64,000 nt of DNA from Alphaproteobacteria bacterium. Its GTDB lineage: Bacteria > Pseudomonadota > Alphaproteobacteria > SMXQ01. The notes under the pieces were generated by a model, which did not search any database, was not told the origin of the DNA, and worked only from the letters and a program-made list of their open reading frames with translations. The stretch lies in the NCBI GenBank assembly GCA_009380075.1, contig WHSO01000003.1, forward strand, positions 4,724-68,723, written 5' to 3'. Position numbers and translations under genes: made by a program. Positions 1 to 64,000 of this stretch are shown piece after piece. How positions within the stretch are numbered: position 1 is the first letter of the stretch; each line of letters opens with the position of its first letter.

Positions 1-1
1 C

Positions 2-1183
2 AGCAAGGACAAGACGGGGTTCGGCAAGGGTTCCCTGGATGGAGTCATCTTCGCCGAGTCCGCGCAGAACTCCAAGGAAGGAGGGCAGGCGATACCGACG
101 CTCGCCTTCGGCGTGCCGGGCGGCCTTTCCTGGGTTTTCATCCTGTATGCGATGCTGGCCTACAACATCGCGCCGGGACCAGAGATGCTGGGGCGCCACG
201 CAGATATCACGATCATGATTGCCGTCAGTTTCGGCATCGCGAACCTGTTTATGGTGATATTGGGCCTTGCGCTCACGACGCAACTCGCAAGATTGACGAT
301 GATACCGTACGTCGCGATCGGTTCCGTCATGTTGCCGCTTTCGTTCCTTTCGGCCTTCCAGACCGGTGATGGATGGTTCGGTATCATTGTGCTGCTTGTT
401 TTCACACCGATGGGATTGTTGATGAAAGCTTACAAGTGGCCGAGGGCGCCGCTGATCCTTGGTTTCATTCTGGGCGGGGTCATCGAGCGGAACCTGCAGA
501 GCGCCATCTCCGCGTACGGCACGATAAGTTTTCTCACCCGCCCGATTACGTTGACCCTGATTGCGATCACGATTGCGACGACGGTTCTGTTTTTGAGAAT
601 GAACCGCTCTTCCCCCCTGCAAGCTGGAGGCGGGCCGGGAAGTGCTCCGGCAAACGTGGTCGAAAGTCCAGCGAGTGGTGGGCGCAGGCTATCGCCCGAT
701 CTTCGTGGGGGGTGGCGGGCTGAACATTGGTTCAGCCTGAGTATTCTGGTCTTCGCGGTCACTGTCTTTATCGCGTCGTTTGCCTACGAGCCCAAGGCCC
801 GTTTCTTGCCGGTGGCGACATCCGGTGTCGTGATCGTCTTGGTTCTCTTTCAGCTTCTCATGGGACGTGGCAAACAAACCGGCGACATCATGGACATCGG
901 CCTGCGCAGCATGAATACGCCTGGGGCAGGGCAGAATGCGGTGATCATCTTCATCGGCATAATTCTCTATATGATTTTGAGCCTCACAGTCGGCCTGATG
1001 TACGCCTCCATCTTGTTTGCCGCTTGCGCCCCCTTGGTCATGATGACTGGCCGTGCGCGCATCATCACGAGCCTCGTCGGCGTTATTCTCGTCGGTCTCA
1101 TGAGCGTCGGCTTGCTTGATTACTACATGGGCGTGTACTGGCCCGAACCCTACATCGCAACCTGGATCAGAGAAATCTGGTGA
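2..1183 (+). CDS. tctA: Tripartite tricarboxylate transporter large subunit TctA fused to a C-terminal TctB-like domain (5' truncated by window edge)
   Basis: Frame is open from base 2 (SKDKTGFGKGSLDGVIFAESAQNSKEGGQAIPTLAFGVPGG), a TctA signature. Contains WPRAPLILGFILGGVIERNL, then about 150 extra hydrophobic residues ending YWPEP. Paralog at 45012-46994. Confidence 0.85.
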   Translation, partial: SKDKTGFGKGSLDGVIFAESAQNSKEGGQAIPTLAFGVPGGLSWVFILYAMLAYNIAPGPEMLGRHADITIMIAVSFGIANLFMVILGLALTTQLARLTMIPYVAIGSVMLPLSFLSAFQTGDGWFGIIVLLVFTPMGLLMKAYKWPRAPLILGFILGGVIERNLQSAISAYGTISFLTRPITLTLIAITIATTVLFLRMNRSSPLQAGGGPGSAPANVVESPASGGRRLSPDLRGGWRAEHWFSLSILVFAVTVFIASFAYEPKARFLPVATSGVVIVLVLFQLLMGRGKQTGDIMDIGLRSMNTPGAGQNAVIIFIGIILYMILSLTVGLMYASILFAACAPLVMMTGRARIITSLVGVILVGLMSVGLLDYYMGVYWPEPYIATWIREIW

Positions 1184-1209
1184 AAATCCGTAACTGAGAG
1201 GTGTCAAAC

Positions 1210-2370
1210 ATGCGAAACGGACTGAAAATTTTTGATGCCGATACACACGTCAGCCCTTCGGCGGAAGCGCTTCGTCCACACCTTTCGGCAAAGCTCCTGC
1301 AACTGGTTCCCGACCTGGAACAGCACCGACAGGAAGTGAAGGTCGGTTGGGCAGGCGAGCAGTTCCAGCCTCCTTATCGCCACCGATACCGCTTTGGCAA
1401 TCGCTCAGGCTGGAGCAAGAACAAACCGCGCCATCTCGGCGAGGCCGGCCCGCGGGAGAACGCTGAGCGGCATTTTCAGAAATTTATGGGCGTGACGTAT
1501 CCCAGCGAAGGCGGCGCCGATGACAATGCTGCCGCCCGGTTGAGGGACATGGACACGGAGGGTGTCGACGTCCACTTCCTTGTCAGTGTTGGCGGCGTTG
1601 GTCATCCCGATCCCGAGGTGGAAATGGAGTTCATTTGTGCCGAGCACCGCTATTTGAACGAATTCTGTGGTTCCGATCCAAGCCGGCTGAAATCCTGCCT
1701 TACCGTCACACCGCTGTTGATCGACGCCTCAGTCGCAGAAATTCGCCGCTGGGCGAAAGAACCCTGGGCAGTGGCGGTCCATCCGAACCTGCCGCTCGAC
1801 TATCCCCTTGATCACCCTGACCTGTATCCCATCTGGGAAGCGGCGCAGGAACATGGCTTATGTGTGATTCACCATAGCCTGTCCTGGGGCTACCCGGGAT
1901 ATCGTGACATGTGGGGGAACCCTTTTATCGGCAGATCGGCGAGCCACCCATGGGCGGCGATGCGGGCCGTCGCCTCTTTCATCGGCGGGGGGCTCATGGA
2001 CCGGTTTCCGGAAATCCGGTACGGCGTGCTCGAATCGGGTTTCGGCTGGCTGCCCTTCTGGGCGAATCGCATGAACGATCAAGCCATTTACGTTGGCTAT
2101 GTCGTTGAACTCCGTCATAAGTTGAGCGATTACCTGACAGGGGGCCGCTTTTTTGCATCCATCGAGCAGCATGAAGGTCCCCAGATGGCCAGGCACGTAA
2201 ACGAGTTTCTGGGAGATCACGTGCTGATGTTCGGTTCCGACTATCCGCACGCGGAGTCCCGCTTCCCCGAATCCGCGGACCGGACGTTGGCGTGGCAGAA
2301 CGTGATTGGCTCCGAAGCAATGAGGAAGATGATGTGGGATAATCCGGCACGATTCTTTGGCAAGCCATAA
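1210..2370 (+). CDS. Amidohydrolase family 2 metal-dependent hydrolase/decarboxylase
   Basis: DADTH, HH, LESGFGWLPFW and FGSDYPH motifs; ends WDNPARFF. ATG at 1210 follows a GAGAGG RBS. Confidence 0.85.
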   Translation: MRNGLKIFDADTHVSPSAEALRPHLSAKLLQLVPDLEQHRQEVKVGWAGEQFQPPYRHRYRFGNRSGWSKNKPRHLGEAGPRENAERHFQKFMGVTYPSEGGADDNAAARLRDMDTEGVDVHFLVSVGGVGHPDPEVEMEFICAEHRYLNEFCGSDPSRLKSCLTVTPLLIDASVAEIRRWAKEPWAVAVHPNLPLDYPLDHPDLYPIWEAAQEHGLCVIHHSLSWGYPGYRDMWGNPFIGRSASHPWAAMRAVASFIGGGLMDRFPEIRYGVLESGFGWLPFWANRMNDQAIYVGYVVELRHKLSDYLTGGRFFASIEQHEGPQMARHVNEFLGDHVLMFGSDYPHAESRFPESADRTLAWQNVIGSEAMRKMMWDNPARFFGKP

Positions 2371-2468
2371 GGCTCAAGGCGTCCGATTATGGTCAAGATT
2401 GGGCAGGCACCAATAAGCAGCGCAATCGAACGGGAGTCAGAATAGATTACTGAAAAAGGGAGGAGGTA

Positions 2469-3236
2469 ATGCCGTTCTACGAAAATGGCCCCGTACGGAT
2501 TCATTATGAGGAGGCAGGTAACGGCTTCCCTCTTTTTCTTATCCCTGGTGGAGGGATGAACGCGACCATTTCCAAATTCACGGAAACTGCCCGGTTCAAT
2601 CCGATTGAGGAATTCAAGGATGAATACCGCTGCATCACAATGGATCTGCGCAATGCTTATGACGGCCAGTCCTCGGGGCCGCTCGAAATCGAGCGGCCTT
2701 GGGACGCGTATGCGGACGATCAGATCGGCCTATTGGACTATCTGGGAGTCGATCAATTCATGGTAATGGGCTTTTGCATCGGTGGACCGCTTACCTGGAA
2801 CCTCTTGAAGCGCGCACCCGACCGTGTTGTTGCTGCCGTGTTGGCGCAGCCCAGCGGTTTCCGCCCCGAAAAACCGGACCTTTTCTACCAGAACAACATC
2901 AAGAACTGGGGGCCAAAAATCTGCGCGCAGCGTCCTGACATTACGATGGAAATGGTCGACGCCTTTCTGACTGGAATGTACCGTACCAATGCTGATTTTG
3001 TTTTCACTGTGACGCGAGACTTCGTGGGCAATTGCCAAACCCCGGTCTTGGTTCTGCCCGACGACATCCCGCCGCACCCCTATGCCGTGGCGATGGAATC
3101 CGCCTTACTCGCCCCGAATTCCCAAGTCAGCCTGTTTCCTTGGAAGGAGCCAAGGGAACGGATCGCCCTCGCGGTGCGGCATGTACGCACGTTCCTGAAA
3201 GCACATTGTCCTGCAGTAACTGCGCGAAATTCATAA
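2469..3236 (+). CDS. Alpha/beta-fold hydrolase with G-F-C-I-G-G nucleophile elbow
   Basis: IHYEEAGNGFPLFLIPGGG N-terminus, MDLRNA, GFCIGG at 2769-2786; strong RBS AGGAGG. Confidence 0.8.
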   Translation: MPFYENGPVRIHYEEAGNGFPLFLIPGGGMNATISKFTETARFNPIEEFKDEYRCITMDLRNAYDGQSSGPLEIERPWDAYADDQIGLLDYLGVDQFMVMGFCIGGPLTWNLLKRAPDRVVAAVLAQPSGFRPEKPDLFYQNNIKNWGPKICAQRPDITMEMVDAFLTGMYRTNADFVFTVTRDFVGNCQTPVLVLPDDIPPHPYAVAMESALLAPNSQVSLFPWKEPRERIALAVRHVRTFLKAHCPAVTARNS

Positions 3237-3482
3237 AGTTTTTGGAGTTATGAATGGAGAAAGTTCGTCAGTGGTATCTTTCGCTCCACCATGCTTTCCC
3301 GTCTTTCTTCGGTCGCTCGCAGGCGCCCTCGGCAACGGGGAACGGCCATCGCTGGTTCTTTTGCCCATCCTGCAGGGCCCACGTCGGCGAATTGTCTGAA
3401 CCTTTCGGCACCGTCGCTCGCAACGTCGACGGTGTCGGTATAATCGGTCGATAGAAGCAAAAACAGTCATTGGAGAGGGACG

Positions 3483-4964
3483 TTGTCCAGGCGTGAAGAG
3501 TGCGATGTGATCGTGATCGGCGGCGGCAGCGCGGCCTTCGATGCCGCCGTGTCGGCCAGGAAATCGGGCGCCGGTCGGATCATCATGCTGGAGAAGGCAC
3601 CGGAAGCCGAATATGGGGGCAATGCGCGCTATTCGGGCACGGGCTTCCGCTTTACCCATTCCGGGGCCGAGGAAATGCGCGAGCTGGTGCCGGACGTGGA
3701 CGAGGAATACTTCCGCTCCCTCAACATCCCGCCGTATACGCGCGAGGATTTCCTGGCCGACCTCGACCGCATGACCCAGGGCTGCATGGACCGCACGCTG
3801 GCGGAGACACTCGTGAACGAGTCCAATGCCGCCGTGCACTGGATGAAGGATGTGGGCATCAGGTGGGAATTCCTGAAGGAGCACGCCAAGGTCGGCGGCA
3901 AACTCTACTTCGAACGCGGCATCGCCGTTCACGTCGCCGGCGGCGGGGTAGGGCAACTGGAGCAGTGGCGGGCGGTGGCCGAAGGCCTCGGCATCGAAAT
4001 CCGGTTCAACTCACCGGTCAGCGCCATCCACGGCAACATGCACCGGATCGAGGGCGTGCGGGTCTGCGCGGCGTCCGGGGAATACGACCTCCATGCCCGC
4101 GCGGTCATCGCCTGTGCCGGCGGCTTCCAGGCGAGCCCGGAGATGCGCGCGCGCTACCTGTCGGGCAACACCGACTTCGCCAAGGTGCGCGGTTCGAAGC
4201 ACGATACCGGCGAGGTGCTGCGCTACCTGATAGAGCTGGGCGCGCTCGCGGGCGGGCAATGGCAGTCCGGGCACATGTCGCCGATCGACGCCGCCGCGCC
4301 CGATTTCGAAACGCCCCAGCACGCGGACGGCCGCGGCAATACCCAGAGCCGCTACGACTATCCCTTCGGCATTTCGGTCAACAACCTGGGCCAGCGCTTC
4401 TTCGACGAAGGCGAGGCACAGCATTCCTTCACCTATGCCAAGACCGGGCGGGCGGTCCTGGCCCAGCCGGGCTCGACCGCCTTTCAAATCTATGACCAGA
4501 AGGGGATCCGCCTGCACCGCTATCCCCATCACAAGGCAACCTTCGAGGAAGCGACGACGATCGCCGAACTGGCAGGAAAGATTGGTCTTGCGCCGGAGGT
4601 GCTCGCCAATACGGTGAACGAGTTCAATGCCGCCTGCTCCGACGACCGTCCCTTCGACCCGACCCGACCCGATGGCAGGTGCACCCGCGGCCTCGCCATC
4701 AACAAGTCCAACTGGGCCGCGCCCATCGACGAGCCGCCGTTCCGCGCCTACCCGGTGGCCTGCGGCATCACCTTCACCTTCGGGGGTCTCAAGGTGAATA
4801 CCCGCGCCCAGGTGCTCAACACCATGCACGAACCCATCCGCGGCCTCTATGCCTCGGGCGACATCATCGGCCTGTTCTTCCACAACTACCCGTCGTTCAC
4901 GGGGCAGACCCGCAATGCCGTCTTCGGCCGCCTCGCCGGGCGCAGCGCGGTGGAGGACAACTAG
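3483..4964 (+). CDS. FAD-dependent oxidoreductase, tricarballylate dehydrogenase TcuA / FAD_binding_2 family
   Basis: DVIVIGGGSAA FAD motif, LEKAP...GGNARYS, IACAGGFQASPEMRARYL, YPFGISVNNLGQRFFDEG, GITFTFGGLKVN, GLYASG. TTG start with GGAGAGG RBS. Confidence 0.85.
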   Translation: MSRREECDVIVIGGGSAAFDAAVSARKSGAGRIIMLEKAPEAEYGGNARYSGTGFRFTHSGAEEMRELVPDVDEEYFRSLNIPPYTREDFLADLDRMTQGCMDRTLAETLVNESNAAVHWMKDVGIRWEFLKEHAKVGGKLYFERGIAVHVAGGGVGQLEQWRAVAEGLGIEIRFNSPVSAIHGNMHRIEGVRVCAASGEYDLHARAVIACAGGFQASPEMRARYLSGNTDFAKVRGSKHDTGEVLRYLIELGALAGGQWQSGHMSPIDAAAPDFETPQHADGRGNTQSRYDYPFGISVNNLGQRFFDEGEAQHSFTYAKTGRAVLAQPGSTAFQIYDQKGIRLHRYPHHKATFEEATTIAELAGKIGLAPEVLANTVNEFNAACSDDRPFDPTRPDGRCTRGLAINKSNWAAPIDEPPFRAYPVACGITFTFGGLKVNTRAQVLNTMHEPIRGLYASGDIIGLFFHNYPSFTGQTRNAVFGRLAGRSAVEDN

Positions 4965-5064
4965 GGGTGATCGCAACGCCGCATGGTGGGACGATCCTCC
5001 CCTGGCAGCCCTGCCGCCGTCCCCTGGTATGTTGCCGTGTCCGTCCACCTATCGAAATCAGGTG

Positions 5065-6462
5065 ATGATCAAGGCCCTCGCACATATCAGCCCGGAGACC
5101 GACCGTCTCAGCCGTTACATGGCGGCGGCGGGGCGCAAGCGTCTTCCGGCGGCGGTGGTCGAGCGGGTCAGGCTCCACATCCTCGACACGTTCGCCGCCA
5201 TGGTCTCCGGTTCGCGGCTGCTGCCGGGGCGGCGCGCCATCGCCTACGTTGAGGGCCTTGGCGGGCGCCGGGAAGCAGCTGTCGCCGGATCACGCATCGT
5301 CACCAGCGCCGCGAACGCGGCGCTCGCCAACGGCATGCTGGCCCACGCGGACGAGACCGACGATTCCCATGTCGCCTCCCATACCCACCCGGGCTGTGCC
5401 GTCGTTCCTGCCGCGCTGGCGGCGGCGGAAAAGGTGCGCGCCGGCGGCGCGGCCTTCCTGCGCGCCGTTGTGCTTGGATACGACGTCGGTTGCCGCTTGA
5501 CCCGGGCACTCGACGTCGATGCACTCACGGCGGCTTTCCGCAGTACCCACAGCTTCGGTGGAACCTTCGGCGCGGGCGCCGCCGCGGGCTGCCTTTTCGG
5601 ACTGAAGCCGGTGCAGGCGCGACATCTGTTGTCGTATTGCGCACAGCTCGCGTCGGGTTGCACGGCGAACGTCCGCGACAGCGAACACATCGAAAAGGCA
5701 TTCGACTTCGGCGGCATGCCCGCTCACCATGGTATTCTCGCGGCCACGATGGTCGAGGCGGGTTTCACGGGCGTGGACGACATCTTCTCGGGCGAGAGGA
5801 ATTTCCTCGATGCTTTTGCTCCATTTCCCCATCCGGAGGAACTGTGTGCGGACCTGGGGCAGCGTTACGAGGTCACCCACACCAATATCAAGCGCTGGAC
5901 GGTGGGATCGCCCATGCAGGCCGCGCTCGATTCCCTCGAATGGCTGATGCGCGAGCACGGCGTCACGGCGGACGAAGTCGATGTCGTCAGGGTCCATCTT
6001 GCCCCGAGGGCTTCGCGGACGGTCGATGAAGCGCCAATGCCGAACATCAATGCCCAGCACCTCGTCGCCGTGATGCTCGTCGACGGCACGCTCGGCTTTT
6101 CAAGCTCCCATGACGTCGCGCGCATGAAGGATCCCGCCGTCAGTGCATTGCGCCGGCGCGTGCGGATCGTGCCGAACGAGAAACTGGCGGCGGCCAGGCC
6201 CGCGCGCCAGGCGATCGTCGAAATCGATACGCACAACGGCCGAACGCTGTCCCGGCGCACGGTGACGGTGCGTGGGACGCCCGCCAATCCGATGGACCGC
6301 ACGGACGTCGCCGCGAAGGCGAGGGGGTTGATGGAGCCGGTGATCGGCACCCGCAGGACGAGCCGGCTGATCGATGCGGTACTTTCGCTGGAAAAACTGG
6401 ACGACATGACACGTCTCCGGCCGTTGTTCGTGCCGCGGGTTGGCGGAAAGGCCGTGCCATGA
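5065..6462 (+). CDS. MmgE/PrpD family protein
   Basis: AALANGMLAHADETDD...HPG, VVLGYDVG, HGILAATMVEAGFTG, RGTPANP motifs. Start placed at GTG/ATG 5062/5065 rather than the 4849 ORF start. Confidence 0.85.
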   Translation: MIKALAHISPETDRLSRYMAAAGRKRLPAAVVERVRLHILDTFAAMVSGSRLLPGRRAIAYVEGLGGRREAAVAGSRIVTSAANAALANGMLAHADETDDSHVASHTHPGCAVVPAALAAAEKVRAGGAAFLRAVVLGYDVGCRLTRALDVDALTAAFRSTHSFGGTFGAGAAAGCLFGLKPVQARHLLSYCAQLASGCTANVRDSEHIEKAFDFGGMPAHHGILAATMVEAGFTGVDDIFSGERNFLDAFAPFPHPEELCADLGQRYEVTHTNIKRWTVGSPMQAALDSLEWLMREHGVTADEVDVVRVHLAPRASRTVDEAPMPNINAQHLVAVMLVDGTLGFSSSHDVARMKDPAVSALRRRVRIVPNEKLAAARPARQAIVEIDTHNGRTLSRRTVTVRGTPANPMDRTDVAAKARGLMEPVIGTRRTSRLIDAVLSLEKLDDMTRLRPLFVPRVGGKAVP

Positions 6463-7532
6463 CCCTGATCCTGTCCAACGAGGAGGTGGAGGCCGCCCTC
6501 CCGATGGCCGATTGCCTGGCGGCGTTCGACGAGGCCTACCGTGCTCTCGGCCGCGGCGCCGCGGCGACCGGCGTGCGCGGGGAAATCCTGTCGCCGACTG
6601 AACGTCCCGAGGCGCTGTATTCACTCCTTACCATGGCGGGCGTCGTGCCCGGGTTCGAGGTCGGTGCGGTGCGTATCAATTCCGATATCCTAACCTGGCC
6701 CAGGACGGCGCACGGCCTTCGCCGGGAGAAGGTCCCGGCGGCATCGGGCGGACGGTACGTCGGTCTGGTTCTGCTGTTCAGCACCGTCACGGGAGAGCCT
6801 CTGGCCGTCTATCCCGACGGCATCGTCCAGCGCATGCGCGTCGGCGCCACGAGCGGCCTGGCGGCGAAATACCTGGCACGCGACGACGCGCGCACGGCCG
6901 CTATCCTCGGCGCCGGCTGGCAGGCAGGCGGCCAGGCCATGGCCATCGCAGCGGTGCGGTCCGTCACCGAGATCCGGTGCTACAGTCCGACGGCGGTGCG
7001 CCGCCGGGCTTTCGCCGAGGAATGGTCGCGCAAGCTCGGGATCGACGTCCGGCCCGTGGAGCGCCTCGAGGACGCAGTCGCCGGCGCCGACGTGGTGCTC
7101 GGCGCAACCAACAGCATGCAGCCGGTCCTCCCGCCCGACCTCCTCGAACCGGGCATGCACGTGAGCAGCCTGAAGCGTCTCGAGTTCTATCCGGAGACCA
7201 TCGCCCGCGCCGACGTCGTGTTCACCCATATGCGCGGCGGTGCCGTGCATATGACCCGGATCGCGGGCGCGGACCTGGCACGGGACACCGACGCCGCCAA
7301 GGAAAACCTCGCCAAGGCCGTCGGGCAATCGGCGATGCCGATGCTGCCGGAGCTGCTGCTCGGCGAGGTACCGGGACGGCGCAGCGCGCGCGACATAACG
7401 ATGTTCCTCAACTATGCCGGGCTGGGCTTCCAGTTCGCCGTGACGGGCCACGTGATCTACCGCAAGGCGCGGGAACTGGGACTGGGCCGCGAAATCCCTA
7501 CCGACTGGCTTACAAGCGCTTTGCCGTCCTGA
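6459..7532 (+). CDS. Ornithine cyclodeaminase / mu-crystallin family protein (imine reductase-like)
   Basis: MRVGATSGLAAKYLARDDA, ILGAGWQA Rossmann motif, ADVVLGATNS, GLGFQFAV. Overlaps the upstream stop (ATGA). Confidence 0.85.
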   Translation: MTLILSNEEVEAALPMADCLAAFDEAYRALGRGAAATGVRGEILSPTERPEALYSLLTMAGVVPGFEVGAVRINSDILTWPRTAHGLRREKVPAASGGRYVGLVLLFSTVTGEPLAVYPDGIVQRMRVGATSGLAAKYLARDDARTAAILGAGWQAGGQAMAIAAVRSVTEIRCYSPTAVRRRAFAEEWSRKLGIDVRPVERLEDAVAGADVVLGATNSMQPVLPPDLLEPGMHVSSLKRLEFYPETIARADVVFTHMRGGAVHMTRIAGADLARDTDAAKENLAKAVGQSAMPMLPELLLGEVPGRRSARDITMFLNYAGLGFQFAVTGHVIYRKARELGLGREIPTDWLTSALPS

Positions 7533-7624
7533 CGATGGCGGATCAGGGGGTAGCCAAGCTGATCTCTTCCCGGCACAATAGCCTTCACGCAATCACAAGA
7601 AACCGAATCTTCAGGGAGGTCTCG

Positions 7625-8677
7625 ATGATACGCACCAAACACGTTCTGACCGCACTGACCGTGCTTGCGGCGGCAACCCTTCCGGTTGCACCGGGCACCG
7701 CACACGCCGCCAGCCCGTGGGAAGGCAAGTCCATGACCTTTGTCGTCGGCTTCGGTGTCGGTGGCAGCTACAACGCCTACAGCCGGCTGGTTGCGGGCCA
7801 TATCGGGCGGTTTCTTCCCGGGAACCCCACGGTCATCGTGCAGAACATGCCGGGCGCCGGCAGCGTGCGCGCCACCAACCATCTTTACGAGATCGCCCCC
7901 AAGGACGGCACTGTCATTGGCATGATCGACCAGGCGATCCAGGCGTTCGAGCTGATGGGGCGCAGCGGTCTCAAGGCCGAGTCAACGAAGTTCAACTGGA
8001 TCGGGCGGCTCATCTCCAACAGCGCCGTGCTTTTTGCGTGGCATTCCGCGCCCATCAACAAGATCGAGGACGCGCTGGAAAAGGAATTCATCGTTTCGGC
8101 TTCGGGTGCGGCGTCGCGCCTCAACTGGACGATCATGAACAAGGTCATCGGCACCAAGATCAAGATCATCACCGGCTACAAGGGCACCGGCGAGTCCCTG
8201 CTCGCGATGCAGCGCGGTGAAATCCACGGGCTCAGCCGCCCGTGGACGGCGCTCAAGGCGTCCCAGGGGGACTGGATCAAGGAAGGCAAGATCCGCCTCT
8301 TACTACAGACCGGCGCCGAAAAGAACGACGACCTGCAGAACGTGCCGCGCATGCTCGACCTCGCGAAGAATGAGGAGGACCGCAAGCTCCTCCGCTTCTT
8401 CGCCGCACCGTCGGAAATAGGCCGCTCGGTGGTCGCGCCTCCAGGCGTTCCCAAGGAGACGGTCGCACAATTGCGTGAGGCTTTCTGGAAGGCCATTCAC
8501 GATCCTCGTTTTGGTGCCGATCTGAAGAAGTCGAAGCTCGACCTCGAGCCGATGCGCGGCGATAAGCTGCAGGCCCTCGTGGAATCCGGCAAGGACGTCT
8601 CGCCTGCGATAATCGAACGGGCCAAGGCGCTTTCCGCGACACAGGCCAAGAAGAAGAAAAAGAAGAAGAGCGGCTAA
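7625..8677 (+). CDS. tctC: Bug/TctC family tripartite tricarboxylate transporter substrate-binding protein with poly-Lys tail
   Basis: Signal peptide; VGFGVGGSYNAYSRLVA, VIVQNMPGAGS, APKDGT, GYKGTGESLLAMQRGE, PPGVP. RBS GGAGGT before ATG 7625. Ends KKKKKKKSG. Confidence 0.88.
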   Translation: MIRTKHVLTALTVLAAATLPVAPGTAHAASPWEGKSMTFVVGFGVGGSYNAYSRLVAGHIGRFLPGNPTVIVQNMPGAGSVRATNHLYEIAPKDGTVIGMIDQAIQAFELMGRSGLKAESTKFNWIGRLISNSAVLFAWHSAPINKIEDALEKEFIVSASGAASRLNWTIMNKVIGTKIKIITGYKGTGESLLAMQRGEIHGLSRPWTALKASQGDWIKEGKIRLLLQTGAEKNDDLQNVPRMLDLAKNEEDRKLLRFFAAPSEIGRSVVAPPGVPKETVAQLREAFWKAIHDPRFGADLKKSKLDLEPMRGDKLQALVESGKDVSPAIIERAKALSATQAKKKKKKKSG

Positions 8678-8684
8678 CCCTTCG

Positions 8685-8945
8685 CTGCTGGCGCCGCCGG
8701 CGATTCCGGCGGGCCGCGCCGCTGCCCTGCGCACGGTCTCCACCACCCTGAAGAAGGTCGACAAGAAAGGCGCGGTGCTGTCCTTCGACGTCAAGGGAAA
8801 GGCCCAACGGGCACGCACCAGCAACGCCCGGACGGCGGTCACGGTCAAGGGTACCCCGGTGAAGCGGTCCGACCTCAAGGCCGGGATGAACTGCTCGATC
8901 ATCTATCAGGGGAGCGGGACCGAGGCGTCCAATGTCACCTGTTAG
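8685..8945 (+). CDS. Unlisted small basic beta-rich ORF (about 86 aa) lacking a canonical start; C-terminal Cys pair
   Basis: Read by hand: LLAPPAIPAGRAAALRTVSTTLKKVDKKGAVLSFDVKGKAQRARTSNARTAVTVKGTPVKRSDLKAGMNCSIIYQGSGTEASNVTC*. Strong G/C third-position bias like the neighbouring genes. Frame is open from 8613 with no ATG/GTG/TTG upstream of the domain. Confidence 0.6.
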   Translation: MLAPPAIPAGRAAALRTVSTTLKKVDKKGAVLSFDVKGKAQRARTSNARTAVTVKGTPVKRSDLKAGMNCSIIYQGSGTEASNVTC

Positions 8946-9020
8946 GCGTAATGGGATTGTATACCGTGCCGGTTTCCGCGCGCGTGCAGCCCCCATCGCA
9001 CCTGCAACCGGGGGGCACCG

Positions 9021-9467
9021 TCAGCACGCGTGAACGGCCTCGACCTTCACCCGTGTAATCCCGGCACGCACGAAATCCAAATCCCTCGCGGCTCGGTAAG
9101 AGACGTCAAGGAATCGCCCCTTGATGAAGGGGCCCCGGTCGTTCACGGTGAGGACCACGGATCGCCCGTTCCCGACGTTCGTGACCCGGATTCGGCTGCC
9201 GAAAGGCAACGTGCGATGGGCCGCGGTCAAGCCATGCATGTTGAACGTCTGCCCACTCGCCGTACGGCGTCCGTGATGTTCACGACCGTACCACGAGGCC
9301 GTGCCGGCTTCCTGATAGTGGCGGGCCTGCGTGCAGTTCAATGGTGCTTCCCTCGTGCCGTCATGTCGTGGATTGACCTGCGTGCAGGAGGCCAGAACAA
9401 ACGGCGCCAGCACCAGGGCAAGTCTCGCACGTAACCTTGAAGGCGGCATGGTCCGCGTGATCATCAT
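9021..9467 (-). CDS. rlpA: RlpA-family septal ring lytic transglycosylase lipoprotein (DPBB domain only, no SPOR)
   Basis: Lipobox LASC; GTASWYG...RTASGQTFNMHGLTAAHRTLPFGSRIRVTN...VNDRGPF...LDVSYRAA. Start at 9467/9449 rather than 9689. Confidence 0.9.
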   Translation of the reverse strand: MMITRTMPPSRLRARLALVLAPFVLASCTQVNPRHDGTREAPLNCTQARHYQEAGTASWYGREHHGRRTASGQTFNMHGLTAAHRTLPFGSRIRVTNVGNGRSVVLTVNDRGPFIKGRFLDVSYRAARDLDFVRAGITRVKVEAVHAC

Positions 9468-9645
9468 CGCACCTGAAAACTGCGTCACGGAACGTCCCGA
9501 AAAGCGTAATCCGGCCAAGCTTAATGGCTTGTTAAGGGACGTCCCCGGACGCCGACGGAGAGCACTAAAGGGAAGGACCTCCCGCTCCGATGGGCACATT
9601 CCAGGTAGGGCTGTCCTGTGGGACCTCGGGACACTGAGGCCGAAC

Positions 9646-10815
9646 TCATAGTCCGCAGCCGGTTGCAGCAACCGAACCGTCGGTGCCACCTCCGCCTTCC
9701 TTGTTCTGCCGCTCGGCGACGCCCGATGCGGCGGTATCTGTTCTCACGGCCGCCGCGACAAGTTCGCCGACCACGTCGGAGCGCAACGCGGTGTAGTAGT
9801 CATCGACGCGCGTGCGGGTGGTCGTCTGCGATGTTATGACGATCGTGAGTGAAAGCGACGGGACGACATAAAGGAATTGCCCGCCGTAGCCTCGCGCATA
9901 ATGGACGGGATGGCCACAGGCCTTGGCAATGAACCAGCCGTAGCCGTAGCCGTCACCTGAAAAGAACGACTCCGTATGTGGTGTCCAGGACGCGCGTACC
10001 CAGGCCTCGGACAGGACGCGCTTGCCCCGGAAGATTCCGCCGTTTCGGTACATCTCTCCAAAGCGCAGCAGGGCGCGGGGCGACAACAGCATATTGTTGC
10101 CGCCGAGATAGATTCCCTGGGGGTCGCGGTCCCAGGGGGGCAGGTCAAACCCGAGCGGTGCTGCCAGCCATGCCCGCGCGAGATCGAGGGTACTTCTCCC
10201 CGAAACCCGCGTCAGCACGGCCGAAAGGATATGGCTGTTGCCCGTCGAATACAGCATGCGTCCGCCGGGCTCATCGACAAACGGGCGTGACAGGGCGTAG
10301 CCGACCCAGTCCTTGCTGTTGACCCACCGCCCGTAGTTGGCCCCGGACGTCCGCTCCAGGCCCGACTGCATGGAAAGAAGATGGCCGATGGTCACCTCTT
10401 GAAGCCGTGGATCGGCGGCGTCGGCAACGGATTCACCCAGAAGGGAAACGATGGGCTGCTGCGGACCCTCGATAAGTCCACGGTCGATGGCGAGCCCGAC
10501 GAGGGCCGAAATGACCACCTTGGCGACCGACTTGACGTTGACGGAAACGTCGAGGCGGGGCCCGCGGAAACGGCGTTCAAGGTGAATTGTGCCGTGGCGC
10601 GCGACGATCAGCGAATGGAGCCGTGGCAACTCTCCGGCACGGCGCACGACACGCGCTATTGTCGCCTCGTCGAGACCTGGCCTGACGCTGCTTGCGTCGG
10701 CGGCTAGCGGTAAGGCATCCAGGGCGAGCGCTTTGTTCAACCCACAACCGCCGTTGGCGAATGCCAATGCAAATATGGTGTAACGTAGAAAACGTGAGAC
10801 GACCCCTGGCGCCAT
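9646..10815 (-). CDS. Serine hydrolase, beta-lactamase class C / NylB-like family, exported
   Basis: SxxK (SVAK), VTIGHLLSMQSGL, YSTGNS, YGYGW and ARGYGGQ motifs; N-terminal signal-like segment. Confidence 0.85.
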   Translation of the reverse strand: MAPGVVSRFLRYTIFALAFANGGCGLNKALALDALPLAADASSVRPGLDEATIARVVRRAGELPRLHSLIVARHGTIHLERRFRGPRLDVSVNVKSVAKVVISALVGLAIDRGLIEGPQQPIVSLLGESVADAADPRLQEVTIGHLLSMQSGLERTSGANYGRWVNSKDWVGYALSRPFVDEPGGRMLYSTGNSHILSAVLTRVSGRSTLDLARAWLAAPLGFDLPPWDRDPQGIYLGGNNMLLSPRALLRFGEMYRNGGIFRGKRVLSEAWVRASWTPHTESFFSGDGYGYGWFIAKACGHPVHYARGYGGQFLYVVPSLSLTIVITSQTTTRTRVDDYYTALRSDVVGELVAAAVRTDTAASGVAERQNKEGGGGTDGSVAATGCGL

Positions 10816-10949
10816 CGATACTCTTCCTTGACAGGTTTCCTTCTCTCTCACGGCCGCTCCTACTCTAGCCTGACACGGAACTAAGGAATGCCTGTCCGGG
10901 GGCAGGTGTCAACAGGCGCCTCGAAGGGTCCGCACCGTTATCCTCAATG

Positions 10950-10974
10950 GGAACTTTCGCGCCAAAGCACCGTT
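10950..10974 (+). promoter_or_regulatory. EcfG/sigma-T (general stress response) promoter
   Basis: Exact GGAAC-N16-CGTT, 65 bp upstream of the lipoprotein ATG at 11040. Confidence 0.75.
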
Positions 10975-11039
10975 GATGGAGTTCAGGGGCCGTTGCATTC
11001 ATTGCGGAGATGCCCCTTTAACCCATCCGGGAGCAGGAA

Positions 11040-11288
11040 ATGGTGACCAAGACAACGATGGCTATTGCGGCGCTGGTCATGGGCCTGGCCCTTCAGGGCT
11101 GCGAATCGCGTGGTGGTAGCGCTTTGCTCGGTGGCGTCGGCGGTGCGGCCGCAGGAGCAGGAGGCTACGAATACCACCTGAACCGCCAAAAGGAGCGCGT
11201 CGAGACCGACCGCAAGAGCGGCAAGATCACCCAAAACGAGTACGATATCCGGATGGACCAAATCCGGCGGGATTCGCTCATCCAGTAA
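11040..11288 (+). CDS. Small lipoprotein with glycine-zipper segment
   Basis: Lipobox LQGC, GGSALLGGVGGAAAGAGGY, charged C-terminus; RBS GGAG. Confidence 0.75.
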   Translation: MVTKTTMAIAALVMGLALQGCESRGGSALLGGVGGAAAGAGGYEYHLNRQKERVETDRKSGKITQNEYDIRMDQIRRDSLIQ

Positions 11289-11390
11289 GCTTGGCGAAAG
11301 AAATGTTCTCGGATGTGACGTGCTCGCGCCGGCAAAGCAGGTTGGATCGAGGTGTTTGACCAAAATTTTTCAGTGGCGTAGGAAGGCGAC

Positions 11391-13628
11391 GTGAATCGGC
11401 GACGCACGCTTTCGATTGTTTTCATTGCTTGTGCCTCGTTTCTTGCGGCACTTCTCGTCGCCTTGCTGGTATGGGACTGGTCCTGGTTTCGCGGGCATGC
11501 CGAACGCGCTGCGTCGGACGCGATCGGGCGGAACGTCACCATTGGCGGGCTGATATCCGTGGACCTGGGACTGACGACGCGGGTGGTGTTGAATGACGTC
11601 ACCATGGCCAATAGCTCCTGGGGTAAGGCGGACAGCTTTGCACATGTTGAGCGCTTGGACGTCTCGGTAAGCGTCCCGGCGTTGATTCGCGGCGAAACCG
11701 AAATTCGCAGTCTTGCGCTTTCCGGTTTCACGGTTGCGCTCGAGCGTAACGCAAATGGCGATGCGAACTGGATCTTCAAAGGCGGGAATCCCAACAGGGG
11801 GAACGAGGACGGAGCGCAGATAGCGATCCGGCGGATTACCATGCGCGATGGCAGCCTTCGCTTTAGCGACCAACAAGCTAGCAGGTCTTTCGATTTAAAG
11901 ATCGCGACCATGCACGGGACCATCGCTGAGGAAAGTGGGGAGGTCGTTGTGGACGGAACGGGAAGCTTTCAGGGTATGCCCTTCGATCTGGCATTGAATA
12001 CGGGGCCAATCGATGCTCTTCGACGTCGAAGTCGTCCCTTTCCTGTGGACCTTTCCGCGCGCGTCGGAGAAAACAGGTTCTCCGCAAACGGCAGCATCCA
12101 AGCTCCCCCGCGGCTGGACTCAATGGACTTCCGGATCAACCTTGAAGGGCCGGACCTTTCAAAACTCGCCAATCTGGCCGGTATGGACATTCCCGCAACA
12201 CCTGCTTTCGCCCTCCGAGGACGCGTCGTTCAGAAAGGGGATACACTGACATTCGAGAATCTCTCAGCACGCCTCGGCGAAAACGCACTGACGGTGTCCG
12301 GGAGAGTCCGCAGCCTCGCGGAGGCCGAGGCCATGGACCTGCATGTGGATGCGAAGGGATCCAATCTTGCCGTTCTGGCCGATCTTGCCGGCCTAAGTAT
12401 GCCCGAAACGGCTCCTTACGAGTTCAAAGGCCGGGTCGTATATGGCGACAACGAATGGACGCTGGATGATTTTTCCGCGCGTTTGGGGCGAAGCGATCTG
12501 GCCGGGAATATACGGGTGAACATCATCGCTGCAGGAAAAGGCGGTGCGTTGCCGCGAGTTACCGGAGAACTTCGGTCCAACGCGCTGGATCTTGACGATT
12601 TCGACGAACTGTTCGGGGTCGAGGCGCGGGATGAGGGAGATGGGCAGAAGCGTCCGAACAACGCAACTACAAAGGATCGGGTCATACCCGACGTCCCGCT
12701 GCCGGTCGAATGGCTTAAGGCCATCGAAGGCGATGTTCGGGTTACGGTCCGGAGTATCGAGAATGTATATGGCGACATCGACTCGGTGGCGGGGCACGTC
12801 GTTCTCGAAGAGGGCAAGCTTACAATAGATCAGCTTGATTTGACCGCAGGGGACGGAAAGCTTGCCGCGTCCGCTACAGTTGATGCGCGGGGCGACTCCG
12901 TTGCCGTAAGCCTGAATGGCGAGATCCGCAAGCTGGATCTCGCGACGGTGCTGCCCAAGGGCGCCGTGGAGCGTATCAACGGGCAGCTCGGAGGAAGCGT
13001 AACTCTCTCTGGCGGGGGTCAGTCGCTCCTGCCGCTCTTGAAGTCACTCCATGGTGAGGTAACCGCGTTCCTTGCGGGTGGGGAGTTGAACAGGCTGCTG
13101 GCCGAGGCGACGGGGCTCGATGTGCTGGGGACACTCCGCAGCCTAGTGGGCGACAAGGCCGCCACGACGCGCATTCGCTGCATGGTCGCGGATTTTGACG
13201 TGGACGGCGGTGTCCTCGACTCGAATGCCCTGGTGCTGGACACCGATTCCCTGCTTCTGACGGGCGACGGTCGTATCTCGCTTCCAGACGAGGCGGTCAA
13301 CATCACATTGACCCCTCGCGCGCGGGGCATCAACCCGTTGTCCTTTTCGGCACCGCTGACAGTTTCCGGGTCTTTTCGCGACGTGCGCATCGCGCCACAG
13401 GTGACCGGTCTGGGCGCTCAGGCGGGGAAAACATTCGCCCTCGGATTGCTCCTTGGCCCCATGGCGGCGCTCGCACCGGTGATCGAGGAAAAGCTTGCCG
13501 GGGACAGCAACTGTGCCGCGCTGCTGAAAGACGCACGTACACCTTCCGATGGGAAAAAGGACGAGCGGAACGAGGTGCCTTCGAAGCCGTCTCCGAGAGA
13601 GCCGTTCGGAATCCCGCAGGAGCGGTAA
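11391..13628 (+). CDS. AsmA family protein (YhjG-like)
   Basis: N-terminal TM followed by WDWSWFRGHAERAASDAIGRNV; ERNANGDANW; C-terminal IRCMVADFDVDGGVLDSNALVLDTD...PLTVSGSFRD...LLGPMAAL. Confidence 0.85.
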   Translation: MNRRRTLSIVFIACASFLAALLVALLVWDWSWFRGHAERAASDAIGRNVTIGGLISVDLGLTTRVVLNDVTMANSSWGKADSFAHVERLDVSVSVPALIRGETEIRSLALSGFTVALERNANGDANWIFKGGNPNRGNEDGAQIAIRRITMRDGSLRFSDQQASRSFDLKIATMHGTIAEESGEVVVDGTGSFQGMPFDLALNTGPIDALRRRSRPFPVDLSARVGENRFSANGSIQAPPRLDSMDFRINLEGPDLSKLANLAGMDIPATPAFALRGRVVQKGDTLTFENLSARLGENALTVSGRVRSLAEAEAMDLHVDAKGSNLAVLADLAGLSMPETAPYEFKGRVVYGDNEWTLDDFSARLGRSDLAGNIRVNIIAAGKGGALPRVTGELRSNALDLDDFDELFGVEARDEGDGQKRPNNATTKDRVIPDVPLPVEWLKAIEGDVRVTVRSIENVYGDIDSVAGHVVLEEGKLTIDQLDLTAGDGKLAASATVDARGDSVAVSLNGEIRKLDLATVLPKGAVERINGQLGGSVTLSGGGQSLLPLLKSLHGEVTAFLAGGELNRLLAEATGLDVLGTLRSLVGDKAATTRIRCMVADFDVDGGVLDSNALVLDTDSLLLTGDGRISLPDEAVNITLTPRARGINPLSFSAPLTVSGSFRDVRIAPQVTGLGAQAGKTFALGLLLGPMAALAPVIEEKLAGDSNCAALLKDARTPSDGKKDERNEVPSKPSPREPFGIPQER

Positions 13629-13667
13629 GTCTCCATTCATCAGTACCCCATGCAGTTTCTCACGGGT

Positions 13668-16128
13668 CTATGCGATGCTCAGCTTCGAAGCAGTGAGGTA
13701 TTGCCGAAGGCGGTGGTAACCGGGCCATGGGTCTCTCTTGAGGGCGGCGAGGCGGGCTTCGATATTTTTTAGGGTATAGGCATCACTGCGGTCGATTCCG
13801 CCAAGTTCGTCCCATGAGACCGGTGTGGCCACGGGCGCACCGCGATGCGCCCGGAGCGAGTAGGGCGCTACCGCCGTTGCGCCGCGTTCATTACGGAGCC
13901 AGTCAATGAAAATTCTGCCTTTGCGGCGGGCTTTTGACGCTTGTGCGAGATAGCGGTCGGGTGCCGCCGCCGAAAGCTTTTCGGCAAGGCCCTTGGCGAA
14001 GGATTTGACCTCGGGCCAGCCGCGACGGCGAACGAGCGGAACAATCACATGTACGCCCTTGCCGCCGGTCAGCAACGCGAAGGACGCTAATCCCGCGGCT
14101 TTCAGCACGTCCCGGAGCTCGAAGGCGGCGTCGCGCACGTCGCTGAAATGGACCGAGGGGTCGGGATCGAGATCGAAAACCAACCGTTCCGGCCGTTCAA
14201 CATCGTCGGTGCGCGCGCCCCAGATATGCAGTTCAAGGCCCCCGATCTGGGCCGCGGCAACAAGGCCCCCGGCATGGCGGATAGCGAGGTAGGAGGATAC
14301 CTTTCCGCCTTTTTCCTTGATGCTTACCTTGTCGAGCTCGTCCGGAACGGACGCGTTGTGATGCTTCTGGAAGAAGCATTCGTCGTCCCGCCCCCTCGGG
14401 CAGCGCACGAGGCTGAGGGGCCGGGCTTTGAGGAAGGGGAGAATTCGGTCAGCATTCGTCAGGTAATACTCCGCTATGGCACGCTTTGTCGCTCCCTGCC
14501 GCGGATACATGATCCTCTCCGGATGGGTCACCCGGACACCGCCGATCATCGCCGCGTTGTCGCTGCTGCTCGCCACGGTGACCTCCTTTGCCGGTTTGTC
14601 CTCTCGCAGGCCGAGAAAGCTTGGATGCCGCAAAAGGCCCTCCGATGTTCGCTCGGTAAAGGACACCTGCGCCACGAGGTCCGGCTTCAGCCAGACCGTA
14701 TCACGCCGCGCCGTGGCCGGTATGTGGGTAAGAGGCCTTGTCGCGCGTTCGAGGTGTTTCATTCTTGCGGCCAGGTCCCGGAATAGCCTGTCGTCGAATC
14801 CCGTTCCGACTCGACCCGGTATGCCAGATGCCCGCCGGAGTATTCCCCAAGCAGCAGCGATGCAAAGGGCCGATCCCGCTTGTCGGATTTCCGGTATCCA
14901 ACGATGACAAATTCGTCGTTGCCAACGCATTTCGACTTGATCCACAGGGACCCGCGGTCGGAGCGATAGGGGGCATCTGCCCGCTTGGACACGATGCCCT
15001 CCATTCCCATGGCACAGGCCTTGGCGATGACGCGTTCGCCGGAGCCAGTGACATGATCGCTGTAGCGCAACGGTCCCCTCGAATGGTCAAAAAACGGACG
15101 CAGCAATTCCTTGCGGCGGGTGAGGGGCTCCTTGCGGGTGTCTTCGCCGTTAAGGTGCAGGAGATCGAACGCGTAATACCGCAATTCGACGTCCTTGTTG
15201 GAGGCGGCGTTCTGAAGTGTACAAAAGTGACTATGGCCGCGCCGATCGACGGCGACGAGTTCCCCATCGATGACGGCGTCCTCGAGATCGAGTTTGGCGA
15301 GACAATTGGCAACAGCGGGATAGCGGCCCGTCCAATCCTTCCCATTCCGCGTGATCAGGCGCACCCCGTCCCCTCCGACCAAGGACTGGATGCGATAGCC
15401 GTCGAACTTGACCTCATGCAGCTAGTCACGACCGGCGGGAGGCTCATCGCGGAGAGTCGCGAGCTGCGGCGGCACGAATGCGAGTTTTGGGCGCTTTTTT
15501 TTCGGGCGGGCGTCATGGGCGCGGCGTCACTTACCCGATCGTTTTTGTCCAAGGTTGCGCCATGCTTCGCGATAGTGTCGAGGGATCGTCCGGAAACGAC
15601 GCTCGTTGCCCATTGCTTCGTCGGGTCGTGTTTTTCGTCCGCTTCGTCGTCACGTTCCTTTACCAGAAGCCAGTTCTCGCGCTTGTCCCCTTTCTTTCGC
15701 ATGCGGATAAGGGCGAAGCCGCCATTCAAGCGCTTGCCGCGCAGCACGAACTTGAGTGCGCCCTTTCGTAGCCCCTCTTGGGGATCACCTTTCGGGTGCC
15801 ACGTGCCCTGATCCCACAGCATGACGGTACCAGCGCCGTAACCCTTGGGAATAATGCCCTCAAACTCCCCGTATTGAAGCGGATGGTCTTCGGTCCGGAC
15901 AGCAAGGCGCTTGTCGCGGGGATTCAGGCTTGGCCCCCGCGTCACCGCCCAACTTTTCAGGACGCCGTCGAGTTCAAGGCGAAAATCATAGTGCAGGCGC
16001 CGTGCGTCATGTTTCTGGATAAGGTAGCTATTGCCCTTCGCCTTGGCGACGGCACCCCGGGGCTCCGGCGTGTGCCGGAAGTCCCGTTTCTCGCGGTAGG
16101 CCTTGAGCGCACGGCCGGAACGCGGCAT
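13668..16128 (-). pseudogene. ligD: DNA ligase D (phosphoesterase-ligase-polymerase), interrupted by two frameshifts and one in-frame stop
   Basis: PE domain (QKHDARRLHYDFRLE), ligase domain (HEVKFDGYR, EGIVSKR) and polymerase domain (RPLSLVRCP, FDLDPD, FIDWLRN) lie in three frames. Lesions: extra base in the T8 run at 15495-15502, TAG at 15422-15424 in place of the conserved Trp (GRD*LHEVKFDG), missing G at 14815-14817. Confidence 0.88.
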
Positions 16129-16137
16129 CTGCGATCC

Positions 16138-16998
16138 TTAGCCTGCGGCGCGTCTTGTGGACGTGCCCCGGGTCCGCCGCTTCTTCCGTTTTGACGAGGT
16201 CGTTTTCTTGCCCCTTGCAACGCTCTTCTTCAGAGCTTCCATGAGGTCGACCACGTTGCCTCCGGCGGGTTCGGCGTGTTCCTTCTGGGATCCGGTCGCA
16301 TGTACGCCCTTCTTGCGCTTTTCTTCAATGAGGTCGCGTAGGGCATCGATGTACTTGGATTTGAACGCCTCGGCCTTGAACGGGGCGGACTTTCGTTCAA
16401 CCAGCTCTTCGGCAAGTTTCAGCATTTCACCCTCAACTTTAATATCGGGAATGTCGTTGAAGACCCGGTTGCTCTTGCGGATCTCTTCGGCGTAGCGCAG
16501 GGTCTCGAGCAGCAGTCCGTCACCGCAGGGCATTATGGCGACGATATAGTCGCGGCCACGCACGGCCATTTGGCCAAGCGCGACGCGCTTGGCCTTGCGT
16601 AGGGCCTCGCGGATGACCACGAAACCTTCCTCCGCGACCTCGTCATCGGCAGGAACCACATAAAAGGGCTTGTCGAAATAGCGCGGGTCGATCTCGCAAT
16701 GCTCGACAAACTGGACCAGGTCGATGGTATGACGACTTTCGAGTTTGATTGCGTCCAGCTCGTCAGGCTCGATCAGTACGTACTTGTCCTTATCGATCTC
16801 ATAGCCCTTGACGATTTCGTCTGTATCGACCGGACCGATGCTGGGAGCGACCTTCTGGTGGCGCACGCGTTTGCCCGACGGCTCATGGATCTGATGGAGG
16901 GAAAGGCGGGAGGAGCCGGCCGCGGCAGGGTAGAGCTCCACCCTGATTGTCACCAGAGATAGGCGCAAATAACCCTTCCAATAGGCACGTATCGCCAT
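16138..16998 (-). CDS. ku: Non-homologous end joining protein Ku
   Basis: AYWKGYLRLSLV, IVKGYEIDKDKYV, IDPRYFDKPFYV, LLETLRYAEE, VVDLMEALKKS, basic tail. Confidence 0.93.
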   Translation of the reverse strand: MAIRAYWKGYLRLSLVTIRVELYPAAAGSSRLSLHQIHEPSGKRVRHQKVAPSIGPVDTDEIVKGYEIDKDKYVLIEPDELDAIKLESRHTIDLVQFVEHCEIDPRYFDKPFYVVPADDEVAEEGFVVIREALRKAKRVALGQMAVRGRDYIVAIMPCGDGLLLETLRYAEEIRKSNRVFNDIPDIKVEGEMLKLAEELVERKSAPFKAEAFKSKYIDALRDLIEEKRKKGVHATGSQKEHAEPAGGNVVDLMEALKKSVARGKKTTSSKRKKRRTRGTSTRRAAG

Positions 16999-17025
16999 AA
17001 ATCCCCTCAGACCAACCTTGTTTAG

Positions 17026-17050
17026 AACGCAGGAGTGCAAGCATGGTTCC
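17026..17050 (-). promoter_or_regulatory. EcfG/sigma-T promoter for ku-ligD
   Basis: Minus strand reads GGAAC-CATGCTTGCACTCCTG(16)-CGTT, 27 bp upstream of the ku ATG. Confidence 0.75.
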
Positions 17051-17054
17051 TCAG

Positions 17055-17079
17055 GGAACGCATGAGCGATTCCGGCGTT
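17055..17079 (+). promoter_or_regulatory. EcfG/sigma-T promoter for the DUF3008-PfpI genes
   Basis: GGAAC-GCATGAGCGATTCCGG(16)-CGTT, back-to-back with the ku promoter. Confidence 0.75.
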
Positions 17080-17108
17080 AGCTGCGATAACAAGCGAGGA
17101 GACGGGCT

Positions 17109-17291
17109 ATGCCGGCGAAGTCGAAATCCCAGCAGCAGGCGGCGGGTGCCGCTTTGTCCGCAAAGCGAGGAGAGAAAAAGATCAGCGAACTCGGTGGGGC
17201 GCCGAAGTCGATGTACGAATCCATGAGCGAAAAGGAGCTCGAGGAAATGGCATCGACCAAGCGGAAGGGCAAATCCAAGAAGAAGGGGTGA
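17109..17291 (+). CDS. DUF3008 family protein
   Basis: MPAKSKSQQQAAGAALSAKRGE...SMYESMSEKELEEMASTKRKG matches the DUF3008 pattern; RBS GAGGAG. Confidence 0.85.
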   Translation: MPAKSKSQQQAAGAALSAKRGEKKISELGGAPKSMYESMSEKELEEMASTKRKGKSKKKG

Positions 17292-17317
17292 ATGCATGTA
17301 GGAGGAGGGACATACCC

Positions 17318-17866
17318 ATGAAGGACGTCTCAAAGGGGAAAATCGCGATCCTCGCGACCGACGGATTCGGGCAGAGCGAGCTCATCTTGCCTCTTGAACT
17401 GTTGCGAAGTGCAGGAGCGGATGTTGAGGTGGTGTCCCTCAAGCCAGGAAAAATCCGCGGCTGGAACAAGGATCACTGGGACAAGGAGATCGAGGTCGAC
17501 AAGACGCTGGACGAGGCAGCGGCCGATGACTACGGCCTTCTGGTGTTGCCCGGTGGCCAGATCAATCCGGGTCGCCTCAGAATTGAGGCAAGAGCGGTCG
17601 ATTTCGTGAAAGCGTTCGCTTCATTGGACAAACCCATCGCTGCGATCTGCCATGGCCCCTGGCTCCTGATAGAAGCCGGCGCCGTAAAGGGGCGCAAGCT
17701 GACCTCCTACCGGTCGATCCGGATGGACATAACGAATGCTGGCGGCAAATGGGTGGATGAGGAGGTGGTCGTCGACGGGAACCTGATCACGAGCCGAAAA
17801 CCCGAGGATATTCCTGCGTTCATAGAAAGAGTCTGCGAAGCGGCCGGTGTATCAAGCTGCGGGTAG
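17318..17866 (+). CDS. PfpI/YhbO/DJ-1 family (type 1 glutamine amidotransferase-like) protein
   Basis: IAILATDGF, LVLPGGQINP, AAICHGPWLL, VVVDGNLITSRKPED. Confidence 0.9.
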   Translation: MKDVSKGKIAILATDGFGQSELILPLELLRSAGADVEVVSLKPGKIRGWNKDHWDKEIEVDKTLDEAAADDYGLLVLPGGQINPGRLRIEARAVDFVKAFASLDKPIAAICHGPWLLIEAGAVKGRKLTSYRSIRMDITNAGGKWVDEEVVVDGNLITSRKPEDIPAFIERVCEAAGVSSCG

Positions 17867-17891
17867 GGAACCCTGAAGGGCCGCGGACGTT
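17867..17891 (+). promoter_or_regulatory. EcfG/sigma-T promoter
   Basis: GGAAC-CCTGAAGGGCCGCGGA(16)-CGTT, 34 bp upstream of the 24-aa ORF. Confidence 0.72.
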
Positions 17892-17925
17892 ATCAATCAA
17901 CGATTGTTGCGGATGAGGACTAGCG

Positions 17926-18000
17926 ATGAACGGAATAATTTATCTTGTGGGCTTGGTCGTGGTGATTCTCGCCGTACTGTCGTTCTTCGGAATTCGGTGA
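17926..18000 (+). CDS. 24-aa single-TM microprotein (MNGIIYLVGLVVVILAVLSFFGIR)
   Basis: GAGGA RBS, EcfG-type promoter, fully hydrophobic helix; below the ORF-track cutoff. Confidence 0.7.
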   Translation: MNGIIYLVGLVVVILAVLSFFGIR

Positions 18001-18009
18001 GGCCCGGCG

Positions 18010-18944
18010 ATGACGATTGGACGGGATGAAGACGTTGTTGCCACGACCTATGTGCCGGCGGTCGGCCAGGAAGATTCCCGTCCATATGTCGACTGGGCAG
18101 CCGTATTCGCGGGCGCGGTGATTGCTTGGGCGATTGCGTTTATATTGGGGAGCTTTGGTGCGGGATTGGGTCTTACCCTGGTCGGTTCGCCGTGGGAAGA
18201 GGGCATGTCGCTCCAGTGGTTCCTGATCGCGGCCGGGATATATTTCATCTGGGTCCAGGTTACCAGTGTCATGACGGGTGCTTACCTCACTGGGCGGATG
18301 CGCCGGCGCGTGGGTGATGCGGGCGCGCACGAAATCGAGATCCGCGATGGACCCATGGCCTTCTCGTTTGGGGCATAAGCGCTCTCATTGGAGCGGTGAT
18401 GGCATTGGCGACTGTGACGGCGGGTGTGGGAGCTGCTTCGAAAGTCTTGGGAGGCACGGTTGCTATTGGTGCACAAGCGATGTCCGGGGAGTCGGGGTCG
18501 GAGGGCCGGATCGAATACATTGTAAGCCGCTTGTTTCGGCCGGAGGCAGGAGGCACCAACGGCCCTGCCGCTGCCGGTGCAAGCGGCGAGAACGGCTCCG
18601 AGAATCGCGAGGCCATTCGAGACGGCGTTTTGTTAACACTGAGGAACATCGGGCTGGATGGCGAATTGTCGGACGAGGACAAGCGCTATATCGCCCAGGT
18701 TGTCGCCCAGGAAACGGGCTTGTCGCAAGACGCCGCCCGGGCGCGTGTCGAAGGGTACCTTTCCAGCGCGCTTATGGAAATGCGGCAGGCGGCCGAGGCT
18801 GCCCGCAAGGCCGGCATTATTGCCGCGTTTCTAACCGCCGCTACGCTCCTTGTGAGCGCGATTGCCGGGTGGTGGGCCGCCGGAGTGGGTGGCCGCCATC
18901 GTGATGAGGGGATCGACCTCGGCGTCTGGTTCAGAACGCGTTGA
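18010..18944 (+). pseudogene. Multi-TM hypothetical membrane protein split by a 1-nt deletion
   Basis: ORFs 18010-18378 and 18396-18944 join into a continuous protein (VDWAAVFAGAV...MRRR...EIRDG[A]HGLLVWGISALIG...ARKAG...GGRHRD) if one base is restored at about 18351. Confidence 0.7.
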
Positions 18945-18964
18945 TGCAGCAAAGGATAATCCCC

Positions 18965-19036
18965 ATGAAACTCTTCGCGCTTTGGCTTCTCGGCGTTCCT
19001 CTCTCGGTCATCCTGATCTTGGCAATTCTCCTATAG
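18965..19036 (+). CDS. 23-aa single-TM microprotein (MKLFALWLLGVPLSVILILAILL)
   Basis: AAAGGA RBS, LWLLGVP hydrophobic helix; below the ORF-track cutoff. Confidence 0.6.
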   Translation: MKLFALWLLGVPLSVILILAILL

Positions 19037-19127
19037 CTCTGTCTGTACCTTCAAACATTGCAGGTGCGGAAAAACGGAAAATACGTTCACTACCGGACAA
19101 CGATTTGCGACTAAGGAGGATAGTCCC

Positions 19128-19337
19128 ATGAGTTCGAAACGTGTACTCGGCATAGTTATCCTTGTCATTGGTGTGGTGCTTCTTGCTTTTGCATTTCGGT
19201 CGTCGAATGCGCCGCTTGAGCAACTTTCCGATTCTGTTACAGGCCGCTACAGCGATGAGACGATGCTTTTCTTCATACTTGGGATCGCCGCCGCGGTCGG
19301 CGGTGGATTGATCGCATTTCTCGGTGCGAGGAAGTAG
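19128..19337 (+). CDS. DUF3185 family small membrane protein
   Basis: LGIVILVIGVVLL...LEQLSDSVTGRYSDETM...GIAAAVGGG; RBS AAGGAGG. Confidence 0.8.
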   Translation: MSSKRVLGIVILVIGVVLLAFAFRSSNAPLEQLSDSVTGRYSDETMLFFILGIAAAVGGGLIAFLGARK

Positions 19338-19366
19338 CTGCCGGTCATGTCGCGAGGAGGATACCA

Positions 19367-19525
19367 ATGACCCTCGGAACCGTTCTGATCGTTGTGTTAA
19401 TTCTTTTGCTGATCGGTGCATTACCCGCGTGGCCCTATAGCAGAGGCTGGGGCTATTACCCCACGGGAGGCCTTGGCCTCGTCCTGATCATTATCCTGAT
19501 CCTGCTTCTGCTCGGTAGAATCTAG
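19367..19525 (+). CDS. DUF3309 family small membrane protein (52 aa)
   Basis: Read by hand: MTLGTVLIVVLILLLIGALPAWPYSRGWGYYPTGGLGLVLIIILILLLLGRI; RBS AGGAGG; not in the ORF track. Confidence 0.88.
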   Translation: MTLGTVLIVVLILLLIGALPAWPYSRGWGYYPTGGLGLVLIIILILLLLGRI

Positions 19526-19583
19526 GCAGGTAATCGCGAATCTGACATGCTTGCTTTCCGTAGTAGATAGGACGCTCGCAGTA

Positions 19584-20072
19584 CTATCCCTGGACCCCGG
19601 CAGCGCCTGCTGCGAAAGCGGCGGAGGCGGCAAGCGCGGCTACGGTCCGTACGTGATTCCAGGCCGTCCAGACGGAAAGATAATGATTCCAGGTTCCCGA
19701 TGCGGCCGCCTCCGCAGGACTCATCGATTCCAACCGTACATTCAGCGGCACGTTGAACGCGATCGTGCAGAGGAAGACGCCGACGACGTAAAATACGATT
19801 CCCGCCAGCACCGCAACCCAGTCCGTAACCGCCCACTGCAGGCGCCAGGCGAAAATGAGTACGACGCTCAGGGCGGCACATCCGAAGAACAGCGGCATGA
19901 ACAGGGAGCGCAGGATGACCCTGTTGATCGATTGCATGGCGGCGGCGCCCTGTTTCACGGGCAGGCGAGCGAATGCCTTCATCACGAACGTCGAAAAGGC
20001 GAAAAAGACGCCCGCGATCAACCCGCTGCCGATTGCGGCGCAGATAAGGATGGTAAATACCAGAAGCGCCAT
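19584..20072 (-). CDS. DUF1772 / anthrone oxygenase family membrane protein
   Basis: GLIAGVFFAFSTFVMKA...AAMQSIN...TIAFNVPLN...WTAWNHVRT. Confidence 0.85.
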   Translation of the reverse strand: MALLVFTILICAAIGSGLIAGVFFAFSTFVMKAFARLPVKQGAAAMQSINRVILRSLFMPLFFGCAALSVVLIFAWRLQWAVTDWVAVLAGIVFYVVGVFLCTIAFNVPLNVRLESMSPAEAAASGTWNHYLSVWTAWNHVRTVAALAASAAFAAGAAGVQG

Positions 20073-20352
20073 AGGTCCCTTCCATCGGAGCTGATAAGGC
20101 CGGATTGTCTTCAGTGTGCCTGAGGTTCGGATGGCTCCGGCCGTCGTTCAACAAGGCTACCTGTGATCCCGCCTACCATCAATGATGGCGGCAATTTTCC
20201 AAAAAGATCGTTGTGATCCTGGAGAAGGAATTGGGCCACGCTGGAAGCGCGACATCGTTGCCGAAAGACGACGGCTCGGGGTACTTTCACCATAGTGGCA
20301 GGCCCCCAGGAAGCGGGGCAGGCGCACAAGAAGGCCGTCGTGGGGACATAGC

Positions 20353-22176
<1,824 letters not shown>

Positions 22177-22321
22177 CCCGAGTCGTGATGCCCGTGACAG
22201 TGCCGATTCGCCTTGCCGTGGCGACCGACAGTTTTCTTCCGAAGAACCAGCTTGACGCGAAGTATACGGCCAATATCCTGAAATCGTCCAAGCAAAGAAA
22301 AATCAGGATCGGGAGGGGAAA

Positions 22322-23488
22322 ATGAACAATAACACAAAGACATACTTGCGCGGATTTTGGAAGACTCTGGCCGGCATCGGCGTGCTGGTGAGCGCCGCCG
22401 GATTCCAGAGCACAACGGCATTCGCCAACGACGGCTGGAAGGCGGAATGGGAGAAGGTCATGGCCGCGGCGCGCAAGGAGGGTGTGGTCGCCGTCTCCGG
22501 GCCGCCGGGCGCATTTCAGCGTCGCGCCATCACCGAAGGTTGGGCCAAGTCGTTCCCCGATATAAGGCTCGAATATACCGGCGGTCGCGGGCGGGACGTC
22601 GTCTCGAAGGTCGTGAGGGAACGCACCGCCGGAATCTACAATTTCGATATCATCCTGGCATCCACCAGCCCGACCGTTTTCGCCCTTGTGCCGATCAATG
22701 CCCTGGCGCCGCTGCGCGATGCCATCATCATGCCGGACATCGCCGATGACAAGACGTGGTACGACAGCTTCGAAGCCGGATTCATGGACAAGGAGAGGAA
22801 GTACTTCTTCAATCCCATGGGCACTGGCGGCCAGGGAGTCGGCTTCGTCAACCGCGACTGCGTTTCGCGGGAGGTGTTCGGCAAGATGCCTGATCTTGCG
22901 AAGCCCGAGTTGAAGGGCAAACTCGTCTGGTATGATCCGACCGGTCCGGGGACCGCCAGCCGGAGTACGTGGCTCATCAGCCTGGTCATGGGGGAAGACT
23001 GGCTTAAGGCGGTCTTCCAGAAGCAAGGCGTCATTTTTTCGCGCAGCTATCGCCAGATGACGGACTGGCTTGTCAGTTGCAAGGTACACTTGGCATTTGG
23101 GATGACGAACGACGTTCTGGAGCAGATGCAGAAGCAGGGAATTGGGACTAAGGTCGAAGACCTTGTCGGACCTGCGTACACCGGGAAGGTCAATCCCGGC
23201 GGAGCCGGCGGGAACGAGAGCATCGGCTGGTACAACAACGCACCGCACGCGAACGCTGCCAAGGTCTTCGTGAACTGGTTCCTGTCGAGGGACTTCCAGC
23301 AGTTCTATGCCGATATTGTCAAAGACAACAGCCGTCGAATCGACGTGAGGCCGGGCGATCCCAAGCATGTGATGGAGAAGGGCAAGGAATATTTCAGCTG
23401 GAGCACCGAAGAGGCGACCGTCCGCGTCAAGGACCTTCAGGAGAAAATCAAGGCCTGGGGCGTGATCAAGAGGAAAAAGAAGAGGTAG
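22322..23488 (+). CDS. ABC transporter substrate-binding protein, Fe3+/polyamine (AfuA-like) class
   Basis: Signal peptide; WEKVMAAARKEGVVAV, DLAKPELKGKLVWYDP, NAPHANAAKVFVNWFLS; ends KRKKKR. Confidence 0.8.
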   Translation: MNNNTKTYLRGFWKTLAGIGVLVSAAGFQSTTAFANDGWKAEWEKVMAAARKEGVVAVSGPPGAFQRRAITEGWAKSFPDIRLEYTGGRGRDVVSKVVRERTAGIYNFDIILASTSPTVFALVPINALAPLRDAIIMPDIADDKTWYDSFEAGFMDKERKYFFNPMGTGGQGVGFVNRDCVSREVFGKMPDLAKPELKGKLVWYDPTGPGTASRSTWLISLVMGEDWLKAVFQKQGVIFSRSYRQMTDWLVSCKVHLAFGMTNDVLEQMQKQGIGTKVEDLVGPAYTGKVNPGGAGGNESIGWYNNAPHANAAKVFVNWFLSRDFQQFYADIVKDNSRRIDVRPGDPKHVMEKGKEYFSWSTEEATVRVKDLQEKIKAWGVIKRKKKR

Positions 23489-23595
23489 GGCCCGCGTCGC
23501 TCAAGTAAGATGGCCTGGGTTTTTCGGCGGCGTCCCCCTTGCCGTCTCGTACAGGTGAAAATTCAAACCAAAAACACGTGTTGGAGGAATCGTTC

Positions 23596-25458
23596 ATGGC
23601 AGTCACCCGAAAGGCAAAGGCCGGCAAGGCCGCGCCTGCAAAAAGGAAAGCGTCGCGCCGCAGGATCGCTCTCGATGTCGAGGCGCCGGTGCCGATGCGC
23701 AAGCGCAACCGGCCGGAATTCGGTTCCGACGCCGTCGCCGAGCTCCTGAACGGATTCGGGTTCGACTACGCGTTCCTCAATCCGGGGTCGAGCTTCCGCA
23801 GCCTGCAGGACTCGCTCGTCAACTACAACGGCAACGTAAAGCCGAAGGTTGTTCTCGGCCTGCATGAGGACGTCGTCACGGCGATGGCCCAGGGTTACGC
23901 GACGGCATCGGGTCGCCCGGCTCTGTGCATCCTTCACAATCTGGTCGGCCTGATGCACGGCGCGATGGGCATCTTCAACATGTATTGTGCCGGAATGCCC
24001 GTGGTGATCCTGGGCGGATCGGGCCCTTCGGACATCACACTGCGGGGGCCCGTGGATTACCTCCATTCGGCCAACACCCAGGGTGAGGTCGTTCGGTCCT
24101 TCGTCAAATGGGATGACGAGGCGACGACGGTCGACGGCGTGCTCGACTCCGTGCTGCGCGGATACAAGATCGCCAACACGAGCCCCAAGGGACCCGTCTA
24201 CATCGCGTTCGACTCGGGGGTGCAGGAGCAGCGGCTGGATGGGCCGGTCGCCATTCCCGACGGCAACCTTCCTTGCTTCCAGGCTCCGGCGGCCCCGGCC
24301 GCCAGTGAAGCCATCGTCGACCGGATCGCCGACATGCTGGTCAAGGCGCGCTACCCGATGATCGTCGGCGGCCGTATCGGCTACCTGCCGTCCGCGACGG
24401 GGCCGGTGCGGGAACTGGTGGAGCTTCTGGGCGCGGCCTATCGGGAGGATCGCACGTTCGTCTCCATGGCGACGCGGCACCCGCAGAACCTGACCGGTTC
24501 GCGCGACGCGCTGGCGAAGGCCGACGTGGTGCTGGCGCTCGACTGTGCCGACGTCCGTTCCGCCGTAGGCGGTTACGCATCCGATCGCAGCAATGTCTAC
24601 AAGACGCTGGACTCGAACGGCCAGAAGGTTATCGACCTGTCAATGAACGAAAGCGCCAGCCGGCGCTGGAACCGTGTCGGCGGCGCCATCGCCGATACCG
24701 CCCTGCAGGTGATGGCGGACCCCCTGACCGGACTCTCCCAGATCATCGACGCCGTCCGGGAACGAACCCGGGCGAAGCCCGATCTCGCCGCCCGTTTCGC
24801 CCGCCGGGCAAAGTCGATCGCCCGGGAGAAGGCGGCTCTCGTCCGCGAGCAGGAAAAGCGGCTCAAGGCACGCTGGAACGAAAATCCCATCTCTCCCGGC
24901 CGCATGGTGGCGGAGCTCTGGGCGGCGGTGCGCCACACGCCCTGGTACCTGACCCTGCGCAACCATCGCTCCTGGCCGGAAGGCGTGTGGGAGTTCGACG
25001 GCGCGGGGCAGTACGCCGGCCATTCGTCGGGTGGAGGTCTCGGTCACGGTCCCGGGGCGTCGGTGGGCGCGGCGTTCGCCTGCCGCGACGACGGGCGTTT
25101 TCCGGTGGGCATCATCGGCGATGGCGATTTCCTGATGGCGACCTGTGCGGTATGGACCGCGGTCCACTACAAGCTGCCCTTGCTGATGGTGATCAACAAC
25201 AACACGTCTTGGTACAACGACGAGGAACACCAGTTCAAGATCGCCAAGGGCAGGGGACGCCCGCCGGAGAACGCCTATATCGGAACGACGACGCGCGATC
25301 CCGACGTCGATTTCGCAAAGGTGTCCGAAGGCTACGGCGCTTACGTCGAAGGGCCGATTACGGAACCGGACGACCTCGCCGGGGCCCTCAAGCGTGCGGT
25401 CAAGGTGGTGGAAGACGGCGGGGTGGCGGTTGTCGACGTGCGCACGGCCAATCTGTAG
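23596..25458 (+). CDS. Thiamine-pyrophosphate-dependent enzyme (benzoylformate decarboxylase / acetolactate synthase-like)
   Basis: FLNPGSSFRSL, LHED catalytic Glu, SPKGPVYI, GDGDFLM...NNTSW TPP motif; RBS GGAGG. Confidence 0.88.
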   Translation: MAVTRKAKAGKAAPAKRKASRRRIALDVEAPVPMRKRNRPEFGSDAVAELLNGFGFDYAFLNPGSSFRSLQDSLVNYNGNVKPKVVLGLHEDVVTAMAQGYATASGRPALCILHNLVGLMHGAMGIFNMYCAGMPVVILGGSGPSDITLRGPVDYLHSANTQGEVVRSFVKWDDEATTVDGVLDSVLRGYKIANTSPKGPVYIAFDSGVQEQRLDGPVAIPDGNLPCFQAPAAPAASEAIVDRIADMLVKARYPMIVGGRIGYLPSATGPVRELVELLGAAYREDRTFVSMATRHPQNLTGSRDALAKADVVLALDCADVRSAVGGYASDRSNVYKTLDSNGQKVIDLSMNESASRRWNRVGGAIADTALQVMADPLTGLSQIIDAVRERTRAKPDLAARFARRAKSIAREKAALVREQEKRLKARWNENPISPGRMVAELWAAVRHTPWYLTLRNHRSWPEGVWEFDGAGQYAGHSSGGGLGHGPGASVGAAFACRDDGRFPVGIIGDGDFLMATCAVWTAVHYKLPLLMVINNNTSWYNDEEHQFKIAKGRGRPPENAYIGTTTRDPDVDFAKVSEGYGAYVEGPITEPDDLAGALKRAVKVVEDGGVAVVDVRTANL

Positions 25459-25534
25459 GGGGCGTGCAGGGCGGGCTGTTACCGCGGGGGCGGTCTGCCC
25501 AGGCCCCTGAACCTCTACAGGCGAAGTCCGGACG

Positions 25535-26593
25535 CTAGGCGCGAAATACCATCATATCGGTGAGACCGCCGACCTTGGAAAGGTCGACCGGCAGGCGCCC
25601 CCAACTGCCGCCGCCGTCGCGACTGCGGAACAGGTGTCCCTTGTGCGTGCACACGTAGACATCGTCAGGATTGGCAGGGTCGATAGTGATCGCCCCGGGA
25701 AACTCCGGCCCGATTTCCTCGAACGGGGTCTTGGTTTCCTGCCAATGCTTGCCGCCGTCCCGTGAGGCGATCATGCGCGCTTCGGCGCCTGACGGACGCC
25801 GCCACTGCGGCGGCCCGTTGGCGATGCTCGTGAAGAGGACATCGGGATCGTTCGGGTGCATCACCAGGGGAACCGCGTAATCCTGGTAAAACTCAGTCGC
25901 CATGGGGCTCCAGGTTTCGCCAGAATCGTCGCTGACGTAAAGCGCCTTGCCCGCGGTTTCGCCAAGCCGATGGCCGTGGCCTCCCGTGGCGGCGTAAATG
26001 CGTGAAGGCTTCTCCGGCGGGATGACGAGGGTATGGACATCGGCATCGATTCCGCCGGTCAGCAGCTTCCAGGTGATGCCGCGGTCCGTGCTCTTGCCCA
26101 GGTAGCCAACCTGGAGCGCGGCGTACATGACATCCCGGTTCTTGGGGTCGATGGTGATGTCCCGAACATGCGGCTCAACGCTGGGGACGGGATAGGTGAT
26201 CGCCGGCACACTTGGCAGGTCGCGCAGCCCGGGCAGGAGTTCCCAGTTCTCCCCGCCGTCATGGGTGACGTAAAGGCCGATGGGCTCGGTTCCGACGTAG
26301 ATGGTGTCGGGGTCGAACGGGTCGACGGTGACGCAATGCACCTTGCCCGGGCCGGGCCGTCCGTAATTGGGTTTGGTCCAGCCGCCGGTCCGGCCTTCGC
26401 CGCTCTTGTCGGTCTGCAGCCAGATACCGTCTCCCCGGGTTCCGGCGATCAACTGGCCGGAGCCGTTCAGCGCCAATTGGGTCACTTCCCATCCGGGAAG
26501 GAAGATACGCTCGTTCAGCTGCCAGTCGTTCTTGCCGTTTTCGCTGATGGCGACGACACCGCGATCGGAACCGGCATAAATGACAACACCCAT
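25535..26593 (-). CDS. BNR/Asp-box (WD40/YVTN-like) beta-propeller protein, no signal peptide
   Basis: Repeated SxDxGxTW boxes (THDGGENW, STDRGITW, SDDSGETW, SRDGGKHW, SRDGGGSW); EPHVRDI motif shared with the paralog at 35736. Confidence 0.8.
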   Translation of the reverse strand: MGVVIYAGSDRGVVAISENGKNDWQLNERIFLPGWEVTQLALNGSGQLIAGTRGDGIWLQTDKSGEGRTGGWTKPNYGRPGPGKVHCVTVDPFDPDTIYVGTEPIGLYVTHDGGENWELLPGLRDLPSVPAITYPVPSVEPHVRDITIDPKNRDVMYAALQVGYLGKSTDRGITWKLLTGGIDADVHTLVIPPEKPSRIYAATGGHGHRLGETAGKALYVSDDSGETWSPMATEFYQDYAVPLVMHPNDPDVLFTSIANGPPQWRRPSGAEARMIASRDGGKHWQETKTPFEEIGPEFPGAITIDPANPDDVYVCTHKGHLFRSRDGGGSWGRLPVDLSKVGGLTDMMVFRA

Positions 26594-26705
26594 GTTTTCC
26601 TCCTTTTCACGCCTTCCGGGGTGACCCGGATCGGCCGTGGTTCACAAGCCCGTTCTTCTTGACTTTCTTGAGCCGCCCAAAGAATACAGGATATCGGGAC
26701 CGGAA

Positions 26706-27662
26706 TCAGTAGGCTCCCTGACCGTCGACGCGGTTCGCCAGGGCTTCTCCCCGCAGGTGCCGTTTCAGGTTTTCCGTAAATACATTCCGCAATTTCGACC
26801 AGCGTAGCGGGTCCGTCTGCGCGATATTGGGGCTGATGATCAGGTTGGGGGCGTCCCACAGCGGTGAGGTTGTGGGCAGGGGATTGGCGCCGAAAACATT
26901 GCACGCGGCGCCCGCGATCCAGCCTTCGCGCAGTGCGCGGGCCAGGGCCTCGTCATCGACGATGCCGCGGGTGACCAGATTGATCAGATGACTCGTGGTC
27001 TTCATCGACCGCAACTGCCCTTCCCCGATGAGGCCCTGAATCCCCGGAATGGGTGGAAGGCCGACGATCAGGAAATCCGCTTCTGACAGAATCCCGTCGA
27101 GCCCCTCCATCCCGCAGACGCTTTCCACATAGGGCGGCACCTGGTTCACATTGCGCCGGATCGCGCGTACCTTCATTTCCTGCTTGTGTAACCTCTGGGC
27201 GACGGCGGAACCGACCGCCCCCAATCCCAGGAGTCCGACCACTTTGCCCGACAGGGTATCGAGCGCGAGGGTCTCATCCCAGCGGCGTGCCTGCTTGAAC
27301 TCCGAAAGCAGCGGAAACTTCTTGGCCAAAGCGAGGACGCAAGCCTCCGCATATTCCGAGAGGGGGTGCGCCTGCACGCCCCGGCTGCAGGTGACGGCGA
27401 TGCCCTGGGAAGCGACGTGCGGCGTCAGGAACGACAGGCCGCCGCCGTAGGTCGTGTGTATCCACTTGAGTGAAGGAAGTTGCACGGTCGTCTCGTCCGG
27501 GAGTCTCGAACGCGTGAATATTATGTCGACCGATGAATGGTCGTCGGGTTTCAGTTCGACGGAGAACCTTGCGTTCGGAAACTCACGACCAAGCCGCTCG
27601 GCATCGCCTTCGGGTAGTTCATCGCCCAATCGAAGCCACACATGGCAGTTCAAGATACGCAC
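26706..27662 (-). CDS. D-2-hydroxyacid dehydrogenase family protein
   Basis: GLLGLGAVG, LINLVTRGIVDD, AACNVFGANPLP, WDAPNLIISPNIA. The usual DVF.xEPL and PH catalytic positions are altered. Confidence 0.8.
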   Translation of the reverse strand: MRILNCHVWLRLGDELPEGDAERLGREFPNARFSVELKPDDHSSVDIIFTRSRLPDETTVQLPSLKWIHTTYGGGLSFLTPHVASQGIAVTCSRGVQAHPLSEYAEACVLALAKKFPLLSEFKQARRWDETLALDTLSGKVVGLLGLGAVGSAVAQRLHKQEMKVRAIRRNVNQVPPYVESVCGMEGLDGILSEADFLIVGLPPIPGIQGLIGEGQLRSMKTTSHLINLVTRGIVDDEALARALREGWIAGAACNVFGANPLPTTSPLWDAPNLIISPNIAQTDPLRWSKLRNVFTENLKRHLRGEALANRVDGQGAY

Positions 27663-27759
27663 TCCTTTTCCTCATACACGGGACAGGCACAACGACTGTG
27701 GTGCCCGGTTTCGATTCCTGCGCAGGAGTATCCGATGCCGCTATTCCGGACTCGATCCG

Positions 27760-28875
27760 TTAGAGCGCAAAGGCCTTCAGGCGTTCGACGGGCACGCCCA
27801 CCTTTATGCGCTCGCCTTCGGCCAGAATTCGCTGACCATGCAATTCGGCGAGGATGCAGACGTCGCCCGCCATCAACTCGCACGAGCTCCGACCGCCGGT
27901 AAACGTGGACGACTTCACCATCGCATGGAAGACATTGGCACCCGCAGCCGCCGTATCCGGATCGCCGACCAGGATATCCTCGGGACGAATCATGATATTG
28001 AGGACTTCGCCCATCCGAATTCCTTCCGGCGCCGCATCGCGCCGGCAGGAGAGGGTGAAAGGGCTGCTTTCGACCCGCACGTCGATATGTACGAGCCCGT
28101 CGTCGATCCTGGCGACCGTGCCTTCGAGGAAACTGCTCTTGCCGATGAAACCGGCGACGAAGGCGTTCACCGGATCGGCGTAGATCTCTCCCGGGCTCGC
28201 CTCCTGCTGGATGATGCCGTCCTGCATGACGGCGATGCGGTCCGAGATGGCCATGGCCTCTTCCTGGTCGTGGGTCACATACAGGCCCGTCAGGCCTAGC
28301 CGCTTGATGATCCTCTGGATTTCGGTCCGCATTTCGACGCGCAGCTTGGCGTCGAGGTTGCTCAGCGGTTCACCGAGGAGGAGGAGCTTGGGTTCGTAGA
28401 CCAGGGCCCGCGCGAGGGCGACGCGCTGCTGCTGCCCGCCACTCAGCATGGGGGAGGGCCGGTCCGCCATTCCTTCGAGCTGGACCAGGGACAGGGCGTT
28501 CAGGACCCGCTCCTTCACTTCGGCCTTCGGAACATTCCGGTTCCCACGCACCAGCGGGAAAGCGACATTCTGGTACACGGTCATGTGAGGCCAGATCGCA
28601 TAGGACTGAAAGACCATCCCCACGCCGCGCCGTTCGGGCTGCAGGTTGATGCCTCGCGTCCCGCTGAAGACCGTGAGGTTGCCGATCGTGATTTCGCCGG
28701 AACTGGCCGTCTCCAGCCCGGCGACGGAGCGCAGCGTCGTGCTCTTGCCGCATCCGGAAGGGCCGAGCAACGTGTAGATTTCCCCGGTCTGGACCTCGAA
28801 GGTGATCCCCTTCAGGGCTTCGACGGTCCCGGCATCGGTCCGGTATTGCTTGTACAGATTTTCGACCTTGAGCAT
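27760..28875 (-). CDS. ABC transporter ATP-binding protein (FbpC/PotA-like); Walker B reads LLLLGE
   Basis: GPSGCGKST, LSGGQQQR, YVTHDQEEAM; Gly codon at 28372-28374 where Asp is expected. Confidence 0.9.
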   Translation of the reverse strand: MLKVENLYKQYRTDAGTVEALKGITFEVQTGEIYTLLGPSGCGKSTTLRSVAGLETASSGEITIGNLTVFSGTRGINLQPERRGVGMVFQSYAIWPHMTVYQNVAFPLVRGNRNVPKAEVKERVLNALSLVQLEGMADRPSPMLSGGQQQRVALARALVYEPKLLLLGEPLSNLDAKLRVEMRTEIQRIIKRLGLTGLYVTHDQEEAMAISDRIAVMQDGIIQQEASPGEIYADPVNAFVAGFIGKSSFLEGTVARIDDGLVHIDVRVESSPFTLSCRRDAAPEGIRMGEVLNIMIRPEDILVGDPDTAAAGANVFHAMVKSSTFTGGRSSCELMAGDVCILAELHGQRILAEGERIKVGVPVERLKAFAL

Positions 28876-28928
28876 TACGTCCCCGTTACGTTTTCTTCAC
28901 TTACGCACCCGTCTCTCAGGCGCCGCAC

Positions 28929-30722
28929 TCAGTTCGTCCGCTGGAGCACCCCGCCCTTGGTGACGATGAATCCAATAAATAAAAGCAGTCCGCAGCCGAC
29001 CGTCATGACGACGGCGCCGGCCGCCGCCTGTGCGAGCCCGCCTTCGTTCCACATCAGCCAGACCTGCACTGCCATGACCTTGTTGCCGGTTCCGGTCAGG
29101 AACAGAGCCATGGACAGTTCCCGGAAGGTGCGCAGCGAAATCCAGACGGTCGCGAACACCAGGGCGGGCCGGATCAACGGCATCAACACGTAGAAAATCG
29201 TCTTCATCGAGGAGACGCCACAGGTGCGAGAGGCTTCCTCGAGCTCGTTATGAACCTGGATAAGGGCCGCATTGGTCACGCGGGTGGTGTAGGAAATGTG
29301 GTTGAGCACGTTGGCCATCACCAGCAGGCCGAGGGTGCCGACGAGTGCCAACCCGGACCACACTTCAATCGTGAGCGCCGCGATGAACAACGCGAACGCG
29401 AAGGCAAGACCGGGTATGGCGTGAGGCAGGATAGCAAGGCCGTCCACAAGCCTGCGGACCTTGAGCCTGGTCCGGACGACGACCCAGGAAATCATGACGC
29501 TGAAGAAGACCAGCAGGACGCAGGCCGAAATGATCAGGATAAGCGTGTTGAGGATGACGGGCCAACCGCCGAAGGCGCCCAGGATGAAGTCGGGATCGTA
29601 GTATCGGAAGCTGAGATGGGAGAGCGCCTCGATGCTGGGCAAGCGGAAAGACGCCACCGAAATCCAGATCAGCCACAGCAGCGGCATGAGAGCTGCGCAG
29701 AGAAGGAAGATGCCGATGAACACCAGCCCGGGCCATTTCCACCAGCCAATCTCCACGTTCCGCGGCCGATAGCCTTTTCCGGTCACGACGCCGAACCTGT
29801 GGGATTTGTTGATGACCTTGAAATAGAAATAGAGACCGACCAGGCTCGGCACCATCATCAGCACCGCATACACGCCGGCCGCGCCGTAACGGACCGAGGT
29901 GCCGTCTTCGGTATAGACGGCGAAGAACATCTCGGTCGCGAGGACGGGGGTGCTGCCGCCAAGGCCGACCACGATGGCGGGCACTTCGAAGAGGGAGATC
30001 GCCGTCATGAAGGTGAAGATACCGGCGGCAATGACGGCCGGCCAGACCAGCGGCAGGCTGACATAGATGAAGGTCTTGAACCGGTTTGCCCCGGAGATGG
30101 CCGCCGCTTCCTCCATCGCCGGATCCATCTGGCGCATCGGGCCGGCAATCAGGAAGAATGTCGTGGGTGTCAGGGTCAGGCCCATGACCCAGGCGATGCC
30201 CCAGACATTATTGACGGAAAACGGAAAGGACTCGATGGGGAGAAGGCTGACGATGGCGCGATTCAGTATCCCGATTCTCTCATTGAGCAAAAGGACCCAG
30301 CCCATCGACTTGACGAAGGGGGGCAGCACCATGACCAGCGCGACACAGGTCAGCAATGCGTTCTTGAAGGGAATCGTCGTGCGGACGAGAAGCCACGCTG
30401 CCGGCCCGGCGAAGAAAAGCGTCACGGCCACGGCGCCGAATCCGACGACGAGGGTATTGGGGATGATCTCGGCCCAGAGCTTCGAATTTGCCAGATTCGT
30501 CCAATGTTCGAGGGTCCAGCCCAGGGTCGTCGGCAGGCCGGGAACGAAGGTCGTATAGAAGATCAGAAGCCCGAGAATGAGCACCAGGACGAGGGGAATC
30601 GCGCTGAAGATCAGCGGGATGACGTGGGGTTTTGCCAGCGTATCGACGATCCACTGACGAAACGACCCTGCGGCAGCGGCTTCGTCCGGACGCTGTTCGA
30701 TCGCCTGCTCAGCCATGGTCAT
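28929..30722 (-). CDS. ABC transporter permease (fused two-domain FbpB-like)
   Basis: Two EAA loops (MEEAAAISGAN, LEEASRTCGVS) and about 12 TM segments. Confidence 0.88.
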   Translation of the reverse strand: MTMAEQAIEQRPDEAAAAGSFRQWIVDTLAKPHVIPLIFSAIPLVLVLILGLLIFYTTFVPGLPTTLGWTLEHWTNLANSKLWAEIIPNTLVVGFGAVAVTLFFAGPAAWLLVRTTIPFKNALLTCVALVMVLPPFVKSMGWVLLLNERIGILNRAIVSLLPIESFPFSVNNVWGIAWVMGLTLTPTTFFLIAGPMRQMDPAMEEAAAISGANRFKTFIYVSLPLVWPAVIAAGIFTFMTAISLFEVPAIVVGLGGSTPVLATEMFFAVYTEDGTSVRYGAAGVYAVLMMVPSLVGLYFYFKVINKSHRFGVVTGKGYRPRNVEIGWWKWPGLVFIGIFLLCAALMPLLWLIWISVASFRLPSIEALSHLSFRYYDPDFILGAFGGWPVILNTLILIISACVLLVFFSVMISWVVVRTRLKVRRLVDGLAILPHAIPGLAFAFALFIAALTIEVWSGLALVGTLGLLVMANVLNHISYTTRVTNAALIQVHNELEEASRTCGVSSMKTIFYVLMPLIRPALVFATVWISLRTFRELSMALFLTGTGNKVMAVQVWLMWNEGGLAQAAAGAVVMTVGCGLLLFIGFIVTKGGVLQRTN

Positions 30723-30784
30723 CCCCGGGCAGGGCGCGGATGGGCGGCCGGTTGTCCATTGTGCAGGTGGTCTTCATCCCCGTT

Positions 30785-31939
30785 CTAGCGCCTTTGACGG
30801 ATCGCTTTCCGGATCTTGGCCCTGAACCCCTTGCCCTGCTTCGAGTTGATCCATTCCGAATATGCGGTGGTCTCCGCGTTCATCTTCCAGTCCCAGGGGT
30901 TCTTGCCCTTGAGCCGTTCCTGCATGTATTTGTCGCCCGGAAGCTCGCCGTACATGATGTTGGGCGCGTCGGGCCCCCGCATCGCCTGGATCTCGGGATG
31001 CGAAAGGAACATGACCCAGAGCGCGGCCGTGGCGGGAGCAGGGCTGTTCCGCGGCACGAACATCAGCGTGGTTTCGACAAGCGTCAGGTCGTTCATGAAA
31101 TAGAAGTCCAGGGGCGCGCCGGGATTCTTGGCCAGGAAGTCGGTAACGACTTCAGCGTTCAGGGTCATGAACCTGACCTCGCCCTGGGCCATACGGGGAA
31201 TGAGCTGGTGGCTTCGGGCGACCACGTAGGTGTTCTTTCCGATGGAGTCGAGAATGCCGAGGACCTCGTCATGGCGGTTGGGATGGTAATTGAATCCCAA
31301 CGCCTCCCAGTGGCTGGTCCATGGTTCGATGGCATACTGGCCCTTGTACTTCAGGTCCGCCATCTCGGCGTAGGACTTCGGCAGGTCCTTGAGGGAGACG
31401 AGAGTCTTGTTGTAGCCGACACCCTTCAACCGGTTTGAATGCGCGAACGCGTAGCCGGCGTAGCCGGACCGACTGACGTCGCCGGGCTTGACGACACCGG
31501 CCTTCACGCGAGGGTTGATCTCGGCCAGGAGGGCTTCCCAGTTGCTGATCTTCGCCGCGTAGTTTCCGCGCACGAAGAGCGGCATGTTCCCGCCGTTGGT
31601 GGTGTAGAACGCCAGCTTCGGCTGCCCGCCCAGGTCAAGGGCGGCCATCATCTGGGATGTGAACGTGTTGTCGGTTCCCTCGACGATATTGATCGTCTTG
31701 TTGAGCCCGAACTGCTTGTTGAAAAGCTGGTTGGCCTTCTGGATCAGTGCGGCGGTCGACAACAGAACGCGCGTCATCGATCCATCGATCCTGGCAGGCT
31801 CCTTTTTTGCCTGCTCAACCAGTGCCTTGAATGCGTCCGTGCCCGACGATTGCGCGAGGGCCGGGCCGGTGGGCAGGGTCAGCATGGCGACCGCGAGGGC
31901 CATCACCGTGCTGCGATGGGCAAAATCATGCAATGTCAT
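30785..31939 (-). CDS. ABC substrate-binding protein (tandem duplicate 2)
   Basis: Signal peptide; GYNKTLVSLKDLPKSYAEMADLKYKGQ, APAPATAALWVMFL; extensive identity to 32000-33148. Confidence 0.78.
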   Translation of the reverse strand: MTLHDFAHRSTVMALAVAMLTLPTGPALAQSSGTDAFKALVEQAKKEPARIDGSMTRVLLSTAALIQKANQLFNKQFGLNKTINIVEGTDNTFTSQMMAALDLGGQPKLAFYTTNGGNMPLFVRGNYAAKISNWEALLAEINPRVKAGVVKPGDVSRSGYAGYAFAHSNRLKGVGYNKTLVSLKDLPKSYAEMADLKYKGQYAIEPWTSHWEALGFNYHPNRHDEVLGILDSIGKNTYVVARSHQLIPRMAQGEVRFMTLNAEVVTDFLAKNPGAPLDFYFMNDLTLVETTLMFVPRNSPAPATAALWVMFLSHPEIQAMRGPDAPNIMYGELPGDKYMQERLKGKNPWDWKMNAETTAYSEWINSKQGKGFRAKIRKAIRQRR

Positions 31940-31999
31940 TTGTTCCTCTCCCGCCGGGACCCGCTCCCGGCTCCTTATCTTTTGTTCTACAGCCGTTTC

Positions 32000-33148
32000 C
32001 TATCGCTTGCGCTGGCGTATCGCAGCCCGGATCTTGGCGCGAAAGGCCTTCTGTTCCTTCGCGTTGATCCATTTCCAATAGGCCGTCGCCGAAGCGTCGA
32101 TCTGCCAGTCCCAGAGCTTTTTGCCTTTGAGGCGTTCCCTGATCTCAAGATCCGATTTTTGCTCCCCGTATAGGACGTTGGGTGCCGTGGGGCCACGCAA
32201 TGCCTGCGCATCCGGGTGGGATAGGTACATGGCCCATAGCGCCGCTGTCGCGGGCGCCGGACCTTTCGGGGGTAGGAAGACCAGCGTCGTTTCGACCAGG
32301 ACGATGTCGTCCATGAAATAGTAGTCCAGCGGCGCCCCCGGGTTGTCGGCCAGGAATTTGGAGACAACTTCCGTATTCAGGGTCATGAACTTGAACTCCC
32401 CCAGCGACATGCGCGGTATGAGCTGGTGACTGCGTGAAACGACGTACGTGCCCTTGCCAATCTTGTCGAGGATTCCCATGAACGGGTCGAGCTTGTCGGG
32501 GTAGTAGTTGTATCCGAGTGCTTCCCAGTGGCTCGTCCATGGCTCGACGGCGTATTGCCCCTTGTATTTGGGGTCCGCCATCTCCGCATAGGTGCGGGGG
32601 AGGTCTTTGAGGGAAATAAGGTTCTTGTTGTAGCCCACACCCTTGAGCCGGTTGGAATGGGCGAAGGCATAGCCGGCATAGCCGCTGGGGCTCACGTCGC
32701 TCGGCTTGACGGTGCCGGATTTTACCCGTGGATTGATTTCCGCGAGGATCGCCTCCCAGTCCTTGATCTTGGCGGCGTAACCTCCACTCACGAAGTGCGG
32801 CATGTCGCCGCCGTTGGTGGCGTAGAACGCCAGTTCCGGTTTGCCGCCGACATCCACAGCCGCCATCATCTTCGACGTGAACGTATTGTCGACGCCCTTG
32901 ACGACCTGGATCGTCTTGTTGAGGCCGAACTGCTTGTTGAACAGGGCGTTGGCCTTTTCGACGAGAGGATTGAGCGCAAGCGTGACCCGGCCCGTGACGA
33001 CATCGGGTTCCTTCTTGGCCTCGGCGACCAATTTTCTGAGTGCGGCCTCGCCGGTGGTTTGGGCATGTCCCGGCGCGACGATACCGGCCGCCGCCATAAC
33101 CATCGCCGCGATTCCCACGCGGAACCGTGCTGGATTTGAAAGCCTCAT
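32000..33148 (-). CDS. ABC substrate-binding protein (tandem duplicate 1)
   Basis: Signal peptide; long identical blocks with 30785-31939 (GYAGYAFAHSNRLKGVGYNK, EPWTSHWEALG, RSHQLIPRM). Confidence 0.78.
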   Translation of the reverse strand: MRLSNPARFRVGIAAMVMAAAGIVAPGHAQTTGEAALRKLVAEAKKEPDVVTGRVTLALNPLVEKANALFNKQFGLNKTIQVVKGVDNTFTSKMMAAVDVGGKPELAFYATNGGDMPHFVSGGYAAKIKDWEAILAEINPRVKSGTVKPSDVSPSGYAGYAFAHSNRLKGVGYNKNLISLKDLPRTYAEMADPKYKGQYAVEPWTSHWEALGYNYYPDKLDPFMGILDKIGKGTYVVSRSHQLIPRMSLGEFKFMTLNTEVVSKFLADNPGAPLDYYFMDDIVLVETTLVFLPPKGPAPATAALWAMYLSHPDAQALRGPTAPNVLYGEQKSDLEIRERLKGKKLWDWQIDASATAYWKWINAKEQKAFRAKIRAAIRQRKR

Positions 33149-33194
33149 GGAACCTTTTCCTCCCCTAGTTGGTGCTAACAGCGCAACGCGCTCC

Positions 33195-34304
33195 TTATTT
33201 TTTCGCCATCAGCTTCTTCATGATCCGGCGAATCTGGGCGCGCTTCGTGACGACAAAATCCCAGTCATAGGTATCGAAATATTCGACGCCCGGCTTTGGA
33301 ATGGCCTCCGGTGTAAGATAGCTCGCTTCGTCGATGTCGTTGCGGGTCGGCACCTCCGCGCGTGCGCGACTGTAGATTTCCATGCCTTCCTTGGAAGCAA
33401 TCCAGTTCACGAAGACTTTTGCCGCGCTGGGGTGCGGTGCGCGGTTGAGCAGGCCGATCATGCCGAAGCCTGCGGACGTTGTCAGGGGCAGGCCGATCAC
33501 GTCATCGACCTCCTTGACCGGGAAACCCTGCTTCCGCGCCTCGGCGACATCGTCGTCGCCGGCGTTGAAGACGATGGGGTAGGTGCCCCGGACGAGCCAG
33601 TCCGCCAGTTGGCGCCGGTCCCGGCTGATCCGTGGTTTCTGGTCGACGAAGAGTTTCTTGACGAAACCCTCACCCTGGGAAATATAGACCCGCGCCGCCA
33701 GGGTGAGGCCGCTGCCTGACAGCGTCGGGTCGTCCATGGCGATCTTGCCCCGCCATTTGGGATCGACAAGATCCTTGATCGAGCGGATCTCATCCGCCTT
33801 TACCTTCGCCGTATTTATGTAGAACGATCGCTGAACGTTGTTGGATATTCGCAATACGTAGTTTTTTTCGGGGTCGACGAACCAGAGACCGCCGCGCTTC
33901 CATTTCGAACCGTCCAGCACCTCCGGCAGGACAAGTGCCGGCTTCAGCGGGTCCAGCATCTTTTCGCGATAGTAGACGATGGCGAGGGTAGACAATCCGG
34001 CGATGACGGCATCGGCTGTATAATGCCCAGCCGCGCGCTCAGTGGCGATGCGCGCCGCGGACGAACGCCCACGCCCGCCGATATACTCGAGATCGATATC
34101 GAACCGTTTTTTGAAGGCCCTGGGAAGTTCGCGGCGGACGTCGGCATCTGGCGGCCCGACGACCACGATCTTACCCTCCGCCCGTGCCGCGGCGACCAGT
34201 TGATCCCATGCCTGGTCCGCGCCCTGGGCGAGCGACGTCCAACAAATGAGGGCCGCATACACGCCTGCGGCAAACGCCGCTCTGGAAATTCCCCCGACGT
34301 TCAT
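33195..34304 (-). CDS. ABC substrate-binding protein, Fe3+/polyamine class
   Basis: Signal peptide; AAARAEGKIVV, DLVDPKWRGKI, RAPHPSAAKVFVNWIAS. Confidence 0.8.
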   Translation of the reverse strand: MNVGGISRAAFAAGVYAALICWTSLAQGADQAWDQLVAAARAEGKIVVVGPPDADVRRELPRAFKKRFDIDLEYIGGRGRSSAARIATERAAGHYTADAVIAGLSTLAIVYYREKMLDPLKPALVLPEVLDGSKWKRGGLWFVDPEKNYVLRISNNVQRSFYINTAKVKADEIRSIKDLVDPKWRGKIAMDDPTLSGSGLTLAARVYISQGEGFVKKLFVDQKPRISRDRRQLADWLVRGTYPIVFNAGDDDVAEARKQGFPVKEVDDVIGLPLTTSAGFGMIGLLNRAPHPSAAKVFVNWIASKEGMEIYSRARAEVPTRNDIDEASYLTPEAIPKPGVEYFDTYDWDFVVTKRAQIRRIMKKLMAKK

Positions 34305-34380
34305 TCCTGTCCCCCTGTCGTCGTGCATTGGTTTCTGCACAATCGCTTATTCGGAATTTGTTGTGTCCTAGTATTGCCCG

Positions 34381-34398
34381 GATTGCGTCAGATTGCGT
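34381..34398. repeat. GATTGCGT direct repeat (10-bp period) in the AT-rich divergent promoter
   Basis: gattgcgtca gattgcgtac at 34381 and 34391, between divergently transcribed SBP genes. Confidence 0.45.
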
Positions 34399-34567
34399 AC
34401 CTGAAAAAATTGCTGATTGATTCAATTAGTTTTTTTCGCCAGAGTACTTAAAGGGATGTCAGGCTGGCACAACATGGTCATTTGGCGCAAAGGAGAATTT
34501 CCCGGACGTTGATTATAATTTCCCATTCCTAGTTGTGGCGCAGGAAAAATAGATCAGGGAGGCTGCT

Positions 34568-35677
34568 GTGCGCGTGACAAGAATCGCCGGACGAATATTG
34601 GGATTTGCTGCGCTGGTGCTCCTCTTGTGGGTTGGTCAGGGATGGGCCGTCACCCTTGACGAGCTTGCCGCCGAGGCCAGGAGCGAAGGAAAGGTCGTCG
34701 TGATCGGGCCGGCGCACCAGGCCGTGCGCCGTGAACTGCCGGCAGCGTTCAAGAAGCGGTTCGGCATCGACATGGAGTATCTAGGTGGGCGCGGTGGCGC
34801 CGCCGCCGCGCGCATCCAGGCAGAGCGTGCCGCGGGGCACTACACGACCGACGTGGCGCTCGCGGGAATCCAGACGCTTGCCACGGTGATGTATCCGCAG
34901 GGCATGCTCGATCCCATCAAGCCGATTCTCGTCGTCAAGGACGCGCTGGCCGGCCCGCATTGGCGCACCGGTGAGCCATGGTTCATCGATCCGAAGAAGG
35001 AATACGCGCTGCGCCTGTTTTCCTACGTCGGTGAGATGTTCACGATCAACACCAAGCACGTGAACCCGGAGGAAATCAAATCGGCGCGTGCGCTCCTCCT
35101 CAATCCGAAATGGAAGGGAAAGATCGTTGCCCATGACCCCCGCGGCAGCGGCACCGGCAGTAACGTAGCGACCCAGTACTACCTGAAGCTAGGCGGAGAG
35201 GAGTTCCTGCGCAGGTTCTATGTCGATCAGCAGCCGAAGTTCAGCCGCAACGAGAGACAGATCACGGACTGGTTGCTGCGTGGCACCTATCCCATCGTCA
35301 TCGGCGGGGACTTCGCCGAGGTCGAAAGGATGCGCGCGGAAGGCCATCCCGTCATGTCGATCTACAAGCTGCCGGATCTCCAGCCCATGCTTTCGGGCGG
35401 TAACGGCAATATTGTCATGTTCAACAAGGCGCCCCATCCGAAGGCGGCGAAGCTGCTGATCAACTGGCTTGCCTCGAAGGAAGGCCTCGAAATCTACGCC
35501 CGCGTCAGCGAGCGCGCGACGAACCGGGCCGACGTCAACGAGAAATCGTTCCTGACGGAACACATCATTCCCAAGCCGGGCGTCGAATACTTCGATGCCT
35601 ATGACTGGGAATTTTCGGTCAATACCAAGGCCAAGGTCCGCCGGATGTTGAAAAAGATGCTGAGCAGCAAGAACTAG
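34568..35677 (+). CDS. ABC substrate-binding protein, paralog of 33195-34304
   Basis: GTG start, signal peptide; RRELPAAFKKRFGIDMEYLGGRG, KAPHPKAAKLLINWLAS, PKPGVEYFDAYDWEF shared with its divergent neighbour. Confidence 0.8.
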   Translation: MRVTRIAGRILGFAALVLLLWVGQGWAVTLDELAAEARSEGKVVVIGPAHQAVRRELPAAFKKRFGIDMEYLGGRGGAAAARIQAERAAGHYTTDVALAGIQTLATVMYPQGMLDPIKPILVVKDALAGPHWRTGEPWFIDPKKEYALRLFSYVGEMFTINTKHVNPEEIKSARALLLNPKWKGKIVAHDPRGSGTGSNVATQYYLKLGGEEFLRRFYVDQQPKFSRNERQITDWLLRGTYPIVIGGDFAEVERMRAEGHPVMSIYKLPDLQPMLSGGNGNIVMFNKAPHPKAAKLLINWLASKEGLEIYARVSERATNRADVNEKSFLTEHIIPKPGVEYFDAYDWEFSVNTKAKVRRMLKKMLSSKN

Positions 35678-35735
35678 ATCGCAGCCGGAACGGATATAGG
35701 GGCCGACAGGCCCGATACACGGCGGGGAGGGAGTC

Positions 35736-36779
35736 ATGGAGAGCATCTTTTACATCGGCACCGAGTCAGGGGTGATCACCGCGCGCAGCCGCGACCGCGA
35801 AAACTGGGAAATTGTCGAAAGAGGTCTCCGGGACTGGGACGTGCCGGAAGTCGCCGTGGTACCCGGTCGCCCGAACAGAGTCTTTGCCGGCACCCGCGGT
35901 GACGGCGTCTGGATGAGCGACGACTTCGGCAAGTCCTGGGCAAAGCCTTGCTACGGCAAGCGAGGGCCCGGGAAGGTCAAGAGCCTCACCATCGATCCGC
36001 ATGATCCACGACGCCTGTATGCGGGATGCGAGCCCATCGACATCTTCGTCAGCGAGGACGAGGGCAGAAGCTGGAAGCGCCTGGATTCAGTCTGGGACGA
36101 TCCGTTCATCGCCACGATTCCCTATCCGGTCAAGACCGTCGAACCCCATGTCCGCGACGTGACGGTGGATCCCACCGACCCGAACATCCTTTATGCGGCC
36201 CTTCAGGTGGGTTTCATCATCAAGAGCACCGATCGCGGCAAGACCTGGAAGCTCCTGAACCGGAATTTGGACTGCGACGTTCACACCGTCGTTGTCGATC
36301 CGAAGGATCGTAACCGCATTCTCGTGTCCACCGGCGGCCACGACGCGCGGCGCGGCACCGCCCCGGGCCGGGCGCTGTACGTGAGCGAGGACGCAGGTGA
36401 GTCCTGGACGCCCTTGGCGACCAATTTTCAGGAGGAATACGCCATTCCTCTGGTCTTCGATCCGGGCGATCCGAGCCGCGTCTATTCCGCCGTCGCCAAC
36501 GGCCAGCCGGGCCAATGGCGCCGCCGTGACACGGGCGCCGAGTCCACCGTGATCCGCTCCACGGACGGCGGGCGTTCCTGGGAAAAGCTCGAGCACGCGA
36601 TCGCCCGTGCTTATTTTCCCGAAGCGATCGTTGCCGACGATGCCGTGCGTGGAGGCATTTACGCGGCCTGCCGGAACGGCGATTTCTACGGCAGCGACGA
36701 CGGCGGGGATAGCTGGCGCAAGCTGCCGCTCGATCTCAGGATTTCCGATCTCTCGAGCTTCACGCTCGCGCACGCGTGA
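35736..36779 (+). CDS. BNR/Asp-box beta-propeller protein, no signal peptide
   Basis: SDDFGKSW, SEDEGRSW, STDRGKTW, SEDAGESW, STDGGRSW, SDDGGDSW repeats. Confidence 0.82.
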   Translation: MESIFYIGTESGVITARSRDRENWEIVERGLRDWDVPEVAVVPGRPNRVFAGTRGDGVWMSDDFGKSWAKPCYGKRGPGKVKSLTIDPHDPRRLYAGCEPIDIFVSEDEGRSWKRLDSVWDDPFIATIPYPVKTVEPHVRDVTVDPTDPNILYAALQVGFIIKSTDRGKTWKLLNRNLDCDVHTVVVDPKDRNRILVSTGGHDARRGTAPGRALYVSEDAGESWTPLATNFQEEYAIPLVFDPGDPSRVYSAVANGQPGQWRRRDTGAESTVIRSTDGGRSWEKLEHAIARAYFPEAIVADDAVRGGIYAACRNGDFYGSDDGGDSWRKLPLDLRISDLSSFTLAHA

Positions 36780-36899
36780 TCCCACGGGTGACCCAGGTAT
36801 CCGGAGCCGGCCGATTTCGGGCCGCTGGCCCCGTGACTCGCGATTGCGACCATCTCCGAAACGACTCCCTCTCCCCATGAACCACGTGAAACAGGACAC

Positions 36900-37619
36900 A
36901 TGACCGATATTCTGCATCTCAAGGAAAAGCTGGCACAGGCATGCCGGGTGATCGGGTTGCTCGATCTCACCAAGGCGACCACAGGGCACCTCAGCCTCCG
37001 CATTCCCGGCACCGACAAGGTCCTGATCCGGGCCCGCGGCGACTTCGAATCGGGCGTGCGCTATACTGCGGCGGACGACATCATCACCGTCGACCTGCAG
37101 GGCCGGAAGCTCGAGGGCCGCGACGATCTTGACCCCCCGCGCGAGGTGTACATCCATACCTGGCTCTATCGCACGCGACCAGGCATCGGTGCCGTGGTCC
37201 ACGCGCATCCGCCGACCCTCGTCCTCTTCACCGTGTGCAAGAAGCCCTTGCTGCCGATCTATGGCGGCTACGACCCGAGCAGCCTTCGCATGCTGATGGA
37301 AGGCGTCCCTACCTATCCGCGCAGCGTCACCGTGACCAATGACACGCTGGGTGAGGAATTTGCCCAGGCCATGGGGACCCGCGCCTGCCTGATGCGCGGG
37401 CACGGGATCACGACCTGCGGTGGCGACGTGGAGGACGCGGCGCTGACCACCATCAAGCTCAATCACCTTGCGGAAATGAATTTCCGTGCCTACCAGCTCG
37501 GCGATCCGGAACCGATTCCCGATGACGACATCGCGGCGTTCTCGAAGTCCAGGACCGTGAAGGACAACGCGCCCGTGTGGACCTACTACTGCAAACTGGT
37601 GGGCGAGGACGCGATCTAG
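36900..37619 (+). CDS. Class II aldolase/adducin family protein
   Basis: GHLSLRIPG, EVYIH, VVHAHP and MRGHG zinc-binding motifs. Confidence 0.88.
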   Translation: MTDILHLKEKLAQACRVIGLLDLTKATTGHLSLRIPGTDKVLIRARGDFESGVRYTAADDIITVDLQGRKLEGRDDLDPPREVYIHTWLYRTRPGIGAVVHAHPPTLVLFTVCKKPLLPIYGGYDPSSLRMLMEGVPTYPRSVTVTNDTLGEEFAQAMGTRACLMRGHGITTCGGDVEDAALTTIKLNHLAEMNFRAYQLGDPEPIPDDDIAAFSKSRTVKDNAPVWTYYCKLVGEDAI

Positions 37620-37631
37620 CGGCGCGGCACG

Positions 37632-38717
37632 ATGAGCGACGTCGTCCTCGAATTCCGTGATGTCCTGAAACGCTTCGGCGGAACGACCATCGTTGATCGC
37701 GTCAGTTTTACCGTGAACCGCGGGGAGTTCTTCACCCTTCTGGGGCCCTCGGGCTGCGGCAAGACGACGACGCTCAGGCTCATCGCTGGGCTGGAGGTGC
37801 CCGACGGCGGCGAGATCGTCCTCGACGGGCAGACGCTCGCTGCACCCGCCGCCGGCATCTGCCTGCCGCCAGACAAGCGTAATCTCGGCATGATGTTCCA
37901 GTCCTACGCCATCTGGCCGCACCTGTCGGTGTTCGAGAACGTCGCCTTCCCGTTACGCGTACGCCGGGTTCCGGAACCGGATATCGCGCGCAAGGTGACG
38001 GAAGCGCTGGAACTGGTCGGCCTCGCCGGCATGGAAGGACGCGGTGCCACGCAGCTTTCCGGCGGGCAGCAGCAGCGCGTGGCTCTTGCCCGCGCGGTCG
38101 TCTATACGCCGAGCCTCTTGCTTCTGGACGAGCCTCTCAGCAATCTAGACGTCAAGCTGCGCGAGCAGATGCGCATGGAACTGCGCGCGTTGCAGCGGCG
38201 TCTCGACCTCACGGTCATCTATGTCACCCACGACCAGTCCGAAGCCATGTCGCTGTCCGACCGCGTCGCGGTCGTCAACAAGGGTCGATTCGAGCAGGTC
38301 GGAACCCCCCAGGAGATCTACGAACGCCCGCGCAAGCGCTTCGTTGGCGATTTTCTCGGCCGGACCATCATCGTCCGCGGCATCGTTCGGGGCACCGCGA
38401 GCGAACGCTGGGTCGAGCTTCCGGGCGCCGAGCGCATTGCCGTGCCGCCCGAAACCGACGCCGGCGTGACGGAGGGCACGCGGGTACGGGTGCTCTGCCG
38501 GCCCGAGGAGGTCACCCTGCTTCCCGGCGGCGAGTCCGCGCCCAATCAGGTCACTGGGCGCATCGAAACCGTGACCTACATGGGCGATCACCTCGAATAC
38601 ACCATCCGCGCCGCCGAGCTTGAACTGCTTATGACCGCCAGCAAGAAGACGCCGCAACCGGTCGGCGCCGAGGTCCGCCTGCAATTCGATCCGCAGGCGG
38701 TCACGATCCTGCCATGA
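37632..38717 (+). CDS. ABC transporter ATP-binding protein (FbpC/PotA-like)
   Basis: GPSGCGKTT, LSGGQQQR, LLLLDEPLSNLD, TOBE-like C-terminus. Confidence 0.92.
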   Translation: MSDVVLEFRDVLKRFGGTTIVDRVSFTVNRGEFFTLLGPSGCGKTTTLRLIAGLEVPDGGEIVLDGQTLAAPAAGICLPPDKRNLGMMFQSYAIWPHLSVFENVAFPLRVRRVPEPDIARKVTEALELVGLAGMEGRGATQLSGGQQQRVALARAVVYTPSLLLLDEPLSNLDVKLREQMRMELRALQRRLDLTVIYVTHDQSEAMSLSDRVAVVNKGRFEQVGTPQEIYERPRKRFVGDFLGRTIIVRGIVRGTASERWVELPGAERIAVPPETDAGVTEGTRVRVLCRPEEVTLLPGGESAPNQVTGRIETVTYMGDHLEYTIRAAELELLMTASKKTPQPVGAEVRLQFDPQAVTILP

Positions 38718-40471
38718 GCGATGCGCCGATTTTCAGGCCGGGCTTTCGACTTCTTGGCTTCAGCGCCGTGGAGATCGTCGTACTGGCGCTGTTCGCCTTC
38801 CTGATGGTCCTGCCGGTCGTCTCGCTCTTTGTCGGCAGCTTCAACATCGCCTCGCCCACGCAACCGGCGGCCTATGGCTTCAGGAACTGGATCACCGCCT
38901 TTTCAGACCCCAAGACACTGGACGCGCTGGGGCTGAGTTTCCTGTTCTCGATCGTGCGGCTGGGGCCGTCGCTGCTGCTGGGCGTCCTCGTGGCCTGGCT
39001 CATCGCGCGTACGGACATGCCGGGCGGGCACGTGGTGGAGGTGGCGTGCTGGTTCGCCTTTTTCGTGCCCGACTTCCCACTGACGCTGGCGTGGATACTG
39101 TTGCTCGATCCGAACTACGGCTTTCTAAACACGGCCTTGATGTCGCTGCCGTTCATCGAGGAGGCGCCGTTCGATCCCTACACGTTCTGGGGCATCGTCT
39201 GGGTCCACATGGGAACCGGCGGAATCTGGTTCAAGGTGATGCTGCTCACGCCGCTGTTCCGCCGTATGGGCGCGACCCTGGAGGAGGCCGCCCGCGTCGC
39301 CGGAGCGAACACGTTCACCACGCTGCGGCGGGTGACGATTCCGGTGCTGTCGCCGATGATCTTTGCGGTCGGTGTGCTGGGGTTCATACGCGGTCTGGAA
39401 TCCTTCAACACGGAACTCCTGCTCGGCCTTCCCGCCGGCATCTACATCTACGGCACCCGTATCTACGACTACCTCCAGGAGGAGCCGGCCCAGTATGGCG
39501 CCGCCACGGCGCTCGGCTCGGTGTTCCTCGTGGTCCTCGCCGTGCTCGCCTTCCTGTACCGCCGCTATTTCCAGGCCGACCGAAAATTCGCGGTGGTGAC
39601 GGGGCAGGGGTATTCGACCATGCGCGTGCGGCTCGGCCGATGGCGATACGTCGCGCTCTCGGGCGTCATTCTCTATTTCGCCGTCATGATGGTGCTGCCG
39701 CTGGTGTTCCTCGTCATCGGCTCCTTCATGCGCCGTTACGGTTTCTTCAACCTCGATGACCCCTTCACGTTTTCGCACTGGCAGAACCTGTTCCGTGATC
39801 CCGTGTTCCTGGGTTCGCTCACCAACAGCCTGATGATCGCGGGCATGACTGCCGTCATGGGTGTCATTGCCTATTCCTCCGTCGGCTACATGCTGGCGTC
39901 GCCGCATCCCGTGCGTAGCCGCGGCATTCTCGAATTCCTGTGCTGGCTCCCCTGGGTAATTCCCGGCATCCTGCTCGGGCTCGGGCTGCTGTGGATCTTC
40001 CTGGCGACGCCGTTGAGTGTTTTCCTTTATGGAACGATCTTTGGTATCGCGCTGGCGCTCACCATCCAGGACAGTCCCGTCAGCACCCAGGCCTTCAAGT
40101 CGGGATTCCTGCAGCTCGGGCGCGACCTCGAGGAAGCGGCGCGGGTTTCTGGCGCATCATGGCGTTACACCTATTTCCGCATTCTCCTGCCGCTGGTGGC
40201 GCCGGTGGCGCTCACGATCGGGATGCTCAATTTCGGCAGCGCCATGACGACCATCAGCATTCCGGTCCTGCTTTACAGCGCGCAGTCCCGGCCGCTATCC
40301 ATCCTTCTGCTGGAATATTCTTTTTCCGGGGAACTGGAACGCGGCGCGGCCCTTGGTTTGTTGATCACCGTTATCATCTGCGCAATGATCGTCGTCGGCA
40401 GGCGTTTCGGTCTCCTCGACCTGAGCCAGAGCGGCGGCGGCCGTGACAAAACGCGGGGAGACGCCGGGTGA
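38714..40471 (+). CDS. ABC transporter permease (fused two-domain FbpB-like)
   Basis: LEEAARVAGA and LEEAARVSGA EAA loops; many TM segments. Confidence 0.88.
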   Translation: MSDAPIFRPGFRLLGFSAVEIVVLALFAFLMVLPVVSLFVGSFNIASPTQPAAYGFRNWITAFSDPKTLDALGLSFLFSIVRLGPSLLLGVLVAWLIARTDMPGGHVVEVACWFAFFVPDFPLTLAWILLLDPNYGFLNTALMSLPFIEEAPFDPYTFWGIVWVHMGTGGIWFKVMLLTPLFRRMGATLEEAARVAGANTFTTLRRVTIPVLSPMIFAVGVLGFIRGLESFNTELLLGLPAGIYIYGTRIYDYLQEEPAQYGAATALGSVFLVVLAVLAFLYRRYFQADRKFAVVTGQGYSTMRVRLGRWRYVALSGVILYFAVMMVLPLVFLVIGSFMRRYGFFNLDDPFTFSHWQNLFRDPVFLGSLTNSLMIAGMTAVMGVIAYSSVGYMLASPHPVRSRGILEFLCWLPWVIPGILLGLGLLWIFLATPLSVFLYGTIFGIALALTIQDSPVSTQAFKSGFLQLGRDLEEAARVSGASWRYTYFRILLPLVAPVALTIGMLNFGSAMTTISIPVLLYSAQSRPLSILLLEYSFSGELERGAALGLLITVIICAMIVVGRRFGLLDLSQSGGGRDKTRGDAG

Positions 40472-40517
40472 ACCTGCCGAGCAACGACGTGGCCAACCAG
40501 AAGGAAGTTCGGAAAGA

Positions 40518-41453
40518 ATGAGGACGATCCGTCTGGCCTACCGGGACGACGACCGGACGCCGGTCATTTTCTGCATCAAGGAAATGGCGCGGCGGCACTA
40601 CGACGTCGATATCGACGTCGTCAAGATCAAGGGAACCGAAGAGTACGAAGCGGCGCTCTTCGACGGTGCCTGCGACGTCATCATCGAGCACCTGGAATAT
40701 CTTTTCGACGAGGCCACCAAGGGCCGGAAGATCACCATGTTTTCGGCGCCAAGCACAGGTGGCGGCCTGCAGCTGGTGGTGCCCTCGGGTGTCAGGGATG
40801 TGGCGGATCTGAGGGGTGGGACCATGGCCGTGCGCTCGTCGGGGCAGCCTCACGCGGTCACGCTCTGGCTCCGGATGATGGGCCTCGAAAGAGATGTGAA
40901 GACGGTGATCGTCAAGGACAGCGAGGTCGGACGCTGGGGCCAATGGAAGAAGGTCCTGTCCGGGAAATGCGTCGCCGCCTTCATGTCGCCGCTCTATATC
41001 CCCGAGGCCCTGAAAGGCGGGTTGAAGGTCCTCGTCGTCCCGGACGTGCCGATCGTCGGGCATTTCGCGCAGGCATGCCTGTCGCGTTTTTCCGAGGAGA
41101 ATCCCGAACTGTTGAAGGATTACGTGCGCGCCGGCATTCACGCAGTCTGCCTCATGCTGCTCGACCGTCCGCGCGCTCTCGCTATATGCTCGGGCGAACC
41201 GATGAAGCGTCTCGGCATTGCGGACAGGGATGAGCTCGAGCGGCAGTTCGATTCGATCGTCAGTTCGCTGAAGGCGAGGCCCTATCCCACGCCCCAGGCC
41301 ATCGCCAACAGCTACGAAATCGCCACGCTGGACTATCCCGCCGCCGCGGGAATGAACCCGATGTGCCTGTGGAATCTGCGCTGGGTGAAGGAGCTCGACG
41401 ACGAAGGGTTCATCGACAGGCTGGTCGAGAAACTGTCAAAAAAACATCGATAG
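40518..41453 (+). CDS. NMT1/THI5-like (class II periplasmic-binding fold) protein lacking a signal peptide
   Basis: LVVPSGVRDVADLRGGTMAVRSSG, WLRMMGLE, LSGKCVAAFMSP and RPYPTPQAIAN resemble SsuA/NMT1 proteins; the N-terminus is hydrophilic. Confidence 0.65.
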   Translation: MRTIRLAYRDDDRTPVIFCIKEMARRHYDVDIDVVKIKGTEEYEAALFDGACDVIIEHLEYLFDEATKGRKITMFSAPSTGGGLQLVVPSGVRDVADLRGGTMAVRSSGQPHAVTLWLRMMGLERDVKTVIVKDSEVGRWGQWKKVLSGKCVAAFMSPLYIPEALKGGLKVLVVPDVPIVGHFAQACLSRFSEENPELLKDYVRAGIHAVCLMLLDRPRALAICSGEPMKRLGIADRDELERQFDSIVSSLKARPYPTPQAIANSYEIATLDYPAAAGMNPMCLWNLRWVKELDDEGFIDRLVEKLSKKHR

Positions 41454-41471
41454 GGTTAGGGAGGAATTGTC

Positions 41472-42635
41472 ATGCGCAACGGCTACAAGGTCTACGATGC
41501 GGATACGCATATCCGTCCCTCCGCCGAATCCCTGCGGCCATACCTGTCGGACAGGATCCTGCAAGGGATCCCCGATCTCGATGAGAATCGCGAGGAGATT
41601 CACGTCGGCATGGCGGGGGAGAAACGGGAGCCTCCGTACCGCCACTGGTACCGCTTCCGGTGGAACGAGGGCTGGAGCAAGTCGCCGCCGCGCTTTCTCG
41701 GCGAGGCGGGGCCGCGCAAGGACGCCAGGCGGCACTTCCAGACCTTCATGGGCGTAAAATTTCCGACCGAAGGCGGCGGGGACTACGATCCGGCTGTGCG
41801 GCTGCGCGACATGGATACCGAAGGCGTCGACGTGCATTTCATCGTGCATACCTGCAACATCGGCCACCCGGATACGGACATGGAGATGGAGTTCGTCTAT
41901 GCTCAGCACCGTTTTCTGAACGATTTCTGCGGTCGCGATCCACACCGCCTCAAGACCTGCATCATCGTGAGCCCGCTGTCGGTCGAAGGATCGGTGGCGG
42001 AAATCAGGCGCTGGGGCGCAAGCCCGTGGGCCGTCGCCGTGCAGCCCAAGTTGCCGATCGACTACCCCATCGACCATCCGGACCTGCATCCGATCTGGGC
42101 GGCGGCGCAGGAGGCCGGGCTCTGCGTCATCCATCACAGCCTGTCCTCGGGCTACCCCGGCTATCGGGATCTCTGGGGCAATCCGTTCATCGGGCGCTGC
42201 GCAAGCCACCCGTGGGCCGCCATGCGGGCGGTGGCGGCGTTCTTCGGTGCGGGCCTCATGGACCGCTACCCGAAGCTTCGCTACGGCATCCTCGAATCGG
42301 GGTTCGGCTGGCTGCCGTTCTGGTCCCGGCGCATGGACGACCAGGTCGTCTACCTCGGCTACGTCGCGGACGACCTTCAGAAGAAGATGAGCGAGTATCT
42401 GACCGACGGGCGGTTCTTCGCCGCGATCGAGCAGCATGAGGGCGCCGACATGGCCAAGCATTTCAACGACTTCATGGGCGATCACCTGCTCATGTTCGGG
42501 TCCGATTATCCGCATGCCGAATCGCGCTTTCCCGAATCTGCCGACCGTGTCTTGAAATGGGAGCAGGCCATCGGACGCGAGGCCATGACCAAGCTGATGT
42601 GGGACAACGCCGTACGCTTCTTCGGCGAACCCTAG
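41472..42635 (+). CDS. Amidohydrolase family 2 protein, close paralog of 1210-2370
   Basis: DADTH, HH, LESGFGWLPFW, FGSDYPHAESRFP. Confidence 0.87.
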   Translation: MRNGYKVYDADTHIRPSAESLRPYLSDRILQGIPDLDENREEIHVGMAGEKREPPYRHWYRFRWNEGWSKSPPRFLGEAGPRKDARRHFQTFMGVKFPTEGGGDYDPAVRLRDMDTEGVDVHFIVHTCNIGHPDTDMEMEFVYAQHRFLNDFCGRDPHRLKTCIIVSPLSVEGSVAEIRRWGASPWAVAVQPKLPIDYPIDHPDLHPIWAAAQEAGLCVIHHSLSSGYPGYRDLWGNPFIGRCASHPWAAMRAVAAFFGAGLMDRYPKLRYGILESGFGWLPFWSRRMDDQVVYLGYVADDLQKKMSEYLTDGRFFAAIEQHEGADMAKHFNDFMGDHLLMFGSDYPHAESRFPESADRVLKWEQAIGREAMTKLMWDNAVRFFGEP

Positions 42636-42655
42636 CGTCGGCAGGGGAGGGCGGC

Positions 42656-43873
42656 ATGTCGGCCTCGGGGAAGAAGACGGTGCTCGGCGTCGGCATCGTC
42701 GGGCTCGGCGGTGCCGCGGTTGGCATGATACCCGGCTTTCTCCGCAACCCCCGCTACCGGCTGGCCGCCGCGGCGGACCTCGACCGCACGGTGCTCGACC
42801 GCTTTGCCGCGGATTTCGACGGCGCGCGCACGTATACGGAGGTTGCGGCGCTCTGCGCCGATCCGAACGTGGACCTGGTCTATATCGGAACGCCCAATCG
42901 CCTGCACAGCGAACACGCGCTGATCGCGCTCGAGCATGGCAAGCACGTTCTGACTGAAAAGCCTATGGCAGTTACGCTGGAAGACGCGGATCGCATGATC
43001 GAGACGGCGGACCGCAATGGCGTTCTCCTCGGCGTCAACGTCAAGCACAGTTTCGAGCCGCGCATCCGCAGGATCCGGGAGTTCGTCACCAGCGGGGAGC
43101 TCGGCGCGCTGCGCATGATCAACAGCTGGCGCTACGTCGACTGGCTCTATCGTCCGCGAACGACGGCGGAACTGACACCGGGATGGGGCAACGGCATCCT
43201 CTGGCGGCAGGGACCGCACCAACTCGACATCATCCGCACCATCGGCGGCGGCAAGGTGCGGAGCGTGCGCGGGACGACGGGAACCTGGGGCCCGGCGCGC
43301 CGCGTGCCGGGAACGTTCTGCGTGTATTTCGAGTTCGAGGACGGCGCCTGCGGCACGGCCGTCTGCGCCAGCTACAACCATTTCGATTCCCGCGCCTTCG
43401 TCTATGGCTTCGATGGCGATACGCCGCTCGTCGATGCCGGACGACATGCCAAGGCGCGACGGGAGTTGACGGAACATGCCGGCGATCCGGCCTGGGAAAA
43501 TGCTGCGGCCGGCGCGGAACGCTACGGCGGGGGGCGCGAGAGCACGGCGGCCTCCCACGTTGCCGGACAGTCGCGCGGCTGGATTCTCGGGGGACCCCTG
43601 ATTGCGAGCTTCGACCGCGGCGACGTGCGCCTTTCGCCCAAGGGACTGGTCGTCGATGGCGACGAACGCCAGTGGGAAATTATCTTTCCGCCCGGCCGCA
43701 ACGGCGTCGATGGCCGCCTCGACAGTTTCTATGAAGCGATGGTCCACGGGCGGCCGCTCATGGCCGATGGGCGCTGGGGCAAGGCGACCCAGGAAATGCT
43801 GATCGCGGTCGAACGCTCGGCCGAAACGCGCAGCGAGATTCGCCTGGCCCACCAGATCGCGGCCGTCGACTAG
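42656..43873 (+). CDS. Gfo/Idh/MocA oxidoreductase resembling phthalate 4,5-cis-dihydrodiol dehydrogenase (OphB/Pht4 type)
   Basis: GIVGLGG, HVLTEKPMA, DWLYRPR..EL, QGPHQLDIIRTIGGGKVRSV, NHFDS. ATG at 42656 follows GGGAGG. Confidence 0.8.
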   Translation: MSASGKKTVLGVGIVGLGGAAVGMIPGFLRNPRYRLAAAADLDRTVLDRFAADFDGARTYTEVAALCADPNVDLVYIGTPNRLHSEHALIALEHGKHVLTEKPMAVTLEDADRMIETADRNGVLLGVNVKHSFEPRIRRIREFVTSGELGALRMINSWRYVDWLYRPRTTAELTPGWGNGILWRQGPHQLDIIRTIGGGKVRSVRGTTGTWGPARRVPGTFCVYFEFEDGACGTAVCASYNHFDSRAFVYGFDGDTPLVDAGRHAKARRELTEHAGDPAWENAAAGAERYGGGRESTAASHVAGQSRGWILGGPLIASFDRGDVRLSPKGLVVDGDERQWEIIFPPGRNGVDGRLDSFYEAMVHGRPLMADGRWGKATQEMLIAVERSAETRSEIRLAHQIAAVD

Positions 43874-44991
43874 TCACCCTCATCGCCGTAGGTCCACCGG
43901 TAATCCCGGTTCTCGTAGCATTCGTGCGGCATCTGGCTCTTGTGGCCGTTCTTTTCGCACTCTTCCTCGAACTTCCGGCGGATATAGGCATCTTCGTCCG
44001 GGTATTCGATCTGGCGCTCGGCGCGGTCGGCGAGGGTCTCGCCCTTGCCCCGGAACTGCGGCAGGGGGCCGAGCGCGAGATAGCGCGCTGCGGTCGTACC
44101 GGTGTTGAAATGCTGGTGGTACCAGTCTTCCGGCGGGACGAAGACCGTCGCCTCGCGCCACGGGCAGACGATTTTCTCGCCGCCCTTCTTCCACAAGAGC
44201 GAAAAGCCCTCGCCGGCGGGAATGACGATGACCCGCCCGGGGCCGTGCCGGTGGCCCTTCTTGTACAAGCCGGGACTGAAGACCGACATGTGGGCGCCCA
44301 TTTCGGCATCCGGGAAGCGCATGAAGATGGCCGTGCCGCCGGCGCCGCGATCGCGAAAGGCGTTGAGCCGGTCCCAGTGGCCGAGGTCGGGGAAGAAATT
44401 GCCGATCCAGTAGACGCCAATGGCCGGCGCGTTCTCCCGGTCGTCCCTGATTTCCTGCGGCTCGCTGTAGAGCTCGTCGTCGTCGCGCAGCAACGGCCCT
44501 CCCTGGTACGGGTTGTTGAAGAAGAAATCGGGATCGGGCACCACCGACATCGCCACCGGCAGGTAATTGTAGTGCAACAGTCGCGCTGGCCTGTCGCCAC
44601 TCGCGTTGTAGATCTGGTGGTGCAGGTGGCGCGGTAGATGGAACAGGCTTTTCTCGTCCCATTCGAAGGTCCGGCGCTCGCCGCCGCGTTCGTTCCAGAC
44701 TGCGGTCAGGCCCTGGCCTTCCAGTACGTAGACCAGTTCGCCGATGGGCATCTTCATCGGCGGAATCGCCTTGCCCGGCGGCAGTTCGACGATGCGCGCT
44801 TCCGACACGCCCTCCATGCCCTTGAGATGCAGGAACGCGGCATGGACCTGGCGGTCGTCCCACCATCCGAGGTCGATGGATTTGAGGTCCGCCACGTGAT
44901 GGCCTTCGTAGATGGGGATGCCGATAGATTCCATCCATTTCTCGTACGGCATCTTGCGCCGCTTTTTCTTCCTTGGTTGTGCGGGTTTCAT
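43870..44991 (-). CDS. Bicupin protein (gentisate 1,2-dioxygenase-like fold)
   Basis: ELVYVLEGQG...HHQIYN, then YKKGHRHGPG...VPPEDWYHQHFN. True start is ATG 44991 after GGAGG; the longer ORF upstream is an alternate frame of tctAB. Confidence 0.78.
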   Translation of the reverse strand: MKPAQPRKKKRRKMPYEKWMESIGIPIYEGHHVADLKSIDLGWWDDRQVHAAFLHLKGMEGVSEARIVELPPGKAIPPMKMPIGELVYVLEGQGLTAVWNERGGERRTFEWDEKSLFHLPRHLHHQIYNASGDRPARLLHYNYLPVAMSVVPDPDFFFNNPYQGGPLLRDDDELYSEPQEIRDDRENAPAIGVYWIGNFFPDLGHWDRLNAFRDRGAGGTAIFMRFPDAEMGAHMSVFSPGLYKKGHRHGPGRVIVIPAGEGFSLLWKKGGEKIVCPWREATVFVPPEDWYHQHFNTGTTAARYLALGPLPQFRGKGETLADRAERQIEYPDEDAYIRRKFEEECEKNGHKSQMPHECYENRDYRWTYGDEGD

Positions 44992-45011
44992 ATGTTCCTC
45001 CGGCGGACCTG

Positions 45012-46994
45012 TTACGACAACGTGTCCTGTAGCCACTGCCACAGGACGGGTTCGGGCCAGATCATGCTCATCACGTGATCGAAGAACCCAAAGATGGCGG
45101 CGGCAATGATTCCGCCGGTGAGGATACCCCAGGCCCACGGGCGCCGCCCCGTCATCAGCGCCGCGGGCGACACTGCCGCCAGGGCGATCGCGGCGTATTG
45201 CAGTCCGACCAGCGCGGCGAGGACGACGAACAGCAGCAGCAACCCGCCGAGTATCAGCGCCGACCGCCCGCGCCCTTCGACACCGGCGCTGAGCATGCCG
45301 AGGTCGAGAACGTCGCCCACGCCACGCTGCCAGCCGTTGAGGACAATCTGCGCCAGCGCAAGGCCGATCACCAGAATGCCGAGGCCGAGGGGAAAACTCG
45401 CGGCCTTGGGCTCGAGTCCAACCGCCCGCCAGATGAACCAGGCCGCGATGGCGATGAAGAACGTAGGGAAGAGATTCTGCCAGGTCCAGCGCCATCGTTC
45501 GCGAACGGCCGTCGTGGCGGGTTCGCTGTCCATGCCTGTCCTGAGACGGGCAAAGAAGATAGCGATGGCGACGGCGAGCACCAGCAGGGCGATGGTCAAG
45601 GGCCGCTGGAGCATGCCGTCGACACCATAAAGGGAGATCGCCGAAAGCAGGTTCTCCTCGACGATGCCGCCAAGGATGAAGCCGAGGATCAGCGGCGGCC
45701 GCGGCCAGCGATACTGCTTCATCAGAAGGCCGAGCACGGCGAAGGCCAGCACGATCGGGATGGCGGTCCAGTGGCGGGTTTCCTGAAACGCCGACAACAG
45801 CGCCAGAGGAATGATGACCGCACCCAGCAGCGGGTAGGGCACGCGGGTCAGTTTCGCCAGCTGTCCCGACCACAGGATTCCAATGATCGCGAGCGCGGCA
45901 TTGCCCATGACCATGCTGACGACGATCAGGGTGACGATGTCGCCGTGCTGGCTCAACATCTGGGGCCCGGGTGAAACACCGTAGGCGAGCATGGCGATGA
46001 GCACGAACACCCAGCTCTGTCCCCCGGGCAGGCCGAGGGCGAGTGTGGGGATTGCCTGCCCCCCTTCCTTGGCGCTTTGCACCGATTCCGAGAACACCAG
46101 CCCCTTGTAGGAACCCTTGCCGAAGTGATGGCGGTTCTTCGCCAGTGAAATGCCGATGCCATAGGACAGCCAGGACACGACCCGCGAACCCACGCCGGGG
46201 ATCGCGCCGAGGAACACACCAAGGATGGAGTGGCGCAGGACCAGTTGCCAATACCGGAAGGCGAGACCGACCCCGCGAAACACCTCGCGCGTACGCAGGT
46301 TTTCCGCACGCCCGGCGATGGCCTTGCGGGTCATCGTCAGGTCGAACATCTCCGGCAGCGCGAACAGGCCGATGGCCGTGGCGATGATCGGCAGCCCCTC
46401 GCGCAGTTGCAGGGAGCCGAAAGTGAAGCGTTCCTCCCCGGTAAAGACGCTGAGCCCGATGGTCGACAGCAGCATGCCGAACGCCGCCGCCAGGATGCCC
46501 TTGACCATGGCGCCGCGCGACAGCGCACCGACCATGGCGACGCCGAACAGGCCCATGGCTCCGATCTCGGCAAAGCTGAATTGCAAGATGAACGGCTTGA
46601 TGACGGGCATGACCAGCAGGAGCGCCACGGCGCCAATCAATCCGCCCATGGCAGAGACCGTGTAGACGAACCCCAGTACCCGAGCCGCGTGCCCCCGGGA
46701 GGACAGGGGCCGGGCTTCGATGAATGTAACCTGTCCGCCGCCCGGATGGCCGAGCGCGACAATGGGCAGCACGTCAAGCATTTCCTCGACCGCGGTGATC
46801 GTCGCCAGCATGGCGATGCCGATGACAGGATCCTGAATGTTGAAAACGATGAAGGGGACCGCGAGCGCCATCAGCAGGCTCGACGACACGCCGGGCAGCA
46901 GGCCCGCCACCGCGGCCATGGCCACGGCGGTCAGGAACGCCAGCCAGTAAGTCTGGGAGCCGAGCAGTCCGAACCCGGCGAAGATCGCGTCCAT
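45012..46994 (-). CDS. tctA: TctA-TctB fusion tripartite tricarboxylate transporter permease
   Basis: AGLLPGVSS, ERFTFG, FLGAIPGVG, KEGGQAIPTLALGLPG, WPRPPLILGFILG, plus a C-terminal 4-TM TctB-like domain ending IWPEP. Confidence 0.87.
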   Translation of the reverse strand: MDAIFAGFGLLGSQTYWLAFLTAVAMAAVAGLLPGVSSSLLMALAVPFIVFNIQDPVIGIAMLATITAVEEMLDVLPIVALGHPGGGQVTFIEARPLSSRGHAARVLGFVYTVSAMGGLIGAVALLLVMPVIKPFILQFSFAEIGAMGLFGVAMVGALSRGAMVKGILAAAFGMLLSTIGLSVFTGEERFTFGSLQLREGLPIIATAIGLFALPEMFDLTMTRKAIAGRAENLRTREVFRGVGLAFRYWQLVLRHSILGVFLGAIPGVGSRVVSWLSYGIGISLAKNRHHFGKGSYKGLVFSESVQSAKEGGQAIPTLALGLPGGQSWVFVLIAMLAYGVSPGPQMLSQHGDIVTLIVVSMVMGNAALAIIGILWSGQLAKLTRVPYPLLGAVIIPLALLSAFQETRHWTAIPIVLAFAVLGLLMKQYRWPRPPLILGFILGGIVEENLLSAISLYGVDGMLQRPLTIALLVLAVAIAIFFARLRTGMDSEPATTAVRERWRWTWQNLFPTFFIAIAAWFIWRAVGLEPKAASFPLGLGILVIGLALAQIVLNGWQRGVGDVLDLGMLSAGVEGRGRSALILGGLLLLFVVLAALVGLQYAAIALAAVSPAALMTGRRPWAWGILTGGIIAAAIFGFFDHVMSMIWPEPVLWQWLQDTLS

Positions 46995-47031
46995 CTCGGT
47001 TCCGATCCGTGTCCGCCTGAGGACCGGCAAT

Positions 47032-48291
47032 CTAGCGCGACGCGGTGTCCAGCTCCTTCAGAAGGGGGCTGTATTTCGTCGTGTTGCCGCTGCGGAGGCC
47101 CTTGATGACGTTGCCCGCGGTGCCGGCGAGCTTGGCCTTTTCGACCGGCAGGTCGATGGGGGCCATGTCGGGATCGCGAAACACGTTCATCGGGTCCTTG
47201 CCGGCGGCGACGGCCTGGAGCGATTCCTCCAGCAGCTTGCGATAGAGCACGATCCCCTTGTCGGACCGGCCCAGGTTCTCGAGCGACCGGTTCGCGATCG
47301 GGCCCTGGGTGATCCAGGCGACGATATCCTGGCCACTATTGTTGTCGAGGATGTCCCACTGCGGCAGCCCGGTGTCGTCGAGCTGGGGCACAGGTGCGGA
47401 GAAAAGAGGAATCTCATCCTTGGGCTGGGGATGGAGAGGTACGCCCGATTCGGGCGTGTAGCAGCGGTACCACCAGTAGGCGGTCTGGGTATCGTCCATC
47501 GGGACGCGGATCTGGAACGCCGGCGAGGAGACACTACCGCTCTTTAAAATGTTCGGGAAGACCACGGGGTGGCCGGTCGTCCAGTCCTCGTCCGCTTCGC
47601 TGCGACCCTCCAGCACGCGGCGCTTGATGATACCGTAATCGAAGACATCGAAGCCGATCTTCTGGTGGGACTGGGGGTTGCGTATTTTCTCCGGCTTACC
47701 CAGCTTGCCCGCCACGTAATTGCGCAGATGCTGGTGCAGCCATTCGACATGGATGGGATCGAGGGAATTTTCCATGATCTGCAGCCAGTTGCACGGCACC
47801 ACGGCGTAGCCGATCTCACGCATGACGTCCTTCGCGACGAAAAGGTCGTAGGGCGGCAGGACGGGGACCGGATCGGGCCCCATGTACGCGAACAGCATGC
47901 CGCCCGATTCCGCTATCTTGTAGGCTGGCGTCCTGATCCGGTCCTTGAACCGTCCTTCGGGGTTTTCCGTGTCTTCATACGGCTGTTCGATGCAGGCGCC
48001 GGTCTTGTCGAAGTGCCAGCCATGATAGGCGCAGCGCAGGCCGCATTCGGTCGGGATGCCGTAGACGAGCGACATGCTGCGATGGGGACAGCGCGCCGCG
48101 ATCAGTCCATAGGCCCCGGACAGGTCACGATAGAGCACCAGATCCTCGCCAAGCAGGCGGACGGGGAGCGTGTCGCGGTTCTTCATCTGAGCGTGCGTCG
48201 CGATCGGGTACCAGTAACGCCGCAGCAGGTCGCCCATCGGCGTGCCTGATCCCACCCGGGTCAAACGTTCATTCTGTTCCGAAGACAGCAT
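47032..48291 (-). CDS. Rieske non-heme iron oxygenase alpha subunit, phthalate 4,5-dioxygenase / LigX-like clade
   Basis: LTRVGSGTPMGDLLRRYWYP, CPHR...CAYHGW Rieske motif, NWLQIMENSLDPIHVEWLH, QDIVAW...NRSLENLGRSDKGI. Confidence 0.88.
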   Translation of the reverse strand: MLSSEQNERLTRVGSGTPMGDLLRRYWYPIATHAQMKNRDTLPVRLLGEDLVLYRDLSGAYGLIAARCPHRSMSLVYGIPTECGLRCAYHGWHFDKTGACIEQPYEDTENPEGRFKDRIRTPAYKIAESGGMLFAYMGPDPVPVLPPYDLFVAKDVMREIGYAVVPCNWLQIMENSLDPIHVEWLHQHLRNYVAGKLGKPEKIRNPQSHQKIGFDVFDYGIIKRRVLEGRSEADEDWTTGHPVVFPNILKSGSVSSPAFQIRVPMDDTQTAYWWYRCYTPESGVPLHPQPKDEIPLFSAPVPQLDDTGLPQWDILDNNSGQDIVAWITQGPIANRSLENLGRSDKGIVLYRKLLEESLQAVAAGKDPMNVFRDPDMAPIDLPVEKAKLAGTAGNVIKGLRSGNTTKYSPLLKELDTASR

Positions 48292-48900
48292 CGATTCCCT
48301 CCCTGTATTATCCCGCGGACATTGCCGCGATTCTTCTGGCGACGCATGAATGCTCCGTCTGGTGGAACACTCCCATGTATAATATTCTACTTCAATCCTT
48401 CCGGCCGCACCTGTCAATCGACATGCCCGCCCTTGGTTTGCACCGGGTTCATCCGTGATTCCTGTATCGGGGATGGATGGACGGGATATTTCTCCGAAGC
48501 TCCCTTCAAATGGTAGGACCACGTGCGAGAGCGAGATTGTGATGGCGAAATTTCGTTGCTTTACTGTATCCTGTTGGGCTGGAGCGAAACGCGCCGAAAG
48601 ACTGTTTTTCCGGGCTCAAACGGATCTTTTTCCGCTCGCGCCATCAACCGCAAGCACGTCAGTGATCAACGCCGTCAGGAAGCTGGGACGCAGGACACGT
48701 GTTCCGGAAGGCTGGCGGACTCCGGTATAAAGTCCGAAACACAGAATATGACATGGGAGACTCCGTCAAATCGTGTTCGTCCGAACTGCAATAGTGAATC
48801 CCTGCGGCACATGTCCGCTTCAGTGCGACGTGCGTGAGATTTTCCATCGGGGGTCCTTCCCGGCCGGTGCTTTCCCATTCGCCAGCGTCCAGGAGTCCCC

Positions 48901-50136
48901 ATGCTGAAGTCCCTCACCGACGGTGGCATCGCGCGGGCTCTGCGTCACCGCAACTATCGCAATTACGTCGGCGGCGACGGAATCTCCCTGATCGGCAACT
49001 GGGTGCAGCGGGTGGCCATCGGCTGGCTGACTTGGGAATTGACCCATTCGGGCCTGTGGCTTGGCATCGTAGCCATGGCGGAACTGTTCCCGTCGATCTT
49101 CTGCGCGCTGTTGGGCGGTGCGCTCGCCGACAAGCATGACCGTCGCATGATCGCGATATGGGCGGAAGTCCTCTTGCTGCTGCAGGCGCTTGCCCTCGCG
49201 CTTCTGACCTGGACGGGGCTGATCGATATCTGGTGGCTTGTTTTCCTCACCGTACTGCGCGGCGTGTTCAACGCCGGCAGTCATCCGGCGCGGCAGGCAC
49301 TGGTGCCGAGCCTGGTTCCGCCTGCCGACCTGTCGAGCGCGATTGCCTTCAATTCCGTGGTCTTCAACATCGCGCGCTTCATCGGCCCCGTCGTATCGGG
49401 ACTCATCATCGCACATCTCGGCATCGCCAGTGCCTTCGCCTATAACGCCGCGTCGTTCCTGGTGTTCATCCTGGTACTCCTGCGCATGCAGATGCCCTAC
49501 ATCGAACAGTTTACGCGCAAGCACCAGTCCCTCTACGCGCAGATGGCCGAAGGCCTTCGCTATATTGCCGGGCACGCCGGCATCGGGCCGATGCTGTTGC
49601 TCCTTACGCTGACATCGGTGCTGGTGCGGCCGCTCGCCGACCTGCTGCCGGGTTACGCCGGCGCCGTGTTCGAATCGGGGGCGACGGGCCTTGCCTGGCT
49701 GACCTCGGCCATGGGTTTGGGGTCCATGGTTGCCGCCTTCGGCATCGCGCAGCGTGGGCGTGTCGGAGGACTCACCCGCCTCGCCGTCGCCAATGCTGGC
49801 ATCATGGCCGTCGCCGCGATGGCCTTTGCTTTTGCCCCGAGCTTCTGGCTGGCTTTGGTCCTTCTCGCCGTCGCCAGCTATGGCATCACGGTAACAGGTG
49901 TCAGCGGACAGGCGCTGATCCAGAGCGCGGTGTCCGGCGAGTTGCGCGGCCGGGTCATCAGCATCTACGGCATGATCTTTCGCGCCGCCCCGGGATCGGG
50001 CGCGCTGGTGATCGGCGCCCTGTCAGAACGATTCGGCTGGCACTGGCCGCTCGCGATCAGCGCGCTCTTGTGCCTCGGGGTCTGGTTATGGGCACGGCGG
50101 CGCCTCAGGCGCATGTCGGCGGCTCTGGAATCCTGA
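48901..50136 (+). CDS. MFS transporter (EntS/DUF894-like)
   Basis: RALRHRNYR, GGALADKHDRR, SAIAFNSVVFNIARFIGP, ELRGRVISIY; 12 TM segments. Confidence 0.88.
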   Translation: MLKSLTDGGIARALRHRNYRNYVGGDGISLIGNWVQRVAIGWLTWELTHSGLWLGIVAMAELFPSIFCALLGGALADKHDRRMIAIWAEVLLLLQALALALLTWTGLIDIWWLVFLTVLRGVFNAGSHPARQALVPSLVPPADLSSAIAFNSVVFNIARFIGPVVSGLIIAHLGIASAFAYNAASFLVFILVLLRMQMPYIEQFTRKHQSLYAQMAEGLRYIAGHAGIGPMLLLLTLTSVLVRPLADLLPGYAGAVFESGATGLAWLTSAMGLGSMVAAFGIAQRGRVGGLTRLAVANAGIMAVAAMAFAFAPSFWLALVLLAVASYGITVTGVSGQALIQSAVSGELRGRVISIYGMIFRAAPGSGALVIGALSERFGWHWPLAISALLCLGVWLWARRRLRRMSAALES

Positions 50137-50182
50137 GGCGATGCCCGGTCCCGGATTCTCCCGCCACGCGCCGTCCGGCGGC

Positions 50183-51256
50183 TCAGTTGAGCCCATAGAA
50201 CGCCCGCGCGTTGGCATCCAGGATCTTGTTGACCGTCTGCTCCGGCAGTTTTCCCTCGTCCCGCATCAGGCGCATGGCATCGATCTCCGTCGCCTGGTCA
50301 TGATGGCCGTAGTCGGTCCCGATCACTAGGTTGTCGTCGCCGACCTTGCTGATGATATAGGGCAGGTCGTCGGTCATCTGACAGGCGACATAGATGTTGT
50401 TGCGCTTGAGAAGGTCAGCCGAGCTCCAGCTCGGGTTGTTCCGGTTCTTCCAGTAGCTGAGTTCGGTATAGTTGATGGCGTAGGGTACCCAGGAGGCGCT
50501 GAATTCGACGAATCCCCAGCGCATCTTCGGGAACTTCTGTGGAATGTCGCGCATGATGAGGGCATGAAACGCGCCGACGCCGGGCGAACGGTTGGACATG
50601 AACCGGGTCGAGGAATTCTTGAACAGGTTCATATACGTCGCGCTATGAATGCCTGAGTGGATGCAGGCCGCAAGGTCGAGTTCCTGCGCGATTTCCCACA
50701 GCGGATAGAAATAGGGATCGTCGAGTTCGCGGTCGTTCTCGATGCCGACGAGAAAGATGCCGCAGGCGCCGTTGTCCTTGCAGAAACGGAGCTCGTCCGC
50801 GACCTTCTCCCTGGAGCGCAGCGGCGGAATCGCCACCCAGCGCAGGCGGTTGTCGCTCTTCTTCCAGATATCGGCGAGCCAGCGGTTATAACTGCGGATC
50901 AGCGCCCATTCGCAGTCCGGGTTCTCGGTCTTGCTGCTGAGGAAATAGGTCGGATACAGGACCTGGACGTCGATGCCCATCTGGTCCATATGGGCGAGCC
51001 GGCCCTTGATGTCGGTCATTTCACGCTGGCCCGGCGTGGTTTCGTCATAGCCCTGGTTGCGCGTGGGCGACCAGACATTGCCGTCCACCAGCCAGTATTC
51101 CTTGCTACGGGCCTTGCCTCCTTGGGTATCGATGATGTCGTCGGGGGACGAGTGCAGGAGGACGGGACGGTATTTCTCCTGCCCCTTCTCCATATAGGTG
51201 AAGGTCCGCAGGGTTTCGATCACATGGGCATCGGAATCGACGATCTTGAGAGACAT
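50183..51256 (-). CDS. Amidohydrolase family 2 protein (more distant paralog)
   Basis: VDSDAHV, RLAHMDQMGIDVQVLYPT, CIHSG, GTDYGH. Confidence 0.85.
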   Translation of the reverse strand: MSLKIVDSDAHVIETLRTFTYMEKGQEKYRPVLLHSSPDDIIDTQGGKARSKEYWLVDGNVWSPTRNQGYDETTPGQREMTDIKGRLAHMDQMGIDVQVLYPTYFLSSKTENPDCEWALIRSYNRWLADIWKKSDNRLRWVAIPPLRSREKVADELRFCKDNGACGIFLVGIENDRELDDPYFYPLWEIAQELDLAACIHSGIHSATYMNLFKNSSTRFMSNRSPGVGAFHALIMRDIPQKFPKMRWGFVEFSASWVPYAINYTELSYWKNRNNPSWSSADLLKRNNIYVACQMTDDLPYIISKVGDDNLVIGTDYGHHDQATEIDAMRLMRDEGKLPEQTVNKILDANARAFYGLN

Positions 51257-51490
51257 GGTTTCCTTCCCGGACTAGGGCCTGAACGGCCGGTCATTTGCCC
51301 ACAGGATAGGCCCTCCGGTTCCCGGTTCCAAGTGGGCGAGGCGGGTAGCGGGCCGCCGTCCGGTTTTGGCTGTTCCTGGCCCGTAACCGGCGTGTGCCGC
51401 CGCCCCTGCCATGCTATAGAAAGGCAAATGTGTCGCGAGAGCTCAAGCGATGGCGCATGCATCCGAAGGGAACATGGGGAGACCGGGATC

Positions 51491-52626
51491 ATGAATTTTC
51501 ACAACCAATTGGCACTCGTCGGGGCAATTCTGGCGATCGCTTGGCCGTCTGGGTCGGCGCATGCCCTCGAGGACTGGAATTCCGTGCTGGCGCAAGCCCG
51601 TCAGGAAGGCCTCGTCGTCGTCCATGGTGCGCCGGGCAAGAGTTACGCCGACGCGATGGTGAGGGCCTTCAACAAGGCCCATCCCGATATTCGGGTACAG
51701 TTCTCCGGCGCGTCCAACCGCACCGACGTGCCCAAGCTGCTGCGGGAGCGCAAGGCCAGCATCTATGCCTGGGACGTCTGGGTCTCGGGCGCGGGCACGG
51801 CGGTGTCGCGGCTCAAGCCCCAGGGCATCTTCCAGCCCCTGCGCCAGTACCTGAGAAAAGAGACGATGGAGGACAAGCACTGGCATGGGGAATTCGGCGC
51901 CGGCTGGATGGATAACGAGAAGCAGTTTTTCTATTCCTTCGAGGGCACCGTGCAGAATCCCGTTTCGGTCAATTGGGAGTTCGTGAAGAAGTCCTCCATC
52001 ACGTCGATCAAGGATCTGCTCAAGCCGGAATTCGCGGGCAAGATCATCTGGCACGATCCCCGCTTCAACGGATCGGGCAACGGCGCGTCCCAGACGCTCT
52101 TTGTCAACTTCGGCGAAGACTTCCTGAGGGCCTTCTACCGTCAGAAGATCGTCTATGCGACGAACCGCCGCCAGATCGCCGATTGGGTGGTGCGCGGCCG
52201 CTATCCCATCGCGCTCGGCCTTGACGAGAACGACGTGAAGGTCTTCCAGAGCCAGGGATTGGGTAAGCAGATCGAACCGTTGCCGGAAGTTTCTACAAGA
52301 TCCAGCAGTTGAGTTCCGGCTTCGGCGGCGTCGGTATCGTCGACCGTGCGCCGCATCCGAACGCGGCCGCTGTCTACGTGAACTGGCTGCTCGGCAAGGA
52401 TGGCCAGGAGGCCTGGTCGCGCGTACCCCGCATCTCGCGGCGGCTCGACGTCAAGGCGGTGGATACCAGTCTTCTGCCGCGTCCCGGGGTCGTCTATTTC
52501 AACGGGCAGACCGAGGAGAACGCCAAGCAGCGGATCATGCTGCAGGGGATTGCGCGGGAGGTGATCGGTGCCCCGCCGGAAAGGAAGGGGCGGAAGAAGA
52601 AGCGAAAGAAGAAATCAGGGGAATAG
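51491..52626 (+). pseudogene. ABC substrate-binding protein (Fe3+/polyamine class) split by a 1-nt deletion near 52289
   Basis: Signal peptide from ATG 51491. The frame stops at 52312, but the -1 frame continues FYKIQQLSSGFGGVGIVDRAPHPNAAAVYVNWLL and ends in RKKKRKKKSGE. Confidence 0.75.
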
Positions 52627-52650
52627 AACTGGCCGCATACGGAGGAAATC

Positions 52651-53064
52651 ATGGCTCAACCGACAAACCGCAAGGCGAAGGTCCGGCACATCGCGATCAA
52701 GACGCCTGACCCGCAGCGCCTTGCCGATTACTACACCAAGGTCTACGGCCTTGATGTCGTTTTGCGGCGCGCGACCGGCTCGGTTTACCTGTCCGACGGC
52801 GATCTGTGCTTGGCGCTTCTGCCGACGCGGGGCGAATGCGCACCCGGGATCGAGCATTTCGGTTTCCACATCCAGGACCCCCAGGAGATTGCCGACGCCT
52901 TGGAAGGGATGGGCATGGAACGGCCCAAGGGGCGTCCGAACGATCCACCATTTGCCGAGACCCGCGTTTGCGATCCCGACGGCAACATGATCGACCTTTC
53001 GGTGCACGGGTTCGAGATGCAGGAATTCCAGGCCGACCGGGTCAGAAAAGCGGGCGTGAAGTAG
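52651..53064 (+). CDS. VOC (glyoxalase/bleomycin-resistance/extradiol dioxygenase) family protein
   Basis: VRHIAIKTPDP...YYTKVYGL, GIEHFGFHI, DPDGNMIDLS. Confidence 0.85.
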   Translation: MAQPTNRKAKVRHIAIKTPDPQRLADYYTKVYGLDVVLRRATGSVYLSDGDLCLALLPTRGECAPGIEHFGFHIQDPQEIADALEGMGMERPKGRPNDPPFAETRVCDPDGNMIDLSVHGFEMQEFQADRVRKAGVK

Positions 53065-53147
53065 CCCCGCGGAAACCATTCTCTTTTCCCGGGAACCACC
53101 CCCACGATGGCGGAGGGGCGCGCAGTTTCAGTCGGCCTTTTTTGCTG

Positions 53148-53176
53148 TTGCCGGATGAGACAGGCGGCGCTATACC
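53148..53176 (+). promoter_or_regulatory. Putative sigma70 promoter of the heme uptake operon
   Basis: TTGCCG-N17-TATACC directly upstream of the palindromic operator. Confidence 0.5.
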
Positions 53177-53181
53177 ATGCA

Positions 53182-53200
53182 ATTGCGACTTAGTCGCATA
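53182..53200. promoter_or_regulatory. Fur-like iron operator (perfect 7-1-7 palindrome TGCGACT-T-AGTCGCA)
   Basis: Perfect palindrome over the predicted transcription start, upstream of hemP; resembles the alphaproteobacterial Fur-box pattern. Confidence 0.65.
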
Positions 53201-53301
53201 CCTTGTCCCCGTCCATAGCGGGGGCGACCGTCAATCGTGCCGTGACGTCCGTCACGGTGCACCGCGCCTAGGCGCCCTGGATCGAGGCCGAGAAAGGCCG
53301 C

Positions 53302-53499
53302 TTGATGATCGACAGTAATAGTAATGAGGAAAGCCCGGTTCCCGTTCGTTCTGCGGAGCGGGTGAGCAAAGATGCCCCGCGTCCGGTCCTTCTCAGCGAA
53401 GATCTTCTGGGACAGGGTGGAGAAGTGGCGATCCGCCACGGTGGGGAAACCTATCGCCTGCGTCGCACGCGGAGCGGCAAGCTTATCCTGACCAAGTAA
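53302..53499 (+). CDS. hemP: Hemin uptake protein HemP/HmuP
   Basis: SEDLLGQGGEVAIRHGGETYRLRRTRSGKLILTK terminus. Confidence 0.92.
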   Translation: MMIDSNSNEESPVPVRSAERVSKDAPRPVLLSEDLLGQGGEVAIRHGGETYRLRRTRSGKLILTK

Positions 53500-53618
53500 C
53501 CGCGGCCCTGTTGTGCGCCGGCGTCGGCAGGCGCCTGGCGGCAGCCGGGTCGAAAGACGTCCAGCCAGCCACCGGGCGACAGCCCGCGAAGCCAGCCAGC
53601 CCATCGACGGAGAACACA

Positions 53619-54755
53619 ATGGCCACCGCCCGGGGCATGCTTGCGCGCGTCAATGTCGTTTCCCTGGAGACGTTCCGGGAGTGCGCGTCTCCGAATCTCC
53701 CGCCACCCGGTCCCGTTGGAGGTGACGCCTCCGCTGAGACCGACCCGATCAGGCCGATGCTGTCTCCTGCCGGGCGACGCCTCCATCCGGCGGCGCTTTT
53801 GGCGGCACTCGCGGTGCATGTCGCCGTTGCCGCGTCCCTGCTGTGGGAGGTTTCCGACCGGGGCGCCAAGGCGGCCGGTCAGGGCGGCATCGTCATGGCA
53901 TTCGAGATTGCCGGCGCCGCGGCGGGATCTGCGGTCGAGACGCCGGGCGAGGATCGAGATTCCGACACCGAACAGGCCAATCCACAGAAAACCCCCGAAA
54001 CGGAAGAGGTCGTCGAAACAGAAACGCCGGAAAGGGAGGCGGCGCCGGTTGAAGAGCAAACGGCGGAGGCGGTGCCTGAACCCGCGGCCGAACCTGTGCC
54101 CGAAGCCGCGCCCGAGGTTTCGGAGGAACCAGCCGTGCAAGAAGTACCCGAACCCGAAATCGTGCAACCGCCGGACACGGAGCCGGTCGTTGAAGCCGTC
54201 GAACCGCCCCCGGAGGTCGTGCCGCCCGAACCGCCGAAGGAGTTTTCTGCCATTCGGCCATCCCGCCGTCCCAATCCCCCGGTGCCACAACCGGCCGTTC
54301 GGGAAGCGGAGCGCAAATCCGAACCGGCATCGGCACCGCCGACGGAAAACGAGAGGGCAACGGAAAAAAGTGTCGTCGCCGCCGTCGCCGGCGAGGGCGG
54401 TCTTGCCGAACGATCCGAGGTGGAGGGCAAGGGAAGTGGTACGTCAACAGCGGGTGGCGGCCTCGTGGGCGCGAGCACCGATTACTTCGCGATGCTCCGC
54501 GCCTGGCTCGAGCAGCACAAGGAATACCCGCGTCGCGCCCGGGTCCGCCGCGAACAGGGCACGGTTCTGCTGCGCGTGACCTTCGTGCCGGGGGGTGATC
54601 TCCTGGCCTATAGCGTGCAACGGTCCTCGGGACATCCGGAACTGGACCGGGCCGCCGAATCGATGATCAAGCGGGCCCAGCCGTTTCCGCCAAACCCGAC
54701 CGGCGCGAATGGGACCCTTGAGGTGGTGGTCCCGGTCAGTTTCCTGCTCCAGTGA
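53619..54755 (+). CDS. tonB: Energy transducer TonB
   Basis: TM with SxxxH-like segment (LAALAVHVAV), Pro/Glu-rich linker, C-terminal YPRRARVRREQGTV...SSGHPELDRAA. Start is uncertain (53619 has a GGAG RBS). Confidence 0.85.
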   Translation: MATARGMLARVNVVSLETFRECASPNLPPPGPVGGDASAETDPIRPMLSPAGRRLHPAALLAALAVHVAVAASLLWEVSDRGAKAAGQGGIVMAFEIAGAAAGSAVETPGEDRDSDTEQANPQKTPETEEVVETETPEREAAPVEEQTAEAVPEPAAEPVPEAAPEVSEEPAVQEVPEPEIVQPPDTEPVVEAVEPPPEVVPPEPPKEFSAIRPSRRPNPPVPQPAVREAERKSEPASAPPTENERATEKSVVAAVAGEGGLAERSEVEGKGSGTSTAGGGLVGASTDYFAMLRAWLEQHKEYPRRARVRREQGTVLLRVTFVPGGDLLAYSVQRSSGHPELDRAAESMIKRAQPFPPNPTGANGTLEVVVPVSFLLQ

Positions 54756-54788
54756 TCGCCGCCAGAAGAGCAATGTTACAATTAGTAT

Positions 54789-54809
54789 TGCAAATGAGAA
54801 TTATTTGCA
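54789..54809. promoter_or_regulatory. Classical Fur-box-like operator upstream of the heme receptor
   Basis: TGCAAAT-GAGAATT-ATTTGCA inverted repeat in an AT-rich island; 13/19 match to GATAATGATAATCATTATC by hand count. Confidence 0.7.
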
Positions 54810-54930
54810 TAATGTTACCCACATCGTTGCGCCGGTCGGTGGCGCACGATGTCGCACGAGCGAGCGAACCCACGCCTTCAGGCTTCGGCAGCCAGCCAGT
54901 ATCCCTGAAGCTGAAGCCGGGAGGTGGAAC

Positions 54931-57009
54931 ATGCTCGCTCGATGGGTTGTCGCGATGGCGTTCGTTGGCGTCCTCGCTCTTGTAGGATCGCCCGTGCGCG
55001 CGCAGTCCGCGGCGGGGACCGAGACGGCGGAGAGTCTGGCGCCGATCTCCGTAACCGCAACGCGCAACCCGATCGAGTCCTTCGACTATCCAGGCATGGT
55101 CAGCGTCATAGGGCGCGATGAGATGAACCGAAACCAACCGTCCACACTCGACGAACTGCTGCGCGACGTCCCCGGCATCACGTTCACCGGCGGCCCGCGT
55201 CGCACCGGGGAGGTGCCGGCCATCCGCGGGTTCAGTGGCGCTGACGTGATCCTGATGCTCGACGGCGCGCGCCAGAATTTCTCCTCCGGCCACGACGGGC
55301 GCATCTTCGTGGACCCGTTTTTCCTGCGCCAGGCCGAGGTGGTGCGGGGCTCGTCCTCGGCGCTCTACGGCAGTGGCGGCACCGGTGGCGTCATGGAATT
55401 CCGCACCCTCGAGGCGGGGGATCTGATCGGCGCAGGTAAGGACTACGGTGTCGAAATCGGCACGGGCCTGCAGTCGGTCAACGACGAATGGGCCAACGGC
55501 GTCGTCGGCGCCATGCGGTTCAATCCCGCGACGACGGCGCTGGGCGGCCTGGTGTTGCGCAATTCCGGCAGTATCCGCCTCGGCAGCGAGGCCGACCTGC
55601 TGTCCGATGACGATATCCTCTCCGGACTGTTCAAGGCGCGCACGGGCTGGGCCCACAACAGCCTGGAAGTCTCCGCCAACCGCTTCACCAACGATGCGAA
55701 GGAGCCCAACAACGGCCAGTCCACAGGCAACGATATCGTCGCCAAGGACATTCGTTCCGACACGTTCCGCGTCGCCTACGGGTTCAAGGATCCGGCGAAC
55801 CGCTGGCTCGATCTCGACGCGCTCGTCTACCACGTCAACATTCATGAGACGGAGGTGCGCCTCGACGACAACGGGGAAGGGCCGGAAGGCCAGGTGCAGG
55901 AGCAGTTGCTCACGACCAGCGGGTTGCGTGTCGACAACCGCACCCGCCTGCCCGTCGCCGACAACATCTTCACGGTCCTGACCTACGGCGTCGAAGGCTA
56001 TCGCGACGAGGGTGAGGGCCGCGAAGACGGTGGTCCGCGCGACGGTGTCCCCGACGCCAAGGCCTGGTTCGGTGCCACTTTCGCTCAGGCGCAAATCGAA
56101 TTCGAGAACCTGTGGGGCGAGGGCACGGGCATTACCTTGCTGCCGGGCCTGCGCTACGACCGCTACACTTCGGAATCCTCGGGCAACAGCGACAATACCT
56201 CCGACGAGATTTCGCCCAAGATCGCCGTCCAGGTGCGCCCGGTCCGGCCGCTCTCGATCTTCGGCAGTTGGGCCCGGGCGTTCCGCGCGCCCAGCCTGGG
56301 CGAACTCTACCCTTCCGGCACCCATTTCTCGATTCCGGGCTTCGGCGTGAATTCCTTCATCCCCAATCCGGACCTGCGCCCGCAGACGACCGATACGTTC
56401 GAGGCCGGCCTCGGCCTTCGCTTCAGGGACGTGCTGGATGGTGGCGACACCGCGCAGGTGAAGGGGTCGCATTACTGGATGACGGGCAAGAACTTCATCG
56501 ACCTTGTGGTGATCCAGCCGGGCCCGCCGGCGTGTTTCCCCCCCAACTGCAATGGCACGACCCAGAGCGTCAACGTCGCCAATGCCCGTCTGAACGGTTA
56601 CGAGATCGAGGCAAACTACGACCACTCGAACTATCTTCTGGCCGCGTCTTTCGCCCACATCGACGGCGAGGATGAGGACACGGGCGAACCACTCGGCGTG
56701 CTGACGCCCGATACGCTGAGCCTGCATGCCGCTTACCGGATTCCGCAGAATCGTTTGCAGGTCGGGTGGCGCTTCGTGCATGCGGACGATTTCACCAATA
56801 CCAGCGATGCGTCGCTGCGCCGGGAATCCTACGACCTGCATCATGCCTACGTGCAGTGGCGTGCGGGTGGGGAGGATTCCCTCGCGGGCCTCGGCGTCAC
56901 CTTCGGCATCGACAACATCTTCGACAAGGACTATGCGCGCGTCGCCAACAGCGCGTCGGAGCCGGGGCGCAACTTCAAGGTCACGGTGAACTACCGCACG
57001 ACCTGGTGA
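54931..57009 (+). CDS. hmuR: TonB-dependent heme/hemoglobin receptor
   Basis: Signal peptide, ISVTATR TonB-box region, VVRGSSSALYGSGGTGGV plug, FRAP and NPDL motifs flanking a His, C-terminal PGRNFKVTVNYRTTW. Confidence 0.9.
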   Translation: MLARWVVAMAFVGVLALVGSPVRAQSAAGTETAESLAPISVTATRNPIESFDYPGMVSVIGRDEMNRNQPSTLDELLRDVPGITFTGGPRRTGEVPAIRGFSGADVILMLDGARQNFSSGHDGRIFVDPFFLRQAEVVRGSSSALYGSGGTGGVMEFRTLEAGDLIGAGKDYGVEIGTGLQSVNDEWANGVVGAMRFNPATTALGGLVLRNSGSIRLGSEADLLSDDDILSGLFKARTGWAHNSLEVSANRFTNDAKEPNNGQSTGNDIVAKDIRSDTFRVAYGFKDPANRWLDLDALVYHVNIHETEVRLDDNGEGPEGQVQEQLLTTSGLRVDNRTRLPVADNIFTVLTYGVEGYRDEGEGREDGGPRDGVPDAKAWFGATFAQAQIEFENLWGEGTGITLLPGLRYDRYTSESSGNSDNTSDEISPKIAVQVRPVRPLSIFGSWARAFRAPSLGELYPSGTHFSIPGFGVNSFIPNPDLRPQTTDTFEAGLGLRFRDVLDGGDTAQVKGSHYWMTGKNFIDLVVIQPGPPACFPPNCNGTTQSVNVANARLNGYEIEANYDHSNYLLAASFAHIDGEDEDTGEPLGVLTPDTLSLHAAYRIPQNRLQVGWRFVHADDFTNTSDASLRRESYDLHHAYVQWRAGGEDSLAGLGVTFGIDNIFDKDYARVANSASEPGRNFKVTVNYRTTW

Positions 57010-57038
57010 TGATGCTTAATAAGTAAGGAGGACAGGAC

Positions 57039-58106
57039 ATGACGGATACGGCAATCGTGCCCCGGGGCGAAGGCGACGGAGTCCGGGGGGCCTGGCTCGA
57101 TCTCAAGGCGGCGGAGCCCCATATCCGGGCGCGCGACGCGGCGGAACGACTCGGCGTCAGCGAGGCGGAGCTGGTCGCCGCCCGGCTCGGCGACGGGGTG
57201 CGGCGGCTGCAGCCGCGCTGGGCCGAGCTCCTGACGGCGCTTCCGTCGTTGGGCGAAGTCATGACGCTGACCCGCAACGATTACGCCGTTCACGAAAAGA
57301 CCGGCGCGTTCGGCAATGTCTCGGTCAATGGCCATGTCGCGCTGGTGCTGAACCAGGACATTGACCTGCGCCTCTTTCTCGGCCGCTGGGCCCACGTCTT
57401 CGCGGTGGAGGAAGAGACCCGCTCGGGGCCGCGGTCGAGCCTGCAGATATTCGGTGCCGACGGCAGTGCCATCCACAAAATCTACGTCACGGACAGGACC
57501 GACCGTCGTGCGTTCGACGCGCTGGTTGCCGGTTTCCTAGACCATGGTTCCGGCACGTCGCCGGGCATTCTCCCGGCCGAAGCGGAAACCGTGGACAGGC
57601 CCGATTCTCTCGTCGATGTGGCGCGGTTGCACACCGAATGGGATGCTCTCAAGGATACCCATGATTTCGTCTTCCTGCTGAAGCGCCTCGCGGTCGGCCG
57701 GGTCCAGGCCCTGCGCCTCGCCGGGGCACAGCGCGCAATCGCGGTTCCGGCGCCGACGTTCCGCAATGCATTGATCGCCGCGGCCGAACGCGACGTGCCG
57801 ATCATGGTTTTCGTCGGCAATCGCGGGGCGATACAGATTCACACCGGGCCGGTCAGGACCCTGAAGGCGCTCGGTCCGTGGTTCAACGTGCTCGATCCCG
57901 GCTTCAATCTTCACCTGATGGAGACGGGGATCGCCACCGCCTGGATCGTCCGCAAGCCGACGGCCGACGGGACGGTGACCTCGGTCGAAATCTATGATTC
58001 GGCGGGCACCCCGATCGCGCAGATGTTCGGCAAGCGCAAGCCCGGCTTGCCGGAGCGCGAGGACTGGCGCGCACTGGTCGAATCCCTCTCCGGAGCGCCT
58101 GCATGA
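57039..58106 (+). CDS. hmuS: Heme-binding/degrading protein HmuS/HemS/ChuS
   Basis: RARDAAERLGVSEAELVAA, TRNDYAVHEK, IDLRLF, LKDTHDF, QIHTGPV, FGKRKPG. Confidence 0.93.
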   Translation: MTDTAIVPRGEGDGVRGAWLDLKAAEPHIRARDAAERLGVSEAELVAARLGDGVRRLQPRWAELLTALPSLGEVMTLTRNDYAVHEKTGAFGNVSVNGHVALVLNQDIDLRLFLGRWAHVFAVEEETRSGPRSSLQIFGADGSAIHKIYVTDRTDRRAFDALVAGFLDHGSGTSPGILPAEAETVDRPDSLVDVARLHTEWDALKDTHDFVFLLKRLAVGRVQALRLAGAQRAIAVPAPTFRNALIAAAERDVPIMVFVGNRGAIQIHTGPVRTLKALGPWFNVLDPGFNLHLMETGIATAWIVRKPTADGTVTSVEIYDSAGTPIAQMFGKRKPGLPEREDWRALVESLSGAPA

Positions 58107-58978
58107 AGGCGCGCACGCTTTTCGCCGCGGTACTGGTCGTTGTTTTTGCCGGGAGTTACGCGTTCCCCGGCAAGGGGGACACGACTGGGCCGCGGCGGAT
58201 CGTGGCGGTGGGGGGCACGGTGACCGAAATTCTCCACGCCCTCGGCGCCGAGGATCGCATCATCGCGGTGGACAGCACCAGCCGCTATCCGGACTCGGTA
58301 CGCGGTCTGCCCAACGTCGGCTACAAGCGCACCCTGTCGGCGGAGCCGATCGTCGCGTTGGCGCCTGACATGGTCATCGCCGAAGCGGATTCCGGGCCTC
58401 CCTCGGCGCTGTCCCAGTTGCGTGGCGCCGGCGTCAATGTCACGCTCGTGCCGGTGGAGCCGACGCGGGCGGGAGTTGCCGCCAGGATCCGGGCGGTGGC
58501 ACGAGCGGTCGGATTGTCCGCAGAGGGCGACACGCTCGCCGACCGTGTCGACAGCGAATTCGCCGCCGCGCTTGCCGCCGTCGGCGCTGGGCCGCGTCCG
58601 CGGGTGCTGTTCCTCCTGTCGGTCGCGCGCGGAGGCTTGCTCGCGGCGGGCCGGGATACCGCGGCGGACAGCATCATCGCCCTCGCCGGTGGTGAGAACG
58701 CGGTCCAGGGCTACGACGGGTACAAGCCGCTGACCGCGGAGGCCCTGCTCGCACAGGTTCCCGACGTCCTGCTGTTGAGCGAGGAGGGCCTGCGCCTCGT
58801 CGGTGGAACCGCGGGCCTGTTCGCACAGCCCAACCTTTCCGCCGTGCCGTCGTCGAAGCGCCCGCGGGTGGTGGCGATGGACGGGCTCCTGCTGCTCGGA
58901 TTCGGGCCGCGCGCCGGGCAGGCGGTGCGCCAACTCGCGGACGCGTTAGACGGCGCGTCCGTGCGCACGCAACGATAG
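58103..58978 (+). CDS. hmuT: Heme ABC transporter periplasmic binding protein
   Basis: RIVAVGGTVTEILHALG, VGYKRTLSAE with heme-ligand Tyr, LLGFGPR. Confidence 0.9.
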   Translation: MKARTLFAAVLVVVFAGSYAFPGKGDTTGPRRIVAVGGTVTEILHALGAEDRIIAVDSTSRYPDSVRGLPNVGYKRTLSAEPIVALAPDMVIAEADSGPPSALSQLRGAGVNVTLVPVEPTRAGVAARIRAVARAVGLSAEGDTLADRVDSEFAAALAAVGAGPRPRVLFLLSVARGGLLAAGRDTAADSIIALAGGENAVQGYDGYKPLTAEALLAQVPDVLLLSEEGLRLVGGTAGLFAQPNLSAVPSSKRPRVVAMDGLLLLGFGPRAGQAVRQLADALDGASVRTQR

Positions 58979-58983
58979 AGCTC

Positions 58984-60066
58984 GTGACCGCGTTGTCGGA
59001 AACCGTGTCCGCCGCCTTTGCCCTGCACAGGCGGCGCAATGCGGCGGTCTTCATCGCGCTTGGGCTGCTGGTGTCCGCGGCGGTCCTGCTTGGGTCCTGG
59101 GTCGGCGCCGCCGGAATCGGCCCGGAACGGTTTCTCGTCATCTTTTCCGCCGAACTGGGACTGACGCCGGCGGCGGCGGTCAGCGAATCCGAACGTGCCG
59201 TGCTGCTGTTCATCCGGTTGCCGCGCGTTGCCCTGGGCCTCTGCGCCGGCGCGGCGCTCGCGGTATCGGGAGCGGTCCTGCAGGGGCTGTTCCGCAACCC
59301 GCTGGCCGACCCAGGCCTGATCGGCGTGTCCACCGGCGCGGCCCTCGCCGCCGTGGCCGTGATCGTTTTTGGTGGCGCCGGACTCGCCGCCGTCATCCCG
59401 CCCGCCTATGTCCTGCCGGTCGCGGCCTTCGCCGGCGGTATCGCCGCCACGGTCATGGTCTATCGCATTGCCCGGCGCGACGGGGCGACCGATGCGGCCA
59501 CGCTCCTGCTGGCGGGCGTCGCCCTCAACGCGCTGACCGCGGCGGGAATCGGCGCGCTCGTGTTCGCAAGCACGGACCAACAACTCAGGGACCTCAGCTT
59601 CTGGATGTTGGGTAGTCTCGGCAATGCGTCCTGGCGCATGCTGACCGTCGCCGGACCGGCCATGATCGCAGCGGTTTCCGTCCTGCTGCTGAGCGCGCGG
59701 TTCCTCGATGCCATGCTGCTCGGCGAGGGCGAGGCGCGACATCTCGGCTTCGACGTCGAAGCGGGCAAACGCCGCGTCGTGCTTCTGGCGGCGCTGGCGA
59801 CCGGGGGCGCGGTGGCACTGACCGGCGTGATCGGATTCGTCGGACTGGTGGTGCCGCACCTCGTCCGGCTTGTCCTCGGACCGACCCACCGCCTGCTGTT
59901 GCCCGCGTCGGCTCTGCTCGGCGCCGCCCTTCTGGTGATTGCCGACCTGATCGCACGGACCGTCGTTCTGCCGGCGGAACTGCCCATCGGCATCGTCACC
60001 AGTTGCGTCGGCGGACCATTCTTCCTGTGGCTGCTGACGCGCCGGCGCGCCGGGACGGGCTGGTGA
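58984..60066 (+). CDS. hmuU: Heme ABC transporter permease (FecCD family)
   Basis: IRLPRV, QGLFRNPLADPGLIGVS, FWMLGSL, GVIGFVGLVVPH, ELPIGIVT. Confidence 0.93.
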   Translation: MTALSETVSAAFALHRRRNAAVFIALGLLVSAAVLLGSWVGAAGIGPERFLVIFSAELGLTPAAAVSESERAVLLFIRLPRVALGLCAGAALAVSGAVLQGLFRNPLADPGLIGVSTGAALAAVAVIVFGGAGLAAVIPPAYVLPVAAFAGGIAATVMVYRIARRDGATDAATLLLAGVALNALTAAGIGALVFASTDQQLRDLSFWMLGSLGNASWRMLTVAGPAMIAAVSVLLLSARFLDAMLLGEGEARHLGFDVEAGKRRVVLLAALATGGAVALTGVIGFVGLVVPHLVRLVLGPTHRLLLPASALLGAALLVIADLIARTVVLPAELPIGIVTSCVGGPFFLWLLTRRRAGTGW

Positions 60067-60848
60067 TGCTGGCGGTGCGGTCAGCCAGCCTCGGCTACGG
60101 CGGGCGCGTCGCCCTGCACGGCGTGTCCCTCGCGGTCGCGCCGGGGGAGGTGCTTGCCGTGATCGGTCCCAACGGCGCCGGAAAGTCGACTCTCCTGCGT
60201 TTGCTGTCGGGCGAATGCGAACCGGAGGCGGGCATGGTGGCGCTTGATGACGTTCCGCTCCATCGCTGGAACGCACGCGTGCTTGCGCGCCGCCGTGCCG
60301 TGCTGCCGCAGGATTCGCACCTGGTTTTCCCCGTCCCGGTGCCGGAGGTGGTGATGCTCGGCCGGGCACCGCACGCCGGACGGCGGAGCTGGGCGCAGGA
60401 TACGGCCACCGCGGCCGCAGCTCTGGCCGAAACCGGGGCCGCGCATCTCGTGGCGCGGGTCTACACGACGCTTTCGGGCGGCGAACGCCAGCGCGTCCAG
60501 CTTGCCCGCGTGCTGGCCCAGGTATGGCCCGACGACGGCGATCCCGCGCCGAAATACCTTCTGCTGGACGAGCCGATCGCGAACCTCGATCCGGCGCAAC
60601 AGCACGCGACCATGCGTATCGTGCGCCGTTTCGCGGAACGCGGTGGCGGCGTGCTCGCCATCGTGCACGACCTGAACATGGCGGCGATGTACGCCGACCG
60701 CGTCGGCGTGATCGAAGCGGGGCGGGTAGTGGCGCTCGATACGCCGACGCGCGTGTTTACGCCCGAGCTGGTGCGGCGAGTCTTCGACCTCGACGTCAGT
60801 GTGCTGCCGCATCCGGCGCGGGATTGCGTCCAGATGCTTCCGGCCTAG
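60066..60848 (+). CDS. hmuV: Heme ABC transporter ATP-binding protein
   Basis: GPNGAGKST, LSGGERQRVQLARVLAQ, LLLDEP, HDLNMAAMYAD. Confidence 0.93.
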   Translation: MLAVRSASLGYGGRVALHGVSLAVAPGEVLAVIGPNGAGKSTLLRLLSGECEPEAGMVALDDVPLHRWNARVLARRRAVLPQDSHLVFPVPVPEVVMLGRAPHAGRRSWAQDTATAAAALAETGAAHLVARVYTTLSGGERQRVQLARVLAQVWPDDGDPAPKYLLLDEPIANLDPAQQHATMRIVRRFAERGGGVLAIVHDLNMAAMYADRVGVIEAGRVVALDTPTRVFTPELVRRVFDLDVSVLPHPARDCVQMLPA

Positions 60849-60856
60849 GCGGCACC

Positions 60857-61783
60857 TCACAGCATCGTCAGCACGATCTTTCCGGGCACCTTGCGGTGCT
60901 TGAGCATTTCCTGCGCCTCCGCCGCCTTTTCCAATGGCAGGGTCGTGATCGCGGGGGGCTTGATCTCGCCGGCTTCGGCCAGCGCGGCGATGCGGTCGAG
61001 GTGCTGGCGCCCGCGCTTGACGTCCGGCCGCAGGACAGTGACGTGGTCGGGCGCCTTGAAGTCCTTGGGGCCGCGTGAAATCCACGCAAGGCGCCCGCCC
61101 GGCTTCAACACGCTGCAGAGCTTCCGCTGGTCCTGGCCGCCGACCATGTCGAACACCACGTCGCAGACGGGACCGATGGTGGCGATGTCTTCGCTCTGAT
61201 AATCAATCACCCGCTCGGCGCCCAGCGACCGCACGTAATCGGCGTTGCTGGCGCGGGCGGTGGCAATCACATGGGCGCCGATGCGACGGGCGAGCTGCAC
61301 CGCCATGGCGCCGACGCCACCGGCGCCGCCGTGGATCAGCACCGTCTCGCCCTTCTTCAGTTTGGCCGTGCCTTCGAGGGAAACCATCGCCGTCAGGGTG
61401 CCGAGGCAGATGGCGGCGGATTCGGCATGGGACAGGTTGCGCGGCTTGTTGGCAATGATGGTTGGGTTCATGACCAGCGTGGTGGCATAGGCACCTTCCT
61501 GGCCTTGGTCGGTGACGCCGAAGACCTCTTCGCCGACGTCGAAGCCCTCGACCGCGGCGCCCACCGCGCGGATGACGCCCGAAAAATCCCGTCCCGGTAT
61601 GTGCGGCAACACGTACCAGGCGGCATCCTTGTAGAATCCCTCGCGTCCCTTCCAGTCGGCCGGATTGACGGCCGAGGCATGGACGTCGATGAGGACCTGG
61701 TCCGGCGCGGGAACCGGGTCCGGAATTTCGTCGATGGTGATGACTTCCGGCCCGCCGAACCGGTTGATACGTGCAGCTTTCAT
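60857..61783 (-). CDS. NADP-dependent oxidoreductase (quinone oxidoreductase / MDR family)
   Basis: VHASAVNPADWK, IPGRDFSG, VLIHGGAGGVG, VIDY, GKIVL. Confidence 0.88.
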   Translation of the reverse strand: MKAARINRFGGPEVITIDEIPDPVPAPDQVLIDVHASAVNPADWKGREGFYKDAAWYVLPHIPGRDFSGVIRAVGAAVEGFDVGEEVFGVTDQGQEGAYATTLVMNPTIIANKPRNLSHAESAAICLGTLTAMVSLEGTAKLKKGETVLIHGGAGGVGAMAVQLARRIGAHVIATARASNADYVRSLGAERVIDYQSEDIATIGPVCDVVFDMVGGQDQRKLCSVLKPGGRLAWISRGPKDFKAPDHVTVLRPDVKRGRQHLDRIAALAEAGEIKPPAITTLPLEKAAEAQEMLKHRKVPGKIVLTML

Positions 61784-61892
61784 GCAGTTCCTCCCGTTTC
61801 TTGCCTTCCAGCATAGCGCCATTGGCGCGCCGTGAGAAAGGCCGCTATCCTGTCCCCCTTCAACGAAAAAAATCCGAGGAGGGGATCCCCAC

Positions 61893-62996
61893 ATGACCGA
61901 ATCCTGGGCCGATGCCGTGCAGCGCAAGCGCCGCAAGTTCCGCGAGATCCTGAACCGCAGGAAGAAGATGACTGTGATGGTCGGCGGGTTCAGCCCGGTC
62001 TATGCCCGCTGCGCCGAGGAAGCAGGGTTCGAATGCTTCTTTGTCGCGGGGTCCCAGATGTCGGCCTACCTGCTGGGGGTACCGGACATCGGCATCATCG
62101 GTCTACGTGACGTGGTCGACCACGCCCGCCACGTCACCGCCGCCAGCGATATCCCGATCTTTCTCGATACAGACACCGGCTTCGGCAACGTGGTCAACGT
62201 CCACTACACGGTCCGCGAGGTCATCCGCGCCGGTGTCGCCGGCATGCAGATCGAGGATCAGGAGGCGCCGAAGAAATCGGGCACCCTGGCGGGGCGCCGT
62301 TGCATCCCGCTCGAGGAAGCCATCGGCAAGTATCGCGCCGCCGTCGCCGCACGCGACGCCTACGATCCCGATTTCGTCATCTGCGCACGCTGCGATCTGC
62401 TCGGCGCCGAAGGGGGATCGTTCGAGGAAGCGATACGCCGTTCCATCGCCTATGTCGAGGACGGCGGAGTGGATTTTGTCTGGCTCAACTCCGTGCAGAC
62501 CCGGGACGAGATCGCCGAAGCGGCGCGCCGCATCCCAGCGCCGCTGCTGATCATCTGGGGCGGGCCCGATCCGGCACCGACGTGGCAGGAATACCAGAAC
62601 CTCGGTGCCCGTATCGTCCTCTATCCCACCATCGCGGCCAATGTCGGGCTCAATGCCACCTGGCACGCGCTGCATGAGCTGAAGGCGCGTGGTGCACCCG
62701 TGCTGGCCGAAATCTCCGCTCAGGCGCGGGCCAGCAAGTGGGGGCGGACCGAAGTGCGCCGCCTGTTCCATCACGAGATCGCCCAGGAGCTGGAATCGCG
62801 GTTCCTGCCCACCGGGAAGCAGCGCAACTACAAGGATACCTGGGGCCATGCCGGCGTCATGGCCCGCGACGGCAAGACACCGGACCCGGAGACGGCACTG
62901 GGGAAGAAGGCGAAGCCAAGGGCCAGCAAAGCAAAGAAGACCGTTTCCGTAACGCGCGACCGGTCGCGCAAATCGAACGCGAGGAGGCGTGTATGA
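61893..62996 (+). CDS. Isocitrate lyase / PEP mutase superfamily lyase with KKSG active loop
   Basis: LGVPDIG, DTDTGFGN, GMQIEDQ..PKKSG, VICARCD, IAYVEDG. Confidence 0.85.
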   Translation: MTESWADAVQRKRRKFREILNRRKKMTVMVGGFSPVYARCAEEAGFECFFVAGSQMSAYLLGVPDIGIIGLRDVVDHARHVTAASDIPIFLDTDTGFGNVVNVHYTVREVIRAGVAGMQIEDQEAPKKSGTLAGRRCIPLEEAIGKYRAAVAARDAYDPDFVICARCDLLGAEGGSFEEAIRRSIAYVEDGGVDFVWLNSVQTRDEIAEAARRIPAPLLIIWGGPDPAPTWQEYQNLGARIVLYPTIAANVGLNATWHALHELKARGAPVLAEISAQARASKWGRTEVRRLFHHEIAQELESRFLPTGKQRNYKDTWGHAGVMARDGKTPDPETALGKKAKPRASKAKKTVSVTRDRSRKSNARRRV

Positions 62997-64000
62997 CGAC
63001 AACCACGGCGAAACCCCCATTCCGCGCCGACCAGGTCGGCAGCCTGATCCGCCCCGAACGCCTGATCGCCGCGCGCGACAAGGTCAAGGCCGGAGCGATG
63101 GACAAGGCGGCGCTGACCGCGCTCGAGGACGACTGCATCCGCGACGCGGTCCGGTTGCAGGAAGAGGTGGGGCTTCCCGCCATCACCGACGGGGAATACC
63201 GTCGCCGGGTGTGGTACGCCGATTTTCTCTGCGGCTTCGACAACGTGCGGGAAGCGGGGATGATGCTCGACGTCGCCGTCACGGGCGCCGACGGGGCCAT
63301 CACCCACAGCAAGCTGCAGGGCATGCGGGTGGAGGGCAAGCTGCGCCGGTCGCACCCCATCCAGGTGCCGAGCTTCGAGTTCCTCAAGCCGCTGACGAAA
63401 CGCACCATCAAGGTATGCATTCCGTCGCCGTCGATGATGCATTTCCGCGGCGGGCGCGAGGCTGTCGACCGCGCCGCATATCCGGACATGGAAATATTCT
63501 GGGCCGACCTGACCGCGGCCTACCGCGCCGAGGTCGAGGACCTGCTGGCCCACGGGCTGACCTACCTGCAGTTCGACGACACCAACATGGCCTACCTCTG
63601 CGACGACAATTTCCGCGCCGCCGTGGCGCAACTGGGGGAGGACCCCAATGCCCTGCCGCTCAAGTACTGCGAGGTGATCAACGACGTGGTGAGGGGCCTG
63701 CGCGATAAGGCGACGTTCACCATTCATCTCTGCCGTGGCAACGCGCGCGCCAGCGGCGTCGCCGCCGGCGGCGTCGCCCGCGGCGGGTACGAGCCGGTGG
63801 CCGAAGTGCTGTTCGGGCAACTCGACGTGGACGGCTATTTCCTCGAATACGACGACGAACGCTCGGGCGACTTCCAGCCGCTGCGCCACGTGCCCAAGGG
63901 CAAGAAGGTGGTGGTCGGACTGATCAGCACCAAGAACCGCGCGCTGGAGCCCAAGGACCTGCTCAAGCGGCGGCTGGACGAGGCGGCGAAGGTGCTGCCG
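62993..64000 (+). CDS. Cobalamin-independent methionine synthase II family (MetE C-terminal-like, YxjG/H type), 3' truncated
   Basis: Read by hand from ATG 62993: PFRADQVGSLIRP, ITDGEYRR, LQFDDT, HLCRGN zinc motif, FLEYDDERSGDF, GLISTK. No stop before the window end, so absent from the ORF track. Confidence 0.88.
   Translation, partial: MTTTTAKPPFRADQVGSLIRPERLIAARDKVKAGAMDKAALTALEDDCIRDAVRLQEEVGLPAITDGEYRRRVWYADFLCGFDNVREAGMMLDVAVTGADGAITHSKLQGMRVEGKLRRSHPIQVPSFEFLKPLTKRTIKVCIPSPSMMHFRGGREAVDRAAYPDMEIFWADLTAAYRAEVEDLLAHGLTYLQFDDTNMAYLCDDNFRAAVAQLGEDPNALPLKYCEVINDVVRGLRDKATFTIHLCRGNARASGVAAGGVARGGYEPVAEVLFGQLDVDGYFLEYDDERSGDFQPLRHVPKGKKVVVGLISTKNRALEPKDLLKRRLDEAAKVLP

Follow-up and report, generated by a model that had tools for sequence, protein, structure and literature searches.

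The window, a stretch of 64,000 nucleotides of an alphaproteobacterial genome, carries a complete gene for a solute-binding protein (tctC1) followed by a start-less open frame in the +1 register and by a convergent RlpA-like gene. The product of tctC1 has an N-terminal signal peptide, matches PF03401 with residues 69-331 (profile positions 16-270 of 274) and terminates with ...ATQAKKKKKKKSG, i.e. with the poly-Lys tail ..AKKKKKKKSG, directly before the stop. A reading-frame check showed the +1 frame to be open from 8613 to 8945 (110 codons), and its GC3 is 0.88 in its own frame versus 0.57-0.58 in the two others. The start-less, GC3-rich +1 frame that the earlier note had described behind tctC was thus confirmed by coordinates, frame and GC3; the length of 86 codons given there was not, since about 89 codons are counted from the tctC stop. 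Translation from the GTG within the frame would yield a peptide of 56 aa in which strand 1 of the barrel described below is missing.

Features of the tctC1 locus (positions in the window)
Feature	Position	Strand	Basis or remark
tctC1	7625-8677	+	350 aa; complete Bug/TctC solute-binding protein; Pfam TctC PF03401 E=4.6e-16
Poly-Lys codon tract (AAG)3 AAA (AAG)3, purine run AAGAAGAAGAAAAAGAAGAAG	8648-8668	+	
Left breakpoint, tctC1 3' end joined to tctC2 middle	8678-8684	+	homology to intact tctC2 begins at 8685
17 codons LLAPPAIPAGRAAALRT from the TctC-like body of tctC2	8685-8735	+	aligned to P0004 ..FAGRPLLAPPSIPTERAAALRAAF.. and paralogues
Scar of in-frame 207-nt (69-codon) deletion	8731-8741, junction 8735/8736	+	alignment with sister strains L040, L041, L046
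Cys-pair OB-like domain, ~70 aa, Lys-rich	8736-8945	+	paralogues, alignment, AF2, Foldseek
GTG	8775-8777	+	sole ATG/GTG/TTG in the +1 frame; inside the domain
RlpA-like (DPBB) gene	9021-9689	-	Pfam DPBB_1 E=3.8e-25; converges on the tctC2 remnant

The domain encoded at the end of the +1 frame belongs to a family that is abundant in the same genome. Its peptide matched about 54 other copies there, with E values down to 3e-17, and nearly all of these form the extreme C terminus of solute-binding-protein frames of 430-520 aa. A fusion of such domains to TctC C termini, which the earlier note had mentioned, was therefore borne out by this homology search. In alignment A1 both Cys residues are invariant across the family, and the window copy retains all invariant residues (G44, G55, C58 and C74). 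The AF2 model of the domain (pLDDT 94) has six strands, and the best PDB matches found by Foldseek were OB folds (CusF, CSP, RPA and aaRS N-domains; TM 0.5-0.67, E 4e-3 or worse). CusF and other OB folds scored best (TM 0.63-0.67), so the suggestion of an OB fold agrees with the predicted structure. Searches of Pfam and NCBIfam with the domain peptide and with P0002 returned no family. The domain family comprises 743 clusters among 1.8 billion proteins.

The poly-Lys tail of tctC1 proved to be a common feature. The tctC1 orthologues of four other species (G006, G045, G002 and G005; 69-78% identity) end in poly-K, one to three further residues and a stop, and in these species a dienelactone hydrolase (DLH) gene lies directly behind, with neither the C-terminal domain nor a +1 frame. 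About 59 open reading frames of the window's own genome carry C-terminal poly-Lys tails. Given these tails and the orthologue ends, the tctC1 stop and the AAG tract are ordinary: the tract encodes the poly-Lys tail and nothing more. The argument of the earlier note that the tctC stop is real is supported by the identical termination in the four species.

The +1 frame behind this stop was traced to a second binding-protein gene (tctC2). Intact orthologues of the downstream frame encode 423-435 aa (P0004, 426 aa and 87% identical, as well as P0005 and P0006), and P0004 to P0007 match PF03401. In L055, the same RlpA gene (minus strand, ..FLDVSYRAARELDFVRAGITRVK..) lies behind the intact P0004 gene; this shared neighbor fixes the original 3' context of the fragment. 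Across the position of the junction, the intact gene of L055 reads ..GCGGGGCGACCA and then CTGCTGGCGCCGCCG.., and homology of the window to it starts at 8685. The 5' part of tctC2 is missing from the window's own genome (best match 49%), as is the DLH gene that trails tctC1 in other species (best match 42%). A scan of genome contigs with P0004 returned only distant TctC bodies, in Hyphomicrobiales-type MAGs, that lack the C-terminal domain. Thus, an intact and longer homologue is present in a conserved setting, and the window copy has neither the 5' part nor the start, as expected for a gene remnant.

The segment LLAPPAIPAGRAAA had been proposed to be the remnant of a signal sequence. We rejected this candidate: the segment equals the internal TctC motif APPxIP...ALR of the paralogues and of P0004, conserved as GRPLLAPPxIPxxRAAALR in the truncated second gene. 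Indeed, LLAPPAIPAGRAAALR lines up with residues 276-292 of intact P0004 as well as with this motif in the paralogues, and it did not qualify as a signal peptide. Other 5'-truncated or broken remnants with a TctC C-terminal domain were seen on contig C80 of the same genome, on G020:C107 and on G002:C1. The P0028-type "truncated" proteins of 131 aa were discarded as a contig-edge effect and are not real truncations.

In the sister strains L040, L041 and L046, the fragment is kept as a 136-aa open reading frame that starts with an ATG 64 nt downstream of the tctC1 stop. Compared with this form, the window has lost 207 nt between 10-nt imperfect direct repeats (CACGGCCTCC / CACCGTCTCC), a loss that includes the two ATG codons and the final TctC helices. 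A "lost start" had been one of the options of the earlier note, and it is literally true, because this deletion took out ATGs that the sister strains still have. The deletion was confined to the window lineage: undeleted contigs were found in sequencing runs X1-X3, X5, X7-X9, X11 and X12, and the deleted form was recovered on an independent 96-nt contig in run X5. For the X1/X3 contigs, the nearest undeleted relatives, a 22-nt insertion was reported at the same repeat, and it would break the frame. Truncated forms were present on 23 and 5 contigs, and no intact allele of more than 87% identity was found. The arrangement of tctC1 with a downstream +1 frame is confined to a single species-level clade, in which the window, L040, L041 and L046 share the same AAG tract, stop and junction, and six haplotypes show no difference over the 101 nt that surround tract and junction (8609-8709).

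We then compared substitution patterns in the frame. Between the L040 and L046 haplotype groups, dN/dS was 0.146 in the frame of the fragment (39 synonymous and 20 nonsynonymous changes), against 1.5 and 2.3 in the alternative frames; comparisons among intact tctC2 genes gave a similarly low value of 0.108. Synonymous to nonsynonymous counts were 16:6 on the L046 branch and 14:9 on the stem shared by the window and L040, and the synonymous enrichment was significant in both sister lineages (p=4e-4 and 6e-6). We rejected the idea that this codon-position pattern stems from an antisense gene, because all three reverse frames contain stops in the sister strains. The polarized window branch, with 1 synonymous and 6 nonsynonymous changes, departs from the purifying pattern (p=0.009). 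The newest branches pooled gave 4 synonymous and 9 nonsynonymous changes, and between the window and L040 the ratio was 5:9 in the fragment against 76:31 in neighboring genes (Fisher p=0.014). The newest substitutions in the fragment thus look neutral, and several radical replacements have occurred in the L040 lineage. The 11 codons 5' of the sister ATG carry about 7 synonymous versus 4 nonsynonymous changes (p about 0.02-0.04), a bias that would fit translation coming in from upstream. Divergence between L040 and L046 is a mosaic, with a block of 0-4% that extends from the 3' end of tctC1 across the junction to 32 nt behind it, followed by a jump to 10-18%. Given this mosaic and the point at which the low-divergence block ends, the purifying signal may predate the truncation. 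Such a pattern would result from a truncation allele that is young and has spread by recombination, an alternative that is not proven.

Taken together, we consider it probable (roughly three chances in four) that positions 8678-8945 are what is left of a decaying second Bug/TctC gene, as opposed to an extension of TctC reached by frameshifting. The gene tctC2 encoded a TctC body, a linker and the C-terminal domain of about 70 aa. A first deletion or rearrangement, whose ends lie 1-7 nt past the tctC1 stop on the left and at about codon 277 of tctC2 on the right, took the promoter, the signal peptide and about 275 codons, leaving the 3' 155 codons of tctC2 in the +1 frame relative to tctC1 by accident. 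The in-frame 207-nt deletion followed in the window strain, reducing the frame to 17 codons and the OB-like domain without a start. Deletion thus accounts for the two-frame arrangement, and the fragment in the window strain is presumably without useful translation and decaying. For the longer frame of the sister strains, the odds are roughly even that it is still functional or that it merely carries the signature of past selection. The dN/dS of 0.146, the bias ahead of the ATG, the invariance of 8609-8709, the in-frame nature of the 207-nt deletion and the retention of all invariant domain residues, including both Cys, were counted against the remnant reading; this evidence may be historical.

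Among the rival explanations, it is conceivable, at a probability well below one half, that the truncated frame of the sister strains is a living gene for a 136-aa protein of three TctC-derived helices and the OB domain, recently lost in the window strain through the 207-nt deletion. It would be started from its own ATG or by reinitiation past the tctC1 stop 64 nt upstream. The low dN/dS between L040 and L046 with its synonymous enrichment, the many truncated contigs with no closer intact allele and the stops in all antisense frames speak for such a gene. However, neither ATG has a Shine-Dalgarno sequence, whereas intact tctC2 genes have GGGGAGG; the signal peptide is absent, though the domain is otherwise always periplasmic; and the AF2 helices are moderately confident and unpacked against the barrel (pTM 0.50). 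Moreover, the radical replacements in the L040 lineage and the possibly older origin of the selection signal weaken the case. For the window itself, a living sister gene makes the same prediction as our preferred explanation, namely a dead remnant.

Programmed or fortuitous +1 shifting on the poly-Lys tract appears improbable. In such an event, tRNA-Lys in the P site would move from AAA 8657-8659 onto AAA 8658-8660, the only conceivable +1 slip site in the tract, perhaps aided by polybasic stalling. The product would be a minor long isoform comprising TctC1, the K-tail, RRRAANPSLLAPPAIPAGRAAALR and the OB domain, exported by the TctC1 signal peptide and mimicking the approximately 54 natural fusions of binding proteins to the domain. 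The site allows perfect re-pairing, the domain has no canonical start before it, the sister codons ahead of the ATG lean synonymous, the in-frame window deletion takes away the redundant part of TctC and no more, the Cys pair points to the periplasm, and 8609-8709 is invariant. Against this, the layout is that of a deletion scar in one species-level clade, orthologous tctC1 tails have no downstream frame and such tails occur on about 59 genes. The zero-frame A-site AAG is not "hungry," the +1 codons are the rare AGA, and GGC UAA C at the stop cannot re-pair (GGC to GCU). No stimulatory structure was seen, the fold of 8645-8745 having z=0.47 versus shuffles; a conserved stimulating hairpin was rejected, since in the single hairpin present (8693-8714) the 3' arm falls on the variable sites 8710-8713. 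Transcriptional slippage fares no better: the longest A/T run found was A5 (8657-8661), short of the run of about 8-9 or more that it takes. Neither a terminator nor a start signal was found on the plus strand at the locus. The window branch looks neutral (1 synonymous to 6 nonsynonymous changes), the 22-nt insertion in X1/X3 would break the frame, and mosaic recombination may explain both the conserved island and the pattern ahead of the ATG. Recoding into short and long TctC forms, as put forward in the earlier note, is thus unneeded to explain the layout and gained no positive support from its one clade, RNA structure or recent evolution. There is accordingly little chance that the poly-Lys codons act as a +1 shift site through which a small fraction of TctC1 gains the captured OB-like domain of a destroyed neighbor. 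If they did, a new short/long pair of binding proteins would have been born from a deletion scar, selected in the sister strains and streamlined here by the 207-nt deletion. The tryptic peptides AANPSLLAPPAIPAGR (window form) and AANPSLLAPPAIPADR (sister form) could come only from +1-frame translation 5' of any start.

A separate small protein of the window strain, started from CTG 8685/8688, ATT 8703 or GTG 8775, is very improbable. The frame is open and GC3 rich, and a weak AAAGG lies 4 nt ahead of the GTG; still, there is no signal peptide ("LLAPPAIP.." being the internal TctC motif), the GTG product would be without strand 1 of the barrel, the CTG and ATT codons have no Shine-Dalgarno sequence and the recent substitutions look neutral. 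The source genome is a 162-contig MAG, but the initial suspicion that a sequencing or assembly indel in the tract masks a single fused gene was refuted: at least four independent JGI assemblies (L040-L049) have the tract, its offset and the stop exactly as in the window, Logan contigs from 12 public runs showed no indel in the tract, and tctC1 orthologues terminate at the same place.

A tempting candidate for recoding thus turns out to be, probably, a deletion scar with a gene fragment, and experimental effort can be spared. The case also illustrates a pitfall, in that a fragment's dN/dS of 0.15 can be inherited from an intact past in a heavily recombining population. The organism belongs to an uncultured sediment and soil family of alphaproteobacteria with far more than 100 periplasmic binding proteins per genome that bear a poly-lysine tail or an OB-like domain. 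The Lys-rich, disulfide-type OB-like domain is unannotated, with no Pfam or NCBIfam model. Both appendages suggest that the binding proteins are tethered to a partner or to an anionic surface, a testable idea that would bear on TTT and ABC receptor function in such organisms.

Among known systems, tctC1 is a full member of the Bug/TctC receptors of tripartite tricarboxylate transporters (PF03401). By homology, the 17 codons of the remnant (85 in the sister strains) belong to the C-terminal APPGxP...ALR..F..mkD...GeE... region of these receptors, but the remnant is without about 275 codons at the N terminus, signal peptide included, and is not a full-length PF03401 member because only the APP..ALR motif is left. 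Many members here add a poly-Lys tail or the Cys-pair OB-like domain, which are absent from the Pfam model. The domain itself resembles CusF-like and cold-shock-like OB barrels (predicted 5-6 strands, about 70 aa, TM 0.63-0.67 to 2vb2, 2qcp and 1zeq). It differs from CusF in showing no sequence similarity (10-15% identity, Foldseek E 4e-3 or worse), in being Lys rich, in an invariant G, G, C...C pattern of its own and in its fusion to binding proteins or arrangement in tandem arrays. With +1 shifting of the prfB/RF2 type and with poly-Lys/poly(A) sliding, the window shares a start-less +1 overlap and a Lys run with one AAA-A site. Unlike these systems, it has no slow or stop A-site codon at a shift-competent P-site codon, no Shine-Dalgarno-like or structural stimulator and only 5 consecutive A residues; its arrangement is restricted to one clade and is accounted for by a deletion. 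The locus is also like the remnants of truncated paralogues that deletions leave in tandem arrays, with which it shares the 5' truncation at a scar, the repeat-flanked internal deletion, the lost start and newest substitutions that look neutral, and comparable remnants are present elsewhere in this genome family; in contrast to typical pseudogene fragments, its frame is still open and carries a purifying signature between the older haplotypes.

The reading frame behind tctC1, the complete tctC gene, was described accurately in the earlier note as regards its limits, the missing start before the domain, the GC3 bias and the purine tract. GC3 is 0.88 in the +1 ORF frame versus 0.57-0.58 in the remaining two frames, and the single ATG, GTG or TTG codon is GTG 8775, within the domain.

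Features of the tctC1 3' region (window coordinates)
Feature	Position	Description
tctC1, tctC-like gene (+)	ATG 7625 to TAA 8675-8677	350 aa; Pfam TctC E=4.6e-16; C-terminus ...ERAKALSATQAKKKKKKKSG before the stop
Purine tract	8648-8668	in the tctC1 3' end
+1 frame	open 8613 to TAG 8943-8945	110 codons

In sister strains from sediment metagenomes (L040-L049), the gene order is PrpD, OCD, TctC (350 aa), a 136-aa ORF and RlpA on the minus strand. The 136-aa ORF (P0002 or P0003) begins with MAAMKDKALLEDAKK..., and the sister +1 frame reads ..AANPSLLAPPAIPxDRAAALRTAF-MAAMKDK.. upstream of and across its ATG. Using a length-padded search, we recovered intact full-length relatives, namely, P0004 (87% identical; 426 aa, Bug family by annotation), P0005 (435 aa), P0006 (423 aa) and P0007, which ends at a contig edge. 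All four share the layout ..FAGRPLLAPPSIPTERAAALRAAFMAAMKDKALL.., a linker and an approximately 70-aa C-terminal domain (CTD) with a Cys pair. At L055, the RlpA-like gene likewise lies downstream of an intact gene of this type (tctC2), in opposite orientation. Homology to tctC2 begins at 8685, 1-7 nt past the tctC1 stop. Since the intact relatives combine a TctC body with the CTD and the L055 copy has the same RlpA neighbor, the frame behind tctC1 is what is left of a second gene, tctC2-CTD, namely its final 155 codons. The segment that the earlier note likened to a signal remnant corresponds to residues 276-292 of P0004, which belong to the mature TctC body.

The closest tctC1 orthologues (69-78% identity) come from three further species of the genus and from one species in another genus of the family. 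Their C-termini read ..PKKKKKKKKKSGN, ..KRKRSKKKKAKN, ..GNKGKKKKKKKKN and ..KRKRGKKKKKKAAN, and in none of them was a CTD found behind the gene in any frame. The tctC stop is an ordinary, genuine one. In all four species, a dienelactone hydrolase (DLH) gene directly follows. Both the 5' part of tctC2 (best match 49%) and a DLH orthologue (best match 42%) are missing from the genome that contains the window, which fits a deletion that would span from just behind tctC1 into tctC2. The element is a truncated Bug/TctC family member with an unannotated OB-like C-terminal domain, an ordinary gene remnant at a deletion scar.

Further broken or truncated TctC-CTD copies were observed. The window's own genome has another remnant (L054, G000:C80:97000-101500, minus strand 1998-2309), a 104-codon open frame with only the last two thirds of a CTD, lying between two intact tandem TctC-CTD genes. 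Two further cases come from other species of the family. In G020:C107 (L050, 1561-1968, minus), a 136-codon 5'-truncated fragment lies behind an unrelated gene, and in G002:C1 (L053, 1559-1810), a binding protein-CTD gene is broken by an in-frame stop after a seemingly frame-scrambled stretch. The region right of the window remnant also varies among strains: one sister contig (L044, 4819-6452 versus window 9646-10851) carries an integrase-like gene (faint Phage_integrase match) where other strains have a beta-lactamase-family gene beyond RlpA.

For selection on the frame, branch counts were polarized using intact outgroups. Reverse frames all contain stops.

Substitutions in the frame and its surroundings
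Comparison or branch	Syn:nonsyn	dN/dS	Test
L040 vs L046, ORF frame	39:20	0.146	
L040 vs L046, other two forward frames		1.5 and 2.3	
Neighboring genes OCD and tctC1		0.12 and 0.11	
Intact vs intact (L055-L056)		0.108	
L046 branch	16:6		p=6e-6 vs neutral
Stem of window+L040	14:9		p=4e-4 vs neutral
L040 terminal branch	2:3		
Window terminal branch	1:6		departs from purifying pattern, p=0.009
Window vs L040	ORF 5:9 against neighbors 76:31		Fisher p=0.014

Ahead of the sister ATG, the codons carry about 7 synonymous changes against 4 nonsynonymous ones (p ~0.04). At face value, the older signal means that the truncated ORF retained its function and may even have been translated from upstream. The L040-L046 divergence is strongly mosaic, with a 0-4% block that runs over the 3' end of tctC1 and the tctC1-tctC2 junction to 32 nt past it and then 10-18%, which is how a relatively young truncation allele recombined into diverged backgrounds would look; with such an allele, the ORF substitutions, including those before the ATG, would have arisen while the gene was intact. 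Counting against a young truncation, we found no intact allele closer than 87%, and truncated forms occur on 23 and 5 contigs. We regard the two readings as about equally likely. In the window's sublineage, the pooled youngest changes (4 synonymous, 9 nonsynonymous) and the two indels described below indicate that decay is going on at present.

A stretch of 207 nt (69 codons, in frame) that every sister strain has is missing from the window at 8735/8736, flanked by the imperfect repeats CACGGCCTCC and CACCGTCTCC; three TctC-derived helices and both ATGs were lost with it. Public sequencing run X5 contains a 96-nt contig with the deleted junction beside the undeleted form. The closest undeleted relatives, contigs of runs X1/X3, have a reported 22-nt insertion (GCACGGTCTCCACCACCCTGAA) at the deletion's repeat (window ~8730-8752), which, if real, breaks the frame; these contigs gave no alignment onto window 8712-8800. 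The short repeat at both events suggests a slippage hot spot. Across the tctC1-tctC2 junction, 101 nt (8609-8709: tctC1 3' end, poly-Lys tract, stop and junction) are invariant in six haplotypes, while the flanking DNA varies about every 10 nt; X1-X3 contigs carry 8670 G>C within this stretch, which coincides with the end of the low-divergence (recombination or sweep) block.

The best-supported reading is that the window frame is a non-functional, start-less remnant. A +1 shift, the recoding raised in the earlier note, is conceivable in mechanical terms at AAA-A (8657-8660), but the zero-frame codon that follows is the common AAG, GGC beside the stop is unable to re-pair, and the longest A run is 5. 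Moreover, RNA folding gave nothing notable (z=0.47), the sole hairpin is variable in its 3' arm, and the arrangement is missing from orthologues in other species, leaving recoding improbable. Independent translation from CTG, ATT or GTG 8775 is less probable still, as the product would have no signal peptide and, from GTG 8775, no barrel strand 1. An assembly indel hiding a fused gene, also raised in the earlier note, was ruled out: tract, stop and the next 32 nt are the same in the window and five sister haplotypes, and Logan contigs of 12 public runs showed no indel in the AAG tract. For the sister 136-aa protein, the AlphaFold2 model gave three helices (pLDDT ~70) whose packing against the barrel is of low confidence (pTM 0.50), and neither sister ATG is preceded by a Shine-Dalgarno sequence, whereas intact tctC2 genes carry GGGGAGG. 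Whether the ORF has a function is therefore uncertain in the sister strains as well.

The fusion of the CTD to TctC C-termini, mentioned in the earlier note, was borne out when the window's genome (162 contigs, 3.54 Mb) was searched in all six frames: there are about 54 further copies (E down to 3e-17), nearly all at the extreme end of 430-520-aa open frames encoding TctC-like or SBP_bac_1/8-type (ABC-type) binding proteins; two copies stand alone and have a signal peptide. Members of the same alphaproteobacterial family carry 5-53 copies per genome, and a genome search found none in other families of the class. Pfam and NCBIfam hold no model for the CTD. This Lys-rich domain has G44, G55 and the Cys pair C58 and C74 invariant among 53 aligned paralogues, all four kept in the window copy. 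It was modeled by AlphaFold2 as a six-stranded barrel (pLDDT 94), and the predicted fold is OB-like: the nearest solved folds (TM 0.5-0.67, E 4e-3 or worse) are OB-type (CusF, cold-shock proteins, RPA, aaRS N-domains), with an S-layer self-assembly domain also among them. Searching 1.84 billion representative proteins with a profile yielded 743 clusters with C-terminal, standalone and tandem (up to 8-9 copies) architectures; P0012 and P0020 exemplify standalone and 5-9x tandem versions elsewhere.

Poly-Lys tails (KKKKKKKK plus 1-3 residues) end about 59 ORFs of 330-690 aa in the same genome, largely solute-binding proteins, including in the window 7625-8677 and a binding protein ending at ~52626, and are kept by orthologues in other species. 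A literature search on TTT binding proteins turned up neither the CTD fusions nor the tails, and no description of the tails was found in papers on TTT/TRAP binding proteins. With more than 50 of each per genome, these wider features deserve separate follow-up. Given how common such tails are, the AAG tract is the coding sequence of an ordinary tail and not a specially evolved slippery site. Compared with programmed frameshift sites, the element lacks a stimulatory structure and conservation across taxa, and its A-site codon is the common AAG; it probably falls short on three of the four defining features.

Follow-up and report, generated by a model that had tools for sequence, protein, structure and literature searches.

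Two paralogous BNR-propeller modules in an alphaproteobacterial catabolic island: a plausible system for (hetero)aromatic carboxylates

Enzymes that decarboxylate ring-fission products or hydroxy-aromatic acids are known among proteins of the class II aldolase fold and of family PF04909 (PMC6362003). One member of the class II aldolase family, Mlr6791 (2z7b), is a decarboxylase of the vitamin B6 pathway. The amidohydrolase-related dinuclear oxygenases (AROs) are recognised by defined signature motifs (PMC13154177). The AROs characterised so far act as hydroxylases of aliphatic C-H bonds, with 2-aminoisobutyrate and aminoethylsulfonates as substrates. The phthalate-dioxygenase clade of Rieske oxygenases also includes N- and O-demethylases.

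The window analysed here is a stretch of 64,000 nucleotides from an uncultured sediment alphaproteobacterium. It holds an accessory catabolic island that we read, with moderate confidence, as two paralogous, separately conserved BNR modules plus passengers, importing and degrading (hetero)aromatic carboxylates. No characterised pathway matching the gene set was found, as an earlier note on this DNA had anticipated, and no family in the island reaches the equivalog cut-off for a known pathway enzyme. Elsewhere, the set is carried by uncultured soil and sediment bacteria. Its recurrence in at least six phyla makes an undescribed pathway that acts on aromatic or heteroaromatic acids its probable function.

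Layout, transport genes and propellers

Gene content, paralogy, cross-phylum conservation, folds and motifs were computed. Pfam and NCBIfam scans bore out the two-arm gene map of the earlier note, in families and in positions. Each of the two divergent arms encodes Fe3+-class solute-binding proteins (SBPs), the fused permease and ATPase of an ABC importer, and a BNR propeller located in the cytoplasm, and catabolic genes flank both transport arms. Between the arms lies an AT-rich intergenic stretch (34341..34567), the presumed site of the promoters of both; a scan of it for the sigma-70 consensus found no site, so this role is one we infer from reading the sequence. The island is bordered on the left by glmS and a Ku/LigD set and on the right by TonB, a TonB-dependent receptor and a haem-uptake locus, which makes its boundaries sound. 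No regulator, ferredoxin or reductase gene was found in the island region, and no LigB, TenA/PqqC or RidA gene within the window. Judged from pairwise identities, the arms are true paralogues, as had been claimed: the BNR proteins share 43-47%, the ATPases 51%, SBP_L1 and SBP_R 50% and the permeases 27%.

The left arm, on the minus strand, has three SBPs, each with a signal peptide. SBP_L1 (33195..34340; Pfam SBP_bac_8, 6, 11 and 1) is a periplasmic protein of the Fe3+/AEP class. SBP_L2 (32000..33148) and SBP_L3 (30785..31939) are periplasmic members of a second SBP family (SBP_bac_8) and are 67% identical. They are followed by a fused double permease (28929..30722) with two BPD_transp_1 stretches, PhnU2-like though under the cut-off, and by a PotA/PhnT2-like ATPase (27760..28875; ABC_tran, TOBE_2) that scores 321 bits against NCBIfam PhnT2, also under the cut-off. 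On the plus strand, the right arm encodes the periplasmic SBP_R (34568..35677), a Fe3+/AEP-class protein with Pfam matches; its PDB matches, to SBPs of the iron, PLP and sugar-phosphate types, are remote (E ~1e-6). Its ATPase (37632..38717; ABC_tran, TOBE_2) is PotA/PhnT2-like and its fused double permease (38714..40471; BPD_transp_1) PhnU2-like. SBP0 (22322..23488, plus strand; SBP_bac_1), a periplasmic Fe3+/AEP-class protein with a signal-peptide-like N-terminus, is 30-32% identical to SBP_R and SBP_L1 and is peripheral to the core. Common to both modules are thus several Fe3+/AEP/thiamine-class SBPs, one ABC importer (fused permease and TOBE ATPase) and a BNR propeller. Beyond these, the left module (25.5-34.3 kb) has a D-2-hydroxyacid dehydrogenase, and the right module (34.6-48.3 kb) has the class II aldolase-fold protein (AldII), an NMT1-fold protein (NMT1cyt), the ARO, a Gfo/Idh/MocA dehydrogenase (Gfo), a bicupin and a Rieske oxygenase.

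The system is marked by its BNR propeller gene. BNR_L (25535..26593, minus strand; Pfam Sortilin-Vps10, BNR) and BNR_R (35736..36779, plus strand; Pfam matches) are seven-bladed BNR/Asp-box propellers that, unlike the SBPs, have no signal peptide. Their family, as yet uncharacterised, numbers over 1100 homologues about 347 amino acids long. The AlphaFold model of BNR_R (pLDDT 94.8) has as its top PDB match 3b7f (TM 0.80), a protein of unknown function. Structural comparison yielded no characterised relative of the propeller, so it could be non-catalytic. E99, E136, H138, R140, Q157, K163, D181, H183, R205, Y215 and Y235 are invariant, and H202 is conserved at 90%. In the predicted model, the conserved polar residues sit at the starts of A-strands and the ends of B-strands. 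The propeller probably catalyses a further pathway step in an axial pocket lined with invariant His, Asp, Glu and Arg.

Enzymes of the island

The D-isomer-specific 2-hydroxyacid dehydrogenase of the left arm (26706..27662, minus strand) matches Pfam 2-Hacid_dh_C. In the right arm, AldII (36900..37619, plus strand; Pfam Aldolase_II) scores 183.8 bits against the NCBIfam model of 3,4-dihydroxyphthalate decarboxylase (PhtC; cut-off 200), and one relative reaches 199.6. Against sugar-phosphate aldolase models it scores 81 bits or less. By these scores, AldII is probably a PhtC-type decarboxylase. NMT1cyt (40518..41453, plus strand) matches nothing in Pfam or NCBIfam and has no signal peptide; it is cytoplasmic. 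Its predicted structure (pLDDT 93) confirmed the proposed NMT1/THI5/SsuA fold, with Foldseek matches including 3qsl, PqqT, Thi5 and SsuA, and also ThiY. It may be either an enzyme or a binding partner.

Immediately downstream is the PF04909 protein that had been called an amidohydrolase (41472..42635, plus strand). It carries both ARO signature motifs, D11-T-H13 and D345-Y-P-H-A-E350, and in the PDB it matches 8sm9 (6.6e-22) and PtmU3 (3.4e-19) ahead of ACMSD (1e-8). Its sequence thus makes it most likely a dinuclear oxygenase, and the amidohydrolase label was dropped. The Gfo/Idh/MocA NAD(P) dehydrogenase (42656..43873, plus strand; Pfam matches) is a candidate cis-dihydrodiol dehydrogenase; its top NCBIfam matches are inositol and sugar dehydrogenases. 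The bicupin (43870..44991, minus strand; Cupin_2) is a candidate ring-cleaving dioxygenase, although its match to gentisate 1,2-dioxygenase 3bu7 is only remote (E 2.5e-5). The alpha-only Rieske oxygenase (47032..48291, minus strand; Pfam Rieske, LigXa_C) falls in the phthalate-dioxygenase clade, and its best PDB match is 7fjl (PDO_KF1; E 1.4e-49). Aligned with phthalate dioxygenase, it retains the Rieske and Fe motifs, whereas the phthalate-binding arginines are replaced (Arg207 by Lys, Arg244 by Thr).

Several further genes had been counted as members of the system, and comparison with other loci places them as passengers. The TPP-dependent enzyme (23539..25458, plus strand; TPP_enzyme_N, TPP_enzyme_C) is of the benzoylformate-decarboxylase/PRK08327 type, with 235 bits against PRK08327 (cut-off 456), and is probably a passenger. 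The TctA-TctB fusion, a tripartite tricarboxylate transporter membrane protein (45012..47030, minus strand; TctA, weak TctB), is probably an insertion outside the core; it is absent from the bicupin-Rieske interval of a family relative (L084). The VOC/glyoxalase-fold protein (52651..53064, plus strand; Glyoxalase) is single-domain. Among 35 BNR loci whose 10-kb flanks are complete (the full-flank loci), homologues of the TctAB, TPP and VOC genes occur in one, none and none, respectively. An EntS-like MFS_3 transporter (48901..50136, plus strand; Pfam and NCBIfam matches) and a second PF04909 protein (50183..51256, minus strand; Pfam match) are of doubtful connection. The latter has the DxH motif (DAH) and DYGHHD and misses the ARO C-terminal motif. 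The pair also lies near glmS in congeners that have no island, with the MFS homologue at 44-47% identity.

Conservation in relatives and across phyla

In an alphaproteobacterial MAG (L008), the stretch from BNR_L through the ARO gene (25.5-42.6 kb, 17 kb) is collinear at 62-80% amino-acid identity, with no Rieske gene within 10 kb. The family relatives L084, L012 and L018 keep the right-arm SBP, BNR, NMT1cyt, ARO, AldII, Gfo, bicupin and Rieske genes in shuffled order. Gfo is 64% and the bicupin 74% identical in L084, the Rieske enzyme 72-74% in L084 and L012, and in L084 the Gfo gene adjoins those of the bicupin and Rieske enzyme. The set therefore does not scatter independently in related genomes. 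The proposal of one single 31-kb system did not hold, as the arms are separable: L012, L018 and L084 have the right arm without the left, and L106 and L087, from another genus, have the left module without the right. In L106, the left module comes with an NMT1-like gene and with an AldII gene of its own (69%). Across L008, L087 and L106, BNR_L orthologues are 60-72% and left permeases 75-79% identical, and the 2-hydroxyacid dehydrogenase gene adjoins BNR. NMT1cyt is 63-76% identical in relatives, and its gene is invariably directly 5' of the ARO gene. Both adjacencies are kept across lineages.

The survey of BNR homologues took in about 80 loci. Every one came from a MAG, and between them they carry six or more phylum labels. 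Members of these gene families also lie around BNR in other lineages, among them Binatia/'delta', Chloroflexota and Verrucomicrobiota. Among the full-flank loci, homologues occur for the Rieske enzyme in 24/35 (69%), AldII in 22/35 (63%), the Fe3+-class SBP in 20/35 and the permease in 17/35. A rough background, taken from family density in this one genome, is 6-11% per 21 kb (about 6-9% for Rieske and AldII), and Rieske, LigB, class II aldolase and same-type ABC genes lie well over it. LigB extradiol dioxygenases are the commonest neighbours (39/80 loci), and many Binatia/'delta' loci have the order 2-hydroxyacid dehydrogenase, BNR, LigB. Bicupins and two-domain VOC proteins recur, the latter in Binatia loci.

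Substrate class and alternative readings

The best reading of the chemistry is an oxygen-dependent, decarboxylase-rich breakdown of imported (hetero)aromatic carboxylates. We infer the substrate class and the order of steps as follows. The various binding proteins would capture related aromatic or heteroaromatic carboxylates for import. The Rieske and dinuclear oxygenases would then hydroxylate or dealkylate them, with electron donors from elsewhere in the genome. The product would be re-aromatised by the Gfo dehydrogenase and decarboxylated by the class II aldolase-type enzyme. Ring opening would fall to the bicupin in this island and to LigB in most relatives. The 2-hydroxyacid dehydrogenase may take a side product that is a 2-oxo or 2-hydroxy acid, and the propeller would probably add its own step. 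The aromatic or heteroaromatic substrates proposed earlier fit the phthalate-dioxygenase-like Rieske enzyme, the near-threshold PhtC-like AldII and the frequency of LigB. The replaced phthalate-binding arginines, the missing reductase, ferredoxin, regulator and LigB genes, and the lack of a Rieske gene near the L008 core count against this reading.

A non-aromatic substrate is possible since AROs act on aliphatic C-H bonds and this SBP class usually takes iron, phosphonate, polyamine, thiamine or phosphorylated ligands. The modules would then take up and oxidise small aliphatic compounds, either zwitterions or acids, for instance aminophosphonates, organosulfonates, sugar acids or unusual amino acids. 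The two oxygenases would be C-H hydroxylases or N/O-dealkylases, in line with the ARO precedents and the demethylases of the Rieske clade. AldII would work as a genuine aldolase or as an epimerase, hydroxy acids would be the substrates of the Gfo and 2-hydroxyacid dehydrogenases, as the nearest Gfo models suggest, and the TPP enzyme would be a 2-oxoacid decarboxylase or Xsc-like lyase. The top PDB sequence match of the NMT1cyt profile is the taurine-binding protein TauA, and the top models for the transporter parts are the putative 2-aminoethylphosphonate PhnS2, PhnT2 and PhnU2. However, all transporter scores fall far under the AEP equivalog cut-offs, AldII prefers PhtC (184 bits) to sugar-phosphate aldolases, and the Rieske match to phthalate dioxygenase and the recurrent LigB, bicupins and two-domain VOC proteins speak for aromatic substrates. 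We regard this reading as unlikely, if the foremost rival.

Less likely still is salvage or degradation of N-heteroaromatics (pyridine, pyrimidine or quinoline-carboxylate compounds related to B6, thiamine pyrimidine or PQQ) in place of carbocyclic acids. The SBP class includes thiamine and PLP binders, with the PLP binder 6wce the second-best PDB match in the SBP search. The NMT1 fold resembles PqqT, ThiY and Thi5, Mlr6791 belongs to the AldII family, and 13 of the related loci have PqqC/TenA-like genes, a few of them RidA. Every one of these matches is remote, however, TenA/PqqC and RidA are absent from the window, and the Rieske, Gfo and PhtC-like set suits phthalate-type logic at least equally.

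The least probable alternative is a mosaic of unrelated operons, with the BNR role separate from its catabolic neighbours. Homologues in the 3.5-Mb genome number 15 for Rieske, 21 for the bicupin, 15 for the fused permease and 10 for AldII, so chance neighbours would be frequent, the arms occur apart, the passengers are unlinked to BNR elsewhere and Bradyrhizobium-type loci retain the SBP-BNR pair alone, yet the collinearity in L008, the set retained in L084, L012 and L018, the Rieske and AldII frequencies in distant phyla and the kept adjacencies all speak against it.

At the right edge of the island, tblastn with SBP0, SBP_L1 and SBP_R detects a frameshifted Fe3+-class SBP (51491..52626, plus strand) in two frames that meet near 52300, either a pseudogene or an assembly error. 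Two other contigs of the host genome, C29 and C162, carry more paralogous sets, with LigB.

Gene order and borders of the island

The island diverges from a 227-bp AT-rich intergenic region at 34341-34567. The left arm starts from here on the minus strand with three genes for solute-binding proteins (SBPs) with signal peptides. Next come the importer genes, for a permease of the fused double type and an ATPase with a TOBE domain, and then those for a D-2-hydroxyacid dehydrogenase (2HADH) and a BNR propeller protein. On the plus strand, the right arm opens with SBP and BNR genes, followed by a gene for a class II aldolase-fold protein (AldII). Its ATPase and fused permease genes come next, and after them those for a protein of 311 aa, the first of two PF04909 proteins, and a Gfo/Idh/MocA dehydrogenase (Gfo). 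Three genes run toward this arm from the right, for a bicupin, a TctA-TctB fusion, and a Rieske oxygenase. Outside these lie, to the left, genes for a further SBP and a TPP enzyme. To the right are those for an MFS_3 transporter, a second PF04909 protein, an SBP with a frameshift, and a small VOC protein. The map drawn in the earlier note is reproduced by ORF listing and profile scans, and the note's description of the arms as paralogous also holds: the BNR proteins are 43-47% identical, the ATPases 51%, the first left-arm SBP (SBP_L1) and the right-arm SBP (SBP_R) 50%, and the permeases 27%. Signal peptides are present in the binding proteins and absent in the BNR proteins.

No regulator, ferredoxin, or reductase gene was found in the region. 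Between the divergent arms, a scan for the sigma-70 consensus gave no site, and a TGGCAC-like word there lacks sigma-54 spacing. The BNR gene is in no RNA sequencing run searched.

The island is bordered by glmS and Ku/LigD on one side and a TonB/heme-uptake locus on the other. Around the island, congeners have glmS alone in common (70% identity), and the heme locus is missing there. Two congeners carry an MFS-PF04909 pair, 44-47% identical to that of the window, 6 kb from glmS and with no BNR module. Because of this, the MFS and second PF04909 genes of the window are probably not part of the island. Directly after the island, 53511-60848 encodes a complete TonB, TonB-dependent receptor, and HemS/HemTUV heme-uptake locus; HemS is missing from six congeners. 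A siderophore or other biosynthetic cluster was considered for the EntS-like MFS, the Fe3+-class SBPs, and the adjacent heme-uptake locus. This reading was rejected because there are multiple importer SBPs, no biosynthetic enzymes, and an MFS that is unlinked to the island in congeners.

Three genes of the region have unusual forms. The frameshifted gene at 51491-52626 encodes an SBP of the same family as SBP_L1, SBP_R, and the flanking Fe3+-class SBP at 22322-23488 (33-37% identity), and is split over two frames near 52300, which marks a pseudogene or an artifact of assembly. At 45012-47030, TctA and TctB are fused into one 672-aa ORF with TctA first, and the usual order is tctB ahead of tctA. 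This fusion is located between the bicupin and Rieske genes, which adjoin directly in a related locus, L084. The TPP enzyme ORF (23539-25458) has a ~60-residue basic Lys/Arg/Ala-rich extension ahead of its TPP_N domain, and its start codon is uncertain.

Conservation of the core gene set

The BNR family is tight, with proteins of ~347 residues in more than 1100 clusters at 90% identity. These clusters are unnamed or named 'photosystem II stability/assembly factor-like' throughout. A scan of one genome per species found 123 BNR relatives, and the loci of the best 80 were examined (L-numbers). All of these best 80 of 123 are from MAGs, so culture-based biodegradation work would have missed the system. 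They are labeled Alphaproteobacteria, 'delta'/Binatia, Thermodesulfobacteriota, Chloroflexota/Dehalococcoidia, Verrucomicrobiota, Acidimicrobiaceae, and others. The source organism itself occurs in sediment and soil metagenomes. A close BNR orthologue is found in none of seven congeneric genomes and in about a quarter of the genomes of the family.

In L008, an alphaproteobacterial contig, the whole two-arm core is collinear from the left-arm BNR gene to the PF04909 gene at 62-80% identity, with an extra LigB extradiol dioxygenase gene between the right-arm BNR and aldolase genes. L084, L012, and L018, from the window's own family, keep all right-arm families in a shuffled order; in L084, Gfo (64%), bicupin (74%), and Rieske (72%) genes adjoin directly with no TctAB between them. 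The left arm is found alone in L087 and in L106, which belongs to another genus of the family. The left arm of L106 has its own aldolase (69%) and an NMT1-like gene. Since the window's left arm lacks both, it may rely on the right arm's copies.

Loci of Binatia/'delta', Verrucomicrobiota, and Chloroflexota have a recurrent layout. A leftward run of VOC2, NMT1-SBP, Rieske, and the cytoplasmic NMT1-fold protein (NMT1cyt), ending further along in two AldII genes, is followed by a rightward run of 2HADH, BNR, LigB, and MFS3 and a second leftward run of ATPase, permease, bicupin, Rieske, and SBP.

Neighbors were counted at the 35 BNR loci having full 10-kb flanks. The counts rest on tblastn because greedy gene calling missed genes under spurious high-GC ORFs, including the right-arm BNR and AldII genes of the window. 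A Rieske homologue lies near BNR at 24 of the 35 loci, AldII at 22, an Fe3+-class SBP at 20, the permease at 17, and the ATPase at 16. NMT1cyt and MFS homologues are each found at 12 loci, 2HADH at 11, bicupin at seven, Gfo at five, and TctAB at one, and the TPP enzyme and VOC protein at none. The chance expectation for Rieske, AldII, SBP, and permease, estimated roughly from their density in the window's own genome, is 6-11% per 21 kb. These counts, together with the relatives' loci, therefore indicate that the core set is conserved and the passengers are not.

The independent scatter of genes against which the earlier note had set its proposal is not seen: L008 is collinear, and elsewhere the set is kept after shuffling. 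The proposal of a single 31-kb system stands in part. The core is co-conserved, but the passengers are unlinked, and the arms are separable modules that happen to adjoin here and in L008.

Three variants were observed among the relatives. In four Bradyrhizobium/Xanthobacteraceae MAGs (L005, L016, L019, L021), the SBP-BNR pair alone is kept, with overlapping stop and start codons; the next gene encodes a 699-aa protein that matches CarboxypepD_reg faintly. This pair may be the minimal unit of the system. At 15 Binatia/'delta' loci (L023-L042, L072, L089), a ~140-aa NFACT-R_1 (DUF814-like) protein lies between NMT1-fold genes. In L038, L055, L056, and L062, a RidA/YjgF-family protein lies between LigB and bicupin, beside BNR, a hint that the ring-fission product there is amino-substituted.

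Protein families of the island

The Rieske enzyme aligns from residue 1 with the phthalate dioxygenase PDO_KF1 (7fjl; 1.4e-49). It is alpha-only, has the CPHR...CAYH motif, and its N-W-x-Q...E...D..H....H iron block aligns with that of PDO_KF1. Arg207 and Arg244 of PDO bind the phthalate carboxylates and are specificity determinants (PMC8649396). In the HMMER alignment these are replaced by Lys and Thr, respectively, in a gapped stretch where the assignment is moderately secure. From its sequence, the enzyme is placed in the PDO clade, yet is predicted not to be a phthalate 4,5-dioxygenase. In pht/oph clusters, a reductase is expected alongside the oxygenase. Searches for a cognate reductase found no further Rieske motif in motif scans and no reductase domain in Pfam scans, and matches to the plant-type [2Fe-2S] motif are confined to antisense or spurious ORFs.

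AldII scores 183.8 bits on the model of the 3,4-dihydroxyphthalate decarboxylase PhtC (NF053537), below the cut-off of 200, and a Binatia relative scores 199.6 bits. On sugar-phosphate aldolase/epimerase models AldII scores at most 81 bits. These scores point to a close kin of PhtC and not a member. Decarboxylases of hydroxy-aromatic pathways include both class II aldolase-fold and PF04909 proteins (PMC6362003). The bicupin has a remote link to gentisate 1,2-dioxygenase.

The importer is compared with the 2-aminoethylphosphonate transporter PhnS2/T2/U2. The SBPs score 27-38 bits on the PhnS2 model (cut-off 393), the ATPases 321-348 bits on PhnT2 (cut-off 458), and the permeases 127-128 bits on PhnU2 (cut-off 593). 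It is thus assigned to the same transporter class, with a different predicted specificity.

The right-arm PF04909 product (41472-42635) has as its closest solved relatives 8sm9 (6.6e-22), PtmU3, and AibH-type proteins, and matches the ACMSD/LigW decarboxylases at 1e-8 or weaker. These relatives are amidohydrolase-related dinuclear oxygenases (AROs; PMC10811679). As defined in PMC13154177, AROs have the PF04909 fold, D-x-H on the first strand, and a C-terminal D-x-P-H-x-[D/E] after ~200 or more residues. Both motifs, so defined, are present as D11-T-H13 and D345-Y-P-H-A-E350. Because of them, the product is most likely an O2-dependent dinuclear oxygenase and not a hydrolase; by these motifs and its closest solved relatives, the label 'amidohydrolase' given in the earlier note probably does not hold. 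The second PF04909 protein (50183-51256) has DYGHHD in place of this C-terminal motif. Known AROs include PtmU3, AibH2, SfbO, and DitZ (PMC10811679, PMC13154177); the window protein has no Rieske ferredoxin partner nearby.

The 311-aa protein (NMT1cyt) is cytoplasmic, and in alphaproteobacterial loci its gene is always directly upstream of the oxygenase gene. By sequence it has no match in Pfam, NCBIfam, or a single-sequence PDB search, and profile searches give weak TauA and SsuA matches alone. Its model (pLDDT 93) has an NMT1/THI5/SsuA/PqqT-type binding-protein fold. Foldseek places it in the type II PBP fold, matching 3qsl at E 7.5e-15 and also PqqT, Thi5, and SsuA. Pairing of an NMT1-fold gene with an ARO gene was not found in the portions of the ARO literature available (PMC10811679, PMC13154177).

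The BNR proteins have six S-x-D-x-G-x-[ST]-W Asp-boxes in the alignment and match Pfam BNR and Sortilin-Vps10, as expected of a propeller. The model of the right-arm copy is a seven-bladed propeller (pLDDT 94.8). Its best structural match is 3b7f (TM 0.80, 22% identity in the structural alignment), and lower-scoring matches include GH74, Ycf48, lactonase, and CMLE propellers. Common to 49 diverse homologues are E99, E136-P-H138-x-R140, Y153, Q157, K163, D181-V-H183, R205, Y215, and Y235, and 90% or more of these proteins keep H202. From the strand pattern of the model, these residues would lie where the innermost strands begin and the second strands end. In propellers, such positions are the usual active face around the axis.

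The nearest proteins differ in form or setting. Reut_B4987 (3b7f), annotated 'putative glycosyl hydrolase with BNR repeats', is likewise a seven-bladed Asp-box propeller and is a structural-genomics protein without an assigned function. GH74 enzymes are secreted and have two propellers, whereas the window proteins are compact, cytoplasmic, and ~347 aa; the right-arm copy partially matches one of the two GH74 propellers (TM 0.6-0.67). As regards glycoside hydrolases with BNR repeats (GH74, GH33 sialidases), the BNR proteins lack a signal peptide and no carbohydrate genes lie nearby. Ycf48 is an assembly factor, whereas the BNR family has its own invariant His/Asp/Glu/Arg set. The match to the F510_1955 model is partial (96 of 175 bits).

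A tentative reading, to which we give rather less than even weight, is that BNR is a new, possibly metal-dependent enzyme class with an axial His/Asp/Glu/Arg pocket that carries out the committed step of an undescribed (hetero)aromatic-acid pathway. Such a pathway would be common among uncultured bacteria of soil and sediment in at least six phyla and missing from cultured model degraders. The dinuclear oxygenase and the NMT1-fold protein always adjacent to it would make up a second new unit, an oxygenase of two proteins.

Elsewhere in the same genome (G000:C77:3978-6529) are two BNR paralogues only distantly related to the window's proteins (26-27% identity), and one adjoins a small Gly-Gly-ended Ubl (...FQALSGG). 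The window's copies have no Ubl neighbor and are set in transport and catabolism operons. Assigning them to a Ubl-paired propeller family was considered and rejected on these grounds.

A proposed route and its relation to described pathways

From the gene families and their conservation, as observed here, we infer the chemistry of each step. The presence of several SBPs per importer points to a group of related ligands, which they would capture for that importer. In the cell, hydroxylation or dealkylation of the substrate would fall to the Rieske enzyme and the dinuclear oxygenase, with electron donors encoded outside the region. Gfo would rearomatize the dihydrodiol, and the aldolase-fold enzyme would remove the carboxyl group ortho to the hydroxyl. 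The ring would be opened by the bicupin here and by LigB in L008 and most other phyla. 2HADH, whose gene is kept beside that of BNR in several phyla, would take a 2-oxo or 2-hydroxy acid as its substrate, and the propeller would carry out a further step.

The identity of the substrate admits other readings. A vitamin-like N-heteroaromatic compound is compatible with the SBP classes and with the PqqC/TenA-like and RidA genes in relatives. A non-aromatic substrate is suggested by the AEP-like transporter scores, the TauA-like fold matches, and the aliphatic substrates of known AROs; the LigB proteins, bicupins, and PhtC-like scores argue against it. That the island is a pure mosaic of genes is unlikely given the collinearity and the retention of the set after shuffling. 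The island is read as a catabolic one with an ABC importer and at least one orphan protein family, possibly a new enzyme.

Of described systems, those nearest to the island are the phthalate and 2,3-dihydroxybenzoate pathways, with logic and three enzyme families in common, and the ARO superfamily, to which motifs link one gene. Like Pht/Oph phthalate clusters, the island has an alpha-only Rieske of the PDO_KF1 clade, an adjoining Gfo-type dehydrogenase, an AldII just below the PhtC cut-off, and a dedicated uptake system, here a multi-SBP Fe3+-class ABC system. Unlike them, it lacks Arg207/Arg244 and a reductase gene, and adds the BNR propeller, dinuclear oxygenase, NMT1-fold protein, and bicupin.

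The protocatechuate 4,5-cleavage (Lig) locus has LigAB with LigC, LigI, LigU, LigJ, and LigK. No LigB lies within 22-53 kb, and Pfam scans of the genes in this region found no PrpF-like (LigU) or RraA-like (LigK) family.

In 2,3-dihydroxybenzoate meta-cleavage of Pseudomonas reinekei MT1 and the opa pathway for o-phthalate of Pseudomonas sp. PTH10, a Rieske step is followed by diol dehydrogenase, extradiol cleavage, and decarboxylation of the ring-fission product by class II aldolase-fold DhbB or PF04909 OpaD (PMC6362003). The window has this logic in common. However, those pathways use type I extradiol (VOC) enzymes for ring cleavage and a two-subunit Rieske, whereas the window Rieske is alpha-only, lower-pathway genes are lacking, and the PF04909 protein looks like an oxygenase and not a decarboxylase.

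None of the window families reaches the equivalog threshold of any named pathway. The earlier note had not recognized the set as any named pathway, and a literature search that was short of most subscription journals found neither a match nor a description of the propeller family or gene combination.

If the proposed route is correct, it is a common, unstudied one for uptake and oxidation of (hetero)aromatic acids in uncultured soil and sediment bacteria, including Alphaproteobacteria, Binatia, Chloroflexota, and Verrucomicrobiota. It would give a first function to the orphan cytoplasmic BNR propeller family, to a subgroup of Fe3+-class binding proteins, and to a member of a recently defined oxygenase superfamily that is still annotated 'amidohydrolase'.

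Similar clusters are found in the same genome (G000). LigB homologues lie at C100:337-1350 on the window's own contig, 3.4 kb upstream of the window, and on C162 and C29. Regions C29:32000-58600 and C162:29600-55500 have no BNR gene but draw on the same families, namely LigB, bicupins, Rieske, AldII (50-56% identical), Gfo, NMT1-like, fused permease, SBP, and MFS. The 3.5-Mb genome has ~15 Rieske, 21 bicupin, and 15 fused-permease homologues. With these BNR-less LigB sets and the LigB upstream of the window, the organism thus appears specialized in such chemistry.

Another catabolic cluster is found upstream on the window's own contig (C100:253-4700 and window 1-8700). It encodes LigB, TctC/TctA, an alpha/beta hydrolase, an FAD enzyme, PrpD-like and ornithine-cyclodeaminase-like proteins, and a cytoplasmic protein similar at its N-terminus to the PhnD-like cytoplasmic cluster of related loci. 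At 1201-2370, it also encodes a paralogue that is 69% identical to the right-arm dinuclear oxygenase and has both ARO motifs.

Follow-up and report, generated by a model that had tools for sequence, protein, structure and literature searches.

A recurrent alphaproteobacterial gene module with a Rieske oxygenase, an OphB-like dehydrogenase and a bicupin, probably for an aromatic carboxylate other than o-phthalate

Which aromatic acid could be degraded by an alpha-only Rieske oxygenase and a Gfo/Idh/MocA dehydrogenase that are encoded close together, with no reductase gene near them? The question is raised by a 64,000-nucleotide stretch of a contig from an alphaproteobacterium (WHSO01000003.1), called the window below. 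Two operons converge in it, one with the genes for the Rieske protein, a TctA-TctB fusion and a bicupin, the other a string that ends with the Gfo gene (Table 1). The original prediction, made from the letters of the window, had placed these two converging operons around the bicupin and TctAB genes. The gene coordinates and the shared CTAG confirmed that layout, and the Rieske alpha gene and the Gfo gene were found at their predicted places with the predicted motifs.

Table 1. Features of the two converging operons (positions within the window)
Feature	Position	Strand	Details
ABC solute-binding protein	34568-35677	+	Pfam; probable first gene of the + string, which runs from 34568
BNR/Asp-box propeller	35736-36779	+	Pfam
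Class II aldolase-fold protein, PhtC-like	36900-37619	+	NCBIfam NF053537
ABC importer, PotA-like ATPase	37632-38717	+	Pfam ABC_tran/TOBE_2; NCBIfam
ABC importer, fused double permease	38714-40471	+	Pfam BPD_transp_1; NCBIfam
NMT1/THI5-like (PBP-fold) protein, cytoplasmic	40518-41453	+	Feature search, hhalign
PF04909 protein with ARO motifs	41472-42635	+	Best PDB matches 8sm9, PtmU3
Gfo/Idh/MocA oxidoreductase	42656-43873	+	405 aa; Pfam and PDB matches
Shared CTAG	43870-43873		Gfo and bicupin stop codons overlap (read from the sequence)
Bicupin	43870-44994	-	374 aa; GGAGG ahead of ATG
TctA-TctB fusion	45012-47030	-	Pfam TctA, TctB; likely start ATG at 46994
Rieske oxygenase alpha subunit	47032-48291	-	419 aa; alpha-only; Pfam Rieske and partial LigXa_C match

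The ATG of the Rieske gene is preceded by a GGGAGGG Shine-Dalgarno sequence, and the protein begins ERLTRVGSGTPMGDLLRRYWYPIA. It has the CxH...CxxH motif, the 2-His-1-carboxylate triad and the bridging Asp of a Rieske non-haem-iron oxygenase alpha subunit. Its C68, H70, C87, H90, D178, H181, H186 and D322 align with the ligands of phthalate dioxygenase (PDO), and each of them is conserved in 89-90 of the 90 sequences compared from the family. The best PDB match by phmmer was 7fjl (1.4e-49), and the top relatives were PDO, RO_CH34 and isophthalate dioxygenase (IPDO). The predicted fold gave Z scores of 32.8 (7fjl), 31.4 and 30.4 to the phthalate and isophthalate dioxygenases, compared with 24.8 or less, 6-8 units lower, to the demethylases and monooxygenases NdmA, GdmA, DdmC and SxtT. 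By neither measure were the solved demethylases its closest relatives. With the class IA enzymes PDO_KF1 (7fjl, Pht3/OphA2) and IPDO (9ina/9ioy) it has in common the alpha-only architecture, the N-terminal motif, both sets of ligands and the bridging Asp178, at 32% identity, and the genes of its relatives, too, adjoin those of PDR-type reductases and Gfo dehydrogenases. The locus differs from theirs in having no reductase and in linking the Rieske gene with those of a bicupin and a fused TctAB.

PDO positions its substrate with Arg207 and Arg244, plus Ser179 and Ser182 (PMC8649396). In a MAFFT alignment with a bona fide PDO, less certain at residues 200-250, S179 is replaced by P, S182 by V and R244 by T, while R207 falls in a deletion; the phmmer alignment agreed on these losses. 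No full-length match to PF19301, the PDO/LigXa-type catalytic domain, was obtained: two partial stretches gave 58 bits, whereas the PDO of a canonical pht operon scores 547 bits across positions 1-294. An identification as PDO proper was rejected on both grounds, and we assign the protein to an uncharacterised alpha-only family that is related to the phthalate and isophthalate dioxygenases and falls outside the central PDO/LigXa family of Pfam. The predicted phthalate-type oxygenase thus stands as to its nearest relatives, in sequence and fold, but not as to membership of that core family. Because the specificity residues of PDO are not conserved, the substrate is probably not phthalate, which supports that part of the prediction.

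The Gfo protein carries YRPRTTAEL and QGPHQLDIIRTIGGGKVRSV, together with EKP and HQxD. A PDB search returned 3moi (2.6e-65) and 7wzd, the cis-4,5-dihydrodiol-phthalate dehydrogenase OphB/Pht4 (4.5e-65, full length), followed by a sugar-type enzyme at 8.5e-23; in bits, 7wzd scored 223 and the highest-scoring sugar-type enzyme 84. Its identity to the Pht4 of a canonical pht operon is 34%. Since it resembles 7wzd over its full length more closely than it does sugar dehydrogenases, and since its gene is linked to that of a ring-dihydroxylating-type oxygenase, it is predicted to be an OphB/Pht4-like cis-dihydrodiol dehydrogenase, in line with the original prediction and not with a sugar dehydrogenase. 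OphB/Pht4 is likewise encoded next to a PDO-like oxygenase, but the Gfo gene, whose product is about one third identical to it, is transcribed towards the oxygenase operon and not inside it.

In the bicupin, H248, H250, H293 and H295 were invariant in 34 homologues, and the three-His site is present in the C-terminal barrel only. The model (pLDDT 87) had as its best folds gentisate 1,2-dioxygenase (3bu7, Z 21.6) and salicylate 1,2-dioxygenase (2phd, Z 20.7), scores only about 2 units above those to unrelated bicupins, and Foldseek put generic bicupins first. A phmmer search of the PDB gave a single sequence match, a gentisate/salicylate dioxygenase at E 2.7e-5 across 70 residues. Gentisate and salicylate dioxygenases have their metal site in the N-terminal barrel. 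The bicupin resembles them in fold and in its HRH-containing three-His motif, but it is only 13-17% identical, keeps the metal triad only in the C-terminal barrel and belongs to a family apart, an uncharacterised one of over 2,000 metagenomic proteins. It is a candidate ring-cleaving dioxygenase of the gentisate/salicylate type, and cupin ring cleavage is plausible. The neighbouring transporter gene is a single frame of 672 aa with TctA at residues 31-449 (Pfam, 3.7e-89) and TctB at 522-659, a fusion kept in the related loci L001, L002, L005 and L029. No TctC gene is adjacent to it, but contig C109 of the same genome encodes an orthologue of the L001 TctC (61.5% identity), so that the tripartite tricarboxylate transporter set is complete across the genome.

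The locus had been thought to hold no canonical decarboxylase. The Gfo operon does hold two candidates. The class II aldolase-fold protein matched the whole of NF053537 (PhtC, the 3,4-dihydroxyphthalate 2-decarboxylase of Gram-positive phthalate pathways) at 183.8 bits (E 3e-54); this is below the curated equivalog cut-off of 200 bits, so it was rejected as a PhtC equivalog and is a close relative. It has the class II aldolase metal residues (Glu, HxH, His), is 38% identical to the aldolase of a Peribacillus plasmid operon described below, and has close paralogues beside family Rieske genes on contigs C29 and C162; we regard it as PhtC-like and as a candidate for decarboxylating a dihydroxy-aromatic acid. 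It co-occurs with Rieske and Gfo genes. In Gram-positive pathways PhtC is paired with an alpha/beta oxygenase, whereas here the partners are an alpha-only oxygenase and a Gfo dehydrogenase. The second candidate, the NMT1/THI5-like protein, had no Pfam match. It scored 0.97-0.99 to NMT1 clusters in an Atlas feature search and aligned with the Pht5 family by hhalign (probability 98%, E 1.5e-13), which suggests a remote relationship to the Pht5/OphC-type 4,5-dihydroxyphthalate decarboxylase; a paralogue lies between the Gfo and Rieske genes on contig C29.

The PF04909 protein, by contrast, does not fit the amidohydrolase-type decarboxylation or hydrolysis that had been proposed. Amidohydrolase-related dinuclear oxygenases (AROs) are defined by an N-terminal D-x-H and a C-terminal D-x-P-H-x-[D/E] on the PF04909 fold (PMC13154177), and the protein has both, DTH at residues 11-13 and DYPHAE at 345-350; on these motifs it is probably neither a decarboxylase nor a hydrolase. 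It shares them with the AROs PtmU3, AibH2, SfbO and DitZ, and its best PDB matches are AROs. Unlike those enzymes, it has no Rieske ferredoxin gene nearby. It is not conserved beside the relatives of the module, and its link to the module is uncertain.

As predicted, the window lacks a reductase or ferredoxin for the Rieske protein: a profile search of it gave no match to NAD_binding_1, Fer2 or Fer4_13, and the sole Pyr_redox_2 match was sub-threshold (20 bits). It contains no beta subunit either, and the only other Rieske-domain match on the contig lies outside it. In class IA (two-component) systems an FMN/[2Fe-2S] reductase of the PDR type serves the alpha-only oxygenase. A reductase encoded elsewhere had been proposed, and the genome does have two PDR-type genes on other contigs (2pia, E 2.5e-82 and 2.4e-64). 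Both are orphans on contigs that have no Rieske-domain match, and PDR genes 41-50% identical to them adjoin Rieske family members in six loci. The Peribacillus Rieske relative is accompanied by a TrxR-like reductase and a Fer4 ferredoxin. The electron-transfer genes of LigXa (LigXc/LigXd) are likewise unlinked from their oxygenase (PMC12997858).

The arrangement is not a peculiarity of this contig. The Rieske-(TctC)-TctAB-bicupin operon converging on a Gfo gene recurs in three other alphaproteobacterial contigs, L001, L002 and L005, with Rieske identities of 69-76% and Gfo orthologues 61-66% identical that converge on the bicupin gene; the gene calls of L001 show the same 4-nt Gfo/bicupin overlap, those of L002 and L005 close convergence. 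In other phyla a single operon carries both the Rieske and the Gfo gene. The Peribacillus plasmid operon combines genes for a Rieske protein (50% identical), a Gfo enzyme (42%) and a class II aldolase with reductase, ferredoxin and terminal intradiol dioxygenase genes, and has a UbiD decarboxylase gene nearby, while Burkholderiales loci have PDR, Gfo, Rieske and aldolase genes, in one case with TctC-TctAB. The genome itself has four further paralogous modules (contigs C29, C89, C162 and C61), and every OphB-like Gfo copy and every close aldolase copy in it, three of each, lies within 10 kb of a family Rieske gene. Since the module recurs in the three contigs and the pairing recurs across phyla, the association of Rieske and Gfo genes is more than chance. 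Across 84 related loci, an OphB-like Gfo gene was found in 24, the aldolase in 15 and both in 10; about 70% had no Gfo gene within the 10 kb flank searched, and some had only the bicupin gene. In nine Chloroflexota and Binatia loci the Rieske gene is followed directly by the bicupin gene alone. Such loci suggest that parts of the family may be monooxygenases. The aldolase gene was absent within 10 kb in the three nearest relatives, and decarboxylation may therefore not be a core function of the module.

Taken together, the region is probably the central part of a conserved module that breaks down an aromatic carboxylate other than o-phthalate. The identities of the genes, their conserved linkage and nearest relatives, the intact metal ligands and the lack of a reductase in the window are shown here, whereas all the catalytic steps, the source of electrons and the substrate class are inferred. 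The acid would be imported by the tripartite transporter, with TctC supplied from the other contig. The Rieske oxygenase would add a cis-diol with electrons from a reductase encoded elsewhere, most likely one of the two orphan PDR-type FMN/[2Fe-2S] enzymes, and the Gfo enzyme would re-aromatise the dihydrodiol to a dihydroxy acid. The PhtC-like aldolase, possibly with the NMT1-like protein, may then remove carboxyl groups before the bicupin cleaves the ring at the three-His iron site of its C-terminal barrel. The ABC importer, the BNR propeller and the ARO-type oxygenase of the + string could serve a different pathway.

Other readings of the locus were weighed against this one. The Rieske protein might be a monooxygenase or O-demethylase like LigXa, the oxygenase of the three-component 5,5'-dehydrodivanillate O-demethylase of Sphingobium sp. 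SYK-6, with its product passing straight to the bicupin and the Gfo enzyme oxidising an unrelated sugar or alicyclic alcohol delivered by the ABC system. LigXa is the name that automatic KO-based annotation gives to the family (the JGI label of its homologues is 5,5'-dehydrodivanillate O-demethylase), and the absence of a Gfo gene within 10 kb in most related loci, the nine bicupin-only loci, the Gfo-less C162 and C61 modules and the position of the Gfo gene on the strand of the ABC importer all fit it. We nevertheless consider it unlikely. LigXa needs no dihydrodiol dehydrogenase, and the conserved linkage of the family to OphB-like Gfo genes argues against a demethylase role, as do the nearness of the fold to PDO and IPDO, the gap between the two Gfo bit scores, the location of every OphB-like Gfo copy of the genome beside a family Rieske gene and the conserved tail-to-tail overlap of the Gfo and bicupin genes.

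A true but divergent phthalate, isophthalate or terephthalate pathway would account for PDO and IPDO as the nearest solved relatives, for the resemblance of the Gfo protein to Pht4, for an aldolase just under the PhtC cut-off and for the intradiol dioxygenase and UbiD decarboxylase genes of the Peribacillus operon. TctC-type binding proteins also serve isophthalate and terephthalate systems. It is nonetheless quite improbable, given that the PDO determinants are lost, that the PDO-type C-terminal Pfam model is matched so poorly, and that five paralogous modules in one 3.5-Mb genome would hardly all serve phthalates; the SAR202 literature came to the same doubt about a phthalate substrate (PMC6946804). 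That two unrelated operons merely abut, as their opposite strands and the separate transporter of the + string might suggest, is very hard to reconcile with the overlapping stops in L001, the close convergence in L002 and L005 and the single Rieske-Gfo operons of other phyla. The catabolic module for an aromatic carboxylate other than o-phthalate remains our preferred reading.

The module works like the phthalate pathway and is a variant of a known pathway type; as the pathway logic is textbook, what would be gained is a new family with a new substrate rather than a new principle. We suggest, tentatively, that the Rieske family and its recurring partners (the OphB-like Gfo enzyme, PhtC-like and Pht5-like decarboxylases, the bicupin active in its C-terminal barrel and the fused TctAB) make up a widespread and so far undescribed pathway for natural aromatics rich in carboxyl groups. 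The presence of both types of decarboxylase in a module would indicate substrates that bear more than two such groups. Benzene tri- or polycarboxylates are candidates, and so are hydroxylated dicarboxylates derived from lignin, humic matter or photo-oxidised organic matter. Much of what is counted in metagenomes as 'ligXa' or 'phthalate dioxygenase' would then belong to this route. Homologues are named automatically in this way, and these labels are already taken to mark the turnover of lignin or recalcitrant carbon (PMC13270027). The expansion of such Rieske genes in SAR202 had been noted without their substrates being known (PMC6946804). What is new is the association of the family with a dihydrodiol dehydrogenase, with candidate decarboxylases and with a bicupin of ring-cleaving type; these partners and the existence of cultured carriers, among them Paraburkholderia caffeinilytica and Pusillimonas noertemannii, make an annotation problem testable at the bench. 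Soil and marine metagenomes contain thousands of homologues of the Rieske protein (of 8,000 candidates, 6,142 scored).

Three genes on the minus strand, encoding the Rieske oxygenase, a TctA-TctB fusion and a bicupin, span positions 48291 to 43870 and converge on a plus-strand string that spans 34568 to 43873 and ends with the Gfo/Idh/MocA dehydrogenase, a single CTAG holding the overlapping stop codons of the Gfo and bicupin genes. Contig C100, which carries the window, belongs to a 3.54 Mb genome (162 contigs, 97% complete). The motifs quoted in the original prediction were found in the Rieske and Gfo proteins. Two divergent ABC arms, each with a BNR/Asp-box propeller, occupy 25535-36779, and the minus-strand arm carries three tandem solute-binding proteins and a 2-hydroxyacid dehydrogenase. 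An ABC importer shared with Pusillimonas was considered, but the aldolase-adjacent binding protein of that organism is only 24% identical to that of the window and gives no evidence for it.

Genes of the converging strings, in order along the window
Feature	Position	Strand	Remarks
ABC solute-binding protein, then BNR propeller		+	start of the plus-strand string
Class II aldolase-fold protein	36900-37619	+	
PotA-like ATPase, then fused double permease		+	between the aldolase-fold gene and the protein without Pfam match
Protein without Pfam match	start 40518	+	likely start Met26
PF04909 "amidohydrolase"	41472-42635	+	
Gfo/Idh/MocA oxidoreductase	42656-43873	+	405 aa
Bicupin	43870 to ATG at 44994	-	374 aa; GGAGG precedes ATG
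TctA-TctB fusion	45012-47030	-	672-aa frame; TctA residues 31-449, TctB 522-659
Rieske oxygenase	ATG at 48291	-	419 aa; GGGAGGG precedes ATG

The pairing of the Rieske gene with the Gfo gene is real. Three long alphaproteobacterial contigs (L001, labelled Hyphomicrobiaceae, L002 and L005) carry Rieske homologues 69-76% identical to that of the window in the same order, with a TctC-like binding protein, the TctA-TctB fusion and the bicupin following and Gfo running towards the bicupin from the other side; the 4-nt overlap of these last two genes recurs in L001. In a plasmid of an Arctic-sediment Peribacillus, one operon encodes an IclR regulator, a Rieske protein (50% identical), a class II aldolase (38%) and a Gfo protein (42%), together with a TrxR-like reductase, a Fer4 ferredoxin and an intradiol dioxygenase. 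These four loci and 80 from species-representative genomes were surveyed (n = 84), and an OphB-like Gfo was within the flank in 24, an aldolase in 15, a bicupin in 17 and a reductase of the phthalate dioxygenase reductase (PDR) type in 6, Gfo and aldolase occurring together in 10. A near-complete set was found in Paraburkholderia caffeinilytica (NMT1/Pht5-like protein, PDR, Gfo, Rieske, TctC, aldolase and TctA-TctB fusion); this species and Pusillimonas noertemannii are carriers available in culture. The source genome itself harbors four further paralogous modules, on contigs C29 (aldolase, Gfo, NMT1-like, Rieske, TctC), C89 (Gfo, Pht5-like, Rieske), C162 (aldolase, Rieske, then three bicupins) and C61 (Rieske, bicupin). 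It has only three copies of the OphB-like Gfo, each adjoining a Rieske gene of the family. About 12 such Rieske genes in 3.5 Mb, taken with 5 kb on either side, cover roughly 3% of the genome, and by a rough estimate the chance of the two further Gfo genes falling beside them is about one in a thousand. The linkage does not extend to the whole Rieske family, since two relatives at ~60% identity (L003 and L006) lack the module.

To place the Rieske protein, PDB sequence and fold rankings and a tree of its own family were used instead of the originally proposed phylogeny with LigXa (the 5,5'-dehydrodivanillate O-demethylase oxygenase of Sphingobium sp. SYK-6), CbaA and TsaM. With phmmer the best PDB matches were the phthalate 4,5-dioxygenase (PDO) PDO_KF1 (172 bits), RO_CH34, a Cupriavidus oxygenase whose function is not established (162 bits), and the isophthalate dioxygenase IPDO (125 bits), the next match being at 55 bits. 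The AlphaFold model (pLDDT 85.7), aligned to ~48,000 PDB representatives, matched PDO (Z 32.8), IPDO (31.4) and RO_CH34 (30.4), with lower scores for demethylases and monooxygenases such as NdmA (24.8), guaiacol demethylase (23.9), CarAa (23.6), DdmC (23.5) and SxtT (23.1). As reference PDO we used the oxygenase of a Pseudomonas luteola plasmid, encoded in a canonical pht operon (MFS, PDR, oxygenase, Gfo, NMT1-like Pht5), in which every residue described for PDO_KF1 is present with identical numbering. Aligned to it, the window protein has every metal ligand in place but lacks the residues that bind phthalate (S179 to P, S182 to V, the R207 region deleted, R244 to T, F339 to N), and it scores 58 bits on the Pfam PDO/LigXa-type catalytic-domain model, against 547 bits for the reference PDO. 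Its K223, R224, R225, H241, Q260 and R262 are invariant. A 98-member tree of the family, built by a quick method with some long branches and rooted on the verified PDO, places it in a four-member clade with its three syntenic relatives; this clade is nested in the large family, which long branches separate from PDO, and neighbourhoods with Gfo, aldolase, bicupin or PDR are spread over several clades. By the rankings, the lost binding residues, the Pfam score and the tree, the Rieske protein is related to the phthalate-family dioxygenases without being a PDO itself. The surrounding genes give no support to its automatic annotation as "5,5'-dehydrodivanillate O-demethylase". Nearly all of the homologues P0005-P0124 are given this name by JGI and have the gene neighbourhoods of ring-dihydroxylating systems; the label serves as a lignin marker in metagenome studies (PMC13270027). 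Two candidates for comparison were set aside: a Novosphingobium plasmid match (H6) as LigXa reference, as no lig context surrounds it, and the opa pathway of Pseudomonas PTH10, whose oxygenase is of the unrelated alpha/beta type (PMC6362003).

Candidates for the reductase expected to be encoded elsewhere were located by genome search. No match to NAD_binding_1, Fer2 or Fer4_13 was found in the window, and Pyr_redox_2 gave only one sub-threshold match of 20 bits. Two genes with PDR architecture match the phthalate dioxygenase reductase 2pia, on contigs C9 (E 2.5e-82; L009:1993-2967, minus strand) and C23 (E 2.4e-64; L008:9634-10638, minus strand), and neither contig has a Rieske-domain match. 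Since the genome holds ~25 oxygenase-sized Rieske genes, reductases common to several oxygenases are the simplest reading; LigXa offers a precedent, its LigXc and LigXd genes being unlinked (PMC12997858). On contigs C128 (5615-7340) and C127 (4005-6700), a Pyr_redox_2 gene and a small Rieske-domain gene lie close together. From their coordinates these pairs look like a Rieske ferredoxin and an FAD reductase, and they are possible donors for amidohydrolase-related dinuclear oxygenases (AROs) or three-component oxygenases.

For the Gfo protein, 7wzd (dihydrodiol-phthalate dehydrogenase) and 3moi gave matches of 223-224 bits, against 84 bits for the best sugar-type enzyme, and full-length identity to the Pht4 of that canonical pht operon is 34%. 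The original prediction held for the gene and motif layout and for the remote reductase, but not for the absence of a canonical decarboxylase, as the plus-strand string contains two candidates. One is the PhtC-like aldolase-fold protein, at 183.8 bits on the PhtC equivalog model (cut-off 200), in whose sequence the metal-binding Glu, HxH and His known from class II aldolases can be read. The other is the protein without Pfam match, which gave 0.97-0.99 against NMT1/THI5 clusters in an atlas feature search and a probability of 98% against the Pht5 family with hhalign. Pairwise comparison with Pht5 revealed no similarity, the kinship being at the profile-profile level only, and no signal-peptide-like N-terminus was seen by eye. 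The two proteins belong to one fold family, which does not imply a common function, so a decarboxylase role of the NMT1-like protein is a lead.

Decarboxylation or hydrolysis of the amidohydrolase type, as originally suggested, is unlikely, because the PF04909 protein has AROs as its best PDB matches, carries both motifs that define that superfamily (D-x-H and D-x-P-H-x-[D/E], PMC13154177) as DTH at 11-13 and DYPHAE at 345-350, and is not conserved beside the module relatives in the 84 loci. A second PF04909 protein, at 1210-2367, is 69% identical to it and has the same DTH and DYPHAE; both have a TctA-TctB fusion gene nearby, and no Rieske ferredoxin is close to either. A third, at 50183-51256 on the minus strand, has about ten paralogues in the genome (40-48% identical) and shows an N-terminal D-A-H and D-Y-G-H-H-D in place of the second motif, a near miss.

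The bicupin is one of at least 2,194 unnamed proteins that make up its family and keeps the invariant H248, H250, H293 and H295 in the C-terminal barrel only. Foldseek returned generic bicupins alone (TM about 0.47) and a wide VIA search told more. The best fold matches were gentisate 1,2-dioxygenase (Z 21.6, rmsd 6.1 Å over 278 aligned residues) and salicylate 1,2-dioxygenase (Z 20.7). As this lead over the unrelated seed-storage and oxalate-decarboxylase bicupins is ~2 Z units, ring cleavage by the bicupin would be plausible but weakly supported. The source genome has 21 bicupin paralogues (27-37% identical; contigs C29, C162, C125, C81, C6 and others), several of which stand three in a row; for a cupin family that is uncharacterised, this expansion is unusually large.

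In the transporter fusion of the window, as in L001, L002, L005 and the related locus L029, TctB is C-terminal, which reverses the usual gene order, tctB-tctA. A second fusion, 46% identical, straddles the window start (C100:3867-5873). Between 47032 and 47030 the window lacks the TctC gene that stands between Rieske and TctAB in each of the three syntenic relatives. The nearest counterpart of that gene, 61.5% identical, is on contig C109 (31742-33094), among ~93 TctC-like matches in the genome.

Four genomes belonging to other genera within the family have orthologues 73-76% identical, and a search of seven congeneric genomes gave none. Of 18 genomes of the family, 15 have paralogues, and none was detected at E <= 1e-60 in 12 genomes from other families of the class. 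With this distribution the module looks like an accessory component, inherited in patches, of a lineage-specific expansion. In SAR202, expansions of alpha-only "phthalate dioxygenase" genes whose substrates are not known have been described (PMC6946804).

Uptake by a tripartite tricarboxylate transporter (TTT), and the presence of as many as two candidate decarboxylases, suggest that the substrate may be an aromatic di- or tricarboxylate. In outline, the predicted dihydroxylation and re-aromatisation of a non-phthalate substrate with a remote reductase stood; the decarboxylase and amidohydrolase points of the predicted pathway need correction. The pathway type is well known, found here in a large uncharacterised and mislabelled family. 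The operon of Peribacillus sp. R9-11 plasmid pA (NZ_CP133764.1, 98724-117938) is self-contained, on the plasmid of an isolate, and may serve as a convenient experimental entry to this family; a UbiD decarboxylase gene lies near it.
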